Shown here: piece after piece, positions 1 to 64,000 of the stretch
Numbering within the stretch: the first letter of the stretch is position 1
How the letters are laid out: every line of letters starts with the position of its first letter
Virus record (IMG/VR): IMGVR_UViG_3300023218_000202
Span: 3,833-67,832 of that record
From: a virus
Lineage: Duplodnaviria; Caudoviricetes
Strand: one strand, 5' to 3'
Length of the DNA stretch: 64,000 bases
Made by a program: the position numbers and the translations under genes
The notes under the pieces: generated by a model
Databases searched by the model: none
Told to the model about the DNA's origin: nothing
What the model saw: the letters and a program-made list of their open reading frames with translations, nothing else

Positions 1-132
1 GCCATGTCTAGAAGGCGTCTCTCTCGCCTTGAATCTAGCACACTGCAATGACCCCGGAGGTTGGCAAGGGGAGGCGAGCGCGGCCGTGGGCGGGGAGTCG
101 GGGCTCGCCCGCCCGGGCCGCGTCCCTCTCAC

Positions 133-507
133 CTATTCGGTGTCGTCGGTGAGGTCGTAGAACTTGAGCAGCACGGCGACCACCTGGCCGCCGAGGTCGG
201 CACCGCTGGGCGCGTTGCCGGTGAGGTCGGACAACGTCTCAATCGGGCCGACGTTGTGGATGAAGACGGCGATGTCTCGCAACTGCCCGGTGGTCAGGAA
301 GTTGCCGAGATAGGCCAGCTCGTCCTCGGTGATGGTGCTCGGGCGGTTGCTGATGCCGAAGTGCTCGACGACCTCGTCGGTGGTGGCCTCCTGGAACAGG
401 ATGAAGTTGTCGAACACGGCGGCCTCCTGGGCCACGGCCACGAAGGCGAAGGCGGCGACGGCGACGATGGCGAGGACGGCGGAGAGCTTGCGGAAGTTGT
501 TGAACAT
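133..507 (-). CDS. Secreted protein, ComEA-like helix-hairpin-helix DNA-binding candidate
   Basis: SD GAAAGGAG before ATG 507. Signal peptide (RKLSAVLAIVAVAAFAFVAVAQ). HNVGPIETLSDL...GADLGGQVVAVLLKFY resembles the ComEA GPF.SVEDL..V.GIG pattern. Confidence 0.55.
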   Translation of the reverse strand: MFNNFRKLSAVLAIVAVAAFAFVAVAQEAAVFDNFILFQEATTDEVVEHFGISNRPSTITEDELAYLGNFLTTGQLRDIAVFIHNVGPIETLSDLTGNAPSGADLGGQVVAVLLKFYDLTDDTE

Positions 508-560
508 GAGGCTCCTTTCGTGTGACTGGAAATGATTCGGGGATGAGACGGCCACCTGGC

Positions 561-592
561 CGCCCCGCCCCTCGCAAAGCGGGGGCGGGGCG
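561..592. terminator. GC-rich hairpin between the OB-fold and ComEA-like genes
   Basis: cgccccgcccctcgc-aaa-gcgggggcggggcg inverted repeat; no clear U-tract. Confidence 0.4.
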
Positions 593-613
593 AACGCAGG
601 CGGAGGAAGTGGC

Positions 614-1207
614 TTACTCGGAGCTGGCCGGCGCGGCCTCGTCGTCGAGGCCGGTGGCCACTTCGAGCTGGTTGATGTCGTTCAGGATGATCTCGGGCTG
701 GCCGTTGTAGAGCTTGACGGTGCCGATGACCCTGACGAGCTTGTTCTTGAACTCCTGCAGCTTGCCGTCGCCGTCCCGGTCGAGCGCCTCGCGCACGACG
801 GGGAAGACGGCCACGGTGAAGCCGCGCAGCTTGGGCTTGATGAACGACACTTTCTCGCGGTCGTCCACCACTTTGGCGGTGAACTCCACGGTGGTGTCCA
901 GGCCCTCGCAGGCGCGCGGGTTGGCCTCGATCTGTTGGATCGAGGGGTTCTGCTGGCAGGAGCCCTGCACGGGCGCCTCGTTGAGCGTCTGGAACTCCGG
1001 CTCGGGCTGGACGGGCGCCTGGGTCGCGGCGGCCTGCGTCTGGGCCGGCTGCGCCGGCTGCGGCGCGGCGCCGGGGCCAAGCTGGGTGTACCAGGCGAAG
1101 CCGGCAAAGGCCAGCAGGATCAGGGCCAGCGCCTGGTTTTGCTTCACCCAGGCGAGGGCCGCGTTACCGGACCGCTGTGGCGAGGTCTGGTTCGGCTCTT
1201 GGGACAT
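614..1207 (-). CDS. Membrane-anchored OB-fold nucleic-acid-binding protein
   Basis: SD GAGGAGG before ATG 1207. N-terminal TM helix, PAQ-rich linker, C-terminal KLVRVIGTVKLYNGQPEIILNDINQLEV typical of extracellular OB folds. Confidence 0.7.
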   Translation of the reverse strand: MSQEPNQTSPQRSGNAALAWVKQNQALALILLAFAGFAWYTQLGPGAAPQPAQPAQTQAAATQAPVQPEPEFQTLNEAPVQGSCQQNPSIQQIEANPRACEGLDTTVEFTAKVVDDREKVSFIKPKLRGFTVAVFPVVREALDRDGDGKLQEFKNKLVRVIGTVKLYNGQPEIILNDINQLEVATGLDDEAAPASSE

Positions 1208-1355
1208 AGGTGTCCTCCTCTCGAGAGATGAGTTCGGCTTCTGCAAGCGCGCGCAGCACTTCCAGCTCTTCCACCGGGAGCCGAGGCAAGTGTGCCTCCA
1301 GCTCCAGGCGGAAGCGCTGCGCCGGCGTGAGTTGTTCGGCGCGTTTGGCAGTCAT
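1164..1355 (-). CDS. Small hypothetical protein
   Basis: Helical 63-aa ORF in the leftward cluster; overlaps the next gene by 44 nt and has no good SD. Confidence 0.35.
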   Translation of the reverse strand: MTAKRAEQLTPAQRFRLELEAHLPRLPVEELEVLRALAEAELISREEDTYVPRAEPDLATAVR

Positions 1356-1419
1356 CGACGGGTACAGGAGCGGGATCCACCTCCTTTCCTTGGCGCTTCA
1401 CTTTGTGAGCGCCAAGGGT

Positions 1420-1448
1420 TTGACTTTTGCGTCGAGTTGGGCTAGGGT
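1420..1448 (+). promoter_or_regulatory. Sigma70-like promoter
   Basis: TTGACT-17 nt-TAGGGT, directly after a hairpin at 1388-1418 (ccttggcgc...gcgccaagg). Confidence 0.55.
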
Positions 1449-1530
1449 GAAGTGGAATGAAACGACATCACTTCTACGCGGGCATGGCCCTGACGGGCGC
1501 GCTGATCTTGCTGCTGGCGAGGTGGTTTCT

Positions 1531-1647
1531 GTGAACCGTTGGGACGACCCCGACCGGGAAGAGTGGATCCCCGGCGCGGACATGAGCCTGGGGGGACTCG
1601 GGTTCCTCCTGCTGGCGCTGCTCGCGTTGGCGGCGCTCGTTTACTGA
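1531..1647 (+). CDS. 38-aa membrane peptide
   Basis: SD GAGGTGG, GTG start. MNRWDDPDREEWIPGADMSLGGLGFLLLALLALAALVY has one C-terminal TM helix. Confidence 0.5.
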   Translation: MNRWDDPDREEWIPGADMSLGGLGFLLLALLALAALVY

Positions 1648-1667
1648 GCTTCACGCGCAGCCCGGAC

Positions 1668-2108
1668 TTACCTCTGCTCGTCGGGGATCGGCGGGCAGAG
1701 GCTGGGCTCCTTGACGCAGAGGTTGGCGCGCATGGCGTTGAGGAACTGGCGCGAGCCTTTCCAGTAGGCGCGGTAGCTGGGCGCGGCCAGGAAGTTGATC
1801 CAGCCGACGGCATCGGTGTACCCTTCCGCCCCCCGCACGGTTTCGAGCCCGAACCAGTAGGCGCGCGCGTAGTAGGTCCAGGCCGCCGGGTCGATCTCGG
1901 CGGCATCGCTTGCGCCCCAGCCTGCGAACTGCATGCCGGTCTGTAGGGCTTCCTCGAAGATGAACATGGGCCGGGCGGCCAGGTCCATTACCTCGACCAC
2001 GAGGTTGAGCGCGGCCAGCACGGCCAGCAGGACCAGGAACCACTTCGGGATGTTCCAGTCGCGGCCGAGCCGGCCGATCGCTCGCCAGGCACGTTGCAGG
2101 AAGTTCAC
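1668..2108 (-). CDS. Membrane protein, hypothetical
   Basis: SD GAGGAGGT. GTG start overlaps the stop of the nuclease gene (GTGA). TM helix KWFLVLLAVLAALNLVV. Confidence 0.7.
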   Translation of the reverse strand: MNFLQRAWRAIGRLGRDWNIPKWFLVLLAVLAALNLVVEVMDLAARPMFIFEEALQTGMQFAGWGASDAAEIDPAAWTYYARAYWFGLETVRGAEGYTDAVGWINFLAAPSYRAYWKGSRQFLNAMRANLCVKEPSLCPPIPDEQR

Positions 2109-2554
2109 GGTCGCCACCTCCTCGGCGTGCGCCGCCGGCGCAGTTGGAACCACACTTGGAACCCGAACAGCGCCGCAATCACTGCCAGCGGCCGCCACTG
2201 CTCGGCGAAGAACAACGCCGGCGAGTCGGTGATGTACGGCCGGGCCAGCCCATCGAACACCAGCCGGGTGTTGAGCGACACCGGCCAACCGACGGGCTTG
2301 ACCCAGACCAGCAGGCGGCCGTAGACGTCGTACTCGTTTGCGTGGTGCACTTCGAGCGTGGCGCCGTGCAGCCAGCGTTCGACCACTTCGGCCGCGCGCC
2401 GGCCGGCGGTGCGGTAGGTTTCGGGGGCCTCCACGCCGATCAGTCGGACTTCGACTTGGCGGCCAGCAGCCAGTCCTTCAACCACGAACGAGTCCGCATC
2501 GACCGGGCGGGTGAGGACGGCGAGGAACATGAGAGTTGCAGTCGCTCCGGACAT
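2105..2554 (-). CDS. Thermonuclease (SNase family), membrane-anchored
   Basis: VDADSF, VRLIGVEAPE, YDVYGRLLVWV and LNTRLVFDGLARPY motifs; C-terminal TM helix; SD GAAGGAGG. Confidence 0.85.
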   Translation of the reverse strand: MSGATATLMFLAVLTRPVDADSFVVEGLAAGRQVEVRLIGVEAPETYRTAGRRAAEVVERWLHGATLEVHHANEYDVYGRLLVWVKPVGWPVSLNTRLVFDGLARPYITDSPALFFAEQWRPLAVIAALFGFQVWFQLRRRRTPRRWRP

Positions 2555-2718
2555 AGCGCGTAGCCTCCTTCTCTCGGCCGGCGGTCGCTGTTGCCCGCCG
2601 GCCACAGGTCCACCTCGTAGGGGCAGAGCGGACAGTAGGCCCGCAACACTTTCCCGTCCCGGCCGTCGGTCACTTGGTCGCAGCTCGCCCCGCAGTTGGG
2701 ACAGGTCACTTCAGCCAT
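2440..2718 (-). CDS. Zn-ribbon small protein
   Basis: CPNC...CPLC; 3' end overlaps the nuclease gene, so the boundary is uncertain. Confidence 0.4.
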   Translation of the reverse strand: MAEVTCPNCGASCDQVTDGRDGKVLRAYCPLCPYEVDLWPAGNSDRRPREGGYALCPERLQLSCSSPSSPARSMRTRSWLKDWLLAAKSKSD

Positions 2719-2842
2719 CGAGCACCGCCGGCGCGCCGTTGGCGGTGGGGTCCACCTCGTCGTCCACCTCGAGATCGACACCCTGCTCGCGCAGCGCGGT
2801 CACCACTTGGCGGCGGGCGTCGTTCTTGGTCTGGCTGCTCAT
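2711..2842 (-). CDS. Small hypothetical protein
   Basis: Translationally coupled to both neighbours. Confidence 0.5.
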   Translation of the reverse strand: MSSQTKNDARRQVVTALREQGVDLEVDDEVDPTANGAPAVLDG

Positions 2843-3057
2843 CAGAAGATCACCTCGACTTGGATGTCCATCGGGTCTCCGGAGCGATCGAGGCAAGCGC
2901 ACTCGCACTTGGCCTCGATCGACTCCAGGCGTTCGCAGGCGCAGCGGTGGGCTTGCGCCAGGTGTCGGTAATGCCGCCGGAACACGTCGAACTGCCTTCG
3001 GTTCTCGATCGTCCCGTAGCCGGGCACCTCGAGCGGGAACCGGATCACTTCGCCCAT
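2842..3057 (-). CDS. Small hypothetical protein
   Basis: SD GGAGG before ATG 3057; coupled stop/start. Confidence 0.55.
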   Translation of the reverse strand: MGEVIRFPLEVPGYGTIENRRQFDVFRRHYRHLAQAHRCACERLESIEAKCECACLDRSGDPMDIQVEVIF

Positions 3058-3515
3058 CAGGCACCTCCGATTGCAAACACTTCGCGCTCGCCCTTGGGCG
3101 CCCGGTGCGCCCGCCCCGGCCGGCGCCGCAGGCCCGAGGTGAGCGCGGCGTTGGGCGTCACTTCGCACTTCACCACGCGCACTTTCAAGCCCTGCTCGCG
3201 GGCCGTGCGGATCACGTCAGCCGTCCCGGTGGACCGCCCGTCCCAAAACGCCACCAGCGCGTCGGCGTGCCGGGCCATCTGCCGGTTGCGTAGGATGCCG
3301 GCGCGCTTGCCGTGCTTGTGCCAGTCGGCCGGGAAGCGCTGCAGCCGATGCTCGCGCTCGCGCGCGTAGCGCTCCCCGAGCGCATCGGCGCCGTCGGCCC
3401 CGCCGCTCACCACTTCGATCGGCCCGGCCACGTTGGCCAACAGCTCATCCAGCCGGCCCCGCACCAGGTCGTAACAGCGGATCGTCCGGCTGCCGGCCAC
3501 GATCACCTTGAACAT
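3057..3515 (-). CDS. SLOG-family protein (DUF2493/YspA-like)
   Basis: VIVAGSR, VVSGGADGAD, ADWHKHGKRAGILRNRQM and AFWDGRSTGT motifs. Confidence 0.85.
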   Translation of the reverse strand: MFKVIVAGSRTIRCYDLVRGRLDELLANVAGPIEVVSGGADGADALGERYAREREHRLQRFPADWHKHGKRAGILRNRQMARHADALVAFWDGRSTGTADVIRTAREQGLKVRVVKCEVTPNAALTSGLRRRPGRAHRAPKGEREVFAIGGA

Positions 3516-3721
3516 CAGCTCACCCCCTCGGCATTGGGCGAGGCCCGATACGATGCTCCAGCGTGGGCCCACTTGCGGAAGCGGTGCCGCGCCACGCGGG
3601 CGGCGCGCCTCGTCTCTCCATACTCCGCGATGGCGTTGGCGGCGATCTCGCGCGCCACCTCCACCATGCGGCTCTCGTTGGTGGCAGCGTCGGTGCGGGT
3701 CAACAGTTCGATCATGGTCAC
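3515..3721 (-). CDS. Small hypothetical protein
   Basis: SD GAGGAGG; coupled to the SLOG gene. Confidence 0.6.
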   Translation of the reverse strand: MTMIELLTRTDAATNESRMVEVAREIAANAIAEYGETRRAARVARHRFRKWAHAGASYRASPNAEGVS

Positions 3722-3866
3722 TTCCTCCTCCTGTAGGTGGTTCGGTCACTCCGGACCGAACCACCGGGACGTCGGTCCCCGGACCCGTCACCGCCGAGAC
3801 AAAAAAAGGGGAGGCGGCGCCTGGGTGAGCGCGCCACCTCCCCGTCTCTCCTGTCGCCGCGCTCAC

Positions 3867-4799
3867 TTAGGCGCGGTGGCTCATCACCTCCGCCTCCATC
3901 GCCGCGGCCGCCTCATCCCACCAGCGACCGCTCATCGACGGCCGCCACTGCGCCGGCTCGTCCTCCGCGCGCGCCTCACCGCGCACCTCGTCCTCCTCCC
4001 ACTCCCAGTCGGCCTCGGCCAGGTACGCCTCATCCAGCGCGCGCCGGTCATCCAGCTCCCACTGGACGAAGTGGTGCGCGCTGGTGCGCTTCGGGAACAC
4101 CCGCCGGTTGCGCAGCTTCAGTGGCCAGTACTCCACGTTGGACTTCTGTTCTTCGCTGGCGAACTCACCGTCGGCGTCCACTTCGACCAGCTCCGGCTCG
4201 CTGTACGTCTCGTTCCAGTTGAACCACTTCGGCCGGATCGACCACTGCTGGCGACCCGGCTCCCGCTTCGCCGGCATCGTCGTCCGGCTCACCGGCTCCG
4301 GCCCGATCACCTGCGCGCGTTCGCCCTCGGCGGTGACCAGCCACCTCTTGGCCACGATGGTCGGCTGCAGCACGCACTCCTTGCCGCCAGCGAACGGCCC
4401 GCTTTCGATCGCTCGCCACTCGACGCAGTAGTTGCCGACCTGGCTCGGCTCACTGCCACCGAACGCCACCACCCGCGCGCCGGAGTTCACCGCCTGCCGC
4501 ACCGCCAAGCGCGCGCCCGGCTTGTCACCGAACACCACCACGCCGCCGCGCGGCGCCTCGGCGACCAGCTTCACCATCTGGTGCGCGCGCGCCTTCAGGC
4601 GCTTCACCAGCGTCTCCCGCCGGCCCGCTGCCAGCTTTACCACCTGGCAGCGGCCACCGGCCTTGGCCACCGTGGCCACCTGCCGGTCGCCATCGCTTGC
4701 GACCACCGTCGCGCCGGCGCGTTGCACCGACTGGATCACCTTCGCCACCTGCTGGTGGTTGCCCTCACCGAACACCGCGACTGAGAACTTGCTCTGCAT
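3867..4799 (-). CDS. Hypothetical protein with a degenerate DprA/SLOG-like N-terminal domain
   Basis: SD GAAAGGAG. LKARAHQMV..GGVVVF..GARLAVRQA...RVVAF..W..GPFAGG resembles DprA-type SLOG; acidic C-terminal region. Confidence 0.6.
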   Translation of the reverse strand: MQSKFSVAVFGEGNHQQVAKVIQSVQRAGATVVASDGDRQVATVAKAGGRCQVVKLAAGRRETLVKRLKARAHQMVKLVAEAPRGGVVVFGDKPGARLAVRQAVNSGARVVAFGGSEPSQVGNYCVEWRAIESGPFAGGKECVLQPTIVAKRWLVTAEGERAQVIGPEPVSRTTMPAKREPGRQQWSIRPKWFNWNETYSEPELVEVDADGEFASEEQKSNVEYWPLKLRNRRVFPKRTSAHHFVQWELDDRRALDEAYLAEADWEWEEDEVRGEARAEDEPAQWRPSMSGRWWDEAAAAMEAEVMSHRA

Positions 4800-4813
4800 T
4801 TGAGACTCCTTTC

Positions 4814-5046
4814 GGTGACGTTCGTTGATTTCGCTGGCGCGCGAACGTCGCCACCTCGACCTCACCACGCCATGGTGGGGCGGGGTCGACCCCCGCCCCA
4901 CCAATCGTCAAGGGTCATCGCATCGGTACGCCGGCGCGTATGGTCGTCACCGCCCACGCCACCGGTAGGACCAACGGCGGTCAGGTTGAAAGCGGCCCGG
5001 CCTCACCGGCCGGTTTTAACCTGACCGCTTCGCGTCACCCTTGACG
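4814..5046. ncRNA. Candidate structured RNA (multi-stem)
   Basis: Stems 4814-4824/4842-4852, 4873-4885/4891-4903, 4906-4915/5037-5046 and 4977-4991/5014-5028. No convincing coding ORF here. Confidence 0.4.
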
Positions 5047-5222
5047 GCCGCGCCACCTGTGAGCAGGGAACGTCTCGTCTGCTCCGGCGCGGCGGCGTGG
5101 TATCATCGCGAGGCGACGAGAGAGCTGGAGCGGGGGTAGGCGCGTAGCGCCGTAGGGGGGCGTCGTCGTTGGCCCTTAGCCCCCCTGGCCGCCACCGCGC
5201 ATGCGCTTCGCGCCAGCGTACG

Positions 5223-5260
5223 TTCTTCAAAATCGGCCCGCCGTTGCCGATTTTGAGGAA
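5223..5260. other. 15-bp hairpin in the noncoding strand-switch region
   Basis: ttcttcaaaatcggc-8 nt-gccgattttgaggaa (one G.T pair). Confidence 0.6.
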
Positions 5261-5824
5261 GGAAGAGCATGGGCGGTGAGCGGCAAGTCGTTAGCCCACT
5301 GGCATCTGCCCGGTCAAGATCCGGCTCACATCCGAGCCCACCGATGTCCCTACGGTCGCGCCGGGCCTTGGAGCCTCGGGCCCGGCCGTTCAGCAAGCGA
5401 CCGCGCAGCGGGGACGGCAACACCCCGCCCAACGCACCGGGGTGCGTCCGGCCTCCTCCCTGTGAGTAGAGCCCTGGCTTGCATACATGCGGGGGTTTGG
5501 GGGCTCTGCCCCCAATGCGCCCGGGCCAGGGCGCATGCATGCGGCCGGGGCAGGCCGCATGGTGGCGGGGGCTTGAGGGGTAGGGGAATAGTCATGCAGG
5601 GGCCTACCCACCCCCCCTTTACCTGAACGCACACCCCCGTCACTATCCCGCCCGACACGCCCGCCACGCGCTCCGAAATGCACGACGTGGGGCCGCATTT
5701 CGGCCAAAAGGCTGTTTGGCAGCCCCCTTTGAGGCCTTTTGACCTGGGCCGGGCCGTTTGAGGGGCCGGTCAACGGGCCGGGGTAGACTGGTGGGGTCTG
5801 GGCGCGAAAGGGGATGTTCTCAGC

Positions 5825-6298
5825 GTGAGGATCAGTGAAGCGGTCAAGAGGGAGATCGGGCAGCTTTCGGTCGGGGAGATCTTGCGGGCCCGGGAGCAGG
5901 AGAAGTTTCATGTTCCTATTGGTGGTGGCGGCGGTGGTGAGGATACGGATGATGCCCCCCCAGAACCGCTTCAGAATCTATCCCAAGCTGTGCTTGGGAG
6001 GCATAGGTCGATGATATTGGAAGATGGGAAGGAATGCCTCAAGCGGGCTCATCTTCAGAATTCTGGTGGAGAGGTGCCAACCGAGGCGCTTGAACACATT
6101 GATGTCGATTCTGCAATCCAGGAATTTGTGATACAGGGGTCGGTCGAAGAAGGATTTATCGTTTTCATAGTTGGCCTTCCAGGGGTTACGAGTTTGGGTG
6201 GATACGAAGTAGATCCGCCCGTGGCTCCTATTGTCTTCCGGTACAGGCGAGTAGAAGAGTTATATGAGATCAGATATGACGGGTGTCCTCTCACATGA
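5825..6298 (+). CDS. Hypothetical protein
   Basis: 157-aa ORF, lower GC than its flanks, ATGA overlap with the next gene. Confidence 0.6.
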   Translation: MRISEAVKREIGQLSVGEILRAREQEKFHVPIGGGGGGEDTDDAPPEPLQNLSQAVLGRHRSMILEDGKECLKRAHLQNSGGEVPTEALEHIDVDSAIQEFVIQGSVEEGFIVFIVGLPGVTSLGGYEVDPPVAPIVFRYRRVEELYEIRYDGCPLT

Positions 6299-6957
6299 GT
6301 TTAAGCGAATTCGACGATGAAGTATTAGAGCGATTGGCGCATGTTGAACTTCCCTTTGTGGTGGCTGGGGGATGGCCTTTAAGCCAGGTCGTCCCCCAGG
6401 CCCGCACCAAGGACCTGGACGTGTTCGTCCAGAGAGACCCGTCGGGGTTCTTGTCCGAGCTGGGCGTGCCTGCCGACGAGATCGAGCGGCTCAGCCCAAC
6501 CGTGGCCCGGGCCGGTCGCGTCGAGGCGATCCGCTTCCAGCCGGTGGCGGGGGAGCTACGGGGCAGCGTGATCAGCTCGTTCGACTTCGGGATACTGCAG
6601 GTGGGGTATCTGCCGGAGCTGGACAGCTGGATCGTGACCGACCTGTGGCGCGAGCACGCGGCCAGCGGCTTGATCGAGTTCGACCCCGAGGAGAACCCGT
6701 TTCAGCGGCCTGTGCGTGCGCAGAACCGGGTGAAGAAGATGATGCAGAAGCTGGGCTGGGAGGTCGGCCCCGAGGTGTTGCGTTTCATGCGCTATCGCGC
6801 CGATGCGGGCTTCGAGCTGACGCCCCCCGAGGGCGGCGAGGTGTTCCAGCGTCGGTTGCGGCGTTGGTCGTATGCCTCGCTTCAGGAACTCCAGAGCTGG
6901 GTCCAGCCTACGGAAGGTGGCGCGCGGCACCCGTTGGAGCTAATTCAGGGAGTGTGA
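6295..6957 (+). CDS. Nucleotidyltransferase (Pol-beta superfamily, CCA/poly(A) polymerase head-like)
   Basis: VVAGGW...TKDLDVFV (GG..DxD) and SFDFGILQVGY motifs. Confidence 0.75.
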   Translation: MSLSEFDDEVLERLAHVELPFVVAGGWPLSQVVPQARTKDLDVFVQRDPSGFLSELGVPADEIERLSPTVARAGRVEAIRFQPVAGELRGSVISSFDFGILQVGYLPELDSWIVTDLWREHAASGLIEFDPEENPFQRPVRAQNRVKKMMQKLGWEVGPEVLRFMRYRADAGFELTPPEGGEVFQRRLRRWSYASLQELQSWVQPTEGGARHPLELIQGV

Positions 6958-7778
6958 TCGGCTTGGCAAAACGAATCAGCGGGAGGTTGTTGGCCAGGGA
7001 ATCGACCCGGCGTGCCTGGAAGCCGGGGGAGTACCGTGTGCGGGAGCAAACGCAGCAGTTGGATCCCGGCGCAAGCAGTGGCGGACCGTTGCCGCGAGAT
7101 CAGTTCTCGGAAGGGACGATCGACTTCGGCACCTTCTCGGTCGAACCCGTGGAGGGAATCGGGTACGCTGTTAACGTCTGGGCGGATACGGTCTTTTCCA
7201 GATGCGGTCTGAGCTACGACGGCGTCAACTGGAGGGGACCTGAAGGCGGTCTGCGGGATAAGCAGTGGCAAACGGTCTGGGACTCTTCGGGGGCCATCCT
7301 CCAACATCTGCGTAAGCACGCCTTGCAGTTGCTAGAGCAAGGGGTTCCTCGCGGCCGCGAGCTGTGGAACCGTCTGGACCAACGCGCCATCGAGCTTGCA
7401 AACAAGTTCCCGTGCGCCGCGCTGGGTCCGACGCCAAAGGACGGAAGTCAGGCCGGCCCACACGACCCGCGAGGTTCACAAGACCGTCGGGAAGAGGAAC
7501 CTGGCTGTCAGGAAGATCTCTCCCGGGCCAAGACCTTCGTGAGCAATGCTATGAATCTGGCCGCTGGTATTCCTTCGGGGTCTGACTTTGAAGACCATCC
7601 TGACTGCAAGGAGTACGTGAACCTCGCGGCCCGGTTCAATGACATCGCGCTCAAATACTGCTCTGACGCTCACGGCATTGCCGATGCGCCTTGTTCCGGC
7701 TGCCAGGAGTTCGAGAGCCTGATAGAGCGGATGTGGTCTCAGCCCGGCCTCTGCGATGTCATCGCGCTGCTTGACTAA
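6954..7778 (+). CDS. Hypothetical protein with shared N-terminal leader motif
   Basis: GTGA coupling. Leader KRISGRLLARESTRRAWKPG matches 37058-37252. Cys-containing helical C-terminus. Confidence 0.7.
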   Translation: MIGLAKRISGRLLARESTRRAWKPGEYRVREQTQQLDPGASSGGPLPRDQFSEGTIDFGTFSVEPVEGIGYAVNVWADTVFSRCGLSYDGVNWRGPEGGLRDKQWQTVWDSSGAILQHLRKHALQLLEQGVPRGRELWNRLDQRAIELANKFPCAALGPTPKDGSQAGPHDPRGSQDRREEEPGCQEDLSRAKTFVSNAMNLAAGIPSGSDFEDHPDCKEYVNLAARFNDIALKYCSDAHGIADAPCSGCQEFESLIERMWSQPGLCDVIALLD

Positions 7779-7850
7779 ATTCCATCCCAAGTCCCAATCC
7801 CAAGTTGCCCCGGTCGGTGCCGCCCATCGCCAACCGGGGCAACTCCCCGA

Positions 7851-8237
7851 CTACATCGGCCGCGGCTGGCGGTAGAACCAGAGCCGGTGATGCGGCACGC
7901 GCTCCCAGAGGCCGCGGTCGTGGTCGTATCGCTCGACCTCGAGGCCGCCCTCCCGGTCGTCGGGGTCGTACCAGGCGATGCGGAGCCAGGGGCGCACCTG
8001 CCTCTCGAGCTGCATGTGGACGTGCGCGTGCACGCCTAGCAGGTTGGCCGGGTGGTTGAAGCGCCGTTCGCCGCCGTGCCCGCGGCCGGCCACGTGGTGT
8101 GTGTGACTGATCTGCCGGCCGGAGATCCAACACGTTCCGCGTTGCCGCTTCCACACGGCGCGCTTGAGATCTTCGGTGAAGTCTTGCCGGGGCGCTTCGG
8201 GGCGCGTGAGCCAGCGGCGCAGGGCATTGGGATCCAT
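7851..8237 (-). CDS. HNH endonuclease-like protein
   Basis: CWISG...HTHHV..RG.GG...NHPANLLGVHAHVH motif. Confidence 0.7.
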   Translation of the reverse strand: MDPNALRRWLTRPEAPRQDFTEDLKRAVWKRQRGTCWISGRQISHTHHVAGRGHGGERRFNHPANLLGVHAHVHMQLERQVRPWLRIAWYDPDDREGGLEVERYDHDRGLWERVPHHRLWFYRQPRPM

Positions 8238-8302
8238 GCGACCCAGGCTACGCCGGCGCGACGGCGTCCTTTGGCCCATCGCCCCCCCCTAAAATCGTTC
8301 CA

Positions 8303-8560
8303 ATGGACCTGGACGCGCACATCGAGCGGTTTCTCGATGAGGGCGCGCGCCAAAGGAGGTATCGCGCAAGGCTCTTCCTTGCCATGCACATCGAGCAGCG
8401 CCAGGGCGCAGAACTGGACCGTGCAGAGGTCTCGATCGGCCCGCTGATGACAATCAAAGATTGCTTCTGTAACGCCCCGCTCGGGGCGGGGGCCTGCGAG
8501 CTCTGCCACGGCCTGCCACTCGAAGATGGAGAAGGGGAGCGTGATGACGAGGAGTCGTAA
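8303..8560 (+). CDS. Small Cys-containing hypothetical protein
   Basis: CFC...CELCH; overlaps the start of the next gene. Confidence 0.55.
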   Translation: MDLDAHIERFLDEGARQRRYRARLFLAMHIEQRQGAELDRAEVSIGPLMTIKDCFCNAPLGAGACELCHGLPLEDGEGERDDEES

Positions 8561-10085
8561 ACGACAACGCAAGCGGCGCCGCCGGCAGGACAACCACGAT
8601 AGCTGGCTGCACCACGGCCGTAAGAAGTTCGCCTGCCGCTGGGCTGTGCTCTACCACGACCCGTCCACCGATAAGATCGAATGGGCCGGCTACGACGACG
8701 ACAGGCACACCCCACGCGAGGCGCAGAAGGAGTACAGCCGCTGGCGTCGCGAGGTCGGCAAGTCGACCGGCCAGGATCAGCCTTCACCCGAGGACGTGTG
8801 GCTGTTCTTCTACCCCGACGACCCGGTTCCCACCCTGGCCAACGCCGAGTCGAGACAGAACGACTACCATCAATTCAAGCAGGACCTCGAAAACGACCCC
8901 TCATTCAACCAGACGAGCGAGAAGGCGTCCTTCCGCGTGGACAAGGAAGGCGTGGCCCACTTCGAGCTCAAGACCCGGACCATTCGCGAGCTGGACCAGC
9001 TGCTGGAGGAGCTCAACGTCGACACCTCAGAATGGCAAATCGAGGATTGGACCGGCGGCAAGCACGACCAGGGCATGAAGCTCAAGCGCGTGCTGGCCGA
9101 CGGGACCAGCTACCAGGTCCCGGTCGTCACCCAGTTGTTCCACATCCGGGCCCGCTTCCGGCCGCGGGTCAAAGAGCGCGCCTTGGAGTTGCTGTTCAAG
9201 GAGATGAAGACCTGGGTCAAGGGCTACCGCCGGCGGCACCCGCGCCGCAGCCGGCTCAAGCGGGAGCTGGCCCACCCCGACGGGTTGATGCTCAAGATCG
9301 ACAACCCGGATCTGCACTTCGGACGGCAGGCCGAGCCCGAGATCACGGGCTACGAGTACAACCTCGAGCGCGCCCGCCAGCTGGAGATCGATTCGGTGGC
9401 CTACCACCTCGAGATGGCCACCGGCCAGTTCCCGATCAAGCACGTGCTCATGCCCGTGGGCAACGACCGCTTCAACGTCGACAACCTCTGGAAGACGACC
9501 AGCCACGGGACCTCTCAGGAGGAGGTCACGGCGCGCAAGCTCACCTGGCAATGGGCCAAGCAGAGCATCATCGACGCCGTCGAGCTCTGCCTCGATCGAG
9601 ACGTTCTGGTCACGCTCGTGCCCGTGCTCGGGAACCACGAAGAGGACACGATGGAGAAGTTCGCCGACCTGCTGGGTGTCTTCTGGGACGACGACCCGCG
9701 CGTGACGGTCTACCCGGCCTCGACGCGCCAGTACGTGCGCTACGGCGCGAACCTGATCGGCCTCACCCACGGCTACTACGAGAAGTGGGACGAGTTGCCG
9801 GGGATCATGATGGCCGAGCAGCGCGGGCACCTGTCGGGATGCTCGTGGCTGGAGTTCAACACGGCGCACGAGCACCGCTGGCTCGTGAAGGACGGCTCCA
9901 GCGTGCTCATCTGGACCAGTCCATCGATGGCCGCGCCCAGCTACTGGGAGCACAAGAAGGGCTACACGGCCAGCCAGCGCGCCTCGGAGAGCGTGGTCTA
10001 TCGTCCCGACGGCGGCCGGGTGGCGCACTACCCGTTCGTGATCGAAGAGAAAGCCCATCCGGCCAAGGCCGCGATCGAGGTCTGA
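8544..10085 (+). CDS. Calcineurin-like metallophosphoesterase with N-terminal extension
   Basis: DLHFG, GND, GNHE, THG and AHEH metal-binding motifs in canonical order. Confidence 0.8.
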   Translation: MTRSRKRQRKRRRRQDNHDSWLHHGRKKFACRWAVLYHDPSTDKIEWAGYDDDRHTPREAQKEYSRWRREVGKSTGQDQPSPEDVWLFFYPDDPVPTLANAESRQNDYHQFKQDLENDPSFNQTSEKASFRVDKEGVAHFELKTRTIRELDQLLEELNVDTSEWQIEDWTGGKHDQGMKLKRVLADGTSYQVPVVTQLFHIRARFRPRVKERALELLFKEMKTWVKGYRRRHPRRSRLKRELAHPDGLMLKIDNPDLHFGRQAEPEITGYEYNLERARQLEIDSVAYHLEMATGQFPIKHVLMPVGNDRFNVDNLWKTTSHGTSQEEVTARKLTWQWAKQSIIDAVELCLDRDVLVTLVPVLGNHEEDTMEKFADLLGVFWDDDPRVTVYPASTRQYVRYGANLIGLTHGYYEKWDELPGIMMAEQRGHLSGCSWLEFNTAHEHRWLVKDGSSVLIWTSPSMAAPSYWEHKKGYTASQRASESVVYRPDGGRVAHYPFVIEEKAHPAKAAIEV

Positions 10086-10095
10086 AAGGAGACCC

Positions 10096-11217
10096 ATGTT
10101 CCACCGCTACCTGATGACAGCAATTCTGGCGCTTCCGATGTGGGTCGGGGCCTTCGCGCTCGCGGCCGCGGTCCTGTCCTTGGACGCGCCTCCCGAACGA
10201 GACAGCGCGCCCTCGAGCGATGCCCGGCTGCTTTCGTCCTGGAATCCGGACCAGCCGCTCGACCGCTACCGGCGGCTCGTCTCGGAGGGCGAGCTCGACC
10301 CGCGTTGCTTCCCCGAGAGTCCGATCCAGGACGTACCGCAACACGTAGCTTGGCGCTGGGGCAAGGACAACAACATCCGAGGGAACCAAACCGCCCCGGC
10401 CGGGCTCGAGGTGGATCTGGACCTGCATGCGGTCTCGCGTGACATCCTGCGCAACAGCGTCAGGCGCGTCGACATGTGGGGCACCAGCGGCCCGATCTCG
10501 GCGGTCTGCAAGGACCGTCCCGGCTGGCTCAGCTTCGGCAACGCGATCGCGCTGCAGGACATCGAGGTCCAAACGGGCTCTTACCGGACCCTTTGGGTCA
10601 CGACCGACCACATCGCCTGGCCGAACGAATACCTGCGCGCCTCCCCTCAGACGCCGAATTTCAACGCGATCACGGTCAACGGCTACCAGATCACACGCCT
10701 CCCGCGCCGGCCGGACGAGGGCGTGGCCTTCTTCACGACGCCGAAGCTCTACGACGTGACGCCGTTCTGCTACTGGCACAAGGCGTTCGGGGATGGGTCG
10801 AAATGCGTTGCGGAGGCCGAGGATGTCTTCGTCGGGCAACGGATCTATGTGCCGTTCTCCCACATCCAGACGAGCTGCTGGCCCAACGAACGCAATCCCT
10901 GGGCCCCGGATTGGGACTGCATCCACGAGAACGGCGTGACCAACACGGGCTGGATCGCTGGCACGACCAAGACCTACGGCAAGATGGGCGGCCAGGTCCA
11001 GACCCAGACCGACATCCGTGGCGGGGCCTCCGGCGGGCCCGTTTTGATCAAGGTCGACGATGGGAACGAACTGACCAACGCCCGGGACTTCGCGCTCGTG
11101 AGCGTCAACAACACCGGCACCCCCGACGGCAGCGGCAACACCCAGGTCGTCACCCGCGAGATGGTCGAGCGGGCCATTCGATGGGCCGAATCTCAGGGGA
11201 GCCCCTGGCAGGATTGA
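10096..11217 (+). CDS. Secreted trypsin-like serine protease
   Basis: Signal peptide; LWVTTDHI (His motif) and RGGASGGPVL (Ser motif). Confidence 0.75.
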   Translation: MFHRYLMTAILALPMWVGAFALAAAVLSLDAPPERDSAPSSDARLLSSWNPDQPLDRYRRLVSEGELDPRCFPESPIQDVPQHVAWRWGKDNNIRGNQTAPAGLEVDLDLHAVSRDILRNSVRRVDMWGTSGPISAVCKDRPGWLSFGNAIALQDIEVQTGSYRTLWVTTDHIAWPNEYLRASPQTPNFNAITVNGYQITRLPRRPDEGVAFFTTPKLYDVTPFCYWHKAFGDGSKCVAEAEDVFVGQRIYVPFSHIQTSCWPNERNPWAPDWDCIHENGVTNTGWIAGTTKTYGKMGGQVQTQTDIRGGASGGPVLIKVDDGNELTNARDFALVSVNNTGTPDGSGNTQVVTREMVERAIRWAESQGSPWQD

Positions 11218-11260
11218 GCGATCGAGCCCGTTACGCTTCGTGCGTTATGCGTAGCGGGTC

Positions 11261-11482
11261 TCAGAGTATGCGGTCTTGGTCTCGCTCGGGGCTGGTCCAG
11301 TATCCGAGCGCCCACCACGCGCAGGCGAACTGGGCGGCCAGCACGAGGTAGTAGGCAGGCCAGTAGCCTCGGCAGGCTCGGGTAATGCAGCCCACGCCGA
11401 TGACCACGCCGATCAGCAGCGGGAGCAGCAGGCCGGCCAGGACCGTGAGTGCGATCAGGACGTCCTTGGCTCGCTTCTTCAT
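11261..11482 (-). CDS. Small two-TM membrane protein
   Basis: SD AAGGAGG; two hydrophobic segments. Confidence 0.55.
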   Translation of the reverse strand: MKKRAKDVLIALTVLAGLLLPLLIGVVIGVGCITRACRGYWPAYYLVLAAQFACAWWALGYWTSPERDQDRIL

Positions 11483-11515
11483 GGTCGCCCTCCTTGGCAA
11501 AGAGCGTAGTGGCGG

Positions 11516-11815
11516 TCAACGATCGTGTCGGCCCACGACCACTCGCTCCCCCAGCTCCGCGATCCTGTGGACGAGAGCCTCGGTCATGGGGTAGCCCTTC
11601 TCGCCGTCGTGGTGCCGGTTGCGGATCTTGCTGAGGTAGCTCGCATCGACGCCGAGCTCGCCGGCCAGCTCGTAGAGGCGCCAGCCTCCCTCCTCCATGA
11701 ACCGGTCGAGCACCTCGGGGCCACGGTTGCGGATCTCGGCCAGTAGCAGGTCGTGTTCCCTTAACGCCTCGGCCCAACGCCTGAATCTGGCTGCCGCCGT
11801 CTTCCTCGTCGCCAT
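11516..11815 (-). CDS. XRE-family HTH transcriptional regulator
   Basis: LYELAGELGVDASYLSKIRN helix-turn-helix. Confidence 0.75.
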   Translation of the reverse strand: MATRKTAAARFRRWAEALREHDLLLAEIRNRGPEVLDRFMEEGGWRLYELAGELGVDASYLSKIRNRHHDGEKGYPMTEALVHRIAELGERVVVGRHDR

Positions 11816-12046
11816 TCGTCCAATCGCCTCCTGTCTCATTCGGTCGCGCCGGTGGCCCCGGTGTCGTCCAGTCTTTCAGCAATAAGCTGGACATTCCAGC
11901 CCCGATCTGGGCGCCTGTGCCCGCTAAATGTTCGATTTCGTCACCCACCTCTCGAGTCGATTGTGCTTTGAAAGCCCGTTATGAAAGCCATAACAGGTAC
12001 ATCCGCCCTTCGCGCCCGTGTGTTTGCCATTCGTTCGCCCGCTCTC

Positions 12047-12096
12047 TTGGAGTTGAGGTTCAACTCCAATGTACCTTAAACAGCAAGGTATTTCAA
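12047..12096 (-). promoter_or_regulatory. Leftward promoter with overlapping inverted-repeat operators
   Basis: Minus strand TTGAAA-17-TACATT (12096-12068). Inverted repeats ttggagttga-ggt-tcaactccaa (12047-12069) and tacctt-7-aaggta (12072-12090). Confidence 0.6.
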
Positions 12097-12200
12097 GCTA
12101 TTGACAGACATCAGGAGCAAGGAAGCCCTTGGGTAATAGCTTGGGGGGCGATGGGACGACTGTCCCCGTTTCGTCGGACAAAGATCCCGGAGAAAACCGC

Positions 12201-12434
12201 TCAAGTCCGACGGTTGCCCGACTGCGAAAGCCAGTTCGATAGGATCTGCTCGACGAGATCGTAGGTGTTGATCCCGCGCCGCATGGCCTGGACCTTGATC
12301 TCCAGGCCCAGCGATTCGGGCAGGTGGTAGGAGAACTGCTTGCGTCGTTCCTCGGCTTGGGAGACTGCCAGTCCCTCTCCCGGCAACGTGTCAGTGTCTG
12401 GATGCGATTCCTTCAGTGGGTTGCGTCGAGCCAT
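12201..12434 (-). CDS. Ribbon-helix-helix partition adaptor (ParG-like)
   Basis: Flexible N-terminus then KQFSYHLPESLGLEIKVQA...YDLVEQILSNWL; directly downstream of parA. Confidence 0.65.
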   Translation of the reverse strand: MARRNPLKESHPDTDTLPGEGLAVSQAEERRKQFSYHLPESLGLEIKVQAMRRGINTYDLVEQILSNWLSQSGNRRT

Positions 12435-13186
12435 GTGAGCACCTCCAGTGCGAGTCGGTCGTAGTCCTGTGCGCCGGCGCAGCCGGGGTCATATAGCTGG
12501 ATGGGCACGCCCTGCCAGGCGGCCTCGCTCAACTTCACGTTCTGGCGGATCTTGGTCTGCATGATTTGCGCGCCCAGCCCATCTGCAAAGGCCTCGGCCA
12601 CCTGGGCGTGATGGCGGATGCGCGCTTGGTGCATGGTCAGCACGACGCCCAGCACCGCCAGTTTGGGATTGAGCTTGCGCTTGACCAATGCGATCGTGTT
12701 CTGGAGCTCGGCCACGCCCTCGAGCGAGAAATACTGGCTCTCGGACGGGACGAGCACGTAGTCGGCCGCTGTCAGGGCGTTGAGCGTCATAATCCCCAAG
12801 TTGGGCGGGCAGTCGATCAGCACGAAGTCCACCTCGGCTTCGATGGGGGCAAGCGCGTCTCGCAGCAACGTCTCTCGGCTCACGACGGTGGTGATTTGGA
12901 CCTCGTAGTTGGCCAGCGCGCGGCTCGCGCAGATCAAGTACATGGCCTCGAGCCCGTCGACCTGATAGGTCGCTTCGTCAGCAGGCCGGCCGTCCATGGC
13001 CTCACGGATTGTGATCTCTGGGGCGTGCACACCGAGGTGTTTGGTCGCGTGCGCCTGGGCGTCCAGGTCGACCAGCAGCACGCACTTCCCCCCGGCTGCC
13101 AGCGCAGCGCCGAGGTTGACCGCGGTAGTCGTCTTGGACGTGCCGCCCTTTGCGTTAGAGACGGCGATCTTGATAGCCATGTCCAT
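12413..13186 (-). CDS. parA: ParA/Soj partition ATPase
   Basis: KGGTSKTTT deviant Walker A; LVDLDAQA; IDCPP; EQGVP-like AAWQGVPI. Confidence 0.92.
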   Translation of the reverse strand: MDMAIKIAVSNAKGGTSKTTTAVNLGAALAAGGKCVLLVDLDAQAHATKHLGVHAPEITIREAMDGRPADEATYQVDGLEAMYLICASRALANYEVQITTVVSRETLLRDALAPIEAEVDFVLIDCPPNLGIMTLNALTAADYVLVPSESQYFSLEGVAELQNTIALVKRKLNPKLAVLGVVLTMHQARIRHHAQVAEAFADGLGAQIMQTKIRQNVKLSEAAWQGVPIQLYDPGCAGAQDYDRLALEVLTWLDATH

Positions 13187-13496
13187 AGGTATAAGGCAAA
13201 CCCTGGAAGATTGACAAATCAGGAGGTCACTACCTGGGTGGACATCGGTTAAGCTGGGGGAAGACTAACCTCGCTCTCAACCTTGATAGAGATTTAGGTA
13301 GGTAGATCGGTAGATCAACGCTTGCGCTTAGATTCGTAAAGACGCTGAGGGAGGACATTTGCGTGTGCCGCACTTGGGATGAGGCGGTAGCAAAGAGGCG
13401 CCTCCCTCAGCGTTCTAAGTGAAACCACTGGATTCGGATTGTCGTAATTTATGAGGTCTACCGAGGCTCCTCACATCACAGTCTAACTTCCATACC

Positions 13497-13525
13497 TTGA
13501 CTTGTCTAGTCTTTCATGTTACGCT
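13497..13525 (+). promoter_or_regulatory. Sigma70-like promoter upstream of the replication operon
   Basis: TTGACT-17-TACGCT in an AT-richer intergenic region. Confidence 0.55.
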
Positions 13526-13562
13526 ACCAAAACAGCACTTGGGATAGGGGCTGTAGACTATG

Positions 13563-13655
13563 CCTGCAACAGGATCGCACGAGAGGTGGGCAATCGAAGA
13601 TCGAATTCGTCTCTCCTGTATAGATCAAGGTTTTGCTGCCTCTCCCTGTTGCAGG
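13563..13655 (+). ncRNA. Long hairpin in the rep leader (candidate regulatory RNA)
   Basis: cctgcaacagg/cctgttgcagg outer stem plus gagaggtgggcaa/ttgctgcctctc inner stem. Confidence 0.35.
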
Positions 13656-14118
13656 ATTGTAGCGCCTTCTTAGTCAAATAACGCGGGTCGATCTCACCCC
13701 ATCGGCCGGATCTTCGACAAGGAGCCTCGGAGATTGGAGCCACGTGGGCGCACGGGACAATTGTCCTTTGAGATTGGGACGGATGGCAGTAGGCTTCGTC
13801 TCAACAGAGCGTAGGGGGGAAAAGGGAAGCGGCCCCGGATCGCGCCAGGGCCGCCAATCACATGTGTTTCCAGCTGCTGGTACTTCACATTCTAGCACGT
13901 CTGTACCCTTCCTGCCAAGACATCCCGCGACGATTCAGATCGGTTTTCGGCGGAGGCAAAGAGAAAGCCCCTCCCGCGCCAGCTGGGAAGGGCTCTCCGG
14001 AGTCTCCAGGTTCCTGTGCAGAACAAGGAGTGACTATGGCCTCATCTTACCCCATCTGCCGTTTGCGGTCAACCCGGTCGTCGTCCAACCCCATTCTGTC
14101 TGTGGAAGGGAGGCGTGA

Positions 14119-15246
14119 GTGACACGACAACAGACGGTTTCCCAACTTCGGGACGGACAGGCCACCTTCGATCGAATTATCCAGATCGAGCGCTGGCAGC
14201 ACGACTCGTTCCTCGTGCGGAAGCTCTACGTGGACATCGCCGGCGGCGACCTGATCGCCGGCATCCTGCTCAGCCAGATCGTCTATTGGAACTCGCCTGG
14301 CCAGGACGGCACCGATCGGGTGCGGGTCGAGCGGGATGGGCGCCGCTGGCTCGTGCGCGCCTACGACGAGTGGTGGGAGGACTGCCGGGTCACCGAGAAG
14401 CGCGCCCGGAACGCGATCTCCTCGCTCAGGCAGATCAAGGACGATCAGGGGAACTCATTGATCGAGACGAAGGTCTGGAAGTTCCAGGGCTCTCCCAAGC
14501 TCCACATCTGGCTCGACCGAGATCTGTTCGCTCGGATTTGGTCACAGTGCGTTTTCTCGTCCTCTGCTCGGGGTGACACCTCTGACACGGGTGACAACAT
14601 GTCACCCCCCTCAGACCCCGGCCCTGCCTCTTCGGCGCATAAATCAGAGCAGAACGGACATTCTCCCGACTTGCCCAAAGGGCAAGACGACTTGCCCAAA
14701 GGGCAAGTGGATTCTGCCGAAAGGGCAAGTCCTCCTATTAGTAAGACTTTGACAGAGACTACACCCCCTGAGTTAACAGACAAGTCTGTTAACTCTGTCG
14801 GGTCCGCTGGCGCGGACGCCGACCCGCCGAGCCCGAACGGGAACGGGCACACCCAAAACGGCAAGTCGGACCCCCTCACCGAGCAAGCCTGCCAGGTGAT
14901 CGACGAACTGAACCGGCTCCTGAAGGAGCGAGACACCAACTACGGGCGCTACAAGCACGCGAAGTCGAACCTCAAGCCCATCCGGGCGCGTTTGCGTGAA
15001 GGCGCGTCGCTGGATGAGTGCCTGTTGGTGGTGGTGCACCGCATCGAAAAGTGGTGGGCCAAGCCTGAGATGCGCGAGTACCTGCGCCCGGTGACGCTCT
15101 TCCGGCCCACGAAGTTCGACGGGTATCTGCAGGACGCGCTGGCTTGGCAGGATGCCGGCGGCGCGGCCGCGCTGGGCGAGTACGGGGGGTACTACGGCGA
15201 CGAGGACCGAGACGAGGGGGTGCAGCGTGAGCGAAGTGGCTTCTGA
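14119..15246 (+). CDS. Phage replication initiator
   Basis: N-terminal wHTH-like region (ILLSQIVYW...WWEDC); C-terminal EYLRPVTLFRPTKFDGYLQ, a conserved phage replisome-organiser motif; followed by a DnaC-like gene. Confidence 0.85.
   Translation: MTRQQTVSQLRDGQATFDRIIQIERWQHDSFLVRKLYVDIAGGDLIAGILLSQIVYWNSPGQDGTDRVRVERDGRRWLVRAYDEWWEDCRVTEKRARNAISSLRQIKDDQGNSLIETKVWKFQGSPKLHIWLDRDLFARIWSQCVFSSSARGDTSDTGDNMSPPSDPGPASSAHKSEQNGHSPDLPKGQDDLPKGQVDSAERASPPISKTLTETTPPELTDKSVNSVGSAGADADPPSPNGNGHTQNGKSDPLTEQACQVIDELNRLLKERDTNYGRYKHAKSNLKPIRARLREGASLDECLLVVVHRIEKWWAKPEMREYLRPVTLFRPTKFDGYLQDALAWQDAGGAAALGEYGGYYGDEDRDEGVQRERSGF
14668..14730 (+). repeat. Three 21-bp tandem iteron-like repeats inside rep
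   Basis: gacttgcccaaagggcaagac / gacttgcccaaagggcaagtg / gattctgccgaaagggcaagt; the first two contain the palindrome cttgccc-aaa-gggcaag. Confidence 0.8.
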
Positions 15247-15997
15247 GCGGATGTTACGGAACCTGGGCGCCGCCGGCGCGGGTCTCGAGCTCGACGAGCG
15301 CGGCCGGTTCCAGCCCAAGGAGTGGACGCCCGAGGAAGAGGCGCGTGCCAAGGCTGCGATCGAAGAGCGTGAGCGCCGCGAGCGCCAGGAACAGCAAGAG
15401 CGACTGCGCGAGTCGTTGTCCCAGTCGGGGATGCTGGGCTACGCCGTGGCCCGCCTGGACGACGAGGTCGTGGCTCGCATTGAACGCCATGCACCCGAGG
15501 TGGTCAAGCGCTGTCGGGCCTACGCCGCGGGCAACGGATGGCAGCGCGGTCAGGGACTGACAATCTCGGGCCCGATGGGCCACGGCAAGACCTACCTGGC
15601 CTGTGCGACCGCGGCCGAGATGGCGCTCCAGCATCGGCTCAGGATTCGGTTCATCAACTGCCTCGACTTCACCGACGAGATGGAGGGCTTCGGCCGTAAT
15701 AAGAAGCTGCTGCGCCAGCTCCAGACGTGTCCCCTGCTCGTGCTGGATGACGTGGGCATCCAACTGGCCGACTGGCAGACGCCCGAGACGCAGAAGGCGC
15801 TCACGAGGCTGATCGAACACCGCTACCGCGCGTGGCTGCCCACCGTCGTGACCACCAATCTGCCCTCGGTCGACAAGCACGCCCCGATGGACTTCCTGCG
15901 CTTCGTGGGGCCGAAGGTCAAGGACCGACTCGACGAGCGCAACCAGGGGATGCGACTGGAGGGCAAGAGCCTGCGGCACGGGGGGGGTGAGGCATGA
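15227..15997 (+). CDS. DnaC/IstB-like AAA+ helicase loader
   Basis: GPMGHGKT Walker A, LLVLDDVG Walker B, VVTTN and DRLDE motifs. Confidence 0.88.
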   Translation: MSEVASERMLRNLGAAGAGLELDERGRFQPKEWTPEEEARAKAAIEERERRERQEQQERLRESLSQSGMLGYAVARLDDEVVARIERHAPEVVKRCRAYAAGNGWQRGQGLTISGPMGHGKTYLACATAAEMALQHRLRIRFINCLDFTDEMEGFGRNKKLLRQLQTCPLLVLDDVGIQLADWQTPETQKALTRLIEHRYRAWLPTVVTTNLPSVDKHAPMDFLRFVGPKVKDRLDERNQGMRLEGKSLRHGGGEA

Positions 15998-16188
15998 GCA
16001 GTGAACGTCCGGAACACCCCGGGCAACTTGGCCTCCCGATTCAAGACCACAAGCTGCCGGTGAAGTGTCCCAACTGCGGGGCGAAGCAGAGCGACTTCGA
16101 GAAGTCGTTCTACGGCTGGATCTGCGGGATTTGTGGCCATCCGCTCGACGTCAAGACTCAGAAGGGAGGCGAGAGCGCCGATGGCTGA
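15994..16188 (+). CDS. Zn-ribbon protein
   Basis: CPNC...CGIC; ATGA coupling. Confidence 0.65.
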   Translation: MSSERPEHPGQLGLPIQDHKLPVKCPNCGAKQSDFEKSFYGWICGICGHPLDVKTQKGGESADG

Positions 16189-16450
16189 AGTCTGGGCCGT
16201 TACGGCGGGCGCTTTGATCGGTGTCATGCTCTTCGGCGGCGGGATCGGGTTGGGTTACTGGCTGGGCGCCACGGTCGAGCGAGGCCGCTGGCGCGCGAAC
16301 GTCATCAGCTCGCAACAAGAGCAGATCGCTTTCATCCAGCACCAGCAAGCCCAAGCCCAAGCTCCCGAGGGGGATGGTGCTGCCTCTCAGACGTCCTCCC
16401 AGGTGCGTCAGGGCGCCCAGGCCAAGATGCGTGTCGAGGGGTTTTCATGA
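16181..16450 (+). CDS. Single-TM membrane protein
   Basis: SD GGAGG; N-terminal hydrophobic helix, Q-rich tail. Confidence 0.6.
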   Translation: MAEVWAVTAGALIGVMLFGGGIGLGYWLGATVERGRWRANVISSQQEQIAFIQHQQAQAQAPEGDGAASQTSSQVRQGAQAKMRVEGFS

Positions 16451-16498
16451 CCCAGCGTTTGTTCCGGCAGTTGGGCGCGCTGCCAGTCAGGAGCTCGC

Positions 16499-17032
16499 AT
16501 GGCGATCGCCGTCGCAGGAGGGAAGGTCGAGAAACGAACCCAGGACATCCACAAAGACCCCGACTTCGTGATCGGGCGCGGGATCTCATACGTGCGCGCT
16601 GCGCGCATCGCCGAGGTGACGGGGATGACCTCGCAGCAGGTCGTGGCGCGCATCAAGCAAGTCCCGTTCCCGGTGCCAAAAATCTGCCGCCGGTCGGTGC
16701 GCGAGTGCTTCTACCGGACCGACTTCATCGTGGCGCTGTTCTTCCTCGAGGGGGAGAACTGCATCTTCTGCCTCAACCCGCTCGGACCGCGTCAGTACGA
16801 GTGCTGTTCACGGGTGTGCGTCTCTCGCTATCGCCAGAACGACGAGTCGACCATCGCGGTCAAGGTGCCGGTTTCGGGCCATGTGGCCCGCAAGCTGTTC
16901 CGGCTGGCGCTCAGGGACCAGATGGTACCCACGGGCCTTGCCTCGGTCCTGCTCAAGGACCGGGTCGAGCTGGCCCACAAGCAGGCCGGCGATTTCCTGC
17001 TGCAGAAACCTCAACGCGCCGGCCTAGACTGA
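16499..17032 (+). CDS. Putative DNA-binding protein (HTH-like + Zn finger)
   Basis: ARIAEVTGMTSQQV; CIFC...CCSRVC. Confidence 0.6.
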   Translation: MAIAVAGGKVEKRTQDIHKDPDFVIGRGISYVRAARIAEVTGMTSQQVVARIKQVPFPVPKICRRSVRECFYRTDFIVALFFLEGENCIFCLNPLGPRQYECCSRVCVSRYRQNDESTIAVKVPVSGHVARKLFRLALRDQMVPTGLASVLLKDRVELAHKQAGDFLLQKPQRAGLD

Positions 17033-17048
17033 ACGCATCTGGAGGTGC

Positions 17049-17525
17049 ATGGATGTGAAAGACGACGCGATCCGCCAGCACGGCGCGGCCAAGCAACTGG
17101 CCGAGGAGCACTTCATCGGCGAGGGCAAGCCCTACTACTTCCTGCGGGACTGCAACATCCTGTGGGTGGAGCAGGACGTGCGCGTGCCCAAGGGCTACAG
17201 CGTGGGCAAGGTCAACGGCCTCTGGCGCTGGCAGACGGGCTACGACATCGTGATCCGTATCCGCACAGATTGGTGGGAGTCCTTCGAGACCCACGAGGAG
17301 CGGCTGGCCTACCTTGACCACATCCTGGCGCACATCGAGCTGACCGACGAGGACAGCTACGTCATCAAGGAGCCGGACCTGCAGATGTTCTCCGCCGTGG
17401 CCGCGCGCCACCAGGAGGCGTACCTGGAGCGGATGCAGGAGCACACCGAGGGCATCGCGCAGATGCAGTTCGACTTCGAGCCCGAGGTTCGCAGCGGCGA
17501 GCTGGCCGCGACGAACAACGTGTGA
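17049..17525 (+). CDS. Phage metallopeptidase-like domain protein, degenerate HExxH
   Basis: DIVIRI...W...RLAYLDHILAHI...PDLQMFSAVAARH; HILAH replaces HExxH. Confidence 0.65.
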   Translation: MDVKDDAIRQHGAAKQLAEEHFIGEGKPYYFLRDCNILWVEQDVRVPKGYSVGKVNGLWRWQTGYDIVIRIRTDWWESFETHEERLAYLDHILAHIELTDEDSYVIKEPDLQMFSAVAARHQEAYLERMQEHTEGIAQMQFDFEPEVRSGELAATNNV

Positions 17526-17740
17526 TGGTGCTCTGCAAGCTGACCGGGCTCGAGTGCGAGCTAGTCGACGAGCCGACCGACAAGGTCATGCGGAACCCGG
17601 CGAAGAACCTAGCGGTGCGGGGTTTCCGCGCGACCGGAATTCAGTTCTGCGGGGAGTGCGGGTGCTCGACCGAGGCCAAGCGCCGGCTCGGGTTCCCCTG
17701 CCCGCTTGGAAAGGGTGCATCCAACCATGAGCCAGAATGA
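17522..17740 (+). CDS. Small Cys-rich protein
   Basis: CKLTGLEC, CGECGC and CPL motifs. Confidence 0.55.
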   Translation: MMVLCKLTGLECELVDEPTDKVMRNPAKNLAVRGFRATGIQFCGECGCSTEAKRRLGFPCPLGKGASNHEPE

Positions 17741-18305
17741 ACGCACGCGGTTGTTCGTGAGTACGAAGTTCAGTGGATTCAATTTGGGAGCGAAGCCGTT
17801 GAGCTTCGCGGCGGCGTCTGGCACGAAGTGGTTCTACGCCGAGTTCTCTCCCAAGCCCACGCCCGAGCAATGTGATCCGTTTGTGGCTGAGCGGATCTAC
17901 CCCGCCTTGCGCTACCCGGACAAGAGCGGGAACTTCCCCAGCTCGATCGGCTACCACGGCACGGTGGGCTACGTGCAGGGGTTTTTCCAAAAGTGGCTGC
18001 GCCAGTTCCGGGGCCAGATCGAGTTCTGGGGCGACCAGGAGCAGGCGGGCTGGAATCTGGTAATCAAGCTACTTAACCCCACCGAGCAGGGGACGCCGTC
18101 CGTGTTCCCGATCTTCTTCGAGCTGCCCACGGCGATGTTGTGCGCCGGATACGCACCGCAGGTTTCCCTCCCGTTCTTCGCTTACGGCAATGTCAAACCC
18201 GAAGAGGACCTACTCGCCAACGCGTTGGACCACGCGCGCACCCTGGAGGTCGCTTTCGGCAAGTTGAAGATCGACGAGCGGGAGATGGCGGGGGCGTCGG
18301 CGTGA
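17727..18305 (+). CDS. Hypothetical protein
   Basis: Continuous ORF with phage-like codon usage; coupled to rusA-like gene. Confidence 0.65.
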   Translation: MSQNERTRLFVSTKFSGFNLGAKPLSFAAASGTKWFYAEFSPKPTPEQCDPFVAERIYPALRYPDKSGNFPSSIGYHGTVGYVQGFFQKWLRQFRGQIEFWGDQEQAGWNLVIKLLNPTEQGTPSVFPIFFELPTAMLCAGYAPQVSLPFFAYGNVKPEEDLLANALDHARTLEVAFGKLKIDEREMAGASA

Positions 18306-18697
18306 GCCAGGCCGTCTCCGCCCCTGTGCTGCAGCTCACGCTGGAACGGTTCGTGCCCAAGAGCCTCAACGAGCAGCTCCGCATGAACCGCTACCGGCTC
18401 CACCGCTACAAGAAGATGTGGGAGAAAGCGATCTGGGGCAAGGTCAATGAGGCGGGCGGTCCGGGCTGGGAACGCCCGCCGCTCAAGGGGGCGCGGGTGC
18501 AGATGACCATCTACTTTCCGCACTTCCGCCGGCGGGACGCAGACAACTATGCCGGCTTCAAGGCCATCATGGACGGTCTGCAGGCGGCCGGGGTGCTTGC
18601 AGATGACAACGCCACCGACGTGCGTTGGGAAACGCCGATCCTGATGGTCGACCCCCCGGCGCCACGTACGCTGATTGAAGTCTACGAGTCGGATTAG
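18302..18697 (+). CDS. rusA: RusA-like Holliday junction resolvase
   Basis: RRRDADNY..FKAIMDGLQAAGVLADDN motif. Confidence 0.8.
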   Translation: MSQAVSAPVLQLTLERFVPKSLNEQLRMNRYRLHRYKKMWEKAIWGKVNEAGGPGWERPPLKGARVQMTIYFPHFRRRDADNYAGFKAIMDGLQAAGVLADDNATDVRWETPILMVDPPAPRTLIEVYESD

Positions 18698-18712
18698 GAA
18701 GGAGGTGAGCAC

Positions 18713-18904
18713 ATGAACCGCATCGAGGTCGGTCGCTACGAGCACAAACCCGGCGGCTGGGACGGCTGGATCGCGCCCCGTGGTGGCAGCGGGGAGCTCC
18801 CGCCGTGGGTGGTGTTCGTGCCGGTGGAAGGCGAGCCCGAACTGCACGTTTGCAGGGACGGCTATTTGTTCTCCCGGCGCGAGCTCGACGTCGAGGCCCG
18901 TTAA
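18713..18904 (+). CDS. Small hypothetical protein
   Basis: Strong SD AAGGAGGTG. Confidence 0.6.
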   Translation: MNRIEVGRYEHKPGGWDGWIAPRGGSGELPPWVVFVPVEGEPELHVCRDGYLFSRRELDVEAR

Positions 18905-18967
18905 GGGAGCCAGTGGCTGTGAGGGGCAGGCGGCCCCGAAAGCCACCTGAGCGGTTCGAGACTTCCT

Positions 18968-20515
18968 ATGTCCGACTCTGACCTGGAACAGGCGCTCCAA
19001 ACCGGCGACGTGCTGATCGCCAAGGACCTGGTCAAGCACCGCGACGAGCTCATGCGCTGCTACCGAGATCCGTGGTATTTCGCCACGCGCTACTGCTGGA
19101 CCAAGAAGAAGGAGGCCGAAAAGCCGGGCGAGGAGACCGAAGCCGGCCCCGACCTGGTGGCGATCTACCCTGAATGGGACTACCTCAAGCCCGTGATGGA
19201 AGAGATCTACCACGCGCAAGGGTCTCACCTGTGGGAGAAGAGCCGCCAGATGCTGCTCACCTGGACCTTCTGCATCGTGGAGCTGCACAAGCTCATGTTC
19301 CTCGAGGGGTACGAGGCGCTCAACGGCTCGCGCAAGGAACAGCTCGTCGACGACGGCGGGGATGCATCCACCACCTACAGCACCCACGGCCGCATCCGCT
19401 TCATTTGGAAACGCCTCCCCGAGTGGATGCGCTCGCCGCTGCACTTTGCCTACCTCAAGATCATCAACCAGGAACCGGGCATGGACGGGCTTATCATCGG
19501 CGAATCCGCCAACGCTGACATCGGGCGCTCGGGTTCGTTCGTGGACATCCTGCTGGACGAGGCCGCGGCCATTCCCAACGGCGAGAAGGCCCACACCGCG
19601 CTTTCAGGTTGCACCTTCATCGCGCGCCACTACGTCTCGACCCACAAGGTCGAGGAGAACGTGTTCGGCCGGCTGGCCGAGGACGAGAACTCGGGTTTCA
19701 AGGTCCACGGGATTCACTGGAGTCTTCGTCCGGACCGGGACATGCGCTGGTACAAGGAGAAGTCCAAGGGGATGTTGCCCCACCAGGTTGCGGCCGAGCT
19801 GGACATGGTACGGCGTGCCGGGAGCGAGCAGAGCTTCATCTACGGGGACTGCTACGACCGCGAGTCCCACATCGTGGGTGACGATGACCTGCCGGCCGAG
19901 GACGAGATTTTGCACATCGTGGGAGGCCAGGACTGGGGCTTCTCGATCCAGGGCGCCTTCCTGAAGGGTCTCGTCGACTCGAGCGGCAACCTCTGGGTGG
20001 TCGGGGAAACCGCGGCAGCGCGTATGCAGGTCGAGCAACTCGACGAGGGCGGCAATCCGACCTCCGACTGTTGGTGCGGTGTGGCGCAATCTTCTGGCTC
20101 GGAACTGGTGGTGGCCGGGCACGAGAACCCGGAAGACATCGCCAAGTTCCAGCAGCACGGGGTCAACACCCGCTCCCGCAAGTGGTCGGTTGAGCACGGG
20201 ATCCGGGAGGTAACCAAGCTGCTGCGTGGCGCCGAGGGCAAGCGCCTCTACATCCACGAGTCCTGCGTGACGTTGTCCAAGGACCTGCCCAACTACCGCT
20301 GGCGCACGGACGCGCGCGGCGAGGTAATCCCCGGCCAGCCGCTCAAGAAGCACGACCACACGCCCGACGCGCTACGCCACCTGGTCGAGGCGGCGTCGAT
20401 GTTCGAGGACGCCTGGGTCGCGGACCTGGGCGAGGCGCCCAAGGCCAACCGGCGGCGTCAGTCCCGCCGGCCGCTTGGGAAGCGCAAACGGAAACGGTAT
20501 AGCCCTCATCGGTAG
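18968..20515 (+). CDS. terL: Terminase large subunit
   Basis: EKSRQ ATPase motif, ILLDEAA Walker B, GQDWG RNase H motif, C-terminal HDHTPDALRH. Confidence 0.9.
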   Translation: MSDSDLEQALQTGDVLIAKDLVKHRDELMRCYRDPWYFATRYCWTKKKEAEKPGEETEAGPDLVAIYPEWDYLKPVMEEIYHAQGSHLWEKSRQMLLTWTFCIVELHKLMFLEGYEALNGSRKEQLVDDGGDASTTYSTHGRIRFIWKRLPEWMRSPLHFAYLKIINQEPGMDGLIIGESANADIGRSGSFVDILLDEAAAIPNGEKAHTALSGCTFIARHYVSTHKVEENVFGRLAEDENSGFKVHGIHWSLRPDRDMRWYKEKSKGMLPHQVAAELDMVRRAGSEQSFIYGDCYDRESHIVGDDDLPAEDEILHIVGGQDWGFSIQGAFLKGLVDSSGNLWVVGETAAARMQVEQLDEGGNPTSDCWCGVAQSSGSELVVAGHENPEDIAKFQQHGVNTRSRKWSVEHGIREVTKLLRGAEGKRLYIHESCVTLSKDLPNYRWRTDARGEVIPGQPLKKHDHTPDALRHLVEAASMFEDAWVADLGEAPKANRRRQSRRPLGKRKRKRYSPHR

Positions 20516-20534
20516 CGCCTATCATGGCGGTACC

Positions 20535-22550
20535 ATGTCAAAGAAACCTCCGAGCCTGATTCGTTCCGTCATCAGATCGCTCGTCCCCTCCCCGGTGGGC
20601 GCCGCCCGCGAGGCGCTCGAGCTGCGCTACAACAACTGGCGGGCGCGCCAGGCGCTCAAGGACATCGACCTCAACGAGCTCAACCGGGGCTGGGTCACGC
20701 CCGGCCAGGAGGACATCGAGCTGGACGAGTGGACGCGCTCGGAGCTCGAGGACACGCTCATCACGCTCTACAACAAGCACGACACCGTCCGGAACATCAT
20801 CGAGAACTTCGTGCTGTTCGTGGTGGGGCGCAGGATCGAGGTGCAGTTCAAATCCAAGGAGCTGCAGCAGCGCTACGAGATCCTGGACGAGTCGGTCAAC
20901 TTCAACGCCGTCTACGAAAACGGCGTGCGCATGTCCCTGATGCTGGGCAACTGGTTCTACCTGATGCTGCCCTTCGGCGCGCCGATGCGCTTCGGTCTGC
21001 TCGACCTGGACGCGCGCAAGGTGGCCGAGATCAATACCGCGCCCAACAACCCCGGCATCGTGACCCACTACACGCTCAAGGGAGCTTCGGAGGGCCACAA
21101 GAAGCTGGACTCGGCCGACGTGATCCACTTCCACAACGTCAAGTTCGGGCGGCAGTTGTTCGCGCGGCCTCTGTGCGAGCCCGTGCTGGATCGGATCGCG
21201 CAGCTCGACAACCTGATTGAGGACCAGCTAGAGGCGCGCCGCATCAAGTCGATGCTCCACTGGGTGCGCTATCGCAAGGGACCGCCCCCAGCCACGCCGC
21301 TGGAGGACATCCCCGACTCGGCCATCATCGAGGCCCACGATGAGCAGGAGCGCTACGAATCGCTGACCCAGGACGTGGATTCATCCGAGGCCTGGCGGGA
21401 TGTGGACGGCCTGTTGAGCAGGATCGCGGCGGGTCTTAATGTGCCGATCGAGTTCGTGAAGATGGACATCTCAGGTTCCCCTTCGGGCGAGATGCACTTG
21501 GAGAGCATCCCGGTCAAGCGCTTCCAGAGCCTGCAGCGGCACTACAACCGGCAGTTCCTGGCGGTGTTGCGCGGGATGCTGAGCCCGAAGCTCCGGGCCG
21601 GCGAGGTCACGATCGTCAACGACCCCGTGGACATCCGCACGCAGTCACGGCGGACGGAGGACATCTCCAAGCTCGTGCAGGAGAACCTCATCAGCCGCAA
21701 GACCGGGCAGGAGGAACTGGGGTACAACCCCGGAAAGGAGAACGAGCGCATCGACGAGGAGTTGCGCGCCAGTGCGGGCGGCGCGGGAGCGGCTGGCCAG
21801 GGCGGTGCTTCGCTGGATGCACTGGCGGGCAACCTGGGCAACGGCGGCGCGGAAGCGCCGGCGGCGGTCCCGGCCGCGGCCGCAGGCCCGGCCGAGGCGG
21901 CTCCGGCCGACGGAGGCGGCCAGGCCGGTGGGGGCGGCGGAGCCATCCCGCAGCTGGCCACCGCAGGACTGTCCGCTCGGGAGAACCTCGAGCAGGAGAA
22001 GCACCTGATCGAGTCGTTCGATGAGAACAACCTCATCGACGATGACCCGGAGTTGCATCGCAAGATCCTGGTGGTCGACGACGGCTTCCAGCATGACCTG
22101 TGCGTGGTCGTGATGGGGCTGAGCGAGGACGATGGGATCGTCGTCCGACGGGAGGAGTATCACAAGCACCTCCCGTTGATCCACCCCGACGGCGAAGGGG
22201 CCGGCCGCGGGCGCGTGTCGTTGGTTCAGGCCATCCGCGAGGAAGAGGGGGCAGAGCTGGTCGTGCTGGACCCGACCGCGCTGGAGCTGGCCGCATTGCT
22301 CAAACACAAAGGTGAGTCGGTCCAGCTGGCCGAGCGTGACGTGGAGGGCGGGTTCGGAATCGTAGAGACCGAGGTCGCGCAGAACCGGCTCAGGGTGCGG
22401 CGGGATCTGAAGCGGCTTGTGGCTGAGTTTACTGAGGGGCGGGCCAAGCAAGGCGAGGAAGGCCCCCGTAAGAAGCCAGCCACGCGCAAGCTGCACGGCT
22501 TGGATTGCGTGCGATACGGGGTCGCCTATTTGAGGAAACAGGGAGCTTGA
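20535..22550 (+). CDS. Portal protein fused to a C-terminal terminase-type RNase H-like domain
   Basis: Position after terL; portal features (GNWFYL, VIHFH...FARPL, ISRKT..EELGY). After an Ala/Gly linker come VVDDG...VLDP...HGLDCVRY motifs. Confidence 0.8.
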   Translation: MSKKPPSLIRSVIRSLVPSPVGAAREALELRYNNWRARQALKDIDLNELNRGWVTPGQEDIELDEWTRSELEDTLITLYNKHDTVRNIIENFVLFVVGRRIEVQFKSKELQQRYEILDESVNFNAVYENGVRMSLMLGNWFYLMLPFGAPMRFGLLDLDARKVAEINTAPNNPGIVTHYTLKGASEGHKKLDSADVIHFHNVKFGRQLFARPLCEPVLDRIAQLDNLIEDQLEARRIKSMLHWVRYRKGPPPATPLEDIPDSAIIEAHDEQERYESLTQDVDSSEAWRDVDGLLSRIAAGLNVPIEFVKMDISGSPSGEMHLESIPVKRFQSLQRHYNRQFLAVLRGMLSPKLRAGEVTIVNDPVDIRTQSRRTEDISKLVQENLISRKTGQEELGYNPGKENERIDEELRASAGGAGAAGQGGASLDALAGNLGNGGAEAPAAVPAAAAGPAEAAPADGGGQAGGGGGAIPQLATAGLSARENLEQEKHLIESFDENNLIDDDPELHRKILVVDDGFQHDLCVVVMGLSEDDGIVVRREEYHKHLPLIHPDGEGAGRGRVSLVQAIREEEGAELVVLDPTALELAALLKHKGESVQLAERDVEGGFGIVETEVAQNRLRVRRDLKRLVAEFTEGRAKQGEEGPRKKPATRKLHGLDCVRYGVAYLRKQGA

Positions 22551-22605
22551 AGGTCATCGCGGGGGCTTACACTTGGGGCGGACCTGGGATACGAAGGGTT
22601 TTAAC

Positions 22606-25600
22606 ATGACGCCACTGGTCAACACGGAAGGCAGGGCTCGAGAAGATCTTTCCGATCGCTCGTTTGCGACCTACATCCGGTTGCTGCCGTTCGACACCAA
22701 CGTCAAGGGGCTGCGAAACGATCACCGAATCCTGCACGCCTGGTGGCGCGAGTTGCTCAAGCGCCAATTGACCAACTTCTCCGGCTGGACAGCCTTCCAG
22801 ATCAAAGAGGCCCACGACCAACTCGTCGAAAGAATCAAAGAACTGGACCCGGATTTCAACCACAACAGCCCGATGGAGCTCCCGGAGTTCCTGGGGGGGC
22901 GCGCCCGCGAGCAGTACAACATCGGACCCTCTCGCTACGAGGGCCTGCTGAGCGACTGGCGCCAACGCTGGGAGGAATTCGCCGACGAGCGAGGCCTGAG
23001 CTCTAAAGAGCTCGAGGAGGGCTGGGAGGAGATCGCCGCCGAGATCGCACGGCTACGAGACGAGGATTCCATCGACGGCGAGCCCATCGGCACGCTTGAC
23101 GAGCTGGTCAACCACCTGCAGGCGTTCGTCGAGCAGGTGGCAGAAGGATTCGACACCGAGCCCGACGATGGCGGGGAGGCCCCCGACGACCCCGACGCCA
23201 GCGCCCCGTCGGGGGATGGCGAGGGGCCTTCCTCCTCCACGCCGGAGGAGCGTCAGGCGGAGGCGCCGACGCAGGCGCTCGACCCCGGAGATGCGTCCGG
23301 TGATGAGGCGGAAGAAGAACCAGAACCCGGAGAGGAGACCAAGACGAACCGTGGCGAAAAGGACGACCGCAAGACCGGTCCCTATGAGATCAGCAAGGAA
23401 GACGTCGGGCGCGTCCTGGAAGAGGGCCGGGCGCGCGCCGAGCGCGAGGCGGTCTTCTCGGGTCTGACGCCGCGCGGCCGCGAGATCTTCAACCGGCTCT
23501 GGCAGGTCAACGTCAACGTGCTGGAGCGCGACTGGGTGGGGCGCATCTTCTTCAACCGCGCCCAGGCGCTACAGGAGATGCGCGACTTCCTGGACGAGCT
23601 CATCGGTTCGATGATCTCGATCCTCGAGATCGAGCGCCAGAAGGCGCAGGAATCCAGGTCCAGAGAGGATATCTTCGTCGGCCCCAAGACGCGCAACGAC
23701 CTCTGGTTGGAGTGGCGCCCGATCGCAATCAAGCGTGGCAACCAGGCGGGACTCACCAACGAGGCGGTAGAGCGGTTGCTGGTCGCCCTCGGGCGCGAAC
23801 TCGATCGCATCCGGGACGAGGATACCATCCAAGGTGTGGCCATCCCCTCGCATGAAGAGCTCAACACCTACCTGGATGGATGGTTGGACGACCAGATCGC
23901 CCAGGAGAAGCGCAGCCCTCAAAGCGTGGGCCAGCGCCGGCCGAGCCGGCCGCTGGAAGAAAACGCGGCCATCAAGACCCAACTGGCCATCTTCGAGGTG
24001 ATGGTTGGGCGCATCCTGGAGGGGCGCGCCGACGAAATCACTACCGCCGGCCTGGACACCGACGAGCTGGTCGGAAAGCATCGCGAGATCTTGGAGGCCA
24101 AGCTGATCCAGCTTTCCGAAGAGCACGGCATCGAGGTCTTACAACGCCGGGCTCGTGAAGCGCTCAACGAGGCGCTGGCGCTCTTCCGGAGCGAGTTGGT
24201 CCGACATCTCGCCCCCGAGCGCGCTGAGGAGTCGGATCCGAAGATCCACTGGCGACACCTACTGGCCTTCCGCCAAAACCCCCGCTTTTTTTTTAGGGCG
24301 CGGGCCGACGTGTTCATCGGCCCAAAAACTGCCGAGTCGCTGTTGGCGACCTGGGCGCCGGTCGTGCGCGAGCGGGCCGAGGCCGAGGGGCTTGGGGTCG
24401 ATGCGGTTGGGATGCTGATCGACCAGCTCCGCCAGGAGATCGAGCGCATCGAGGCGCAGGACACCATCAACGGCGGCCCGATCGAAAGCCACGACGCGCT
24501 CAACGCCTACCTCGATCAGTTCGTGGAAACGATCCTGGCTTCCTTCACCTTCCCCCAGCCGGAGGAGAACCAGGCCAAGATGCTGATTCAAAATCCCGGC
24601 GGGCGCCCGCCGGTGGACACGCTCGCGCGCCAGGACGTGATGTTCCGCGTGCGGCAGGACTTCTTCGACCGGGCGAGCCGCATCGTGGACTCTCTGGTCG
24701 TGCCGCAGGGGGAGCGCGCCGGGCCGGGAATCATCCCGGCGACCGACGAGGCGCTGTCTGACGCGGAGCGCATGAAGCAGCGCTACTGGAGCCGGGTTGA
24801 AGCCAAGGTCGAGGACCTGCCTACCGAGGACCTGGAGCACTTCGAGCGCCAGGTGCGCACCGTAGCCCGTCAGCAGTTGGAGAAGTTCAGGGACGACCTG
24901 ATCCACGTCTACCGCGCGAGAGAGAAACAAGGCCGCGAGGCAGAAGGCAAGGTCAACGAAGAGGCCTGCTACATTCCGTCCCCTGACGAGAAGCAGACGC
25001 TGCAGCGGATCGGTAGCCGGGAGTTCGATAAGGAGAAGCAGTTCTGGAACGACGCCATCAACGACGACTTCATCTTCGAAGCCCAGCTCGGCCGGCCTAT
25101 GACGCCGGTGGTGCGGGTGATGCTGCGTGGTTTGCTGCACCAAGAGCTCGACGATTTGGGCGCTATGCGGTTTGACCCCGTTCTCGTTGTGCAGGAGAGC
25201 CGGCGCTCCAACGACCGCTGCCCGGGGGATTGGTTTGCGTTCAAGAAGTCGTGGCTGGACATCCTGGACAAAACCATCAGCGACCTGGGCAGGGCGATGG
25301 AGGGCCACTTCCGTCGGTTGGTCGAGTTCGACGAGGAGGTCGACTTCCTGGCTGCGCTGTTCGTGGCGGCGCTAACGTTCGAGTTGGTCATCTTCCGCCC
25401 GCTGGGTCGGATCGTTCCGCCGATCGCGCGGGCCATCTGGCGTGCGATCAAGGTCTCGAACCGCACGCTGTTCCTCGCAGCGGGGATCACCAAGGTCGTA
25501 TTCGAGGAGGAGGTCCGCGCCCGCGTCGAGGACAAATACGGCGCGCAAGTCCACTCCAAGGTACGCCAGGAGATGGAGCGTCTCGCCGAGGAGAAGCGCG

Positions 25601-26784
25601 AGCAGGCGCGCCAGCGCGGCAACGAGCTGGACAAGCGGGAGCTGGAAGCCTTCATCAAGGAGAAGGCAGAAGCGCGGGCTGAGGAGCTGCTGGAGCCGCT
25701 GGTCCAACAGGAGGGCGAGGCCTACCGTGAGGAGCTGCTGAACCAATTCCTGGCTGACAAGCCGCCGGAGGAGGGCGAGGGCGCCGCGCCGGAGATGGCC
25801 GTGGCCGGCCTGCGCGCGGCCGAGGACGGCGAGTGCTGGCAGCCCGGGCCGGACGAGCTCGAGACGCTGATTGACAACGCCAAGGGGCGGCTTCGCGAGC
25901 GCGGCGAGCAGCTCAAGGCCGCGATCGGAGAGGACCTACGCGCCCAGGGCGATCTGTCGTTCCAGCAGAACGGCGAGCCGATCCGCTCGGCGGTCCTGGA
26001 AGCCGAGGAAGGCGTCATCCGCGCGCACGAGGGCGCCTTCCGAGAGATGGTCGTCAACGCGCTCGGTGACGCTTGGCTGTGTCTCAACGGGGCCGGTCCG
26101 CCGTGTGACGATGCGACCCTGCGCGAGCGCGGGATCTGCAGCAAGACCGACGTGCTGCGCATCATCCAGCGGCAGCTCGATGCCCAGGTGCAGAATATGG
26201 AAACGGCCATGCGGGAGACGATGGCCGACTTCCGGATCTTCCGCTTCGTGAACTGGGTCAACGCGATCATGCAGTTCGTCATCGGGCGCGGCTTCATGAT
26301 GGTGTTCCGGATCGCCGATAAGGCGGAAGCGATCGGTAAATCCGTCTGGAAGCTGGTCGTGGGGGAAACTGCCGCGGCCTCGATTGCGCTGCGGCTCAGG
26401 AAGCTCAACCCCGACCGCTACAACAAGATCACCACGGATAAGGAAATCCTGGACGAAGCGATCCGCGTGGCCAAGCAGAAGCTGCTTGCTTCCAAGGATC
26501 GAATCAGGCAAGAGATGCGTGACAGCATCCGCTCGCGCTATGAAGAGGCTCGCCGGCGCGGGGAGGACCCCGATGTGGCGCGCATCGAGGCGGACGTGCG
26601 CGCGGAGGCGAACAAGAAGTACGAGGCCGAGCTCTACTCGATCATCGAGCGTGAGGTGCGGGACCGGCTGTTGCGCCGCTTCGAGGATGCGGCTCGTGAC
26701 GAGATGCAGAGAGCCGCAGACCAAGAGATCCGCCAGCAACAGCTCGACGAGGCGAACCCGGGCAGCTCGGCCCCGACGGAGTGA
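22606..26784 (+). CDS. Large acidic helical head-associated protein with internal repeats
   Basis: 1392 aa between portal and MuF; three copies of an IGP...RDED...YL..F domain. Confidence 0.75.
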   Translation: MTPLVNTEGRAREDLSDRSFATYIRLLPFDTNVKGLRNDHRILHAWWRELLKRQLTNFSGWTAFQIKEAHDQLVERIKELDPDFNHNSPMELPEFLGGRAREQYNIGPSRYEGLLSDWRQRWEEFADERGLSSKELEEGWEEIAAEIARLRDEDSIDGEPIGTLDELVNHLQAFVEQVAEGFDTEPDDGGEAPDDPDASAPSGDGEGPSSSTPEERQAEAPTQALDPGDASGDEAEEEPEPGEETKTNRGEKDDRKTGPYEISKEDVGRVLEEGRARAEREAVFSGLTPRGREIFNRLWQVNVNVLERDWVGRIFFNRAQALQEMRDFLDELIGSMISILEIERQKAQESRSREDIFVGPKTRNDLWLEWRPIAIKRGNQAGLTNEAVERLLVALGRELDRIRDEDTIQGVAIPSHEELNTYLDGWLDDQIAQEKRSPQSVGQRRPSRPLEENAAIKTQLAIFEVMVGRILEGRADEITTAGLDTDELVGKHREILEAKLIQLSEEHGIEVLQRRAREALNEALALFRSELVRHLAPERAEESDPKIHWRHLLAFRQNPRFFFRARADVFIGPKTAESLLATWAPVVRERAEAEGLGVDAVGMLIDQLRQEIERIEAQDTINGGPIESHDALNAYLDQFVETILASFTFPQPEENQAKMLIQNPGGRPPVDTLARQDVMFRVRQDFFDRASRIVDSLVVPQGERAGPGIIPATDEALSDAERMKQRYWSRVEAKVEDLPTEDLEHFERQVRTVARQQLEKFRDDLIHVYRAREKQGREAEGKVNEEACYIPSPDEKQTLQRIGSREFDKEKQFWNDAINDDFIFEAQLGRPMTPVVRVMLRGLLHQELDDLGAMRFDPVLVVQESRRSNDRCPGDWFAFKKSWLDILDKTISDLGRAMEGHFRRLVEFDEEVDFLAALFVAALTFELVIFRPLGRIVPPIARAIWRAIKVSNRTLFLAAGITKVVFEEEVRARVEDKYGAQVHSKVRQEMERLAEEKREQARQRGNELDKRELEAFIKEKAEARAEELLEPLVQQEGEAYREELLNQFLADKPPEEGEGAAPEMAVAGLRAAEDGECWQPGPDELETLIDNAKGRLRERGEQLKAAIGEDLRAQGDLSFQQNGEPIRSAVLEAEEGVIRAHEGAFREMVVNALGDAWLCLNGAGPPCDDATLRERGICSKTDVLRIIQRQLDAQVQNMETAMRETMADFRIFRFVNWVNAIMQFVIGRGFMMVFRIADKAEAIGKSVWKLVVGETAAASIALRLRKLNPDRYNKITTDKEILDEAIRVAKQKLLASKDRIRQEMRDSIRSRYEEARRRGEDPDVARIEADVRAEANKKYEAELYSIIEREVRDRLLRRFEDAARDEMQRAADQEIRQQQLDEANPGSSAPTE

Positions 26785-28454
26785 TCCCCATGAACCGCAT
26801 GATCGCGCGAGAACAGTGGCTGCTGGGCTCGGACTACGACGCCAAGAACCGAACCAAGATCCGGGATCTAATCCGGCGTCGGCTGGACGAGGAGCTGGGC
26901 CGGATCATCCAGATGCTCGGCGAGATGAACCGCGAGGTCTACATCTCGACGGCACAGCAGCAGATTGCTTCGATCTTCGAGAAGCTCGACGACGAGCTGA
27001 GCGAATTGCCCAGCGACCACTTCGACAGCAAGGCCCAGGCCGAGCAGTGGGGACAAGACAAGGTGCGCATCGAAACGAACCAGCTCATGAAGCAGTTCCG
27101 CGAGGGCACCATCGGAGTGTTCGAGGGGCCGGTGGTGGCCACGGAGGTCGTGCTGAACACGATCCTGGTTGAGCTGACATCCGATTGGGAGATCGCATCG
27201 TTGGATCACAGCGTCGATTTCAAGCCGCAGATCCAACACTGGAAGCGGATCATGCGCGCGCGCATCCTGCTACTGGAGGGACGCGAGTTTCCCAGCTTCG
27301 AAGCGCTCAAACAGGAGGCCCGGGATATCTTCGATGAGGCGCTGGAGGGGCTTGCCGAAGGGATCGGGGGAATCGAAGGCGAGGCCGAGGTCACCCGAGG
27401 GGACTTCGAGCGCCTGGAGGCGGGATTCGAGGCAAACAGAAGCGACTGTGTCGTCCTGGTCAGGCTGCTCCCCCAGGTGCGAGACATCCTGCGCCGGCGT
27501 ATTCCCGACCCACAACTCTCCGCCGACTTCAACGATCTTTTCGACCGCATCGAGGACTGGCACGATCTCAACGACTGCTCGACCGTCGTGGGGACCATCG
27601 CCGCCCCGCGCCTGGTCGAAATCGTCCAGGACGCGAAGGTCGAGTTCGACAAGCGCGTGAGCGACCGCATCGGCGTGCCGGTGGGGGAGGCTGACTACCA
27701 CGCGAGCTTCGCCTCGCAGCTGCAGAAAATCCGGGGGCGGATCGGCCGCGCGCTCGAGCCCCTGATCGACCGGGCGGACAAGAGTGGGGAGATTGCGGTG
27801 TTTGTGGACGAACAACTGGGCCCCCTGGTCGAGGAAGCCGAGGCCGCCTACGGCGAGGTCATCAGCGAGGCCGAGCGGGTGGCCACTCAGATCGACGAGG
27901 CCGTCGCTCGGGCCGTGTGCCTGACGGGGAAGATCCGCGGTCAGGTTAACTTCTGGAGTCACTCCCCCTTCCCCGAGGTGTTCCGGCAGTTCGAGCAGAT
28001 CGCGGCTCAGGCCGGTGCGCTGCCCGACTGCGAACCGGGCCAGAGCCCGTTTCCCGACGAGGGGCTGCCCGGCGGGGGCGGCCCGGGGCCACAGGCGACG
28101 GAGAGCGCGCTGCGGGCGCGTGAGCAGGGGCCCGAGCGCGACGACTTCCAGCAGCCGCCGCCGGAGGAAACGCCCGGCCCCAAGGGGGGCTGGTTCCGGT
28201 GGGTGACGAAGAACGACGACCGGGTCCGGCGGGGGCACCGCGAGCTGCACAACAAGGTCTTCCGCTGGGTCGACGGCGCGCCGGTCGAGTTCACGGGCTA
28301 CGGCCACTTCCCCAAGGAGCCCAACTTCTGCCGCTGCCACGCCGAGGACCTGGGCGAGGACTACCAGCCTACCGGTAGCGAGCTCGGGCCGGGCGTCCAG
28401 CCGCCACCGCGCCCACAGAACCAGCGCGGGAGCCGCGGAGGCGGCCTTTCCTGA
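26781..28454 (+). CDS. Head morphogenesis protein (Mu gpF/SPP1 gp7 family) with long helical N-terminus
   Basis: C-terminal WVTKNDDRVRRGHRELHNKVF...HFPKEPNFCRC motif. Confidence 0.85.
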   Translation: MIPMNRMIAREQWLLGSDYDAKNRTKIRDLIRRRLDEELGRIIQMLGEMNREVYISTAQQQIASIFEKLDDELSELPSDHFDSKAQAEQWGQDKVRIETNQLMKQFREGTIGVFEGPVVATEVVLNTILVELTSDWEIASLDHSVDFKPQIQHWKRIMRARILLLEGREFPSFEALKQEARDIFDEALEGLAEGIGGIEGEAEVTRGDFERLEAGFEANRSDCVVLVRLLPQVRDILRRRIPDPQLSADFNDLFDRIEDWHDLNDCSTVVGTIAAPRLVEIVQDAKVEFDKRVSDRIGVPVGEADYHASFASQLQKIRGRIGRALEPLIDRADKSGEIAVFVDEQLGPLVEEAEAAYGEVISEAERVATQIDEAVARAVCLTGKIRGQVNFWSHSPFPEVFRQFEQIAAQAGALPDCEPGQSPFPDEGLPGGGGPGPQATESALRAREQGPERDDFQQPPPEETPGPKGGWFRWVTKNDDRVRRGHRELHNKVFRWVDGAPVEFTGYGHFPKEPNFCRCHAEDLGEDYQPTGSELGPGVQPPPRPQNQRGSRGGGLS

Positions 28455-28525
28455 TTCAGCCTGATCAAGACAGATTCAGAGTCATTGCTCCTCCCTACAA
28501 TCAAGGGTGAAAGGAGCGTGAGACC

Positions 28526-29053
28526 ATGCGACGCATCCATACCACGATTCTCGCGTTGCTGCTCATCGCCATCGGTCCCGCCGGCCCCGCGCTTGCGCAA
28601 GAAGAGGAGATCCAAGACACGCTGCGCGAGCTGCTGCAGGACCAGCGGGTCGACACCTGCGTGTCGTTTGTCGCACCGTTCCCGACGTTCATCGACGGCG
28701 AGGTGCGGGCCTGCATCCATCCCGAGCGGATTACGCTGGACGGCGGCGGTAGCCACCGCTTCCAATCAGGCTTCAATGTGGGGCCACTATCCGGCTCCTT
28801 CCGATCGTTTGCCGGGCTGTCCACCGTGGCGTTGGCTAACGACTTCTCGGTGGAGCAGTACGACTTCGGGGCCTTCACGGAGATGGCCCTGACCGTGGAC
28901 TTCGAGCTGGAATCCATCAGGTCCGAGGGGACGTTCGAACTGTTTGCAAGGTCCGATTTCGGCGTGTCCAACGGCATCCAGCTCGACTACGGCTTCCGGA
29001 CGGAGTTCAGCGTCCTCGGCCGGCAGGTCCTGGACGAGTCCGAAGGGATTTGA
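28526..29053 (+). CDS. Secreted beta-rich protein
   Basis: SD AAAGGAG; signal peptide ending PALA-Q. Confidence 0.7.
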   Translation: MRRIHTTILALLLIAIGPAGPALAQEEEIQDTLRELLQDQRVDTCVSFVAPFPTFIDGEVRACIHPERITLDGGGSHRFQSGFNVGPLSGSFRSFAGLSTVALANDFSVEQYDFGAFTEMALTVDFELESIRSEGTFELFARSDFGVSNGIQLDYGFRTEFSVLGRQVLDESEGI

Positions 29054-29061
29054 GTTAGCAG

Positions 29062-29301
29062 GTGTGGGGTACGCTGCTGGCCGCCGCGCTGGAATCCGTC
29101 ATCTTCACGCTGGTGACCGGCATGCCGTTTTGGTGGGCCTGGGGGCAGATCGAAGTCCCGCTGGGGCTGCCCGCCCTGACGTTACCCGAGGCGATGGCGC
29201 TGCTGTTCGTCCTGTCGGTCTTGGGCGAGAGGCTGCGGCGGCCGGCGCACAACCCACTGCAATCCATCATGAGAGGGGTGTTGCGCCGTGACCGAAGATA
29301 A
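29062..29301 (+). CDS. Small multi-TM protein (holin candidate)
   Basis: Mostly hydrophobic, basic C-terminus. Confidence 0.5.
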   Translation: MWGTLLAAALESVIFTLVTGMPFWWAWGQIEVPLGLPALTLPEAMALLFVLSVLGERLRRPAHNPLQSIMRGVLRRDRR

Positions 29302-29767
29302 TAGCCGGACCGAATCGACCTCACCTGGCGAGCACCTGCTGCGCTGGCGCGTGCAGCGATTGGAACAAGACCAGAACGAGGTCAGGCAGCACATCGCGGA
29401 CATCCAGGGGGACTTGCGCTTCCTCAAAGGCAAGATGCAGCCGATGTTCGCGTTCTTCGAGAACAACGGCAAGCAGAAACTCGCATTGGTAGTCCAGCGC
29501 GTCGAAGATCTAAAGCGCGAGCACGACCATCAGGAAGAGCGCGAGCGGAGCATCGAGGTTGCAAGGACGGGATCTCAAGCGGGCGCGCTGATGCAAAACG
29601 AACTGGCTCGCAAGATTTTCATCTGGGGTATCCCGGTCGGCATTGCCTACATCTTGCTGGACAACCTGAGCGGTTTCCTGGGCGAATGGCTCCAGGCCCT
29701 GGTCGAGCCGGCCACCACCGGCGCTTCGGCCTCGGCGGTTTGGGCGCTGTTTGGGATGTGGGCATGA
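29288..29767 (+). CDS. Coiled-coil + TM protein (holin/XhlA-like)
   Basis: RVQRLEQDQ coiled coil then a TM helix. Confidence 0.55.
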   Translation: MTEDNSRTESTSPGEHLLRWRVQRLEQDQNEVRQHIADIQGDLRFLKGKMQPMFAFFENNGKQKLALVVQRVEDLKREHDHQEERERSIEVARTGSQAGALMQNELARKIFIWGIPVGIAYILLDNLSGFLGEWLQALVEPATTGASASAVWALFGMWA

Positions 29768-30036
29768 TCCGTCTGCTTTGTCTCAGCGGTCTGATCCTGT
29801 TCTTCCCTGTGGCGGCGCAGGCCGAGCCGATCGTACAGGTCGACTTCAACCTCGACCCTGAGGTACAAGAGGAGATCCTGATGCTTATCGACTCGCTGCG
29901 GGAGAACATGACGGGCATCCTGAGCGAATTCCTGACGTTCTTCTTCTGGACCTGGGTGCTGTTCAAGGTCTACCAACTCCGGCATACCCGACGGCTGGAC
30001 AAGCTGATCGGGGCCCTGAAGGAGCAGCGGAGGTAG
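29764..30036 (+). CDS. Small membrane protein
   Basis: Signal peptide plus one TM; ATGA coupling. Confidence 0.6.
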   Translation: MIRLLCLSGLILFFPVAAQAEPIVQVDFNLDPEVQEEILMLIDSLRENMTGILSEFLTFFFWTWVLFKVYQLRHTRRLDKLIGALKEQRR

Positions 30037-30040
30037 GCCC

Positions 30041-30436
30041 ATGCGGGGCTTAGAGCTCGTGCTGCCGATCTACAGGCCCCGGAAGACCAAGGGGGTGCCG
30101 CGCGAGATCCCGCAGCGACATCAGCCAATGGCGCGCGTGATGCAGACGAGCCAGGGGCCGGACATCACCTTCAACGCGGCAGGATCGGCGCTGTTCGACG
30201 AGACGACTTACGTCAAGGTCTTTGTCCATCCCCAGCGCGGCTGGATCGCTCTCCGAACCGTGAGCGCGTGGCACGAGCACGCGTACCGGCTGCGGGCGCA
30301 CCGCTACTACTACCGGATCGGGTGCAAGCGCTTGTCAGAGGAGTACGGCATCGAGTACGAAACGGAATTCCAGCCGATCGTCCCCCTGGATGACGGAACG
30401 GGATACGCATTCCGGTTGGTGAGGAGCGAGCGATGA
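30041..30436 (+). CDS. Hypothetical protein
   Basis: 131-aa ORF coupled to its neighbours. Confidence 0.6.
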   Translation: MRGLELVLPIYRPRKTKGVPREIPQRHQPMARVMQTSQGPDITFNAAGSALFDETTYVKVFVHPQRGWIALRTVSAWHEHAYRLRAHRYYYRIGCKRLSEEYGIEYETEFQPIVPLDDGTGYAFRLVRSER

Positions 30437-30555
30437 CGGAGTTTTTCAGCGAGGTCGGGAAGGGCGTGCTCTGGATGATGGGGATCCTGTTTGTGGTGAG
30501 CCTGATCTGGGTCTTCACCGACTCGAACAACGGACCCCCGACGAAAGGAGCGTAA
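30433..30555 (+). CDS. 40-aa membrane peptide
   Basis: SD GAGGAG; MTEFFSEVGKGVLWMMGILFVVSLIWVF... Confidence 0.55.
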   Translation: MTEFFSEVGKGVLWMMGILFVVSLIWVFTDSNNGPPTKGA

Positions 30556-30560
30556 CGAGG

Positions 30561-31619
30561 ATGAGGAAGCTATCGATCCTGCTGCTGCCGTTGTTGTTCT
30601 TCCTGGCGGGGTGTGGCCTGCTGCTGGAGCCCGAGGAAGAGGTTGCCAATCAGGCGCCCGTGGCCGTGCTGGGCTACGGCGTGGCGCCCGCGCCGGCGGT
30701 GGGGACCGAAGCCGTCGAGAACCCGGTGTGGTTTGGCGACGTGAAGCTCTACTTGAGCTCGAACGACTCCCACGACCCGGACGGCGAGATTGTGGCCACG
30801 ACCTTTGAGCTCAACGACGAGCCGGTGCAGAACAATCCCGTGGTCGTACGCAGCCGGGGCGAACACGTGTTGGCGCTCACGGTAACCGATGACCAAGGCG
30901 CCCAGAGTAGGGATTCGCAGGTGTTCTATCTGGAGGACGAACCGGTCGGCCCCGAACCGCCGTCGGACCCGCCGGGAGGAGACCTGACGGCGTGCGAGGC
31001 AATTTTGGAGACGATGGAAGGTGGGGCCTCGTGCGATGAGAACGTCTGGATGGCCTTTGCGCGCGGCGTAGACGGGGACGGCGTCACCGTGGTACTGCAG
31101 CCGTTTGTCCAGGCGGAGCTGGTCGCGTTCAACGACCCGGAAGCAACTCGGTTTGCGACCAATCCAGAGCCAGAAGAGCCGATCCAGTTCCGCTACACCC
31201 TGAGCGCGCCCGTCGATGAGATCAGCGGGACCGCGCGCATCAAGCCGGTCGGCGAGCCTTCCAAGACGTTGCAGCTAACCACGGGGCTCTCCGGAGGGAC
31301 CGAGCTGACCGACACCGGATACCTGCGCGCGGGAATGGGGGTGGACACCATCATCACCGGCATCCTGGCGCTGGTCTCGCCGTTTATCATCGGTTTCTTC
31401 CGCTGGAGCGGGCTTAAAGGCAAGCCGGCATTCGTGTTCGCGGTGTTCATGAGTGTGGTCATCGCACTGGTGGCGCGCGTGGCGGCCGCTTTCATGGGAG
31501 GCCCCCCGCTCACCTTCGACGAACAGTTCTGGTGGGGATCAACCGGTGTGTTCTTGGTGGGCCAGACCGTGTTCCACAAATTGGAGGATAAACTGCCGCG
31601 CGCGCTCGGCAAGGGGTAA
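30561..31619 (+). CDS. Lipoprotein with PKD domain and C-terminal holin-like TM bundle
   Basis: Lipobox LAGC; NQAPVA...SHDPDGEIV...LTVTDDQGA (PKD); three TM helices at the C-terminus. Confidence 0.75.
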   Translation: MRKLSILLLPLLFFLAGCGLLLEPEEEVANQAPVAVLGYGVAPAPAVGTEAVENPVWFGDVKLYLSSNDSHDPDGEIVATTFELNDEPVQNNPVVVRSRGEHVLALTVTDDQGAQSRDSQVFYLEDEPVGPEPPSDPPGGDLTACEAILETMEGGASCDENVWMAFARGVDGDGVTVVLQPFVQAELVAFNDPEATRFATNPEPEEPIQFRYTLSAPVDEISGTARIKPVGEPSKTLQLTTGLSGGTELTDTGYLRAGMGVDTIITGILALVSPFIIGFFRWSGLKGKPAFVFAVFMSVVIALVARVAAAFMGGPPLTFDEQFWWGSTGVFLVGQTVFHKLEDKLPRALGKG

Positions 31620-31802
31620 ATCTGGTCCCACGCCGCCTTCGGGGTGGGCCGGCACCCATCCGGCCCGCCCTGTCTACTCCCAACGCTCCACAAAAATGCA
31701 GTTCCCAACGGGGATTTTGGGTTCAACGTCACGGCATAAAATGGCCTTAACTGGCTAGAAGTCTGAACCGATCAGGTGAAAGTTCAACCTGGGGGGTTAC
31801 AA

Positions 31803-34421
31803 ATGAGCAAGACTGCAAGGCGAACGATCGCAAGGGAACAGGACGAAGAGCGCCAACTCCAGGCCGGTGACGGCTCGGAAACGGACCAGCCTTTGGAAGA
31901 GGACCTGCTCATCGGGCCGAAGCGCAAGACGAAACTGCAGAACTTCGCCCGGGACATCTTCGAGGCCGCCCGCATCGAGCTGGTGGACCTGGCCAAGCAG
32001 GCTGGCTTCGAGGACGTCGACACCCGTCTGGAAGGCATCTGGCAGGAGGTCTTGGGCGAGCTCGAACGCATGAAGGAGGAGGACGCCAAGCCCGACGGCT
32101 CCCCCTTCGACAGCCTCGACGACGCGCGCGCCCACCTGGAGGCGTTCATTCAGGAGCGCGTGGACGGTTTGCGCGAGGAAATCAAAGCGGCCCAGCAGGA
32201 GAAGGACAAGCAGCAGGGGCCTGCCAATCCTGAGGAAGAGTCCTCCTTCGAGGTGACCGAGGAGATCGTCGAGCAGTTCGTCTCGGCCAGCCGGGCCGCG
32301 TTCGAGACCGTGGCCGACGAGGAGGGCAAGAGCGTTCCGAAGGAGCAGAAGCAGGAATTCATCGAGAAGGCGTTCAACGAGTTTGCCGAGGCGCTGCGTG
32401 ATTTCGTCGGGGCGGAGTTCACCGACAAGTCCGTTTGGGATGACCTGAGCACGGCGCGGCTTAAGGTGGCGCTGGAGAAGCTGCGTGCGCTGTTCTCCTC
32501 TTTGGGGGGCGGTGGGGATGGCGAGGAAAAGACGTTCATCGCCGGCGAATCGATGCTGGGGGTGGATTCGCCCACGTCGGTGGCGCTGGAGAGCGTGCAG
32601 TGCGTGGACGGGAACTGCGAGCTCGGTCCCGACAAGCGCAAGCGCTTCCTGGTGAAGGCGATTGAGCCGGGCATGAGTCTGAACAACTTCCACTACCCGG
32701 CCGAGCTCCTGCGCGCCCGGGCCAACCTGCTCGACGGCGTGCCTGTGCAAGCCTACGGCTTTGGGAAGTACGAGGCGATGTTTACGCACCTGCCCGATGG
32801 CCACGAGGAGCTGCAGCCTAGCGGCTTCCGGCTCAACCGGGTCGGGGTGCTGAAGGAGCCGTTCTGGGTCGGACCGGACAGCCGGGCCCACGAGGACTTG
32901 TACCACGAGTACGGCGAGGGGGCCTACGCGTATCTCGAGGTCGACCGCACCTCGGAAAGCTGGGCGGTGGACTACCTCAACGACGGCGGTGGCCTGAGCA
33001 TCTTCGCCGACATCGACGGGGAGTATCGTTTCGACCCGAAGAGCGATTCGGTCTACGTCTCGGTGGAGGACATCAGCCGTTTCCGCAGCGTCGACTTCGC
33101 CAGCCAGCCGGCCGCGGGCGGTAAGATCCTGCACGCGGTTGAGAGCATCCAGCAGGGGCGGAAGCATGAGATGCAGCGTTTCAAGGGCGAGGTGCTGGCG
33201 CTCGGCGCCGGCGAGATCCTGGATGCGGTCGGCGCGCCCGGCACCGCCAGGGAGCAGTCGGCCCAGCTCGATGCCGGTCACGGCGGAGACCCCGACGAGG
33301 GCGCGATCCTGGCGATCGATTCGTCGATCATCTCATCGCTCCAGGGGTTGATCCGGCGGGAGTTCCAGCTTTCGCCTTCGGACCCCGAGGTCTCGACCGA
33401 GCGCACCAAGCGCATAGCCGAATGCGCCTGGGCGCGGCTGTTCCTGCAGCACGACGACGAGCAGCGCGCCAACGACGAGCTACGCGCGCTAGTGCACGGC
33501 GACTCGATGGAGGGGCCGTTGCTGGAATGCGCAGACGAGGAGATGGCGAAGTTCCGACATGGGGAAACGATTCAGCAGTTGAACCTGGACGAGGTTGTCT
33601 CGATCCGGGGCTGTGGCGAATGTGGACGAGAACTTATCGCAAAGGAGAGCGATATGAGTAAGCAGAAGGCACTCGAAGCGGTGTCGGCCATGCCGCGGAG
33701 TCAGCTCCTGGGGCTGCGCCCCGATCTCAAGCCGTACCTCGATGCGTTGGATCGGGCCCGCGAGGCCGAAGGAGACGGTGAGGGCGGCAGCGGCAATGGC
33801 AACGGCGGCGGCGACTCGAATGCCGGCTCGTCCGGTGACAGCAACGGCGCCAACGGCGACCAGACCAACAGCAACGGCGGCGGCAACGGCGAGGGCGGCG
33901 GCAGCCGCACGCTGGAGACCCCGGCTGGCGAGCTGGACGAGAAGACCTTGCGCAAGTCGTTCGCGCAGCTGCTGGGATTCGAGGAGAACGACCCGCTCTT
34001 GTCCACGATCGTCAACAACCTGTTCGAAATCGTGGAAAACGAGGGCGAGGAAGCGGCCGACCCGCAGGCGCGCGAGGCCGTGCTCAACCTGGCCAACCGG
34101 CTGCGCGACCTGGAGAGCGACAAGGCTCGCACCGAGCGCATGCAGGTACTCGAGGACGCGCTGGCCGAGGCTCATCTGCCCGAGCCGCTGGAGGCGTACG
34201 TCCGCAAGCGCTACGCCAACAGGCGCTTCGCCACAGAGGACCTGCAGCACGAGGTCCGGGAGATGCAGGCCGTGGCCAACGGCATGCTGGCCGGTGCCAA
34301 CGGCGCGCTGATCGACCCGGCGCTGGGCGAGCTGGTCGCCCGCGAGGACGGCGGCGAGGGCAACCAGCTCCCGCCCGAGTTCGACGAGCTGCGCCGGGAG
34401 TTCCAGGCGTTCGCTTCCTAA
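31803..34421 (+). CDS. Prohead protease / scaffold polyprotein
   Basis: FTH, GLSIFA and SVDFASQPAAGG motifs (HK97/herpes-fold protease); acidic Gly/Asn linker and coiled-coil tail; upstream of capsid genes. Confidence 0.85.
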   Translation: MSKTARRTIAREQDEERQLQAGDGSETDQPLEEDLLIGPKRKTKLQNFARDIFEAARIELVDLAKQAGFEDVDTRLEGIWQEVLGELERMKEEDAKPDGSPFDSLDDARAHLEAFIQERVDGLREEIKAAQQEKDKQQGPANPEEESSFEVTEEIVEQFVSASRAAFETVADEEGKSVPKEQKQEFIEKAFNEFAEALRDFVGAEFTDKSVWDDLSTARLKVALEKLRALFSSLGGGGDGEEKTFIAGESMLGVDSPTSVALESVQCVDGNCELGPDKRKRFLVKAIEPGMSLNNFHYPAELLRARANLLDGVPVQAYGFGKYEAMFTHLPDGHEELQPSGFRLNRVGVLKEPFWVGPDSRAHEDLYHEYGEGAYAYLEVDRTSESWAVDYLNDGGGLSIFADIDGEYRFDPKSDSVYVSVEDISRFRSVDFASQPAAGGKILHAVESIQQGRKHEMQRFKGEVLALGAGEILDAVGAPGTAREQSAQLDAGHGGDPDEGAILAIDSSIISSLQGLIRREFQLSPSDPEVSTERTKRIAECAWARLFLQHDDEQRANDELRALVHGDSMEGPLLECADEEMAKFRHGETIQQLNLDEVVSIRGCGECGRELIAKESDMSKQKALEAVSAMPRSQLLGLRPDLKPYLDALDRAREAEGDGEGGSGNGNGGGDSNAGSSGDSNGANGDQTNSNGGGNGEGGGSRTLETPAGELDEKTLRKSFAQLLGFEENDPLLSTIVNNLFEIVENEGEEAADPQAREAVLNLANRLRDLESDKARTERMQVLEDALAEAHLPEPLEAYVRKRYANRRFATEDLQHEVREMQAVANGMLAGANGALIDPALGELVAREDGGEGNQLPPEFDELRREFQAFAS
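33654..34421 (+). CDS. Nested in-frame scaffold protein (internal start)
   Basis: Strong SD AAAGGAG 6-7 nt before the in-frame ATG 33654. Confidence 0.6.
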   Translation: MSKQKALEAVSAMPRSQLLGLRPDLKPYLDALDRAREAEGDGEGGSGNGNGGGDSNAGSSGDSNGANGDQTNSNGGGNGEGGGSRTLETPAGELDEKTLRKSFAQLLGFEENDPLLSTIVNNLFEIVENEGEEAADPQAREAVLNLANRLRDLESDKARTERMQVLEDALAEAHLPEPLEAYVRKRYANRRFATEDLQHEVREMQAVANGMLAGANGALIDPALGELVAREDGGEGNQLPPEFDELRREFQAFAS

Positions 34422-34439
34422 CGAAAGAGGTGAGTTTCA

Positions 34440-34859
34440 ATGGCCAGTGCCAAGGGAAAGATCACGCTGGCGACCACCCACGATGGGTTTGAGTTCGCCA
34501 TGCTCAAGGAGACCGGTGGTAGCGAGATCAAGGCCGGCCGGCTGGTGAAGCTGTCTGGCAACGGGATCGCCGAGGCCGAGGACGGCGAGGCCGCCATCGG
34601 CGTGAGCTACGAGGACATCCCGGCCAGTGGCCAGGGTGCCGTGGCGCTCTTCCGCGACGGGGCGCGCATCTACATCGACGCGGCCTCGGGCTTCTCGGCG
34701 AGCCACATGGACGCGGTGTACGCCGCCTCCGGCACGACCGTGGACGGCGGAACGAGCGGGGACCCGCTGCTGGGGCACGTCTTGACGCTCAGCCCCACGC
34801 AGGGCGGGCGGCTCGAGGTCCTGGTGGCCAGCACGCTGTTCCACTCGGAGACCAAGTAA
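34440..34859 (+). CDS. Capsid decoration/cement protein (DUF2190-like)
   Basis: Size and position between scaffold and capsid; IKAGRLV...AIGV...G.VA pattern. Confidence 0.7.
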   Translation: MASAKGKITLATTHDGFEFAMLKETGGSEIKAGRLVKLSGNGIAEAEDGEAAIGVSYEDIPASGQGAVALFRDGARIYIDAASGFSASHMDAVYAASGTTVDGGTSGDPLLGHVLTLSPTQGGRLEVLVASTLFHSETK

Positions 34860-34874
34860 GGAGAGTGTGACCAC

Positions 34875-35921
34875 ATGAGCACGAATGCACTGACGCGGGA
34901 GCGGGCGGGGCGTAAGCCCCGGTACGCGCGTGAGGACCTGCGCACCGCCGCCAGGAAGCTGAAGGCGCTCAACGAGCTGGGCGCCTCCAAGATGAACCTG
35001 GGCACGGTGCGCGAGTCGATCGGGCCGGACCTGTTCGACCACGTCATCACCACCGAGATCAACGCGCGCGTCCTTAGGCCGTTCGAGGACCCGAAGTTCG
35101 AGGAGTGGAAGAAGATCGTCACCGAGTCGGACGACCCCGATCTGCAGACACAGATCGGCGTGCGCCTGGGCGGCCTGGGCGACGAGCTCAAGCCCTTCCC
35201 CGGCCGGTTCGGAGAGACCGACATCCCGCCCGAGGAGAAGGTCGACTACTCGGTGAGCATCTACGGCGAAATCTTCGGCCTCGACTTCGAGACCGAGACC
35301 AACGATCGCCTCAAGGCGCTCATGAGCTTCGGCGACGAGCTGGGCCAGAAGTACTCGCGCGGGTTCCTCAAGGAGATCTTCGTCACGATGCTCCAGGACA
35401 ACCCGACGATCTACGACAGCAACAGCCTGTTTGACTCGACCAACCACGACAACGACCTGGACAACGGCGGCGCCGGCAAGGAGCTCAACTACGCCAACCT
35501 GCAGGCGGCGTGGGAGAAGCTCGCCGGCCAGACCAAGCTCGACGGGACACCGGTCCCGACCGAGGGGTTCTACATCGTCTGCGGCACGCCCAACATCATG
35601 GCAGCCGAAGACTATGCGGAGAACCCCAACAACCCGGACAACGCCAACGAGAGCCGCAACACGCTCAAGAAGCGCATCCGCGGCGTCATCTGGCACCGCT
35701 ACCTCGGCAACGACTGGTACATCGTCGCCCCGCGCGAGGAAGTGCCTGGCCTGCACGTGGGCTTCCTGAAGCCCTGGGGCCGCAAGCCGCTGGTCGACAC
35801 GCAGAGCGACCAGAGCGATGAGAGGTTCCGCACCATGAAGAAGAACTGGCGCGTGCGCTACGCCTTCGGTCTGGTGTGGCAGGAATACCGCGGCGTCGTG
35901 CGCGGCAGCCAGAACGTCTAA
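34875..35921 (+). CDS. Major capsid protein (Mu gpT-like)
   Basis: YGEIFGLDFETETNDRLKAL...LQDNPTIYDSNSLF...HDN motifs; strongly biased codons. Confidence 0.88.
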   Translation: MSTNALTRERAGRKPRYAREDLRTAARKLKALNELGASKMNLGTVRESIGPDLFDHVITTEINARVLRPFEDPKFEEWKKIVTESDDPDLQTQIGVRLGGLGDELKPFPGRFGETDIPPEEKVDYSVSIYGEIFGLDFETETNDRLKALMSFGDELGQKYSRGFLKEIFVTMLQDNPTIYDSNSLFDSTNHDNDLDNGGAGKELNYANLQAAWEKLAGQTKLDGTPVPTEGFYIVCGTPNIMAAEDYAENPNNPDNANESRNTLKKRIRGVIWHRYLGNDWYIVAPREEVPGLHVGFLKPWGRKPLVDTQSDQSDERFRTMKKNWRVRYAFGLVWQEYRGVVRGSQNV

Positions 35922-35939
35922 GGGAAGGGGTGAACCACC

Positions 35940-36395
35940 ATGCCCGTAGGTAGCTACACGGCACAGCACGGCAGCAATGTGACCCACTTCCCGAAGGTGG
36001 CCACCGACGAGGGCGAACTCTCGCCCCACGACTACTATGAGGTGTCCCTGCCGCTCGTCGGGTTGGCCTTGGGCGATGGTCACATCTTCTACCGCCTGAA
36101 GGATGCCTCGCGCTTCCTGGGGGCGTTCCTGTCGCTGAACGACACCGGAAGCTCCTCGGGATCGACCGACGTCATGCTGCACAACGCCACGGACAGCGCC
36201 GACCTGTTGTCCGCCGCGCTCAGCGTGGCCTACGACGCGGCGACCCCCTACGACGAAGACGAGAGCCCCGTGAGCGCGGAGCAGGAGCTGGAGGCCGACG
36301 AACTGGTCCGGGTCGACGTGGACGCGGTCCCGGGGGGTGGCACGCCTCAGGGCGTGCTCGTGCTTCGCTTCCAGGCGCTGAACCCGACCAGCTAA
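35940..36395 (+). CDS. Putative virion structural protein
   Basis: Beta-rich; directly after the capsid gene. Confidence 0.65.
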   Translation: MPVGSYTAQHGSNVTHFPKVATDEGELSPHDYYEVSLPLVGLALGDGHIFYRLKDASRFLGAFLSLNDTGSSSGSTDVMLHNATDSADLLSAALSVAYDAATPYDEDESPVSAEQELEADELVRVDVDAVPGGGTPQGVLVLRFQALNPTS

Positions 36396-36411
36396 CGGAA
36401 GGAGGGCGCAC

Positions 36412-36762
36412 TTGCTGAAACTGGATACGAAAAAGCTGGGTCAGGAGCTGGAGCGGTTCAAGGAGTCGCTCCCTCCTGGCCGGACGTTTGTCCCAGAACG
36501 AGACCTCGGCGTAAGCCAGGCAGCCATCGACGCGATGCTCTCCGGCGAGTACGGCGACCCGGAGGCCGTCGAGCGTTTGGCGGCCGCGCTGGGCTGCGAC
36601 TGCCTGGCCGACGAGTTCGTCGTGGGCGAATACCGCCTGGGGCGCAACGCGGCCAGCGAGCAGGCTGCTGTGGGCGAGGGTGACAGCGCCAAGAGCCCCG
36701 GCAAGAAGAAGGCGTCGAAGCAGGGCGGCAAGAAGAAGGCCTCGTCCAAGAAGAAGGGGTAG
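36412..36762 (+). CDS. HTH-like protein with Lys-rich tail
   Basis: LGVSQAAIDAMLSG...ERLAAALGC; tail KKKASKQGGKKKASSKKKG. Confidence 0.6.
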   Translation: MLKLDTKKLGQELERFKESLPPGRTFVPERDLGVSQAAIDAMLSGEYGDPEAVERLAAALGCDCLADEFVVGEYRLGRNAASEQAAVGEGDSAKSPGKKKASKQGGKKKASSKKKG

Positions 36763-36765
36763 CCC

Positions 36766-37047
36766 ATGAACAGAGGCACGACAAGCAGCGCTCGGCTTAC
36801 CTCGAGCGGCGTGGTCAAGGCCGCTGGCGATCGTGTGGACTTGCAAGCGCTGGTGGTCAACCCCAGCGGCAGCGCGGGCACGGTCACGCTATACGAAGGC
36901 GTAGACACCGATGGCGACGTGCGCTTCTACTTAGACACGCCGGCGGGCGGCGTGCCGATCGTGGTGCCCTTCGACGGCGGCCTGACCTTCCGCGCTGGGC
37001 TGCACGTCGAGCTGTCCAACTGCGAGGTCAGCCTGAGCTACTGGTAA
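36766..37047 (+). CDS. Small beta-rich structural protein
   Basis: GTVTLYEG...GLTFRAGLHV pattern; in the structural operon. Confidence 0.65.
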   Translation: MNRGTTSSARLTSSGVVKAAGDRVDLQALVVNPSGSAGTVTLYEGVDTDGDVRFYLDTPAGGVPIVVPFDGGLTFRAGLHVELSNCEVSLSYW

Positions 37048-37057
37048 GGAGGAAACT

Positions 37058-37252
37058 GTGAAGAAGATCAGCGGTTCGATGGTGGTACGTGAATCGGCGA
37101 GTCGCTCCTGGAGCCCCGGCAAGACCCGGCCGGCGCGCAAGGCGCGTGAGGGTTGTGTCCCGTGTCGGAAGAAGCGGGCACTTGAAGCGGTCACCCGGAT
37201 GAGTGACGACGAGCTGCTGAAGATCCGCCCCGACTTGAAGGGCTACCTGTAA
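37058..37252 (+). CDS. Small protein with leader motif and scaffold-like motif
   Basis: SD AAGGAGG. KKISGSMVVRESASRSWSPG leader; CVPC..ALEAV...RPDLKGYL matches the scaffold. Confidence 0.75.
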   Translation: MKKISGSMVVRESASRSWSPGKTRPARKAREGCVPCRKKRALEAVTRMSDDELLKIRPDLKGYL

Positions 37253-37254
37253 CC

Positions 37255-38097
37255 ATGAAATCCTCGTTTACGCCCCGAGTTTCCTACCGCGCTCGCGCCG
37301 ACATCCAGATTGGCCCGGCGCGCCGCGAGGCCCTGGAGATCCAGGCGCGCGAGATCTTCGAGCGCCTGGTGGACGAGCGCCGAGGAGACCTGGACAGCCC
37401 GGCCGCGGACGAGGCCTGGGACGTGGTCCTGACCGAGCTGAATCGGTTGCGGGATGAAGACAGCCGCCCTGGCGGGGCCGGCTTCGACACGTTCGACCAG
37501 CTGGACGCCTACCTGGAGGGCTTCATCCGCAGCACGGTCAACGAGCACTTCGGCACGCCCGCACCCGAACCGGTGAATCCTGCCGAACGCGGGCGCAGCG
37601 CGCCGCGGGCGCGGCTCGACCCCGGCGCTGCTGGCGGGATCGTGATCGACAGGCAGGCGCTGCAGGCGTTCGCTCGTCAGTCATTCGCCCGAGCCAAGTC
37701 CGATCGTGGCCTGGAAGGCGCTGACATCGACTTCGGCCCCGTGCGTAGGGAGGTCGAGCGGGTCGTCGTCGAGCGCATCGGATCCAACGGCCAGCGGGTG
37801 ACCAGCCAGGCCGCGGCCGAAGGCGTGATCCGCTTGTTCATCAATCAATACCTCGACGGGGATGTGGAGCTCCCCATCGACGAGGGGGCACTGCAGCGGT
37901 TCGCCGAGCTGCACTTCCGCAGGACGGCGCGCAACTTCGGCCTCAGTCCGGATGGACTGGACTTCGAGCCGGTGCAGGCTGAGGTCGTCCGCGTGCTGGA
38001 CGAGGGGACGGACATGTTCGGCCGGCCCGTCACGACCCAGCGCGAGGCCGAAACTGCGCTGCAGACGTTCATCAACGACTACCTGAGCCAGTTCTGA
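37255..38097 (+). CDS. Helical-repeat head-associated protein
   Basis: One IGP/RDED domain plus two tandem ~70-aa repeats (ID..AL..FA...F......GL...DF.PV..EV...FIN.YL). Confidence 0.75.
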   Translation: MKSSFTPRVSYRARADIQIGPARREALEIQAREIFERLVDERRGDLDSPAADEAWDVVLTELNRLRDEDSRPGGAGFDTFDQLDAYLEGFIRSTVNEHFGTPAPEPVNPAERGRSAPRARLDPGAAGGIVIDRQALQAFARQSFARAKSDRGLEGADIDFGPVRREVERVVVERIGSNGQRVTSQAAAEGVIRLFINQYLDGDVELPIDEGALQRFAELHFRRTARNFGLSPDGLDFEPVQAEVVRVLDEGTDMFGRPVTTQREAETALQTFINDYLSQF

Positions 38098-38108
38098 AGG
38101 AGGCGCCC

Positions 38109-38282
38109 ATGCCCGAAGAGGACACCCAGTTCGTGGAGATGAAGATCGAGGAGGACGCCGCCCGCGAGGCGCACCTGTTCCTGCACGAGTGGCTGCACGG
38201 CAAGACGATCGCGGCCGATCGCGAGCGGATTCACACGGTCGTGAAGCGCTTCGAGGAGCAGTTCGGGACGATCGAAGGGTAA
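38109..38282 (+). CDS. Small His-motif protein
   Basis: SD GAAGGAGG; EAHLFLHEW...IHTVVKR. Confidence 0.6.
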   Translation: MPEEDTQFVEMKIEEDAAREAHLFLHEWLHGKTIAADRERIHTVVKRFEEQFGTIEG

Positions 38283-38299
38283 AGCCGAGGTGATGAGCG

Positions 38300-38797
38300 A
38301 TGGCCGCATCCGTCCGCTGGAACGAATACAACGGCGCCGGTGCAACCGAAACTACCGGAATCACCAACGTCAACGCCGGCAGCGTCGACAGCCCCAACCT
38401 CGACCCGGCCGCCAATCCGGTCAAGGTCGGGGAACACGCTTACGACAAGTGGCACAAGATCGACTTCTTCGGCGGGACGTTCAACAAGGTCAGCAATTTC
38501 AAGTTCTGGCGCTCGGACAGCGGCGGCGGGGACGGCGCTTCGCTCCCGACGGGCATCACGGTCAAGGGCGAGGTCGGCACGCCGGGCGGAGGCGATCTCA
38601 CCTTCAGCCAGCCAGCGACCTCGGCGATCGCAGCTTCGGATGTGCCCAACACCGAAGCCGGCGCGCTCAGCGTGGGTCCCTCGGAGCTGACGGCCACAGG
38701 CAAGAGCCACTACATCCACACGCAGGTGCAGTCCACCGGCTCGGCCCCGACCGGCGAGACGCAGTTCTGGTACACGTTCCGCTACGACGAGGAGTAG
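38300..38797 (+). CDS. Virion structural protein
   Basis: Gly/Thr/Ser-rich beta protein (W.EYNGAG...NVNAGSVD.PNL...KW...F..V.NFKFW). Confidence 0.7.
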   Translation: MAASVRWNEYNGAGATETTGITNVNAGSVDSPNLDPAANPVKVGEHAYDKWHKIDFFGGTFNKVSNFKFWRSDSGGGDGASLPTGITVKGEVGTPGGGDLTFSQPATSAIAASDVPNTEAGALSVGPSELTATGKSHYIHTQVQSTGSAPTGETQFWYTFRYDEE

Positions 38798-38798
38798 T

Positions 38799-39356
38799 GT
38801 GGTTTCGCGGGCGTTGAAATCGGCTCGGGAGCGCGCATGGTATCCGGGTATGCTTTGCCCGGCTCGTGCCCGTGCCCAAGCGCTCTCCGACAAGGAGATA
38901 GAGCGCATCTTCGGTAAGCGCACCTCGATCAGCCGTAAGGGCAGGTCTGGGCCGCTACGTTTCTGGCAAGAGAGGGGCCTACTTGCGGGCAATGTGCTCG
39001 ACCTGGGGTGCGGCCGTGACCAGCATGATTTTGCCTGCTACGACCCGTTCCACAATCCAGAGGTTCAGCATCTGGCTAAGAAGTGGAGCACGATTATGCT
39101 CAACTACGTCCTCAATGTCCAACCCAGCGATCACCTCATCACCGAGGTCCTCGCGCTCGCGCGCCACATGCTCAAGGACAACGGTCAGGTCTTGATCGCG
39201 ATTCGCAACGACCTCGGCCAGGATCAGAGCACCAGCCGCGGCGTGCAGCAGGTAAAGTCCGTGGCCGAATGGCGCTCGTTTGTCGAGCCTATTTTCTCGG
39301 AGGTCAAAACACTCAAGGAGAAAGGGGACTTCATTGCGCTCGTCGCTCGTCCTTGA
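38799..39356 (+). CDS. Class I SAM-dependent methyltransferase
   Basis: VLDLGCG motif I, YDP and NYVLNV motifs. Confidence 0.8.
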   Translation: MVSRALKSARERAWYPGMLCPARARAQALSDKEIERIFGKRTSISRKGRSGPLRFWQERGLLAGNVLDLGCGRDQHDFACYDPFHNPEVQHLAKKWSTIMLNYVLNVQPSDHLITEVLALARHMLKDNGQVLIAIRNDLGQDQSTSRGVQQVKSVAEWRSFVEPIFSEVKTLKEKGDFIALVARP

Positions 39357-39978
39357 GGCCTCCCGCCAACGCGCGTGGTATCCGGGGATGGTTGTGCGTG
39401 AGGAGTCTAGCTCGATCGAAGAACTGAAGCGCGAGGCCAGGGGCCTAGGCGTCCCGTCGCGCAGTAGGGCGCTCGACGCTGAGAACCCTGTAGGTAAGCA
39501 GATGGGCAAGAAGGTCTGGATCCACAGGCAATACGACGATGTGCTGCCACGGCGTGGATACCAAGCTGCGATCGATAGGTTGCCGGATGGCTTCAGTTTT
39601 AATGTCGTCCGGTACGACATGGGAACGGGGTCGTTCGCGTTCTTTGACTCGCCCGACTTCGATGGCGTACCCGAACCGGAGGTGGGGGAGTCGGTGTTGG
39701 TCTCGGGTAGCGAGGTGAAGCGTAGAAGCCCACAGGCGGACCCGCTGATCTGGCATCACAAATGGCTGTTCGTCAGGGATGACTACCAAGGTTTCGATGT
39801 GGCTGAGAGCATCCGGCGTTCAATCCGCTGGAAGAAGGTCGTAGGAAACGACCCGAGCCTATCTGCTCGAATCGGCCGTAAGAGCGTCTGGGGAAGAGAG
39901 GTACTCCCCAAGTTGAGAGGTGAGGGGTCAACGACCCGCCCCCTGAACGGGGCAGGTCTCCTTGGCCGAACTCTATGA
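39334..39978 (+). CDS. Domain resembling the non-MTase part of phosphorothioation-associated methyltransferases
   Basis: TTG start after AAGGAG/GGGG. GK..GKKVWIH...SPDFD..PEP.VGES...PLIWHHKWLFV motif (recalled, not searched). Last codons come from the mini-IS. Confidence 0.65.
   Translation: MRSSLVLEASRQRAWYPGMVVREESSSIEELKREARGLGVPSRSRALDAENPVGKQMGKKVWIHRQYDDVLPRRGYQAAIDRLPDGFSFNVVRYDMGTGSFAFFDSPDFDGVPEPEVGESVLVSGSEVKRRSPQADPLIWHHKWLFVRDDYQGFDVAESIRRSIRWKKVVGNDPSLSARIGRKSVWGREVLPKLRGEGSTTRPLNGAGLLGRTL
39927..39964 (-). mobile_element. 38-bp non-autonomous IS200/IS605 mini-element (LE/RE hybrid)
   Basis: Reverse complement caaggagacctgccccgttcagggggcgggtcgttgac. First 26 nt equal the left end at 61219; the 3' part equals the right end at 62516; same TCGGC flank. 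Confidence 0.85.
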
Positions 39979-40448
39979 TCGGCTCGCCCGTCTGGACCAT
40001 CGAGTTCACCACCGGGGTGCAGCTTGTCACCCACGAGCTGCCCTTGAGCGAGTGCCGCCGGCGCGAGATCCCACTGGAGCGCATCGCCGCGATCCACCTG
40101 GGCCGCTGGCGACGTTGGGCTTCGGTGGACATGGGGACAGGCAGCTTATCTGTGGGCCGGCAGCGCTTCGGGCACTATCTCGACGGCGAGCAATTGGACG
40201 TCAAGCGGGACGAGATCGAACCGCTGGCCAAGCGCCGGACCTATAAGATCTGGAACGCGGCCACGGGGGAGAGACGCGAGCGCTGCGTCTACCTGCTGGG
40301 GTGGCGCCGCGGGCCGCTGGCGCGCTACGTCGTGGTGGACGAGCGCGGCCGGCAATTCTGGCTGGGGAGCGACGGTGATTCCGCATGGCTCAGTGGGGCA
40401 AGTCCCAGTGGGGCAAACACGCCTGGGGGCTCTTCAGCCAGACGCTAA
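39975..40448 (+). CDS. Hypothetical protein (possibly the C-terminal half of the upstream gene)
   Basis: In frame with the upstream ORF once the 38-bp element is removed. Confidence 0.6.
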   Translation: MIGSPVWTIEFTTGVQLVTHELPLSECRRREIPLERIAAIHLGRWRRWASVDMGTGSLSVGRQRFGHYLDGEQLDVKRDEIEPLAKRRTYKIWNAATGERRERCVYLLGWRRGPLARYVVVDERGRQFWLGSDGDSAWLSGASPSGANTPGGSSARR

Positions 40449-41182
40449 GGAAAACCAAAGCCGGCACGGTTCGGTTCTGGCAACAGCTCAAGCAGACCAA
40501 GGTCGGCACGGTCAAACTCTTCCGCCAGCCCTCCCTCACTCACGCCGGGACGGTTCGTCTCTGGATGCGTTTTTGGAATACGCTCTCCGGGGTAGTCCAC
40601 CTCATCTTGCAGCCCCAATCCACGCTCTCGGGATCGATCAAGCTGTGGAACCGGCTGAAGCAAACGAAAGCGGGCAGCCTCTACCTGTTCTTGCGAAAAC
40701 AGAACACGCTCTCAGGGGCGACCCATCTCTGGGAGCGGATCAAGCAGTCGCTGAGCGGTACCGTCCGCCTGTGGGCGCAGAAGGTTTCGACCCTGGCCGG
40801 CGTCGTGCGCCTGGTGCAGACATTCCGGAACACGATCGGCGGAGCAATCCATCAATGGGCCCGTCTCAAGCAGACGAAATCTGGTGTTGTACGCATCTGG
40901 GGGCGGCTGCGAGCGACGAAGGCGGGCCTAGTCAAGCTTTCCTTGGGGAAGCAGAGCACAATGGCGGGGAGCGCAGATTTCTTCCTGCGACTTCTGAACA
41001 CGGTGGCCGGGTCGATCACCTTGTTTCAGAGTCCGAGGAGTACACTCACGGGGATCATCCGCCTCGCGTTCGAAAAGCAGTCAACGGTGGCGGGTAGCAT
41101 CCACCTACGGGTCCAGCCTGGGATGGCCAGCCTCAGCACAACTGGGATCCAAGGCAAAATCGGATCCCTTACGAAGGTCTAA
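40385..41182 (+). CDS. 14-aa tandem repeat protein (beta-solenoid/fibre candidate)
   Basis: About 16 repeats of xT[LK][AS]GxxxL[WF]xxxx. Confidence 0.75.
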   Translation: MAQWGKSQWGKHAWGLFSQTLRKTKAGTVRFWQQLKQTKVGTVKLFRQPSLTHAGTVRLWMRFWNTLSGVVHLILQPQSTLSGSIKLWNRLKQTKAGSLYLFLRKQNTLSGATHLWERIKQSLSGTVRLWAQKVSTLAGVVRLVQTFRNTIGGAIHQWARLKQTKSGVVRIWGRLRATKAGLVKLSLGKQSTMAGSADFFLRLLNTVAGSITLFQSPRSTLTGIIRLAFEKQSTVAGSIHLRVQPGMASLSTTGIQGKIGSLTKV

Positions 41183-41193
41183 GGGGGGATTGC

Positions 41194-41550
41194 ATGATCC
41201 GAACGAGTTTTCTCGGGACGCGCTGGGACATCGAAATCTGGGGGCAATCGACCTTCGGCCCTCACACGATCCGCATCCTAGACGAGGACGGCGACCCGTG
41301 GCCGGTGGTGGCCACGGACGTGGTGAAGCTCTTCGTGAAGCTGAACCCCGACGACGCCGACGGGAGCGCGCTGGTCGAGAAGGCGCTGACGTTGCTCGAC
41401 GCGGCCAAGTACGAGCTCAAGCTCACCAGCGCGGAGATGGCCATCGCTCCCAACAACTACGACCACCAGATCGTGCTGATTCCCAACGGTGGTGGCCGGC
41501 ACGTGGTCTTCTACGGGGACTTCGTCGTGCGCGAGTCCCTGCCGGATTAA
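41194..41550 (+). CDS. BppU-N-like Ig-fold structural protein
   Basis: YELKLTSAEMAI.P.NYDHQIVL...YGDFVVRES pattern. Confidence 0.6.
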   Translation: MIRTSFLGTRWDIEIWGQSTFGPHTIRILDEDGDPWPVVATDVVKLFVKLNPDDADGSALVEKALTLLDAAKYELKLTSAEMAIAPNNYDHQIVLIPNGGGRHVVFYGDFVVRESLPD

Positions 41551-41562
41551 GCGAGGTCAACC

Positions 41563-41838
41563 GTGGGAACCTTCAATCCTAAACTGAACGACGACCTGAG
41601 CTGGGTCCGTGCGATGATCCGGGACACGGATACAGTTTCCCCCCACCTCCCGGACGAAACGATCAAGGGTCTGCTCGACGAGCTGCCGAAGGAACAGGCG
41701 GCGGCCTACGCACTCCGGATGATGGCCGTGGACGACACGATCTTGCTGGGCAAGTACACCAACCTCGACGGGAAAGTTGACATCAACGCGATCTCGGATT
41801 ACCTGAGGGAGATGGCCAACGTATGGAGTCCAGACTAG
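41563..41838 (+). CDS. Head-tail adaptor-like protein 1
   Basis: F...L.DDLSWVRAMIRDTD....LPDETI..LL...AAA.A pattern. Confidence 0.6.
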   Translation: MGTFNPKLNDDLSWVRAMIRDTDTVSPHLPDETIKGLLDELPKEQAAAYALRMMAVDDTILLGKYTNLDGKVDINAISDYLREMANVWSPD

Positions 41839-42011
41839 AGGCGTTTGAGGGTATCTCACAAACTCTAGACATATTTTCCAAGAGGACAAAAGAGATTTTA
41901 GAATCCTTGGAGGAGACGGCAGCCTTAGTAGACACGTCGATCCAAGAATGGGGATCTGCCGCTTCATCTTTGGATCGCTCACTCTGGGAGTCTGATCTAT
42001 ACAATGCCTGA
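41823..42011 (+). CDS. Small helical protein
   Basis: Similar to the N-terminus of the next protein; coupled. Confidence 0.5.
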   Translation: MESRLEAFEGISQTLDIFSKRTKEILESLEETAALVDTSIQEWGSAASSLDRSLWESDLYNA

Positions 42012-43431
42012 TAAAGTCTTGGTTCTCGCGGAATCAATTGAGAATAGTCTAGACCTCTTCTCTAAGCAGGCCAGTGGACGTTTGGAGTCGATCGAAGGGA
42101 TGCTGAATGGGTTAGATCTGGCTGTCCAGCAAGCTGGCGAGCAGGTTGAAAGAATCCTTGACGAGGTCGACGAAACCGATGCAGCAATCGACGAGGTCGA
42201 CACCAAGGCCGACAACATCAGCCAGGTGGTCGGGGACTTGTCCAATTTCGGGTCGCTCACAATCGAGCAGATCATCGGCAATCTGTCCAACTTCGACACG
42301 ACCTCGATCAGCCAGGCGATTGGTGATCTGAGCACATTCGGTACGACCTCAATCGTGCAAGCGATCGGCAACCTGGATGACTTCAACGCACTATCGGTCC
42401 AGCAGGTCATCGGCAACGTGTCCAACTTCAACTCGTTCGACCTGAGCACGATTATCGGTTCGGTCACGGGTGGCACGCTCAACATCGCCACGCGGATTGA
42501 TACTGTCGATTCCAACGTCAACATCCAGAACACGATCAACGGGAACATCCAGGACTTGCTCGTCCAGGCGACCAGCATCGTAGACGCCATCGTGAACGTC
42601 GACGGAGGCGATATCGGGACGCTGACGGTCTCGGCCAAGACGATCGATACGCTCAACATCCAAGTTGAAAACCATGACGGGGAGGTATTTGATCCGGTTA
42701 AGGGGAACGAAAACCTCAAGCTGGCAATCGGACTGCCACTCACGAGCTTTGTTAGTGTCGATGGGGGGTTGGAAACGAACAGGCAGAACATTCAGCAGAC
42801 CGCGGAGGACCTGGGCGCGTTGAGCAATATGACCTTGGCAGGCTCGACCCTGCTCACGACCGTCGAGGCCAACCAAAACGACATCAGCAGCATCAAGAGC
42901 GCGCTTTGTCAGTGGGATACGGTCATCAACTGCCACGGCACGGAGATCGTCTTACTCGGAGGGAACAGTTGTGGCTTGGTAAGCTGCCCCTCCTCCTTCC
43001 CCTCCGGCACGCTGGTCCGGACGGACGAGGGTTTGTTGCCGATCGAGATGGTCGAGCCGGGCATGCACGTCATGGCTCCGGCCAAGCTGAGCCGGGTCGG
43101 GTGGCTCTCCGGCGAGATCGTGCATGAGGTGCGCACTCGGACGGCTCCGGGGACAGTGGTAATCCGCGTCCGTGAGGCGACAGAGGTCTTGGAGGCGACC
43201 CCCGAGCACAAGCTGACCGTCCTTCGTCGCGGGCGGGTACGCTTGGTGGAGGCTGGGCGGATCGAGCCCGGCGATACACTCACCCGCTATGGCCGCCTGG
43301 GGCGGCTGGCCAAGCGCGGGACGACGGTGGTGGAGGAGGTCGTTCGACATGACGAGCCCACGCAGGTCTACACCCTCGAGGTGCTGCGGGGACGATTCCT
43401 TGTGGGCGCACCTGGCTGGGTTGTCCACTGA
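42004..43431 (+). CDS. Virion protein with 15-aa repeats and C-terminal Hint domain
   Basis: Repeats I.Q.IG.LS.F; Hint blocks SFPSGT, ATPEH, VYTLEV, ending VVH-stop. Confidence 0.8.
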   Translation: MPDKVLVLAESIENSLDLFSKQASGRLESIEGMLNGLDLAVQQAGEQVERILDEVDETDAAIDEVDTKADNISQVVGDLSNFGSLTIEQIIGNLSNFDTTSISQAIGDLSTFGTTSIVQAIGNLDDFNALSVQQVIGNVSNFNSFDLSTIIGSVTGGTLNIATRIDTVDSNVNIQNTINGNIQDLLVQATSIVDAIVNVDGGDIGTLTVSAKTIDTLNIQVENHDGEVFDPVKGNENLKLAIGLPLTSFVSVDGGLETNRQNIQQTAEDLGALSNMTLAGSTLLTTVEANQNDISSIKSALCQWDTVINCHGTEIVLLGGNSCGLVSCPSSFPSGTLVRTDEGLLPIEMVEPGMHVMAPAKLSRVGWLSGEIVHEVRTRTAPGTVVIRVREATEVLEATPEHKLTVLRRGRVRLVEAGRIEPGDTLTRYGRLGRLAKRGTTVVEEVVRHDEPTQVYTLEVLRGRFLVGAPGWVVH

Positions 43432-43456
43432 GCAACGAAAGGAGCTGATCCGAGTA

Positions 43457-43663
43457 ATGGCACGTGCAGGCTACTACATCGGCAACACGCGCTTCGAGCA
43501 ACGCGGGGACGAGATGCTGGTGGTCGAAGAGGGGGGAGAGCCCGTCAGGATTCCGATGGAGGGACTCACGATGCTGGCCCAGCACCTATTGCTTGTTGGC
43601 CGACAGTATGAGCAGGAGCTGCGCCAGCGGCAGGCTCAGCAGCAGAACGGCACACAGGGATAG
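43457..43663 (+). CDS. Small hypothetical protein
   Basis: SD AAAGGAG upstream. Confidence 0.55.
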   Translation: MARAGYYIGNTRFEQRGDEMLVVEEGGEPVRIPMEGLTMLAQHLLLVGRQYEQELRQRQAQQQNGTQG

Positions 43664-43668
43664 AGGGC

Positions 43669-43947
43669 ATGGCACGCGGCATGTCTCGCCGGGGGCTCAA
43701 GCCCGTCTTGATCCGGTTCCATACGAACTACACCGCTTATCCCGCAGAGATTCATGATTTGGATTCCCGGATAGCTATTAGTTCTGCACACCAGCTTGAT
43801 TTGATTTTCCAAAAGGCCGGGATGGAGGTCCAAATCGAAGATGAGAAGGGGAAACTTTATCGGCTTGCTGCTTGGCTGAAGGTAATGCTCGGAGCCCTAG
43901 AGACCCCTAGAGAAGGGAACGATGGATCTAACGGAAGTTCTAATTGA
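43669..43947 (+). CDS. Hypothetical protein
   Basis: 92-aa ORF in operon. Confidence 0.55.
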   Translation: MARGMSRRGLKPVLIRFHTNYTAYPAEIHDLDSRIAISSAHQLDLIFQKAGMEVQIEDEKGKLYRLAAWLKVMLGALETPREGNDGSNGSSN

Positions 43948-45061
43948 CGGCTCTTTCGAGTCTGGGAGCCACAACCAAACACAGCCTCTAAGCCCTCCGG
44001 GTACGCTCAGCATGGGACTCCCATTCGGTGACGCCCTTCATAGTCTCCCCCAACTTCATCAAGTCTCCGTGCTCTCAAGAATATATACGGGATCCGGTAA
44101 CGTGATCCAAAATGAAGGTCTTGCTGGGGACGGGCAATTGATCGATGGGAATTGGGAAACAGATGTGGATAAGGTGTTTTTGAAAGATCCACACATTGTA
44201 TACGGCCATCACTCTTCGATGGTTGGGATTACAACAGGAGGGGGCCCACCTCCAACACACAATTTTTCTGCAGCTTTTGTCATCCGTAACTGGAAGGGTG
44301 GGACATTGTTCCATAAGCCGGAATTTCTGAGGGTCCAAATGGATCCTGCAGAGCCAAGTAAGTTTGAAATTGGCCATTCTATCCAAACTTCATCAGGCAA
44401 GAAGTCTCCCTCAGAAAATGTCGAGATAACGTTTGTGGTCCAGGTTCCATTAACTGCCCATCTAGGCAACCAAATTGCCGAAGAAAAAAGTTGGGTTTCA
44501 ATAGGTGTGAGGTTGAGTGGCGGGCAGTATACCGTATTCATTAACGGAGAAAGCTACAGAGTCCATCAACTTGATAATCGTGTAACACAAGACCCAGGGC
44601 ACGATCTGCATATTGGTAGGGAATATGATCTGGGAACTGGTCAAACAAGTAATCCATTCCAGGGGGATATAGACCAGGTTGTATATTTTGGAGGGTCTGG
44701 AGCAAATAACTTTCTCTCTTCGGCTTTTCCAACGACTGCCACCTGGTATGGGCCAATCACAGACCTTGGTTCCTCTAAGATACTATCGAGAATCACGCAT
44801 CAGTCATTCATCTCTCGCCCGCATAATGTCCAGTTGGAAATTAGAATGACAGACGATGGGGGAGAGTTAAAACAATATGATTCAGAAGCAATAGATCTAA
44901 AGGAAACAAACACTGGGTTTTGTGATGGCCAAAACTTGAAAACTCTCTTTTCTCGTGGCTTATTGAAGGGGAGATTTTTCCAACCTGTCATAACATTTAC
45001 GAGACCTAAGACATTCCCCTTCCTCCCCTACGTCAAAAACCTACGCCTGTTCTTCCGTTAG
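43922..45061 (+). CDS. LamG/concanavalin A-like domain protein (receptor-binding candidate)
   Basis: WVSIGV...YTVFINGE...LHIGR...FQGDIDQV motif; visibly lower GC. Confidence 0.75.
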   Translation: MDLTEVLIDGSFESGSHNQTQPLSPPGTLSMGLPFGDALHSLPQLHQVSVLSRIYTGSGNVIQNEGLAGDGQLIDGNWETDVDKVFLKDPHIVYGHHSSMVGITTGGGPPPTHNFSAAFVIRNWKGGTLFHKPEFLRVQMDPAEPSKFEIGHSIQTSSGKKSPSENVEITFVVQVPLTAHLGNQIAEEKSWVSIGVRLSGGQYTVFINGESYRVHQLDNRVTQDPGHDLHIGREYDLGTGQTSNPFQGDIDQVVYFGGSGANNFLSSAFPTTATWYGPITDLGSSKILSRITHQSFISRPHNVQLEIRMTDDGGELKQYDSEAIDLKETNTGFCDGQNLKTLFSRGLLKGRFFQPVITFTRPKTFPFLPYVKNLRLFFR

Positions 45062-45115
45062 GAGTCATTGCCAGCCCTTAAACTGGGGCCAATCAGTAAG
45101 AAGGAGGGCGTAGAC

Positions 45116-45529
45116 ATGGCCAGCAAAGCTAAGCGACTGCTCAACATCGGCAAGGCCCTGACGAAACTCAACGGCGATGAAGTCACCCGTCGAAATGCAG
45201 ACGGCAGCGAGGAGCCCTTCAGTGTGAAGCGGCTCCTGTGCGACGTGGTAGAAAACCTCTCGCCCAAGGACAGCGAAACCGCGATCCTGCTGCGGGACAT
45301 CGGCATCCAGATCGCCCGCTGCGAGGACGACTACGTCGAGTTGGACCAGACCGACTACAAGATCCTTGAGCGCGAGGTACGCAAGCAGTTCCTCGACCGC
45401 GAGGGGGCCGGCAACGTCCTGGGGAAGGCCGCGTTGCAGGAGGCCTTCAAGGAGGCTGAGGACCTCTACCGCAGCCCCAAGAAGCGCAAGGCTGCGCAGA
45501 AGGGCGAGGGAGAAGAAGAGAAGGAGTAG
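45116..45529 (+). CDS. Fibre-associated small protein (chaperone candidate)
   Basis: SD AAGGAGG; directly precedes the long fibre gene. Confidence 0.6.
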   Translation: MASKAKRLLNIGKALTKLNGDEVTRRNADGSEEPFSVKRLLCDVVENLSPKDSETAILLRDIGIQIARCEDDYVELDQTDYKILEREVRKQFLDREGAGNVLGKAALQEAFKEAEDLYRSPKKRKAAQKGEGEEEKE

Positions 45530-45532
45530 CCT

Positions 45533-48500
45533 GTGAACGCAAGCGAGCTCGTCAAGCCCACCGATTTCGTCGTGATGACGCTAGCCGCCGACCTCAACGT
45601 CGGTGTGACCAGCGAGATGGACGTCAACGAGGACGTGTCCGACCTGGAGTCGGCCGGCTGGGCGGTCATCCGTGATCCGGTGGGCGGGGACGAGGTCGTG
45701 AAGTGGACGGGCAAGGACGAGGCCAACGACAAGCTCACCGGGCTGACGCGCGGCGTGTCCGGCTCGGATGCGACCCACGCAGCCAGCGATGTGACCGCAG
45801 TCTACGGCTCGGCCACCAGCGCGGCCTATCTGGGCCAGATCGTCGACTTTCTGCAGAATCCGACCTTCGAGGCCTTTGCCTTCGAGCACGCCGGCAACGA
45901 CGTTACTCTGAAGAACCCCACGACGCACAGCGACGGGGACGGGTCACAGGGGGACGGCTCGCCCCGGCTCGTGTTCATCGGGAACTGGTTCAACGACTCG
46001 GCGGATACGAATACCGAGCTCAAGATGCAGCTCGAGCTCGTGCCGGAAGCGAGCTCGTTTTATCGACTCTCGCTAAAGGACAATGGGGGAGCGGAGAAGT
46101 TTTCCTTTGACCAAAGCGGGAACTTTGCCCTCAACGGTAATATCGACATGAGTTTTGGGACGATAGACAGCCCCGGGACTATTCTCTTCAAGAGCAACTC
46201 CGCCGTGATCGACGTCCAGGGCGCCTTTACTACCGGGGACAAGGTCGAGTGGCGCGTGATGGACCTCGGTTCCGTCTCGCAGACGACCTTCGTGACGGCG
46301 ACCGTCGGCGATCCGGCGACCTTCGACCTCTCGACCGCTGTCACGATGGGCGGCAACGCGATCTACTACGCCAGCGGCTCGGACGTGGCCGTGGCCGACG
46401 GAGGAACCGGCGCCAGCGACGCTTCCGGCGCGCGGTCAAACTTGGGGCTTGTAATCGGGAACCACGTACAGGCCCATGGCGCGGTCCTCGACGACCTCGC
46501 CGGGCTGACGCTGACCAAGGGCGATATCCTCGTCTACGACGGCTCCAACCTCGCTAAGCTAGACATCGGCTTGGACGGCCAGGTGTTGACACTGGACAGT
46601 GCCACAAGCACGGGGTTGCAGTGGGCCGCGGCCGGAAGCGGGAGTGCGATCGTGCTCGACCTTGGAGACGACAGTACGAACGAATCTTCCGACCTGACAG
46701 AGATCGCCACCACGGGCGATACGAACAGCATCTTCAGCGAGCCCAGCGCGGACAAGCTGTTGATTGACGTCAGCCGCCAGTGGCCCGTGGCGACGGACAT
46801 CGGCCGTCTGACCACGCTGGGGGACATCGCCTACCACGACGGGGGCAACACCGCCCGGCTGGCCGGGAACACGGCCACGACCAAGAAGTTTCTGGTCCAG
46901 ACCGGCGACGGGGCGAACTCGGCCGCGCCGGCCTGGAACACGCTGGCCGCCGGCGATTTGCCGAGTCACACGCATACCGAGTCCGAGATATCCGATCTCA
47001 AGAACTACGCCGACCTGGACGACACCGGGGCACAGACGTTTTCCGGGGACATCACCATCAGCGGGAACCTGACCGTCCAGGGGAGCGCGACCGAGATCCA
47101 GACCAGCGAGCTCAACGTCGACGACAACATCATCCGACTCAACGACGGCGTTACCGGCTCGCCCAGTCTCAACGCAGGCATTGAAGTCGAACGCGGGACG
47201 AGCGCCGACGTGCAACTCCGCTGGAACGAGACAACCGATACCTGGCAGGTCACCGAGGACGGGACGAACTTCTACAACCTCTGGCACGCAAACAACCTGA
47301 TCATCGGCACGGACGTAGCCGCGGCCTCGCACAACCACGCCGCCGGCGACATCGATTCCGGCACCTTCGCCGATGCCAGGATCGCGCAGAGCAACGTCAC
47401 CCAGCACGAAGCCTCGCTGACGATCACGGAGTCGCAGATTTCTGACCTGGGGAACTACCTGCTGAACATCACCGGGGAGTCGTTGAGCGACTTGAGTGAC
47501 GTAACCATCACCTCGATCGCCTCCGGGGAGGTGCTGAGGTGGGATGGCGAAAAGTGGATCAATAACACGCTAGGTGAAGCCGGCATCGCGGCCACGGGCC
47601 ACAGCCACGCGGCTGGGGACGTAACCAGTGGGACGTTCGCGGATGCGCGCATCGCGCAATCGAGCGTGACGCAGCACGAAGCCGCCCTGACCATCACCGA
47701 GAGCCAGATCAGCGACTTGGGTAGCTATCAGGCTGCCGACTCAGACCTGACCACGATCGCCGGATTTGGAAAAACCAAGGGGCGCGTCATGGTAGCCAAC
47801 GGGACAAACTGGGTGGCGCTCGATGTGGGTGCGGACGATGAGGTTCTAACTGCCGACAGCGCACAGGCAAGCGGCGTGAAGTGGGCAACTGGTGGTGGAG
47901 GCGGGAGCTCGCCCTGGACCGACGACGATCCCGGCGCATCGATTGGCGACACGTTCACGGCTTCGTCCGGCACCGAGACGCAGCTCAGCATCACGCCCAC
48001 GATCAACCAGACCTCGACGGCAGGCTATACCGCGATCCACGTCGACGTGACGGAAACGGCTACCGGCTCAGGCTCAACGAAGCTGCTTGACCTGCAAGTC
48101 GGTTCAAGCACGATGTTCTCCGTGGACAACGCCGGTAATCTTATATTCGCAGGCGGGGCACCGATCAAGCAGTGGGATACGACAGGGCTGAGTATTGGAA
48201 TCGACGCAGGGGACGGTAGCGATGCTGGGGTTAATGGGAGTGTTATTATTGGACGTCGCGCGGGTTTTGATATTACTTCGGGTAACAACAATACCCTGAT
48301 CGGGGCGAGAGCCGGGGAATCGCTCACAACCAATTCAGTCAACGTAATCATAGGATCATCGGCCGGTCAAGACATAGACGCAGGCGCAAATGTGTTAATA
48401 GGTGACACAGCTGGGAAACGAGCAGGTAGCAATAACGTATTTATCGGGAGACAATGTGCATTCGGTTCCACCAGCGGCTCTCCAACTAACTCTGTTGGGG

Positions 48501-49072
48501 TGGGCTCCCAAGCCCTACGATCTATTCAGGGCGGCGCAGGCAATACAGCCGTGGGCTATCGCGCCGGTTATGCTCCGAATGGAACCACGGGGAACGCCAC
48601 CACGACCGGCGCCAACAACACTTTCCTCGGTTTTGAAACAGGATTCGCCTCTTCCACCCAGCGTTCTCAAGCCATCGCCATCGGATACAACGCCGTAGTA
48701 GATGCTGACAACGTAGCAGTCATCGGTGGGATCGGGTCGGATTCCATCAAGCTGGGCCTAAACATCACTGCGCCTACAGCCCAGCTACATCAAGTCATCA
48801 ACGATGCTGGAGATATCGGGCATCTGATTAAGCACGCAGCAACCCCGACAGCCGACATGCTTCGACTGCTAGACTCCAGCGATACGTTCCTGGGGGGGTT
48901 TAATAAGGACGGCTACTTCATCACGAAGAAGAACGCCGCGCCTGCCGATGGTGACCTGGACGCGAGTGAATTGGCCCTTTGGTTCGACGATACGAACGGT
49001 TCGGCTAAACTGATGGTCAAGGCCAAGCAGGCAGACGGAACGGTGGTGACGGGGAATGTGGCTCTCAGCTAA
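45533..49072 (+). CDS. Long tail fibre / tailspike
   Basis: Gly/Thr/Ser/Asp-rich; HxH knot repeats; distal N(T/V)(A/L/F)(I/V)G beta-helix repeats. Confidence 0.85.
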   Translation: MNASELVKPTDFVVMTLAADLNVGVTSEMDVNEDVSDLESAGWAVIRDPVGGDEVVKWTGKDEANDKLTGLTRGVSGSDATHAASDVTAVYGSATSAAYLGQIVDFLQNPTFEAFAFEHAGNDVTLKNPTTHSDGDGSQGDGSPRLVFIGNWFNDSADTNTELKMQLELVPEASSFYRLSLKDNGGAEKFSFDQSGNFALNGNIDMSFGTIDSPGTILFKSNSAVIDVQGAFTTGDKVEWRVMDLGSVSQTTFVTATVGDPATFDLSTAVTMGGNAIYYASGSDVAVADGGTGASDASGARSNLGLVIGNHVQAHGAVLDDLAGLTLTKGDILVYDGSNLAKLDIGLDGQVLTLDSATSTGLQWAAAGSGSAIVLDLGDDSTNESSDLTEIATTGDTNSIFSEPSADKLLIDVSRQWPVATDIGRLTTLGDIAYHDGGNTARLAGNTATTKKFLVQTGDGANSAAPAWNTLAAGDLPSHTHTESEISDLKNYADLDDTGAQTFSGDITISGNLTVQGSATEIQTSELNVDDNIIRLNDGVTGSPSLNAGIEVERGTSADVQLRWNETTDTWQVTEDGTNFYNLWHANNLIIGTDVAAASHNHAAGDIDSGTFADARIAQSNVTQHEASLTITESQISDLGNYLLNITGESLSDLSDVTITSIASGEVLRWDGEKWINNTLGEAGIAATGHSHAAGDVTSGTFADARIAQSSVTQHEAALTITESQISDLGSYQAADSDLTTIAGFGKTKGRVMVANGTNWVALDVGADDEVLTADSAQASGVKWATGGGGGSSPWTDDDPGASIGDTFTASSGTETQLSITPTINQTSTAGYTAIHVDVTETATGSGSTKLLDLQVGSSTMFSVDNAGNLIFAGGAPIKQWDTTGLSIGIDAGDGSDAGVNGSVIIGRRAGFDITSGNNNTLIGARAGESLTTNSVNVIIGSSAGQDIDAGANVLIGDTAGKRAGSNNVFIGRQCAFGSTSGSPTNSVGVGSQALRSIQGGAGNTAVGYRAGYAPNGTTGNATTTGANNTFLGFETGFASSTQRSQAIAIGYNAVVDADNVAVIGGIGSDSIKLGLNITAPTAQLHQVINDAGDIGHLIKHAATPTADMLRLLDSSDTFLGGFNKDGYFITKKNAAPADGDLDASELALWFDDTNGSAKLMVKAKQADGTVVTGNVALS

Positions 49073-49511
49073 CCTCTATAACGGGCTCAACGCTGAAAGT
49101 CCCCTCCTCGGTGCGCAGCGTTACAAGCGAGGTTTCACCGTATCCGTCAGCGTTGTTGTGACCTGTAAAGGCACCGTCAAGCCAGATGGTAGGGCTCTGG
49201 AAAGTCGTCAGCTCGACGGCAGTTGTGCCGGGCCAGCCGCTCGCGCCGGCTTCGACCAAAAGGCCAGACAGGTCGTCTCCGGCCTCCACCACACGCAAAC
49301 CGACTCGGAAGGCTGCAATGGACTGGACGTTGGCCCCGAAGCGGACAGGGTCTGGCCCAACCTGGATTGGCGTGTCGGCCCCGATAACGGAGAGGACCAG
49401 CACGTCTTCGACCACAAAGGAAACATCCGCTCCCTGAGTGGCCTGTCCCGCGTGAAGGGCTGTCTGAGAACAGAGCGAAAGAAGCAAGAGCGCGCATACA
49501 ATCCGTTTCAT
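49065..49511 (-). CDS. Secreted protein on the opposite strand (moron-like)
   Basis: SD AGGAGGT, signal peptide, AT-rich upstream region. Confidence 0.7.
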   Translation of the reverse strand: MKRIVCALLLLSLCSQTALHAGQATQGADVSFVVEDVLVLSVIGADTPIQVGPDPVRFGANVQSIAAFRVGLRVVEAGDDLSGLLVEAGASGWPGTTAVELTTFQSPTIWLDGAFTGHNNADGYGETSLVTLRTEEGTFSVEPVIEVS

Positions 49512-49573
49512 GGTTACCTCCTAAAGTTTCTTCATAATAAGGTAGTCTATCCAACTTAGCAAAGGGGTATGTG

Positions 49574-49945
49574 ATGGCCCTTACATACAACTACACGGGT
49601 TCAGGCGACGGCGACAAGCTACGTGAGAACCTGGGGGATACCGAGCCGCGCACGATGGCCTTCCCCAACGAGCTGCTCGATCGCTGGCTGGATGACGCCG
49701 GCGGCGATCTAGACCTCGCGGCCGCGGCGGCCTATGACTGGCTGGCCGGGAATCCAGAGGCGCTCAAGAAAAAGTACGGTCTGACCAGGAACTATGAGGC
49801 CGACAAGCTGCGGGAGTACATCAACCTCGCCTTGGAAACCGCACAGCGTTTCCGTGAGAAGGCGCGCCCCAGCCTGGGAACGCACGATGATGGCTTCGAG
49901 GTCTCGGGCCACCTCAACACGATGCGAAAGCGGAAGCGAGTGTGA
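49574..49945 (+). CDS. Head-tail adaptor-like protein 2
   Basis: TYNY....DGDKLRENLGDT....FPNELL..WL...DLAAAAA; similar to 41563-41838. Confidence 0.65.
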   Translation: MALTYNYTGSGDGDKLRENLGDTEPRTMAFPNELLDRWLDDAGGDLDLAAAAAYDWLAGNPEALKKKYGLTRNYEADKLREYINLALETAQRFREKARPSLGTHDDGFEVSGHLNTMRKRKRV

Positions 49946-50601
49946 AAATGCAACGGTCGTTCGCGCGGGCGTCCTGGCGGGCGCGGGAGCAGGGGGTCGA
50001 TCTCTCGGAATTCGAAGCTCCAGAGGAGTTTCGTTTGGGGCCAAAGCGCCATGCGAACCTCGATATCTTCGTAGACCTGGACTCGTTCGCCTCGCGTGCG
50101 ATCCTGAAGTTCTCCGACGTGAAAGGCAAATACGACGACTTCCGCAGTCGGATCGCCGTACTCGAACGTAACCAATCGCGCCGGCTGGCGCGCGAACTGG
50201 TGGACGAGCTCAACCGGATTGCCGGGGAGAAAATCGTGCGAGACGGTGGGTTCCAAGAAGAGGAACTGGACGCCTTGCGCGATCCGTTCAATCGGGCGCT
50301 CGACGAGAGGCTTGCCCGGATTCCGGAACCGCAACCGTCCCGCCGGGCGCCGTTCGGGGATCAGCTTACGGACTTCGAGCTGCGCGAGCGGGTGCTGACC
50401 CGGCTGAAGAAGCTGGGCAAGCTCGAGCAGACCCAGCGCACGGCCGCGCGTTATGAGGCGCTGGACCCGAGGGAACAGGACGCCGTCGTGCGCCATCTGG
50501 TTCGCTTCGCCCGGCAGCTCCAGGTGAACCCGACCGAGTGGACCGTGCGGGTGTTCGAATCGCTCGTGGGCGAGGCCATGCGCGAGGCGGGGGTGGCATA
50601 G
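49942..50601 (+). CDS. Helical hypothetical protein
   Basis: GTGA coupling; contains LGPKR...LVDELNRI. Confidence 0.65.
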   Translation: MKMQRSFARASWRAREQGVDLSEFEAPEEFRLGPKRHANLDIFVDLDSFASRAILKFSDVKGKYDDFRSRIAVLERNQSRRLARELVDELNRIAGEKIVRDGGFQEEELDALRDPFNRALDERLARIPEPQPSRRAPFGDQLTDFELRERVLTRLKKLGKLEQTQRTAARYEALDPREQDAVVRHLVRFARQLQVNPTEWTVRVFESLVGEAMREAGVA

Positions 50602-51174
50602 GTGTCCCGAGGGCCTGCCGGGAAGGACCAGATCAAGGAACGCTCGATCGAGGACCTTCAGGCCTTTGTCCAGGCCGGCCGGGGTGGTGAGCTGGCCGCT
50701 GACGATCGGCGCATGTTGGTCGAGTACTACCTCTACGGCTCGGATCAGCCGCGCCCGACGCAGGTCCAGATGGCCAAATGGTTCGATGTAAGCCGCAGGA
50801 CAATCGCCTCGGACATCCACCTGATCCACGAAACGGCATTCGAGGGGGCCAAGGCCGGGGACCGCATCTCGGGCATGATAGGCATGGTCTTCCGGCAATT
50901 CGAGCGGGATCTGCAGCTCCTGGACGAGTCGCTCAAGGCGACCCGGCCGGGGACGAAGGACAGGCTCGACCACATCAAGGCTAGCTCACAGATCACCGAG
51001 CGCTTCCTCGACACGCTGCGCGAACTGGGCTTCCTGAAGAAGATCGCCACCGACGTCAACGTGCGGCACTTCGGGCCGGGCCAGCTCGTCAAGGCGATCC
51101 TGCTGGCACAGGAGAAGGGCTACACCGACGTGCAGGAAGCCAAGGCGGAACGCGAACTCCCCAGCAGTAACTAG
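50602..51174 (+). CDS. HTH protein, terminase small subunit candidate
   Basis: TQVQMAKWFDVSRRTIASDI HTH followed by a helical oligomerisation region. Confidence 0.55.
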   Translation: MSRGPAGKDQIKERSIEDLQAFVQAGRGGELAADDRRMLVEYYLYGSDQPRPTQVQMAKWFDVSRRTIASDIHLIHETAFEGAKAGDRISGMIGMVFRQFERDLQLLDESLKATRPGTKDRLDHIKASSQITERFLDTLRELGFLKKIATDVNVRHFGPGQLVKAILLAQEKGYTDVQEAKAERELPSSN

Positions 51175-51881
51175 AGCTCGAGCTCGGGCACGTCGGGGAG
51201 GTCAAGATTCTCAGGCGCGATGATCATCGTCCCGACGGTCCAGTCATACCCCGCCACTCGCAGCAGCGTGGCGCTGTATCTCCTTTGGAACCCCAAAGCC
51301 ACCCTGGAGTCGGGCAGCCCATACAAAAGCCGATACAGGCGCTCTCGGTTGAAGAATTCGCCCCCGAGCTTCCCGAGGCTTGGCCGCGCCGGCGCGTTGT
51401 AGGGGGCCTTGCGGCAGGCGGCGCACCCGATGACGCCCTCACCGTCGCATTTGGCGCAGAACTCGGCCTCGTCCTCTGCGATGACGTGCCCGCCGGTCCC
51501 CTCGCAGTCGGGGCAGCGGACGTGCTCGGTGTCCTGGCAGTCGGGGCACCGCTCCAGCCAGGCGGGACCGGGCCCGTCGCACCAGGCCAGCAGTCGCTTG
51601 AGCTCGACGACGCCGAGGTCGCGCTCCGGCGGCGCGAGCAACTCGGAGGCGAGCTTGCGAAGGTCCTCGGCGCCGACCCCAGACGGCGTGTCGGGGTGTG
51701 TCAGCGGGTCGCGCAGCTCGAGGCCCTCAAGGCGGGGGCCCAGGATGATCCCGTAGCCGTCCGTGGCCAGGGTCATGGGCCGGCCTTCGATCTCGACGGC
51801 GAAGGGCTTGTCCAGCGCGCGGGCATTGTGGAGTGTGCAATGGCGCAGCCAGCGGGCTTGCTCTTCGGTAGTCAGTGGCAT
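51171..51881 (-). CDS. Hypothetical protein with DnaJ-type CxxCxGxG zinc-finger insert
   Basis: ATDG motif, CPDCEGTG and CAKCDGEG repeats, FFNRERL. Confidence 0.7.
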   Translation of the reverse strand: MPLTTEEQARWLRHCTLHNARALDKPFAVEIEGRPMTLATDGYGIILGPRLEGLELRDPLTHPDTPSGVGAEDLRKLASELLAPPERDLGVVELKRLLAWCDGPGPAWLERCPDCQDTEHVRCPDCEGTGGHVIAEDEAEFCAKCDGEGVIGCAACRKAPYNAPARPSLGKLGGEFFNRERLYRLLYGLPDSRVALGFQRRYSATLLRVAGYDWTVGTMIIAPENLDLPDVPELEL

Positions 51882-51892
51882 GGGGGTCTCCT

Positions 51893-53893
51893 TTAAGAAC
51901 CGAACAGGCTCAATTGTTCGCCAACGGTGGTGGCTGCCGGCTTTTTGAAGTGGCTGTTGGCGTGGCCGTTCCCGTTTCCGTTTCCGTTCTGTGCCGCCTG
52001 CGGTCGTAGGGCGTTCACGCGCTCGCGCAGCTCGGCCTGGGGCATCTCCTCGCCGTCGGCCTGGCGCCGGACCCGACCGGCGGTGATCTGCTTGGCCACG
52101 TCGAACACGCTCAGGCGCTCTTCCTCGTTGTCCTGCAGCGCGCCGTCGATCGCAAGGTCGCTGGCGTTGCCCTTGCGGCGGATCAGGTCGATATGGTACT
52201 CCTCGATCGAGTCCCGGTGGTAGAGGTAGTAAACCTCGACGTCGTCCTTCGAGTGCGTGCGGTGGATGCGCTCGACGGCCTGCCGGGTGGTCGAGTGTTC
52301 CCAGATGTAGTCGGTCATGAAGGCGTAGCGCGCGTTTTCGATGTTGTGGCCCAGGTTCATGGCCTCGATCCCGGCGATGAGCAGATCGTACTCCCCGCGC
52401 TTGAAGGCCCGCACGAGCGCGCCGCGCTTCTTGGGCGAGACCGTGCCGTTGAGCACCAGCGCCTTGAGGCCGATGCGGTCGAGCTCCTTGCGCAGGTGCT
52501 CGGCGTAGTCCTGCAGCGAGGTGAGCACCAGGCTCTGCTCGCCGCGGTCGCGGACCTCGGCCAGCTTCTCGATCAGCCAGGCCGTCTTGGGCGTCAGGCC
52601 GTCGTCCAGCCGCTTGCCCACGTGGAAGCCGTCTTCGAGGTCGCGCCCTTCCAGCTTGTCGGAGCTGGGCAACGAGGAGGCCGTCTTGAGCTTGGCGAGC
52701 TGGCCCATGATCTTCTGGCGCAGCTCGAGCGTGTGGTCGTCCCCGCTGTAGGCGTGCGTCTGCTTGTACCACTCGACGAACTCGGTTTCCCACCAGTCGT
52801 ACACCGCGCGCTGCTCCTGGCTCATGGGGAGGTCGACGTAGCGCGTGCTCATGTCCACGAACTCCATCCCGTAAGCCTCGGGCTTGGTGCGCCGCAGGAT
52901 GGCGGGGCTCAGCAGGCGCCAGAGCATCGAGATGTTGGTGATCTCGGGCAGGAAGCGCTTGCCGCTGGTGTTGCCCTTGTTATACTTCTTCTTCTCCTGT
53001 TCGTAGACGCAGAAGTCCTCCAGGAACTTGTCCAAGCCGCCCTCAAAGCGATACGGAAACACCGCGCTCCCCTCGCCGTAGCACCAGTGGAGCAAGTAGA
53101 ACAGGTCCGGCAGCGTGGACTTGATGGGCGAGCCGCTCAGGACCATCTTGTTGCGCGCCCGCAGCGCGTGCACGGCGCGGCCCTGCAGGCTGTTGACGTT
53201 CTTCATCTTGACGCCCTCGTCCACCAGGATGGTGTCGAAGATGTTCTTCAGGAGTTGGTAGACCGGCGTGGGCCGCGCCTCGTAGCGGTGGTAGCCGCAG
53301 TGGGCGCACACCTGCCCGCTCCAGCCCTCCACGGCGCGGCACTCGGGGCAGTAGGATATGAAGGGCAGCTCCTCGTCGGTCCGCTCGTCCCGCTCCGCCT
53401 CGAAGGTGTTGGGCTCGCCGCAGTCGGCGCACTGGCGCAAGTCGGTCGTGAGTCGGCCGCGGCAACGCCGGCAGACCCGGCTGCGGCGGTAGAACTCCTG
53501 CAGCGCGTCCTTCTTGTAGGGGCCGCGCCCGAGCTGCTCCCAGGCCGGTCCGGGCCGCCAGTCGGGAGAGGGCTCCTGCTTGGTGGGCATCCCTTTCAAG
53601 AACTCGAAGTGGGTGAAGTAGTACCCCCGCGGCCGCGCGCGCCAGAGGCGGATCGCCTGGGCGTAGCTGTCGACCTTGGTCATCTCGATGCCGAGCTTGT
53701 CGGCCTCGGCGCGCCATTGGTCCCACAGGTCTTGCGGGGCGATCACGAGACAGCGCTTGGCGTTGCGCAGCTTGGTCCAGATCAGGCTGGTCAGGGTCTT
53801 GCCCAAGGACTGCTGGTAGCCGAGCAGGGCCTTGGAACGGCAGCCCAGCTTGGCCAGGTCGTCCCGCTGGTAGGGAAACAGCGTGATGCTCAC
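51893..53893 (-). CDS. SNF2-like helicase/ATPase with Zn-finger inserts
   Basis: QQSLGKT Walker A, LVDEG, LSGSP, MNLGHNI and QAVERIHR motifs. Confidence 0.88.
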   Translation of the reverse strand: MSITLFPYQRDDLAKLGCRSKALLGYQQSLGKTLTSLIWTKLRNAKRCLVIAPQDLWDQWRAEADKLGIEMTKVDSYAQAIRLWRARPRGYYFTHFEFLKGMPTKQEPSPDWRPGPAWEQLGRGPYKKDALQEFYRRSRVCRRCRGRLTTDLRQCADCGEPNTFEAERDERTDEELPFISYCPECRAVEGWSGQVCAHCGYHRYEARPTPVYQLLKNIFDTILVDEGVKMKNVNSLQGRAVHALRARNKMVLSGSPIKSTLPDLFYLLHWCYGEGSAVFPYRFEGGLDKFLEDFCVYEQEKKKYNKGNTSGKRFLPEITNISMLWRLLSPAILRRTKPEAYGMEFVDMSTRYVDLPMSQEQRAVYDWWETEFVEWYKQTHAYSGDDHTLELRQKIMGQLAKLKTASSLPSSDKLEGRDLEDGFHVGKRLDDGLTPKTAWLIEKLAEVRDRGEQSLVLTSLQDYAEHLRKELDRIGLKALVLNGTVSPKKRGALVRAFKRGEYDLLIAGIEAMNLGHNIENARYAFMTDYIWEHSTTRQAVERIHRTHSKDDVEVYYLYHRDSIEEYHIDLIRRKGNASDLAIDGALQDNEEERLSVFDVAKQITAGRVRRQADGEEMPQAELRERVNALRPQAAQNGNGNGNGHANSHFKKPAATTVGEQLSLFGS

Positions 53894-53929
53894 GGCGGGC
53901 ACCTCCTTTCTTTCCGTTGGCGCTCGTCC

Positions 53930-54241
53930 TCAAGCGCCAACGGGCTGTCGGGCAGGCGGCAGGCGCAGCTCAGGGTCGAGCCCGTGCTGGGTGCGCTTGA
54001 TCGAGACGGCCTCCTCGATGCGCTCCCTGAAGTCGTCCTCGCCGAAGAAATCGGTGTAGCCGATGTATTGGATCCAGAGGTAGTCGTAGATCCTGCGCTC
54101 CTCGCGGTTGGCGCGGCTCAGGGTCGTGCGCCCGCCCTTGCGGACGTCGCGGAAGACGAACGGATCGTGCAGGACGAGCGTGTCGCCGGGAGAAAACTGC
54201 TCGTCCAGGGAGTGCTCGACATTGGCGAGCCAGACGCGCAT
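53930..54241 (-). CDS. Hypothetical protein
   Basis: SD AAAGGAGG. Confidence 0.6.
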   Translation of the reverse strand: MRVWLANVEHSLDEQFSPGDTLVLHDPFVFRDVRKGGRTTLSRANREERRIYDYLWIQYIGYTDFFGEDDFRERIEEAVSIKRTQHGLDPELRLPPARQPVGA

Positions 54242-54260
54242 AGCGCCTCCTTTCTGCGAA

Positions 54261-55052
54261 TCAAACCCCGCACATGCCTTCGCATTCAGCGGAGAACCCG
54301 AAGGCGATTTGGCCACGATCCTCCTCGGTCGAGAGGTCCACCTCACTCAGGGGGACCGCCTGCCGATGGAGGTAGCAGTCGTGATGCACGCGCGGGAGCC
54401 GACGGATGCGTCGGTCGAAGGCTACAGCATCGTTCCATAGTTCCGGGTGGTTGTCGCGTAGGTCGCGCCAGAAACCGTCGTCGTGGAAGGGGCAGCCGAT
54501 ACAGCTCGACTTCTTCGGGAGTCGGTAACCGCGGTCTTTCAGCCATGCCAGGCAGCCGGCGCGCGAGATGCGTCGTTCGATGAGGGGCCAGCGGTTTTCG
54601 ATCCACTGCCGGCGCGAGGGCTTCATACGCTGGGCCTCATCGAGGCTGATCCCGATCCAGAGTTCCACGGAGGCCGGCTGCGGCCGGCCGGGGCCGAGAC
54701 GACTTCGGAGGTAGCGGTGGATGGGCTCGACCTTGTACTCGCGCGTGCATTGGCGGCGTAGCATCGAGACCTTGCCCGTTTCTGGATCGCGGGTGAACAC
54801 AGGGATAGAAGCGAAACGGGAGTCCGAGTCGGCGTTTAGCAGGTCTTCTTTCAGGTTGCCCTTGGAGACGCGGGCGATCTCGATCGAGGTCTGCTCGTCG
54901 AGATAGCTCAGGTAGTCGTAAACCCAAGGCGGTTCCCAGCCGGTATCCGCAAACACGGCCAGGCCCGGTCGTTGGTCAAAGACGCCTTCTTCGGCCATCA
55001 ACAACAGGGCGGAACTCTGCACACCGCCCCCAAGACTGAGGACGCGGAGCAT
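54261..55052 (-). CDS. PAPS-reductase / adenine nucleotide alpha-hydrolase family protein
   Basis: SLGGGVQS PP-loop, ADTGWE, RQCT, KSSCIGCPFH, terminal ECEGMCGV. Confidence 0.82.
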   Translation of the reverse strand: MLRVLSLGGGVQSSALLLMAEEGVFDQRPGLAVFADTGWEPPWVYDYLSYLDEQTSIEIARVSKGNLKEDLLNADSDSRFASIPVFTRDPETGKVSMLRRQCTREYKVEPIHRYLRSRLGPGRPQPASVELWIGISLDEAQRMKPSRRQWIENRWPLIERRISRAGCLAWLKDRGYRLPKKSSCIGCPFHDDGFWRDLRDNHPELWNDAVAFDRRIRRLPRVHHDCYLHRQAVPLSEVDLSTEEDRGQIAFGFSAECEGMCGV

Positions 55053-55128
55053 GGAATCTCCTCCTTCAAAGAAGCGGTCATCGCCAGTGGATGAGCGCTT
55101 CTGGCCTATGATGTGGGGGGACGTTGAC

Positions 55129-56595
55129 TCAGCAGAGGCCCATCGATTCGAGTCTCTTGAGGTTGTGCTCGTAGCGGGGGTCGACCTGGGAGACGTCTTG
55201 GATCTCGGGCAGCTCGAAGTGGGCCTCGAGGTATTCGAGCCCTTCCTTGTTCTCATGGACGGTGTACTCGGCGCCGTTGCCGGAGATGGTGATCTCCAGG
55301 CCGCGGGTCACGCGCACGAAGCGGATGGTCTGCTTCTCGCCCTGCTTGGTGACGGCGCGCTCGAAGTCGGCCGTGTTGACGTTGGTGTGCACGTCGATCT
55401 TGTAGTGGACCCCGGCCACGAAGCCGCGCGCCGGGTCGTCCTGGACGCACTTCACCCGCTCCAGGTTGTCGAGGTAGCCCAGCCGTTGGTGCGGCTTGAG
55501 CGGGCGCAGCGGGGCGAGCTCGGCGGTGTTGACGGTCTCGGCCGCCTCTTCCAGAACGGCGGCCGCCCGCGGCGAGATGGTCAGGATCCGGCCCACTTCC
55601 TCGCTCTGCAGCAGCCGGCGCACCTTGGGGTTGGCCACCAGGTAGGACTTGTTGGTGCGCCCCAGGTTGAGCACGCTGAGCGCGTCGGGCTCGTCGAGCG
55701 CGTCCATCAGGCGGTACTTCTCGTAGGGCGTGGGCTTGACGCTCAGGTTGCGGCCGCGCACGTCGATCGAGAACGGCGCGTCGTCCTCCCGCTCGCGGCG
55801 GTATTGCTGGTACGCCGCCCGGGCGCGCTCGACCATCTCGGCGCGCTGCTCGTCGTCCAGGGTGAGGTCGCGGTGGCGGTAGGTGAGCGCAGGCCACTGA
55901 GCCAGCTTCTCTTCGAGCAGGCGGTAGCCGTCGGGCTGGGCCAGGTCGAAGGTGCCCAGCTGGATCGGGTCGATGTCCCGGTAGGCCGCGAAGAACCCCA
56001 GGATGACCACGACCTCCGTACCGGGGAAGACGTTGCGGAGTTGGGCGATCGCCTCGAACTTGCGCTGCAGCTTCGGCTTGAACCGATCCCACTGGTTGAT
56101 CGACATGAGCATGTAGCCGTTGGCGTGCCAATTCAGCGCCATGCGCAGGCAGGCCTCCTGCGCGTCGATCTTGCCCCACGGCGTCTGCCAGCGTAGGCCG
56201 TAGGGCGGGTTCATGGCCACGCAGTCGGCGCGGAAGTTCATGGCCGCGAGGTACGGCTGGAAGGCCGGCAGGTCCACGTTGAACTTGTGCATCCCCTCGT
56301 GCTTGAGGATGCGCTTGAGCGCCTGGGCGTCGATGTCGAAGGCCAGGCGGTAGGGCGAGCTGTAGGGCCGCAGCATGTGGCCGGCGCCGGCGGTGGGGTC
56401 CACCACGATGGCCGGATCGTCCGGCAGCCGGCGGGCCAGCAGCTCGGCCAGCTTGGGCGGCGTGAAGTATTGCTGCAGGCCGAAACGCTTGGAATCCTTG
56501 TGCGCCAGCAGGTCCTCGCGCTGGCCGCGGAAGTCCTCGGCTTGCAGTGTGGAGCGCTTCTGGTTGCGCACCGGGGACACTTCCTTCGATCGCAT
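55129..56595 (-). CDS. N6-adenine DNA methyltransferase with C-terminal extension
   Basis: QQYFTP, VDPTAGAG and NPPY motifs. Confidence 0.85.
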   Translation of the reverse strand: MRSKEVSPVRNQKRSTLQAEDFRGQREDLLAHKDSKRFGLQQYFTPPKLAELLARRLPDDPAIVVDPTAGAGHMLRPYSSPYRLAFDIDAQALKRILKHEGMHKFNVDLPAFQPYLAAMNFRADCVAMNPPYGLRWQTPWGKIDAQEACLRMALNWHANGYMLMSINQWDRFKPKLQRKFEAIAQLRNVFPGTEVVVILGFFAAYRDIDPIQLGTFDLAQPDGYRLLEEKLAQWPALTYRHRDLTLDDEQRAEMVERARAAYQQYRREREDDAPFSIDVRGRNLSVKPTPYEKYRLMDALDEPDALSVLNLGRTNKSYLVANPKVRRLLQSEEVGRILTISPRAAAVLEEAAETVNTAELAPLRPLKPHQRLGYLDNLERVKCVQDDPARGFVAGVHYKIDVHTNVNTADFERAVTKQGEKQTIRFVRVTRGLEITISGNGAEYTVHENKEGLEYLEAHFELPEIQDVSQVDPRYEHNLKRLESMGLC

Positions 56596-56701
56596 GGTCG
56601 CCTCCTTTGGGAAAACCCGCGCGCGCCCCCTACGAGGCGGAGCCTCGGAAAGAGACCTCGCAGAGGGGCACACGGGTACAGCTTGCCAGCGGACGTCCGG
56701 A

Positions 56702-57598
56702 TCAGTTGGGAGACGGCTCCGGGGCGTCCCCGCCAGCGATCATGGGTTTGGCTTTGCCGAGCGCGTAGTCGCACACGGCCCGGCTGAGCTTGACGCCCGA
56801 GATTCCGCCCACGCGGTGGGTGGTGACCTCGGTGAAGGCGTTGAGCAGTCCCCATTCGTTGCGGGGCTGGTCACGGAGTGAAGCCAGCACCGCGGCCGTG
56901 TTCGATTGGGGCCAGGCCGGAGACGCCTTGCTCAGGTCGTGGAACCAGGTCAGCACGCGGTCGAGGTCGATCTCGCGCCCCTGCATCGCTTCGATGTAGG
57001 GCAGGAACTCGACGAAGCGCTCGCTGCCCGCGCGCAGTTCCTCCAGGGCGTCGGCCATCAGCACGTCGGTGCTGCCGTTGACGTGCTTGAAGCGGAAGCT
57101 GCCCAGCAGGTTGCCGATGTGGAACTGGTTCTCGCACTGGAGGTGGCAGGCGAAGAACTCGATCCCGAAGGCCGTGGAGCCGTCGTAGGAGTTGGTGGCC
57201 TGCACGCCCAGCGAGACGCGCGAGTTGCCCACGCCGAAGTCGACCTCGGGGACGAGGTAGCGCTCCAGGTAGCGCTTGCCGGTCCAGACGATGTTGATCG
57301 GCCGCACCTCGCCCAGCCCCGAGCGCGTCAGCAGGTCCTTCACGGTCTGGTGCACGTACTCGTTGGGGATAAGCCGGTAGTCCGCGCTGTGCTCGGCCAC
57401 GAAGATCGGGGCCGGCTCGGGCGCCTCCGGGGCCGGCGCCGGGGGCTGGAGCATGATGGCCACGCGGTCGATCTTCTCCCCGCGCACCTCCATCTGCTCG
57501 GCGAACACCTCGGCGAAGGGGTCGTCCACCTGCTTGGGGATCTTGCCGACGGCCTCGACGCCGATGTCCACCGGTCGTTCGTTGACGGTGATGTTCAT
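56702..57598 (-). CDS. DUF932-family protein
   Basis: Y.LIPN...NSYDGST......C.NQ...FKH motifs. Confidence 0.75.
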   Translation of the reverse strand: MNITVNERPVDIGVEAVGKIPKQVDDPFAEVFAEQMEVRGEKIDRVAIMLQPPAPAPEAPEPAPIFVAEHSADYRLIPNEYVHQTVKDLLTRSGLGEVRPINIVWTGKRYLERYLVPEVDFGVGNSRVSLGVQATNSYDGSTAFGIEFFACHLQCENQFHIGNLLGSFRFKHVNGSTDVLMADALEELRAGSERFVEFLPYIEAMQGREIDLDRVLTWFHDLSKASPAWPQSNTAAVLASLRDQPRNEWGLLNAFTEVTTHRVGGISGVKLSRAVCDYALGKAKPMIAGGDAPEPSPN

Positions 57599-57716
57599 GG
57601 TGCTCCTTTCTGAAAGCGGAGTGGGTCGGACGGCTCGCTCCCGAAACCGTCCGACCCGGCTCCACACGCTTGACCCCACAGAGAGAACGTGTCTGAAGAT
57701 TTGGGAGCGAATCACA

Positions 57717-58514
57717 TTAGGCCGCTTGGTTGACCGCTTGCAGCGTGTCCTTCAGCTTCGAGCCGAAGGCGTCCTTGCGCATCTCCTCGACGAGCTGGGC
57801 GTAGTGGCTCAGCTTCAGCTCGCTGCCGTAGGTGGCGTTGGCGTACTGGCCCACCTCCTTGACGGGGATGCCCCACTCGCCGGCGAGCCGACTGATCTCC
57901 TTTTTCAGCACGCGCTCGAGGGCGTCGGAGCCGCTTTCCTGGATCCACTGCGTGAACAACTCCGCGTCTTGGATGATCGAGACGGAACTCAGCACGCGCG
58001 TGTCCTGCTTGGAATCGTCCAGCGTGATTCGCGCCAAGCCGAGGTTGAACTCCACCGCGGCGTGCAGCGCCGAGCGGCGGTCCATCGTGTCGGCCGGCGG
58101 CCCGGACGCGGGCTTGCCGGCCGGCGCGCTCCCGCCGTTGGAGGCGGGCTGCCTGGCGGCGCCGTTGCCGTTGGATTGTGCGGGAGCGGTGTTGTCGTCA
58201 TCGCCGTCCCACTTCAGGCCGAAGGGCACCTCCTGGCCGTTGATGAACCAGTAGTGCGCCTTCTCACCCGACTTCATGCGCTTCTGGACGGTGACGACCT
58301 CGTCCCGGTTGCAGTTGTCGCGGATCCAGACCGCGCATCGCTCGGGCAGGAACCAGGTCTTCTCGACCTCGTCCCCGTCCTCTTGGACGTGGATGATCCC
58401 GAGCAGGAAATACTGGCCGTGAGCGTTCTCGCCCGATTTGGCCTCGGTGAACTTGAGGCGGACCGTCTCCTCGATGTTGGGATCGGGATCGAACTTCGGT
58501 CGCTTCTCAGCCAT
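57717..58514 (-). CDS. Putative ssDNA-binding/OB-like protein
   Basis: Beta-rich N-terminus (SGENAHGQYFLL...KTWF), flexible linker; next to DUF932. Confidence 0.55.
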   Translation of the reverse strand: MAEKRPKFDPDPNIEETVRLKFTEAKSGENAHGQYFLLGIIHVQEDGDEVEKTWFLPERCAVWIRDNCNRDEVVTVQKRMKSGEKAHYWFINGQEVPFGLKWDGDDDNTAPAQSNGNGAARQPASNGGSAPAGKPASGPPADTMDRRSALHAAVEFNLGLARITLDDSKQDTRVLSSVSIIQDAELFTQWIQESGSDALERVLKKEISRLAGEWGIPVKEVGQYANATYGSELKLSHYAQLVEEMRKDAFGSKLKDTLQAVNQAA

Positions 58515-58773
58515 CGTGGTCACCTCCTTTTGAGAATTGGCCGACGATCGCCCTGAGGGCGTCGGCCAGCTTGTCGGTCTCGGCCACGGGGAACGCCCCG
58601 TGCTTGCGCACGAAGTCGTAGTGGTCCAGTGCCTCCTTGACCTCGCCCCAGTCGATCTGGCGGTCGTCGACCAGGAGCAAGTCGGTCTGGAAGCGCACGT
58701 CGTCGATCTCGTGGTCGCACTGCGGGCAGTGGACGGGCACGAAGGTATCGGGGCTGACGGGCTTCGGGTTCAC
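58507..58773 (-). CDS. Small hypothetical protein
   Basis: SD AAAGGAGGGG; CPQC. Confidence 0.6.
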   Translation of the reverse strand: MNPKPVSPDTFVPVHCPQCDHEIDDVRFQTDLLLVDDRQIDWGEVKEALDHYDFVRKHGAFPVAETDKLADALRAIVGQFSKGGDHDG

Positions 58774-58849
58774 GCCCCCTCCTTTCCGTGGCGGCTCGCT
58801 TGGCCGCCGCCTACGGTTCTTATGTTGACACGAAACGATGAATAAGGAA

Positions 58850-59137
58850 TCAGGCGGATTCGTCGATCTGGGCCAGCAGGCTCAACGCTTCTTGGACGAG
58901 GGGATCGTCGTCGCCCGTGAGCGCGCGATCGGCAAGCTGGTACGCGAGGTCGTGGAGCTTGGGCGCGGCGTGGAAGAGCGCGGCGAAGCGGCGCTGGCGG
59001 CGGCGGATGCGCCCGGCCCCGAGCGGGAGTGTTGCGACGACGCGGCCCGGGCGGCGGCCCGCAGGCGCCACGACGGACAGCTCAGCGCGGTTCGCGTGGT
59101 GGCGCAGATAAAGCGGGCCCAGCTCTTGGGTGGACAT
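58850..59137 (-). CDS. Small hypothetical protein
   Basis: SD GGAGGTGAG upstream. Confidence 0.6.
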   Translation of the reverse strand: MSTQELGPLYLRHHANRAELSVVAPAGRRPGRVVATLPLGAGRIRRRQRRFAALFHAAPKLHDLAYQLADRALTGDDDPLVQEALSLLAQIDESA

Positions 59138-59138
59138 T

Positions 59139-59378
59139 TCAAGCGCTCACCTCCCGGCTGTCGTGTAGCTCCGTCCCGGCGCGGTTGGCCACGAAGCGGC
59201 GGAAGTCCTCGATCAGGCCGCGGTTGTAGATGTAGCCGAGCGCGGTCTGGAAGCAGGTGTCGCTGCTCCAGTGGAGCCCGCGCCCGCGGCTTTCCTCGAC
59301 CAGGATCTCGTAGGGGTAACTCGAGCGGCTCCTCGGCTTGCAGTCGGTGATGCGCTGGGCTTCGGCCAGTGTGGTCAT
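59139..59378 (-). CDS. Small hypothetical protein
   Basis: SD AAGGAGGTG. Confidence 0.65.
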   Translation of the reverse strand: MTTLAEAQRITDCKPRSRSSYPYEILVEESRGRGLHWSSDTCFQTALGYIYNRGLIEDFRRFVANRAGTELHDSREVSA

Positions 59379-59461
59379 AGGGCACCTCCTTCAATGAAAT
59401 TCTGCCCGGCGGTTTGCCCGGGCAGATTCTTACGGGGATCAGCTATAGGCGGATGGGTGGC

Positions 59462-59797
59462 TCAGTCACCCCACGGCAGCTCGCGCCAGTGGCTCATGAC
59501 GTCGTGCTCGACATCGGCAGGCACGAACTCGGTCGGGCCCGGCGGCTCGATCGAGAGGTGGTTGCGCTGGACCGCCTTGGTCAGCACCCAAAAGCGCGGG
59601 TCGTAAACGGAGAGAGTCGTGCTCCGCTCCTCGACGTAACGCTACTTGAAGAAGTGGTAATGGGCGACCACGTAGTGCGAGAACAGATCCGTTCGATAGA
59701 CGCGGTGGCACTTGCGCCAGCCCTGGTCGTAGACGAGGCAGATTGTGCCCTCAACCGGGCGTGTCCACTTCGACTTCGGCTCCGTTGCCGTTGGCAT
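59462..59797 (-). pseudogene. Small gene interrupted by an in-frame TAG
   Basis: MPTATE...HYHFFK-TAG(59642-59644)-RYVEERS...ELPWGD-TGA continues in the same frame. Confidence 0.55.
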
Positions 59798-60311
59798 GAG
59801 ATTCCCCCTCGTAATCCTCGATGCGATAGCCGAACGCGCGGAAGAGCAGCTGGGCCAGCCGATGGCGCCGCCGGCCGTGGCCGAGGTCCACGTCGGGGTC
59901 ATTGGCCAGCTCGGCCAGGAACTTGCCGATCTCCGGCAGCTCCGCGATCGCGTCGGCGATCGCTGCGCTGTAGGCCTGCGCCACGGGGTAGCCCTGGTCG
60001 GGCACGTCGGTCCCGCGGTTGGCCGTCTCGACCAGCGCGAAGCCGGTGTCCCAATCGAAACCGCGCGCCACCCACGGGCCGTCGGGCAGAAAGGCGCGGT
60101 CGAGCCTCAGGCTGCGCTCGGCTTGGACGCGGACTTTGGTCACCTGGGTGTCCTCGAGCTCGCGCCTCATCGGGACGAGCAGGTGCGTGTTCTCGGAGAG
60201 GGTATCTTCCATCGCTTGGCGGAAGGCCTCGACGCTCCTGACATGGAGGTGGTCATCGTCGTCGGTTGCAAGCGTCGTCGTTACGATGAAGGTTAGGCGG
60301 GGGGCAAGCAT
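59751..60311 (-). CDS. Hypothetical protein
   Basis: SD AAAGGAGGAG. Confidence 0.65.
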   Translation of the reverse strand: MLAPRLTFIVTTTLATDDDDHLHVRSVEAFRQAMEDTLSENTHLLVPMRRELEDTQVTKVRVQAERSLRLDRAFLPDGPWVARGFDWDTGFALVETANRGTDVPDQGYPVAQAYSAAIADAIAELPEIGKFLAELANDPDVDLGHGRRRHRLAQLLFRAFGYRIEDYEGESHANGNGAEVEVDTPG

Positions 60312-60676
60312 CGCTCCTCCTTTCGGTTCGTCCCGCTCCATTCCCAAAGTGGGACGGTCAGTTGATACGGCTCGCCGCCGCCGGCTCGGGGCAGATCGCG
60401 CCAGCGCCAGAACCAGAGCGTCACGGTCTCGTCGGTGGGGGTGAGCTGATCGGCGGGCGTGGAGATCGTGCCCGGGCCGCCGCTGCAGCTCACGTACTCG
60501 TCGGGGTCCTTGCCCGTTGGGCCGCCTCGGAAAGCGCCGATGACGTTGAAGATGATCGAGAAGTCGTCGTGCGGTACGCCGACGAGCCCTTCGAGGATGC
60601 CGATCTTGCCGGGCTTGAGGATGGACCAGGGCGCAGTCAGGCGCACGGCGTGGCCGGGCAGGGGGTGCGTGCTCAT
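60293..60676 (-). CDS. Hypothetical protein
   Basis: SD GAAGGAGG. Confidence 0.65.
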   Translation of the reverse strand: MSTHPLPGHAVRLTAPWSILKPGKIGILEGLVGVPHDDFSIIFNVIGAFRGGPTGKDPDEYVSCSGGPGTISTPADQLTPTDETVTLWFWRWRDLPRAGGGEPYQLTVPLWEWSGTNRKEERCLPPA

Positions 60677-60834
60677 GCTTCCTCCTTCTCCGGCTTGACC
60701 CGAGTGTGGATGACCTCGCCCTCGATCACGAAGACTGGACAGCCATAGAAATTCGCTTCCGCCTGCAGATTCTGGGGTCGGTCGAACTTGATGTCGAGGA
60801 TCTGGTTGGTGTCGTCGTTCAGGATGTAGTACAT
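60673..60834 (-). CDS. Small hypothetical protein
   Basis: SD GAGGAGG; MYYILNDDTNQ...; ATGA coupling. Confidence 0.6.
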   Translation of the reverse strand: MYYILNDDTNQILDIKFDRPQNLQAEANFYGCPVFVIEGEVIHTRVKPEKEEA

Positions 60835-60893
60835 CGGTCCTCCTCTTCGGTTATGGGGCGACTTCGTCCGAAATGCCGCCCCAACGGTCCTTC

Positions 60894-61208
60894 CTAGTCG
60901 GTGTCCTCGACCGCGAGGGACACCGATTCGACCACCTCGAACTCGTCCGGCTTAACCCCGATCTTGCGGCCACCGGGGAGCAGGGCGGTTACGGCGCCGA
61001 GGCGGTTGATCTCGACGGGGTACTCGTTGCCCTCGACCGCGGCCATCCATTCGTCGTGGATCTGATAGGCCGGCACGCCGGGGATCGTGTCGGGCGTGAC
61101 CGTGGTGAGCATCCGGATCCGCTTCGGAATCCGGCCGCCCCAGGCGCGAATGCCTTGGGGCAGCAGATCGGGGGCCTTCAGCTTGCGGGCGTTGGGGTTG
61201 ATGCTCAT
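60894..61208 (-). CDS. Hypothetical protein
   Basis: 104-aa ORF starting 10 nt from the IS left end. Confidence 0.6.
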   Translation of the reverse strand: MSINPNARKLKAPDLLPQGIRAWGGRIPKRIRMLTTVTPDTIPGVPAYQIHDEWMAAVEGNEYPVEINRLGAVTALLPGGRKIGVKPDEFEVVESVSLAVEDTD

Positions 61209-61288
61209 CGTAATCGGCCAAGGAGACCTGCCCCGTTCAGGGGGCAGGAGGAATTGGCCGCGACCCGAGAGGGTCTAAGCCGTTGGCC

Positions 61289-61317
61289 TTGCACCACCTT
61301 TCCTATATGAGTATACT
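61289..61317 (+). promoter_or_regulatory. tnpB promoter
   Basis: TTGCAC-17-TATACT. Confidence 0.7.
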
Positions 61318-61327
61318 TGGGGTTGAT

Positions 61328-62515
61328 ATGGCAGAGATCAAGAAGACGCTGAAGGTTAAGCTCAAGCCTGACAGTAAAGCCAAGCACGCCTTTGGAGATA
61401 CCATGCGCTTGTTCTCCGAGGCGTGCAACTACATCTCTGCCGTAGCCCACCGCGAACGTTGCTGGAACAAGGTGGCGCTTCACCACCTCGTCTATTACCC
61501 GACCCGTGAGAAGTTCGGCTTGCCCGCCCAACTTGCGTGCTGTGCGCGCGACAAAGTGGCTGAGGCGTACCGTGCCTCTAAGACCAAGCGCAAGAGGGAG
61601 TTTGGGCGCTACACACCCGTTCGGCTCGACGCCCGTACCTTTGCCATCACCAAGGACGGCAAGGCGTCCGTGACCACCGTCCAGGGGCGTGTGCGCGTCG
61701 AGATGGCCTTGGGTAAGTGGCAGCGCCACATTCTCGACGGCTGGCAAGTCAACGGCGCGGCTGAACTCGTCTACCACAAGCAGACCAAGACGTGGTATCT
61801 GCACATCGTGGTCCGACGCGAGCAAGACCCGCCCGCACCAACAGGCCGCACGGTCGGCGTGGACATCGGTATGGTCAACCTTGCCACGTCCAGCATCGGA
61901 CACAAGTTCTCGGGCAAGCAAGCCCAGCACATCCGCCGCCACCATCGGCAGATCCGCGCTGCGATCCAGTCCAAAGGCACCCCGTCCGCACGCCGGGCGT
62001 TGAGACGGCTTCAGGGCAAGGAGCGCAGACAGATGGCGGCGATCAACCACACGATCAGCAGGCGTATCGTGGACGGACTCACCCCCGGCGACACCCTTGT
62101 GCTGGAGAAGCTGACCCACATACGCCAGCGCGCGAAGCAGCGGCGCAAACAACGCGCCGACTTCCACTCGTGGGCCTTCGGTCAGCTTCAACAGTTTCTC
62201 GACTACAAGGCAACCCACAAGGGCTGCACGGTGGTCTATGTGGACCCGCGCTACACCTCGCAGGACTGCTCCCGCTGTGGTGAGCGCGGTTCTCGCCAGG
62301 GGCATCGCTTTGCTTGTCCGCATTGTGGTCACTCCAATAACGCTGATTTCAACGCCTGCTACAACCTTATCCGCCGAGCGAGTTTGGCGTCGTCGGATGG
62401 GCCATCGTCAACTGGCCTTGAAGTAACGCCCGAGGTTGCAAAGCCCCGCTCGGGGAACTGCGCAACCGCCCGAGGGCAGTTACAAGCCCGTCCCCTTCAG
62501 GGGGCGGGTCGTTGA
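61328..62515 (+). CDS. tnpB: TnpB RNA-guided endonuclease
   Basis: RuvC VGVDIG, VLEKL and NADFNA; Zn finger CSRC/CPHC. Confidence 0.93.
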   Translation: MAEIKKTLKVKLKPDSKAKHAFGDTMRLFSEACNYISAVAHRERCWNKVALHHLVYYPTREKFGLPAQLACCARDKVAEAYRASKTKRKREFGRYTPVRLDARTFAITKDGKASVTTVQGRVRVEMALGKWQRHILDGWQVNGAAELVYHKQTKTWYLHIVVRREQDPPAPTGRTVGVDIGMVNLATSSIGHKFSGKQAQHIRRHHRQIRAAIQSKGTPSARRALRRLQGKERRQMAAINHTISRRIVDGLTPGDTLVLEKLTHIRQRAKQRRKQRADFHSWAFGQLQQFLDYKATHKGCTVVYVDPRYTSQDCSRCGERGSRQGHRFACPHCGHSNNADFNACYNLIRRASLASSDGPSSTGLEVTPEVAKPRSGNCATARGQLQARPLQGAGR

Positions 62516-62566
62516 CTGTGTCTCCTTAATTCCAGCTATCTGTCCCGTTCGGGGGTGGCTTGACCG

Positions 62567-62962
62567 TCACCCTCTTTGCAGCGCGTCTATCTCGCCTGCA
62601 ACTTGTTTCCAGTCCCCGTTGAATCTGACCGCCCTGTCGTCCACGTAGGCTATCGCTGGCAGTTTGCGATTTGTCACGCCCAATACGCCTCGCTTGTTCC
62701 AAAACACGACATCATCAGGGACAATTTGCACGGAGAATGGACGTTCTCTGCCGTCGCCGCCAAACTGTGCCCGAAACCAGTCTACGATCTGTTGGGGATC
62801 GCGTGTGGAATGGATGAAAACAGAGTAGTCGCGCTTCCAGATCAACACATCTAAGAACTCGATTGCTCCGTCGAAGGGGGGATCGTAGATCGTTCCGTCT
62901 TGCCACCCTTTGCTGTATTTGTGGATCACGCCATCGAAATCAACTGCAACGGTAAGCGCCAT
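62567..62962 (-). CDS. HAD-superfamily phosphatase
   Basis: VAVDFDGVIH (DxD) and YVDDRA motifs. Confidence 0.85.
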   Translation of the reverse strand: MALTVAVDFDGVIHKYSKGWQDGTIYDPPFDGAIEFLDVLIWKRDYSVFIHSTRDPQQIVDWFRAQFGGDGRERPFSVQIVPDDVVFWNKRGVLGVTNRKLPAIAYVDDRAVRFNGDWKQVAGEIDALQRG

Positions 62963-63008
62963 TCTGTCCTCCTTATACAAGATATTTCATGATGATTTAG
63001 TCTATTGG

Positions 63009-63509
63009 TTACCAATCGGCGCTAGTCGCATCGACCGTATCGCTGTTGGCCTCCAGCGAGGTCGAGCAGTATTCGGCCTCGTCTTCTGCCGCCTCAATCG
63101 CATCCGCGACTTGCAACATCGCCCGCGCCACAAGTCTTGCCATCTCTGGCGGAAGGGGGACGAAGTGCATTGTTGTAGCGCTCACTCCTGCGTCCACGTA
63201 GTGCAGCTCAACCAAGTCGAGCCCGTCTGCATCGGGCGCGACATCGACATGGTGGCCAGAGTCGTCATCAAAAACCCTGATGAGCGTTTTAGTTGTGTAA
63301 CTCATCGCTCCTCCTTTGCGTTCTCGTTCTCCAGGCAGGCGGCGTGGACGAACAGCTTCCGGTTGGTCTTTCGGCTCAGGCGTTCGTAGTAGCGCGCGTC
63401 GTAGCCGATCGGTTTCTTGAGCCGGACCAGGCGGCGGCGCTTGAGGGGGCGGGATGGATTCAAGGACCGCCTGTTCTGGTGTTGATGGGATGGTGTTATC
63501 GTCGGCCAC
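63009..63509 (-). CDS. Hypothetical protein (alternative start at 63305)
   Basis: Strong SD AAAGGAGGAG before the internal ATG 63305. Confidence 0.55.
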   Translation of the reverse strand: MADDNTIPSTPEQAVLESIPPPQAPPPGPAQETDRLRRALLRTPEPKDQPEAVRPRRLPGERERKGGAMSYTTKTLIRVFDDDSGHHVDVAPDADGLDLVELHYVDAGVSATTMHFVPLPPEMARLVARAMLQVADAIEAAEDEAEYCSTSLEANSDTVDATSADW

Positions 63510-63513
63510 TCAG

Positions 63514-63822
63514 TCAGCCTCTTCGATCAGGTCGGCTGCGTTGTCCGCGTTGAGCCGATGCGCAGAGCAGCGTGCGCGCCGTGAACTGCGACCTGAGGCC
63601 CCAGCGCGCGGGCTCGTCAGCGCTAGCGGGCTTGATCCATCCGCTCGCGCCGCGCGCCCATTCCGGTGCGCCCGCAGCGAGGAGCGCGTCCACGACGGCC
63701 TGATCGTCCTCGGGGGAGCCGTCGTGCTCGCGGCCCAGCAGCTCCCGAATCTCGCTGAACGCGACCGTGATGGTCTCGTAGGACTGCCCGTCCCTCTCTG
63801 TGTAGTCGTATTGGAACTGCAT
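63514..63822 (-). CDS. Hypothetical protein
   Basis: SD AAGGAGG. Confidence 0.65.
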   Translation of the reverse strand: MQFQYDYTERDGQSYETITVAFSEIRELLGREHDGSPEDDQAVVDALLAAGAPEWARGASGWIKPASADEPARWGLRSQFTARTLLCASAQRGQRSRPDRRG

Positions 63823-63856
63823 TGTTTCCTCCTTTTGTCTTAGGCTCGCCGGTCGC

Positions 63857-63885
63857 GGGGGCGCGCGTGGAATTTGCGCGCCCCC
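63857..63885. other. 10-bp GC hairpin upstream of the leftward cluster
   Basis: gggggcgcgc-9 nt-gcgcgccccc. Confidence 0.55.
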
Positions 63886-64000
63886 ATGGTCGCTTCGTCC
63901 TCTAGGCGCGGGTCGCGGCCTGATGCGCTATCTCGGCAGCGCGGGATTCGGAAAGCGCCGCCCCCCAATACACCACTGCCAGCGCGGCGCTCTCGGGACC

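Follow-up and report, generated by a model that had tools for sequence, protein, structure and literature searches.

Four genes with a related N-terminal leader

The window, the whole stretch of DNA analysed here, comprises 64,000 nucleotides of a phage contig of 67.8 kb and 64% GC. The source phage is uncultured and metagenomic, with a genome of about 68 kb. Exactly four ORFs of the contig, starting at 6963, 37058, 38799 and 39334 and designated s1 to s4, carry a related N-terminal peptide ending in R-[AS]-W-x-P-G (Table 1). The first-pass annotation had described one leader on four unrelated proteins, among them a methyltransferase, and this was borne out: each copy is in frame with its ORF, the protein bodies are unrelated to one another, and s3 matches Pfam Methyltransf_23 (E 1.9e-4).

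Table 1. Tagged genes, their leaders and associated features
Feature	Position	Strand	Description
s1 gene	6963..7778	+	Orphan protein of 271 aa, or 246 aa from GTG 7038
Leader s1	6963..7028	+	TTG 6963 through Gly codon, M-AKRISGRLLARESTRRAWKPG
Alternative internal s1 start	7026..7040	+	SD GGGGGAG from the leader's P-G-E codons, then GTG 7038
Putative phage metallopeptidase	17049..17525	+	PF18894, E 5.2e-7; stand-alone PhageMetallopep domain
881-aa head protein	31776..34421	+	Helical repeats, weak protease-like domain, scaffold part
Major capsid protein	34875..35921	+	Mu gpT-like / PF25209
Insert block 1	36766..38282	+	Genes 36766, s2, 37255 and 38109; missing in L011 (tblastn synteny)
s2 gene	37058..37252	+	64 aa: leader, basic linker, CxxC, scaffold-like motif
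Leader s2	37058..37120	+	GTG 37058, M-KKISGSMVVRESASRSWSPG
s2 scaffold-like C-terminal motif	37169..37249	+	KKRALEAV...IRPDLKGYL; BLASTP against the 881-aa head protein
Insert block 2	38799..39978	+	s3 and s4; missing in L011 (tblastn synteny)
s3 gene	38799..39356	+	185 aa; SAM-methyltransferase, N-terminal half of TIGR04096-like protein
Leader s3	38799..38849	+	GTG 38799, M-VSRALKSARERAWYPG (..KSARERAWYPGM); ATG 38850 immediately after
s4 gene	39334..39978	+	214 aa; widespread domain of unknown fold, phrog_16075, C-terminal part of TIGR04096
Leader s4	39334..39387	+	TTG 39334, M-RSSLVLEASRQRAWYPG (..LEASRQRAWYPGM); ATG 39388 immediately after

The leader is about 18-21 residues long, with 13-18 residues from the start codon to the Trp, and is strongly basic in s1, s2 and s3. 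It can be described as a portable short peptide, mostly basic, in which a probably helical stretch ends in R-[AS]-W-x-P-G. Conservation opens directly after the start codon and closes at the PG; DNA upstream of the leader starts was not conserved between the copies. All four leader starts are preceded by an SD, including a perfect TAAGGAGG located 5 nt before GTG 37058 of s2 and GAGGAG located 4 nt before GTG 38799 of s3. The first 7 codons of the s4 leader overlap the end of s3.

The copies fall into two tight pairs, s1/s2 (11 of 21 amino acids and 39 of 63 nucleotides identical) and s3/s4, with s4 bridging the pairs. The link between the pairs, which rests on s4 and the R-[AS]-W-x-P-G core, is statistically modest, and HMMs trained on one pair did not recover the other significantly. 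An HMM of all four copies scored its own copies at 37-41 bits and the next best window genome-wide at 8 bits, and in leave-one-out HMMs the omitted copy was always top among the non-training windows. When the s4 leader was used as the query, s3, s2 and s1 took the first three ranks among 135,564 ungapped windows, and an unbiased comparison of every pair among 872 ORF N-termini placed s3/s4 first (score 60 versus 47 or less for the rest). Enrichment over a shuffled control had been set as a test beforehand, and the motif stood above background: [SA]xxR[AS]W.PG occurred 4 times versus 0.1 in dinucleotide shuffles. The shorter R.W.PG was found 10 times in six frames versus 2.1 +/- 1.5 in 60 such shuffles.

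The leader as a translated peptide

Between the s1 and s2 leaders there are 24 nucleotide differences, distributed 9/4/11 over the three codon positions, and the observed BLOSUM score was reached by only 1e-4 of trials in which the same changes were placed randomly. For s3 and s4 the differences were 8/4/12 and the observed score was reached in 0 of 20,000 trials. By hand count from the sequences, the 12-codon core of s3/s4 has 11 differences, all of them at first or third codon positions; an 11-codon core segment holds 9 differences, distributed 3/0/6. The copies are only about 60% identical in nucleotides, yet amino acid identities and conservative replacements are kept, and two-base synonymous changes (AGG/CGT for Arg, TTG/CTT for Leu) separate them. 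No amino acid conservation signal between the copies was detected in the other two reading frames. No conserved or stable RNA structure was found in the leader (folding z-scores from +1.4 to -1.1, covariation nil). Since the differences avoid second codon positions, the amino acids are kept in this frame only and no RNA structure is conserved, the leader is a translated peptide and not a DNA or RNA element. In s2 it must be translated, because s2 has no downstream start and its scaffold-like half needs one.

The opposite reading is that the motif is a DNA- or RNA-level element, such as a regulatory site, a translational operator or a mobile-element end, lying upstream of true starts at GTG 7038, ATG 38850 and ATG 39388, with the open frame being accidental. 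Start codons do follow the motif directly in s3 and s4 and three codons later in s1, public gene callers chose GTG 7038 for s1 and left full-length s3 uncalled, the stretch TGGTATCCGGG is identical in s3 and s4, and a weak 5-bp hairpin is common to the copies. However, neither ATG 38850 nor ATG 39388 is preceded by an SD, although the phage uses strong SDs, and the DNA pattern was only marginally enriched (7 matches versus 3.2 expected, with 4 of 100 shuffles reaching 7). Together with the three-base periodicity, the folding results and the s2 copy that has to be translated, these observations make such an element highly improbable.

That the true starts might lie downstream of the motif had been named as an objection to the tag. 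It fails for s2, which has no other in-frame start before residue 47 and on whose start the gene callers agree, and it may hold for s1. In s1 the SD GGGGGAG sits 6 nt upstream of GTG 7038, and a start there omits the leader, so that the s1 start codon, TTG 6963 or GTG 7038, is ambiguous.

Proteins carrying the leader

The body of s1 gave no Pfam, PHROG or NCBIfam match, no homologue and no Atlas match. The C-terminus of s2 was 16/27 identical (BLASTP, E 2e-7) to residues 629-655 of the 881-aa head protein, encoded at about 33660-33740, with the DNA differences at third codon positions. Judged from sequence, this segment is paralogous to the N-terminal motif of the scaffold.

Residues 40-114 of s3 matched positions 5-88 of TIGR04096 with 21 bits, and s4 matched positions 320-442 with 14 bits. 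Assignment of the two as a TIGR04096 DNA phosphorothioation-associated putative methyltransferase was rejected, the scores standing against a curated threshold of 150 bits and the split arrangement against a single protein of about 478 aa. By these matches s3 and s4 are distant, split relatives of TIGR04096 only. Homologues of s3/s4 are embedded in proteins of 468-4044 aa, and the s4 domain in proteins of 1785-4044 aa alongside ART-PolyVal and methyltransferase domains; s3 and s4 themselves are separate ORFs.

The public call P0020 gives s4 as 214 aa from TTG 39334. In the AF2 model of s4 the leader has low confidence and forms a helix (residues 3-15) outside the fold, the domain reaching a pLDDT of 97-98. 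The first approximately 35 residues of s3 are missing from its homologues, and the leader is absent from the homologues P0018 and P0019. In s4, homology of the body begins at the Met right after the PG, and in both s3 and s4 the leader directly precedes the ancestral Met. None of about 160 homologues of the s3/s4 bodies (149 of s4, 2 of s3 and 9 IMG/VR loci) has the leader. The leader is coding and constrained at the amino acid level, occurs only at the N-terminus, and has been joined to bodies whose homologues elsewhere do without it.

Genomic context and accessory character

The first-pass annotation had compared the phage with the T4 type, which did not hold: the head genes are Mu-like, with a MuF protein and a Mu-gpT-like capsid protein, and nothing like the T4 capsid-targeting sequence (CTS) was seen. 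The nearest relative is the prophage L011, whose capsid protein is 52% identical. The genes s2, s3 and s4 belong to the head-gene block and follow the capsid gene at a distance of 1-4 kb; no separate promoter or terminator was found. In L011, homologues of 38300-38797 and 39975-40448 abut with a 4-nt overlap. Gene 37255, the neighbour of s2, has helical repeats in common with the 1403-aa and 881-aa head proteins. s1 is located outside the head block, 12 kb before the terminase gene and surrounded by genes for recombination and replication, and its GC3 is 0.70 versus 0.8-0.9 in core genes.

All four tagged genes are compositionally atypical or inserted and look accessory. This agrees with the earlier description of the tagged proteins as accessory, both blocks carrying s2-s4 being missing from L011 and three of the four genes lying in the head block. 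Inserted genes would also suit a historical by-product without common function, in which a 5' gene segment (start and first codons) was copied during illegitimate or short-homology recombination and kept as a working start site. A tnpB element shows that there is mobile-DNA activity in the genome, in s3 and s4 the leader runs straight into the ancestral ATG, and the 3' end of the s1 leader doubles as the SD for the internal start. However, the copies are old by their nucleotide divergence and still keep their amino acids, with second codon positions almost untouched, which is unexpected for a functionless linker, and the SDs and upstream DNA that a start-site cassette needs are not conserved. 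We consider this origin unlikely.

The leader was absent elsewhere in IMG/VR and from protein-database homologues of s1, s3 and s4, and the relatives with swapped cargo behind the leader that had been proposed as a check did not appear there. With the tag confined to this genome among those searched, cargo swaps cannot serve to confirm its modularity.

Possible cleavage of the leader and possible non-capsid roles

Removal of the tag after Glu by a prohead protease, as first suggested, would be possible. The leaders of s1 and s2 contain (A/V)-R-E-S, s3 has ARE-R in another register and s4 has RQ-R, [KR]E[SA] being a common tripeptide. Because the position of the Glu varies between the copies, and s4 carries Gln or no counterpart at all, the case for cleavage after RE or LE is weak. 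The prohead protease signal in the 881-aa protein was limited to phrog_15531, a weak match with E 0.0023. The (A/V)-R-E-S of s1 and s2 resembles a V-R-E-S in the N-arm region of the capsid protein, kept in 9 of 10 homologues, and the A-K-E-S at the protease/scaffold junction; the structural model of the capsid protein is too poor to judge the VRE-S site.

The metallopeptidase encoded at 17049-17525 may be an alternative enzyme acting on the tag. It belongs to a broader explanation in which the shared tag has a fate other than the capsid: an enzyme recognition or cleavage site or inhibitory propeptide, a degradation or regulatory signal for a host protease, or a basic nucleic-acid- or partner-binding peptide gathering the four proteins at one target. 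The evidence that the leader is translated and conserved fits this explanation equally, the phage encodes the stand-alone PhageMetallopep domain, the leaders of s1-s3 are strongly basic and s1 is outside the head block. On the other hand, the scanned genes yielded no radical-SAM, ATP-grasp or kinase enzyme and nothing else that would obviously modify a tag, the metallopeptidase has no positional link to the tagged genes, and the fusion of tag and scaffold motif in s2 and the head-block site of three copies are left unexplained. We regard a non-capsid fate as rather unlikely.

Proposed role in capsid loading

Our tentative interpretation is that the leader is a portable translated tag on four unrelated accessory proteins and that, of the roles considered, docking them to the procapsid for packaging would be the likeliest. 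A capsid-loading role may be suggested on circumstantial evidence from the sequence: s2-s4 lie in the head-gene block, the domain types of s3 and s4 are found in polyvalent proteins predicted to be injected (PMC5512222), and in s2 the leader is joined to a duplicate of the motif from the scaffold's N-terminus. The location of s1 outside the head block, with a strong internal start that skips the tag, speaks against it.

In the proposed mechanism, the tag would dock s1-s4 to a component inside the procapsid as it assembles, namely the scaffold, portal or MuF, and the docked proteins would be packaged and then leave with the DNA, by analogy with the T4 internal proteins and P1 DarB. In s2 the tag is joined to the N-terminal motif of the scaffold, and this protein could serve as an adaptor or be a member of the set that associates with the scaffold. 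A head protease might take the tag off, but the mechanism does not need this step, and the evidence does not favour it across all four copies. A more specific version, which we find doubtful, is that this Mu-like-head phage has a lineage-specific, previously undescribed capsid-loading system, in which a tag of about 18 residues addresses solo counter-defence enzymes (including a DNA methyltransferase and a widespread unknown-fold domain) and s2 forms the bridge to the scaffold.

Comparison with known systems

Start-associated sequences of cluster K mycobacteriophages and PeSL cassettes of T4-type phages are conserved 5' sequences on several, often accessory, genes; they precede the start codon and function at the DNA or RNA level. 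The leader, in contrast, follows starts that have an SD, and its divergence is that of coding sequence, with neither frame-independent nucleotide conservation upstream of the start nor an RNA fold.

In T4, an N-terminal CTS sends the accessory or counter-defence proteins IPI, IPII, IPIII and Alt to the scaffolding core, and they are injected along with the DNA (PMC3012670). The likeness is that the same short peptide occurs at the extreme N-terminus of several diverse proteins of one phage, here four. However, the leader has no similarity to known capsid-targeting sequences, including the T4 tag (MKTYQEFIAE-like); it is basic, ends in R-[AS]-W-x-P-G, lacks a conserved L/I-x-E cleavage site and is present in only four copies in two divergent pairs. 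The head genes of this phage are Mu-like, and in place of a T4 gp21-type protease the one protease signal is the weak phrog_15531 match.

In P1 DarB, a methyltransferase-helicase and an antirestriction protein of the DNA methyltransferase type, fewer than 30 N-terminal residues are enough to bring a heterologous protein into the capsid, and no N-terminal consensus unites the Dar proteins (PMC9024508). Like DarB, s3 is a methyltransferase; it is located in the head block and has an N-terminal extension that is missing in homologues and is a candidate signal. In contrast to the Dar proteins, one leader is common to four proteins here, and s3 is a small TIGR04096-like methyltransferase rather than a DarB-type methylase-helicase.

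Giant polyvalent proteins and MuF-fused effectors were predicted to be packaged and injected by Iyer, Burroughs, Anand, de Souza and Aravind in 2017 (PMC5512222). s3 and s4 differ from these as solo genes with their own short leaders, unfused to effector domains, MuF or portal, and they are not parts of a single polyprotein that MuF anchors or an embedded zincin peptidase processes. The domain types of s3 and s4 nevertheless occur in polyvalent proteins with ART-PolyVal, ParB-like and methyltransferase domains, and the phage has a MuF-type head protein. If the leader does address such solo enzymes to the capsid, the domains of polyvalent proteins can be unbundled into separately tagged cargo.

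Leader peptides in the phage genome

The contig of 67,832 bp (63.8% G+C) from which bases 3833-67832 were taken has the gene content of a tailed phage; its features are compiled in the table below. No close relative was found among GenBank phages (DNA and protein) or in IMG/VR, and the same phage occurred once more, in a Logan contig of 43.7 kb whose proteins are identical.

The four related N-terminal peptides described in the first-pass annotation were present on the ORFs s1 to s4. Each leader ends in R-[AS]-W-x-P-G, in which R, W, P and G are invariant, and a short hydrophobic patch precedes this motif. A Trp-anchored ungapped alignment fitted all four copies, with 13-18 residues between start codon and Trp in each of them. 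Enrichment over a shuffled control was confirmed, R.W.PG occurring 10 times in six frames compared to 2.1 +/- 1.5 in dinucleotide shuffles, and the longer pattern [SA]xxR[AS]W.PG 4 times compared to 0.1. A four-copy profile gave its members 37-41 bits, with no other window of the genome above 8 bits, indicating that a fifth copy is absent. In leave-one-out tests the best non-training window was the omitted copy every time (E 0.06 to 2e-5). Profiles built from a single pair (s1/s2 or s3/s4) did not recover the other pair significantly, thus the set is best described as two tight pairs; s4 joins them, its top 3 matches among 135,564 windows being s3, s2 and s1. In an unbiased all-against-all comparison of 872 candidate N-termini, s3/s4 held the top rank. 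The leader is real and statistically sound, on an evidence base of four copies in one singleton genome with an uncultured host.

Features of the phage genome, in window positions
Feature	Position	Strand	Remarks
s1	6963 (start)		TTG start
DUF968 gene	7851-8279	-	directly after s1; weak Pfam match, E 7e-4; HNH-like by eye
Putative phage metallopeptidase, stand-alone	17049-17525	+	PF18894, E 5.2e-7; just upstream of terminase region
Large terminase	18968-20515
Lambda-type portal match	20475-22550
1403-aa protein	22573-26784		several copies of helical module
MuF-domain protein	26781-28454
881-aa protease/scaffold-like protein	31776-34421		helical module at residues 42-187
Mu-gpT-like major capsid protein (MCP)	34875-35921
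s2	37058 (start)		GTG start; 64 aa
280-aa protein	37255-38097		helical module; neighbour of s2
s3	38799 (start)		GTG start
s4	39334 (start)		TTG start
tnpB gene, complete	61283-62515	+	Cas12f1-like TNB and OrfB_IS605 domains
Replication, methylase and helicase genes		opposite

Probable translation of the leader

Since start codons also directly follow the motif (GTG 7038 in s1, ATG 38850 in s3 and ATG 39388 in s4), the key question was whether the leader is a protein or a nucleic-acid element. GTG 7038 is preceded by a Shine-Dalgarno sequence, GGGGGAG, built from the P-G-E codons of the s1 leader. Public gene callers started s1 at this GTG and called s3 as an 86-aa piece only, while s2 and s4 were called from their GTG and TTG starts with the leader included. 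An additional tagless isoform of s1 starting at GTG 7038 is possible.

Nucleotide differences at codon positions 1/2/3 numbered 9/4/11 between s1 and s2 and 8/4/12 between s3 and s4, and all 11 changes in the s3/s4 core of 12 codons lay outside the second position (hand count). When equal numbers of changes were placed at random, the observed amino-acid similarity was reached in 1e-4 of trials for s1/s2 and in 0 of 20,000 for s3/s4, although these codon tests are somewhat biased in that the copies were first spotted via their translation. Both alternative frames resembled random sequence in the same test, and two-base synonymous changes (AGG/CGT for Arg, TTG/CTT for Leu) separate leader copies. 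The conserved stretch runs from just past the Shine-Dalgarno-preceded start codon to PG, with unconserved DNA upstream. No alternative start is possible in s2 ahead of residue 47, and its C-terminal half, a scaffold paralogue, shows coding constraint of its own. These four lines (periodic differences, amino-acid similarity, boundaries, and the start and constraint of s2) favoured translation, and on sequence grounds the leader is very probably a translated peptide. That it acts instead as a DNA or RNA element is highly improbable, for the divergence is protein-like and frame-specific; folding z-scores of the leaders ranged from +1.4 to -1.1 and covariation was nil, so that a conserved RNA structure was rejected.

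The four 40-aa N-termini had no match to known short signals (Pfam E up to 1, NCBIfam E up to 10). Readings as Tat signal, prepilin or lipobox were rejected by eye because no hydrophobic segment follows the leader. An IS200/IS605 end was set aside as well, the leader being unlike the transposon scar at 39927-39964 by eye. That scar is consistent with the complete tnpB gene of this genome.

Tagged genes and their homologues

The s1 protein is an orphan with no homologue and no Atlas match. The DUF968 gene next to it splits the operon that runs rightward and is a possible sign of a mobile insertion. The C-terminal 27 residues of s2 match residues 629-655 of the 881-aa head protein at 59% identity (E 2e-7), and that motif, with CxxC immediately ahead, is also retained by the scaffold of prophage L011, the nearest relative. 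Helical repeats connect the neighbour of s2 with two head proteins, those of 1403 and 881 aa. The repeated module, about 100-200 residues long, recurs across these three proteins (BLASTP E down to 2.5e-13) and may be the real head-interior anchoring domain of the phage.

s3 encodes a small SAM-methyltransferase and s4 a widespread domain with 845 homologues at E up to 1e-3. Both weakly matched opposite ends of the TIGR04096 model, and their homologues were often fused together or to ParB-like segments. Many were embedded in proteins of 1785-4044 aa with ART-PolyVal and methyltransferase domains; packaging and injection of such "polyvalent proteins" were predicted by Iyer et al. (PMC5512222). 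The leader was found in 0 of about 160 homologues of s3 and s4. Homology of the s4 body starts at the Met directly after PG, and in the AF2 model (pTM 0.81) pLDDT was 97-98 over the body; the leader was a helix modelled at low confidence, separate from the fold. The domain had no match among solved structures (Foldseek E at least 0.096, VIA-align best Z 3.2). The body (39406-39918, residues about 25-195) has a near-invariant motif, H-H-K-W ... Y-x-G-F ... R-S, and may act as an enzyme or binding domain of an uncharacterised kind.

Accessory status and search for relatives

Single-sequence scans of three contig collections found no MCP relatives; an alignment-based scan recovered loci L010-L018, of which only L011 was syntenic, with a capsid protein 52% identical. 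The gene order 34434-MCP-35940-36412-38300-39975-41098-43922 is common to both. L011 lacks 36766-38282, containing s2, and 38799-39978, containing s3 and s4, and its genes flanking the missing s3/s4 block overlap by 4 nt. GC3 of s1, s3 and s4 was near 0.7, compared to 0.8-0.9 for core genes. As for promoter or terminator cassettes at the tagged genes, nothing exceeded shuffles.

The tag was absent from IMG/VR (s1, s2 and s4 proteins, leader alignment and a degenerate RAWYPGM DNA pattern), from GenBank phages (DNA and protein searches) and from protein databases searched with s1, s3 and s4. Thus the cargo swaps behind the leader anticipated in relatives found no example, there being no tag-bearing relative in the collections searched. 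V-R-A-W-Y-P-G-M inside terminase-like ORFs of two IMG/VR contigs (L019 3780-3800, L020 12899-12919), the sole hits of the DNA pattern, and W-Y-P-G after basic residues in an R2K ATP-grasp protein (L001 4240-5034) were judged coincidental; all are internal to folded domains. The ATP-grasp protein is encoded on a phage contig of 317 kb, where it adjoins a homologue of s4. The relatives' loci L011 (5303-5887 and 5944-6522) and L014 (1964-2600) contain tandem paralogues whose N-termini are nearly identical; ordinary tandem duplication, and not a portable tag, accounts for them.

Proposed capsid loading and cleavage

On these data the leader is a conserved and translated extension at the N-terminus of accessory proteins that are otherwise unrelated. 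s2, s3 and s4 lie in the head-gene block, the domains of s3 and s4 are of types typical for injected effectors, and s2 is the tag fused to a scaffold motif. The earlier proposal of a capsid-cargo tag was partly supported in this way; its T4 likeness was not, and its cleavage site is the weaker part. By analogy, the best-fitting model, which we advance tentatively, is a docking tag that would load s1-s4 into the procapsid. Reading of the tag by another partner, e.g. the PF18894 metallopeptidase, is doubtful, and a functionless copied start segment is unlikely. The metallopeptidase is also a putative processing enzyme of head or tagged proteins. Capsid loading by the tag is plausible, a well-founded hypothesis and not yet a discovery.

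Cleavage after Glu, also proposed in the first-pass annotation, fared less well. s1 and s2 carry (A/V)RE-S, which is not retained in s3 and s4. In 9 of 10 capsid homologues (V/F)-R-E-(S/D)-I-G-P-D occurs near MCP residue 46 (35007-35033, residues about 45-53). At the protease/scaffold junction A-K-E-S-D was found (33642-33656, residues 623-627 of the 881-aa protein), with the conserved ALEAV...RPDL scaffold motif just after, and the L011 counterpart (8329-9444) has Q-K-E-S-A. VRE-S in the MCP and AKE-S/QKE-S at the junction are possible sites of maturation cleavage after Glu. The s1/s2 motif resembles both VRE-S and AKE-S, but such a tripeptide is common. The protease assignment of the 881-aa protein is a weak match. 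Its central domain had no PDB sequence match, the best Pfam E of the whole protein (0.046) was not significant, and the L011 neighbours gave no useful clue. The AF2 model of the MCP (mean pLDDT 55.7) was too poor for a propeptide boundary. Cleavage of the tag is less well grounded than loading.

Comparison with known systems

N-terminal capsid-targeting tags are the basis of loading foreign proteins into phage heads and, to our knowledge, have been proven in few model phages only (T4, P1). If the model is correct, the capsid-targeting principle would extend to an unrelated new tag, in a phage whose head is Mu-like, and this would offer a means of predicting the accessory genes whose products uncultured phages inject along with their DNA. 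Genes that encode a methyltransferase or an unknown domain on their own would, moreover, be tied to the counter-defence repertoire of polyvalent proteins.

In T4, the N-terminal capsid targeting sequence loads proteins into the procapsid (PMC3012670), and the tag would act in a similar manner. However, the leader is not similar to it in sequence, the phage has Mu-like head genes and no defined cleavage site was seen, so the leader is not a member of the T4-type system to which it had been likened. Closest in spirit is DarB of P1, a methyltransferase with an N-terminal signal whose first 30 residues load the protein into the procapsid (PMC9024508); here, in contrast, one consensus is common to four proteins.

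Follow-up and report, generated by a model that had tools for sequence, protein, structure and literature searches.

We found that a gene of an uncultured phage encodes a portal protein that carries, at the end of a long disordered tether, a further domain that sequence comparisons and structural models identify as the RuvC/RNase H-fold nuclease of a large terminase (TerL). The fusion is genuine and evolutionarily maintained, and it has been kept across a lineage of uncultured phages. The window (the whole stretch of DNA that was analyzed) is 64 kb out of a 67,832-bp IMG/VR virus record. The ends of this record repeat 124 bp; the repeat is compatible with a circular assembly and is uninformative on the physical ends of the genome. 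The fusion gene is a single open frame on the + strand, with an ATG at 20535 and a stop codon at 22548-22550, and encodes 671 aa. It starts 20 bp after the stop codon of terL, which is also on the + strand. An identical 671-aa protein is on record. The features of the two genes are:

18968-20515, + strand: large terminase (TerL), 515 aa, with its own complete nuclease domain at residues ~296-480 (PHROG, our own nuclease HMM, motifs)
20535-22550, + strand: portal-nuclease fusion gene, 671 aa plus stop (single open frame; full-length homologues of 670-737 aa)
20712-21782, + strand: portal body, residues ~60-416, with wing, stem, clip and crown helices (weak Pfam Phage_portal_2 match, AF2, Foldseek)
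21783-22004, + strand: Gly/Ala/Pro-rich tether, residues ~417-490, predicted to be disordered (pLDDT <50 at 420-485; variable in homologues)
22005-22547, + strand: predicted TerL-type RuvC/RNase H-fold nuclease domain, residues ~491-671 (AF2, Foldseek, ESM Atlas, phrog_5653, PDB 5oe8)
inside the nuclease domain, + strand: predicted TerL-specific beta-hairpin, about residues 636-648 (full-length AF2 model)
22077-22079, + strand: codon of D515, predicted first catalytic Asp, on strand 1 in a V-D-D-G motif (alignments; equivalent of G20c D294)
22269-22271, + strand: codon of D579, predicted second catalytic Asp, in a D-P-T-A motif (aligns with D-P-S-A of D6E and other PBSX-type TerLs; position of G20c D347)
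22494-22505, + strand: codons of H654-G-L-D657, predicted third catalytic motif (aligns with H-Q-L-D of D6E; G20c H427/D429)

The motifs that the original prediction had quoted were all found, both in the C-terminus of the portal protein and in TerL (18968-20515). Its boundaries needed adjustment. A low-complexity linker is present as described, at roughly 21783-22004 rather than about 21770-21960. The nuclease domain does occupy 22065-22547, as had been proposed, and it starts about 20 codons earlier, near 22005 (residue 491).

The N-terminal part of the protein is a portal. In an AF2 model of the full-length protein, made with an alignment of 34 homologues, residues ~60-416 have a lambda-type portal fold with pLDDT mostly >85, preceded by a low-confidence helical N-terminus (residues 1-59). 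A Foldseek search with the portal model matched hundreds of portal chains. The best match was the lambda portal (8k38/8xot; E 4e-12), followed by T4, T1, SPP1 and HK97-like portals. The Pfam match to PF05136 (Phage_portal_2) was weak, with a score of 28.1 against a cut-off of 32.9. Because the N-terminal 416 residues are a portal and not an ASCE ATPase, the protein as a whole fails as a TerL and carries only the nuclease module. By analogy with the universal portal fold, we predict that twelve subunits form the ring here.

The tether, about 75 residues long, starts directly after the last crown helix in the AF2 model (H399-416), and residues 420-485 are predicted to be disordered (pLDDT <50). 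It differs in sequence and length in every homologue. We estimate that it is long in every lineage, 65-130 residues, which is enough in principle to span the portal.

Sequence searches identify the C-terminal domain as a TerL nuclease. The last 180 aa matched phrog_5653, annotated 'terminase large subunit', with an E value of 2e-5 over profile positions 27-178, and the nuclease of the phage's own TerL matched the same stretch of this profile (E 2.6e-18). In a phmmer search of PDB sequences, the sole match was the TerL of Geobacillus phage D6E (5oe8; E 0.008), in an alignment that pairs the DP.A and H..D motifs of the two proteins. The nuclease part alone was also used to search 1.84 billion representative proteins, and it matched four TerLs or TerL fragments (E 5e-7 to 9e-4). 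According to Pfam, three of these four proteins combine a Terminase_3/6N ATPase with a Terminase_3C/6C nuclease, and the fourth has the ATPase family only. Pfam returned no match at E<=1 for the domain alone.

Structural models gave the same answer. The isolated domain was modelled by AF2 with a pLDDT of 88.8 and a pTM of 0.86, and a Foldseek search with this model placed the D6E TerL first (E 2.8e-8; TMq 0.76). Ranks 1-36 were almost all TerL nucleases, and further matches included P22, SPP1, G20c, T4 gp17, HK97, Sf6 and the herpesvirus proteins pUL15/UL89. RuvC-type resolvases appeared only as the lowest among the significant matches. The alignment behind the AF2 model of the domain included TerLs; the single-sequence model of the whole protein in the ESM Atlas is an independent check, and its residues 492-671 matched PBSX-family TerLs with TM scores of 0.82-0.85. 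In the full-length AF2 model, a beta-hairpin (strands 636-640 and 643-648) lies just ahead of the H-x-x-D motif, in a region where pLDDT is lower (54-70). An auxiliary beta-hairpin has been described as an element found only in TerLs (PMC5727402). The original prediction had raised the question of whether the domain would model as an RNase H fold, and AF2, the ESM Atlas and Foldseek all returned a TerL nuclease. Identity is 20-22% to D6E over the fold alignment and 28-32% to metagenomic Terminase_3-type TerLs; in the clade of the window, the domain is 27-32% identical to Terminase_3-type TerLs of other phages. The domain is closest to PBSX/Terminase_3C-type TerLs. Based on the sequence matches and the models, we conclude that residues ~491-671 are a predicted TerL nuclease domain.

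The predicted active site appears complete. D515, D579 and D657, together with E540 and H654, are all present, and the three Asp residues align with metal-binding positions of TerLs, which bears out the earlier observation that acidic residues are kept at the catalytic positions. By alignment position, D515 corresponds to D294 of the G20c nuclease, D579 to D347, and H654/D657 to H427/D429. In the G20c nuclease, mutants have shown D294, D347 and D429 to be indispensable; H427 lies close by, and D294 binds metals A and B (PMC5389553). Six residues (D515, G517, E540, H654, D657 and Y661) are invariant in 8/8 fusion proteins, some of which are only ~20% identical, and D515 is invariant in all of the aligned TerLs as well. 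At the position of D579, a distant fusion clade has S-D-E-P-E instead, which still supplies an acidic residue. As far as can be judged from these alignments, the predicted two-metal active site is intact and the domain is apparently active.

The phage's TerL has a nuclease of its own, as had been noticed originally. TerL matched phrog_2 and phrog_5989 in its ATPase part and phrog_5653 at residues 312-475 (E 2.6e-18). Our nuclease HMM covered residues 296-480, and the QDWG, VVGE and H-T-P-D motifs are present. The nuclease domain and its motifs are likewise retained in the other cognate TerLs examined, those of four related fusion loci and of a Candidatus Fraserbacteria metagenome-assembled genome (MAG). 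Since every cognate TerL examined keeps its own nuclease, the portal-borne domain is an extra copy, and relocation of the TerL nuclease to the portal is ruled out.

We found that the extra copy was not made recently from the resident terminase. The portal-borne domain is ~19% identical to the nuclease of its own TerL (12-19% to cognate TerLs in the clade of the window), and a BLASTP comparison of the two was not significant (E 0.82), which rules out a recent internal duplication. The parallel with TerL of the same genome that the original prediction had drawn therefore holds for fold and motifs and does not extend to sequence, in which the domain is nearer to PBSX/Terminase_3-type TerLs. On a free tree of nuclease domains, the portal-borne domains fall in three places (supports 83-87). 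An AU test did not reject a single clade of portal-borne domains (p 0.26).

The same fusion occurs in other phages. Two full-length homologues at ~40% identity, one of 670 aa on a Logan contig and one of 705 aa on an ENA contig, have the same three-part architecture, and a near-identical copy of the 705-aa protein is present in the Candidatus Fraserbacteria MAG (NCBI). Our HMM of the domain also found it at the C-terminus of four far more distant portal homologues of 680-737 aa, with E values of 1e-11 to 1e-17; the HMM had been built without these four. A fifth distant carrier (693 aa) was recognized by alignment. Full-length relatives with the same fusion thus exist at both ~40% and ~20% identity. 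In all, clusters with this architecture number at least eight (identity at or below 50%). They stem from independent projects and assemblers, and the assemblies include Logan, ENA and JGI data and an NCBI MAG. Other searches were negative. Pattern scans of IMG/VR (protein; three-sequence alignment) and tblastn against 50,697 GenBank phage records found no relatives, and no relative is available in culture. Word-indexed protein searches gave nothing beyond the query itself or an irrelevant match; one of these searches was restricted to lengths of 782-2230 aa.

It is extremely improbable that the fusion is an artefact, whether two separate genes, for a portal and a nuclease, joined by misassembly or a frameshift, or a decaying remnant: the record does come from a metagenomic assembly and the junction is GC-rich and of low complexity, possibly hard to assemble, but the at least eight independent clusters, contigs from other assemblies and samples, selection on the domain and the lack of a start site ahead of it all speak against this. 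An independent 43.7-kb Logan contig spans 20000-23000 with 0 differences. In the same study, three further samples yielded short contigs that bridge the junction of tether and nuclease exactly, so that contigs of four runs show it without a difference. Among public runs, none with RNA was listed as holding the sequence. The independent assemblies and contigs reproduce the junction and settle the question of an assembly artefact or frameshift that had accompanied the original prediction. We compared two close Fraserbacteria-associated copies (dS ~0.5) and found that dN/dS is lowest in the portal body (0.009), higher in the nuclease (0.04-0.09) and highest in the tether (0.28). The value of the nuclease indicates that the domain is under strong purifying selection. 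Separate expression of the nuclease from an internal start was considered and rejected. Only one candidate is in frame, a TTG at 22052, which abuts a GGAG without spacing and lies inside the folded N-terminal segment of the domain. Ahead of the domain there is no in-frame start that has a ribosome-binding site.

We found that the fused domain follows the portal. On a tree of portal bodies, the nine carriers lie on one side of one branch, which corresponds to one change of state; the support of this branch is weak. When labels were shuffled on the tree, 0/500 shuffles gave a number as low as that observed. A single change of state indicates that the trait is old and has been inherited with the portal, and not shuffled among close relatives. 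Swapping of the fused domain among relatives was not encountered: 9/9 carriers have the same nuclease, and only a more distant portal has an ADP-ribosyltransferase (ART) domain. That protein, a related lambda-type portal (P0023), has the ART domain at the same C-terminal position.

The topology of portals suggests where the extra nucleases would be. The crown of all solved portals consists of the C-terminal helices and faces the interior of the capsid; the terminase docks on the clip and cuts outside. Because the body matches solved portals and the tether exits from the last crown helix, we infer that the twelve nuclease domains are inside the head. By analogy with these structures, the twelve tethered nucleases would sit in the head lumen at the inner mouth of the DNA channel. 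Since the headful cut is made outside the portal, an interior location speaks against participation in it and favors a role inside the head. Of the roles first suggested for the domain, headful cutting is therefore less likely, given the topology of the portal, than an internal or ejection-related one.

Our results are most consistent with a DNA endonuclease loaded by the portal as internal cargo. We consider this the most likely mechanism and give it about an even chance. The portal would be the vehicle that loads a fixed dose of endonuclease into each capsid, and the DNA would be acted on from inside. There could be two routes. A head-maturation protease might cut the tether, and the enzyme would then leave with the genome as a virion-delivered enzyme. 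Alternatively, the enzyme might remain tethered and act, as the genome is ejected, on the end of the DNA at the portal.

The gene context is compatible with a head that carries internal proteins. Downstream of the fusion gene are a 1403-aa protein without a family match and a MuF-like head protein. An 881-aa head protein (31776-34421) matches the middle of phrog_29592 (positions 197-368), and the major capsid protein matches the C-terminal part of the same profile. By analogy with families in which a protease is fused to the capsid protein, the matching region of the 881-aa protein is probably protease-like, and if it is a protease, cleavage of the tether would be feasible. In distant relatives, giant proteins of 2000-2450 aa with ligase and trypsin-like domains adjoin the head genes. 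There is also precedent for enzymatic cargo at this position. Fusions of portal and MuF proteins with PBECR RNases, 2H phosphoesterases and InPase have been described as probable injected enzymes (Iyer, Burroughs, Anand, de Souza and Aravind 2017; PMC5512222), and MuF polymorphic toxins have been described by Jamet et al. 2017 (PMC5576092).

Several considerations weigh against the cargo reading. An active, non-specific endonuclease beside the packaged DNA must be kept silent, and no inhibitor is evident. No small immunity-like gene was found after the fusion gene in the loci examined. The stable inheritance with the portal, together with the lack of such a gene, fits a core role in the virion or in packaging at least as well as it fits an effector. 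The portal itself could, for example, be a DNA-cutting part of the machine for packaging and ejection, with the twelve tethered TerL-type nucleases making a programmed cut in the genome, or trimming it, at the portal's inner mouth, perhaps at the first- or last-packaged end or by severing the DNA at ejection. Formation of genome ends would then be shared between terminase and portal. We know of no tailed phage in which this is the case, and we regard such a role as rather unlikely.

A role on the packaging side is also unlikely, in our judgment. The portal nuclease would help or back up TerL in cutting the concatemer, at initiation or headful termination, or would trim ends while packaging proceeds, and motor and portal would share the cutting of DNA. 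In favor of this, the domain is of the TerL type in particular, down to the hairpin known only from TerLs, and docking of TerL nuclease domains on the portal has been proposed (PMC5727402). The invariant catalytic residues and the old, stable co-inheritance of the trait with the portal are as expected of core machinery, and a tether of this length could in principle pass through the portal or around it. However, the crown faces the capsid interior in all solved portals, whereas the cut by the terminase is made outside the clip. Twelve tethers in the channel would also obstruct the passage of DNA, and every cognate TerL keeps an apparently complete nuclease.

We think it quite unlikely that the domain has a non-cutting, structural role in which it only grips or senses DNA in the head, as an anchor for the first-packaged end, a valve or plug after the terminase leaves, or a pressure sensor like the P22 barrel. 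The inferred site at the mouth of the channel would suit gripping, as would twelve copies on flexible tethers, and an active nuclease near packaged DNA would be dangerous. The P22 barrel, a C-terminal extension of the portal, serves a structural or sensing role, so such jobs are done by known extensions of this kind. Against this, the acidic residues and the His of the metal site are kept across proteins that are only ~20% identical, beyond the usual needs of DNA binding, and the dN/dS of the nuclease (0.04-0.09) is stricter than a DNA-binding role normally requires. We also considered whether the domain could be a decoy for Avs-type sensors of terminase, and think this improbable, as a late TerL-like fold would be expected to trigger such sensors and not to evade them.

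To our knowledge, the packaging nuclease of every tailed phage and herpesvirus studied is on the terminase and leaves the capsid once packaging ends. Here, an apparently intact copy of the packaging nuclease module is built permanently into the portal, and it has long been kept in phages whose terminase retains its own copy. If active, the domain would be a new virion-carried DNA enzyme, supplied at exactly one dose for each subunit of the portal, or else it would cut a second time as the genome matures, in addition to TerL. Both roles raise the question of how the nuclease is held silent beside packaged DNA. The fusion would also be a natural example of a portal whose C-terminus is used to load folded enzymes into capsids. 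The original prediction had called the architecture unfamiliar. This stands for the TerL-nuclease form, which appears to be undescribed, since full-text literature searches turned up no account of such a fusion. It does not stand for enzyme-tipped portals in general, which have already been published (PMC5512222).

We also compared the protein with known systems. Like the portals of the lambda family (gpB; PDB 8K38, 8XOT; PF05136), it has a portal fold encoded by a gene right after terL and a body that ends in crown helices. It differs in ~255 additional C-terminal residues, comprising the tether and the enzyme, and sequence similarity to that family is very weak. A lineage-specific C-terminal extension is also found in the P22 gp1 portal, whose barrel is a helical coiled-coil tube that runs from the crown into the capsid interior; the barrel has no enzymatic fold and in this differs from the portal of the window.

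The portal-borne domain is predicted to share the RuvC/RNase H-like fold and the TerL-specific beta-hairpin of the D6E TerL (5OE8/5OE9), the G20c nuclease (5M1F) and SPP1 G2P (2WBN). It shares with PBSX/Terminase_3-type TerLs the same three Asp motifs (D..G on strand 1, D-P-S/T-A and H-x-x-D). In contrast to TerLs, it has no clear C-terminal arm past the last helix, and no ASCE ATPase precedes it; the portal body and the long disordered tether are there instead. Because the nuclease sits behind portal body and tether and not behind an ATPase, it cannot couple to ATP-driven translocation as TerL does.

In its arrangement, the protein parallels the enzyme-tipped portal and MuF proteins, in which an enzyme is likewise C-terminal on a head-internal protein of the portal vertex encoded in the virion gene block (PMC5512222, PMC5576092). 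The enzymes of the published fusions include PBECR RNases, 2H phosphoesterases, InPase and ARTs, and they are often swapped between close relatives. In contrast, the portal of the window carries a predicted DNA nuclease of the TerL type, without a MuF module in the polypeptide, and the nuclease has been stably inherited across a deep lineage of portals.

Several genes in the window lie around terL (the large terminase gene) and the portal-nuclease gene:

17049-17525, putative phage metallopeptidase, shortly upstream of terL
17706-18305, RNase H-like protein (phrog_2259), shortly upstream of terL
18140-18697, RusA-like Holliday-junction resolvase, overlapping the RNase H-like gene
22573-26784, 1403-aa protein, the next gene after the portal
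31776-34421, 881-aa head protein, matching the middle part of phrog_29592
34875-35921, major capsid protein, matching the C-terminal part of phrog_29592

We did not identify a small terminase in the window just upstream of terL (17049-18697). The 1403-aa protein is helical and highly charged, had no matches in Pfam or PHROG, and may act inside the head or in ejection. Downstream of related portals, at a distance of one or two genes, we found a 961-aa protein (contig L002) and, in L003 and L004, proteins of 718 and 854 aa. The latter two match phrog_29592 and are therefore counterparts of the 881-aa head protein, not of the 1403-aa protein. The major capsid protein, which shares phrog_29592 with the 881-aa protein, also matches the protease-capsid fusion families phrog_4523 and phrog_133. 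Based on these matches, the 881-aa protein may contain the prohead protease, although it had no direct match to protease families.

The record has a "direct terminal repeat" (window 63877-64000 and genome bases 1-124) with a length of exactly 124 bp. Such a length is consistent with overlap left by the assembler when a genome is circular or permuted, and the repeat should therefore not be taken as evidence of packaging mode.

The TerL gene of a related phage contains an intein:

L002:3894-5711, TerL gene with intein, on the Logan contig that also carries the homologue P0004

The intein is of the Hint type (~133 aa) and interrupts the third nuclease motif at exactly the point that separates its His from the catalytic Asp (boundaries ..N-D-H-A / C-F-P..S-N / C-D-A-L-R-Y). 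Because the motif is split, this TerL nuclease would be active only after splicing.

Further loci lie on bacterial contigs, from a Candidatus Fraserbacteria MAG and an ENA 947-kb contig:

L003:8001-10118, locus on a bacterial contig
L004:7968-10085, locus on a bacterial contig
L006:9785-11302, locus on a bacterial contig

The portal-nuclease gene has no terL alongside on these bacterial contigs, and the genes upstream of it are on the opposite strand and are not alike in the two contigs. A second contig of the MAG has a terL (55% identity to that of the window) surrounded by non-structural genes. Despite the missing terL neighbour, dN/dS of the portal body was 0.009. This arrangement may reflect either a prophage whose modules are scattered or an element that has become domesticated.

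A few genes downstream from the portal gene, distant phages that carry the fusion have genes for giant proteins:

L010:14325-end, giant-protein gene
L012:15421-end, giant-protein gene
L013:14729-end, giant-protein gene

These proteins (~2000-2450 aa), with matches to DNA_ligase_A_M and Trypsin_2, are candidates for virion-packaged polyvalent proteins.

A different enzyme is found on a lambda-family portal homologue, P0023 (783 aa), which has a C-terminal NAD:arginine ADP-ribosyltransferase domain (PF01129, residues 685-780) exactly where the window's portal protein has its nuclease domain.
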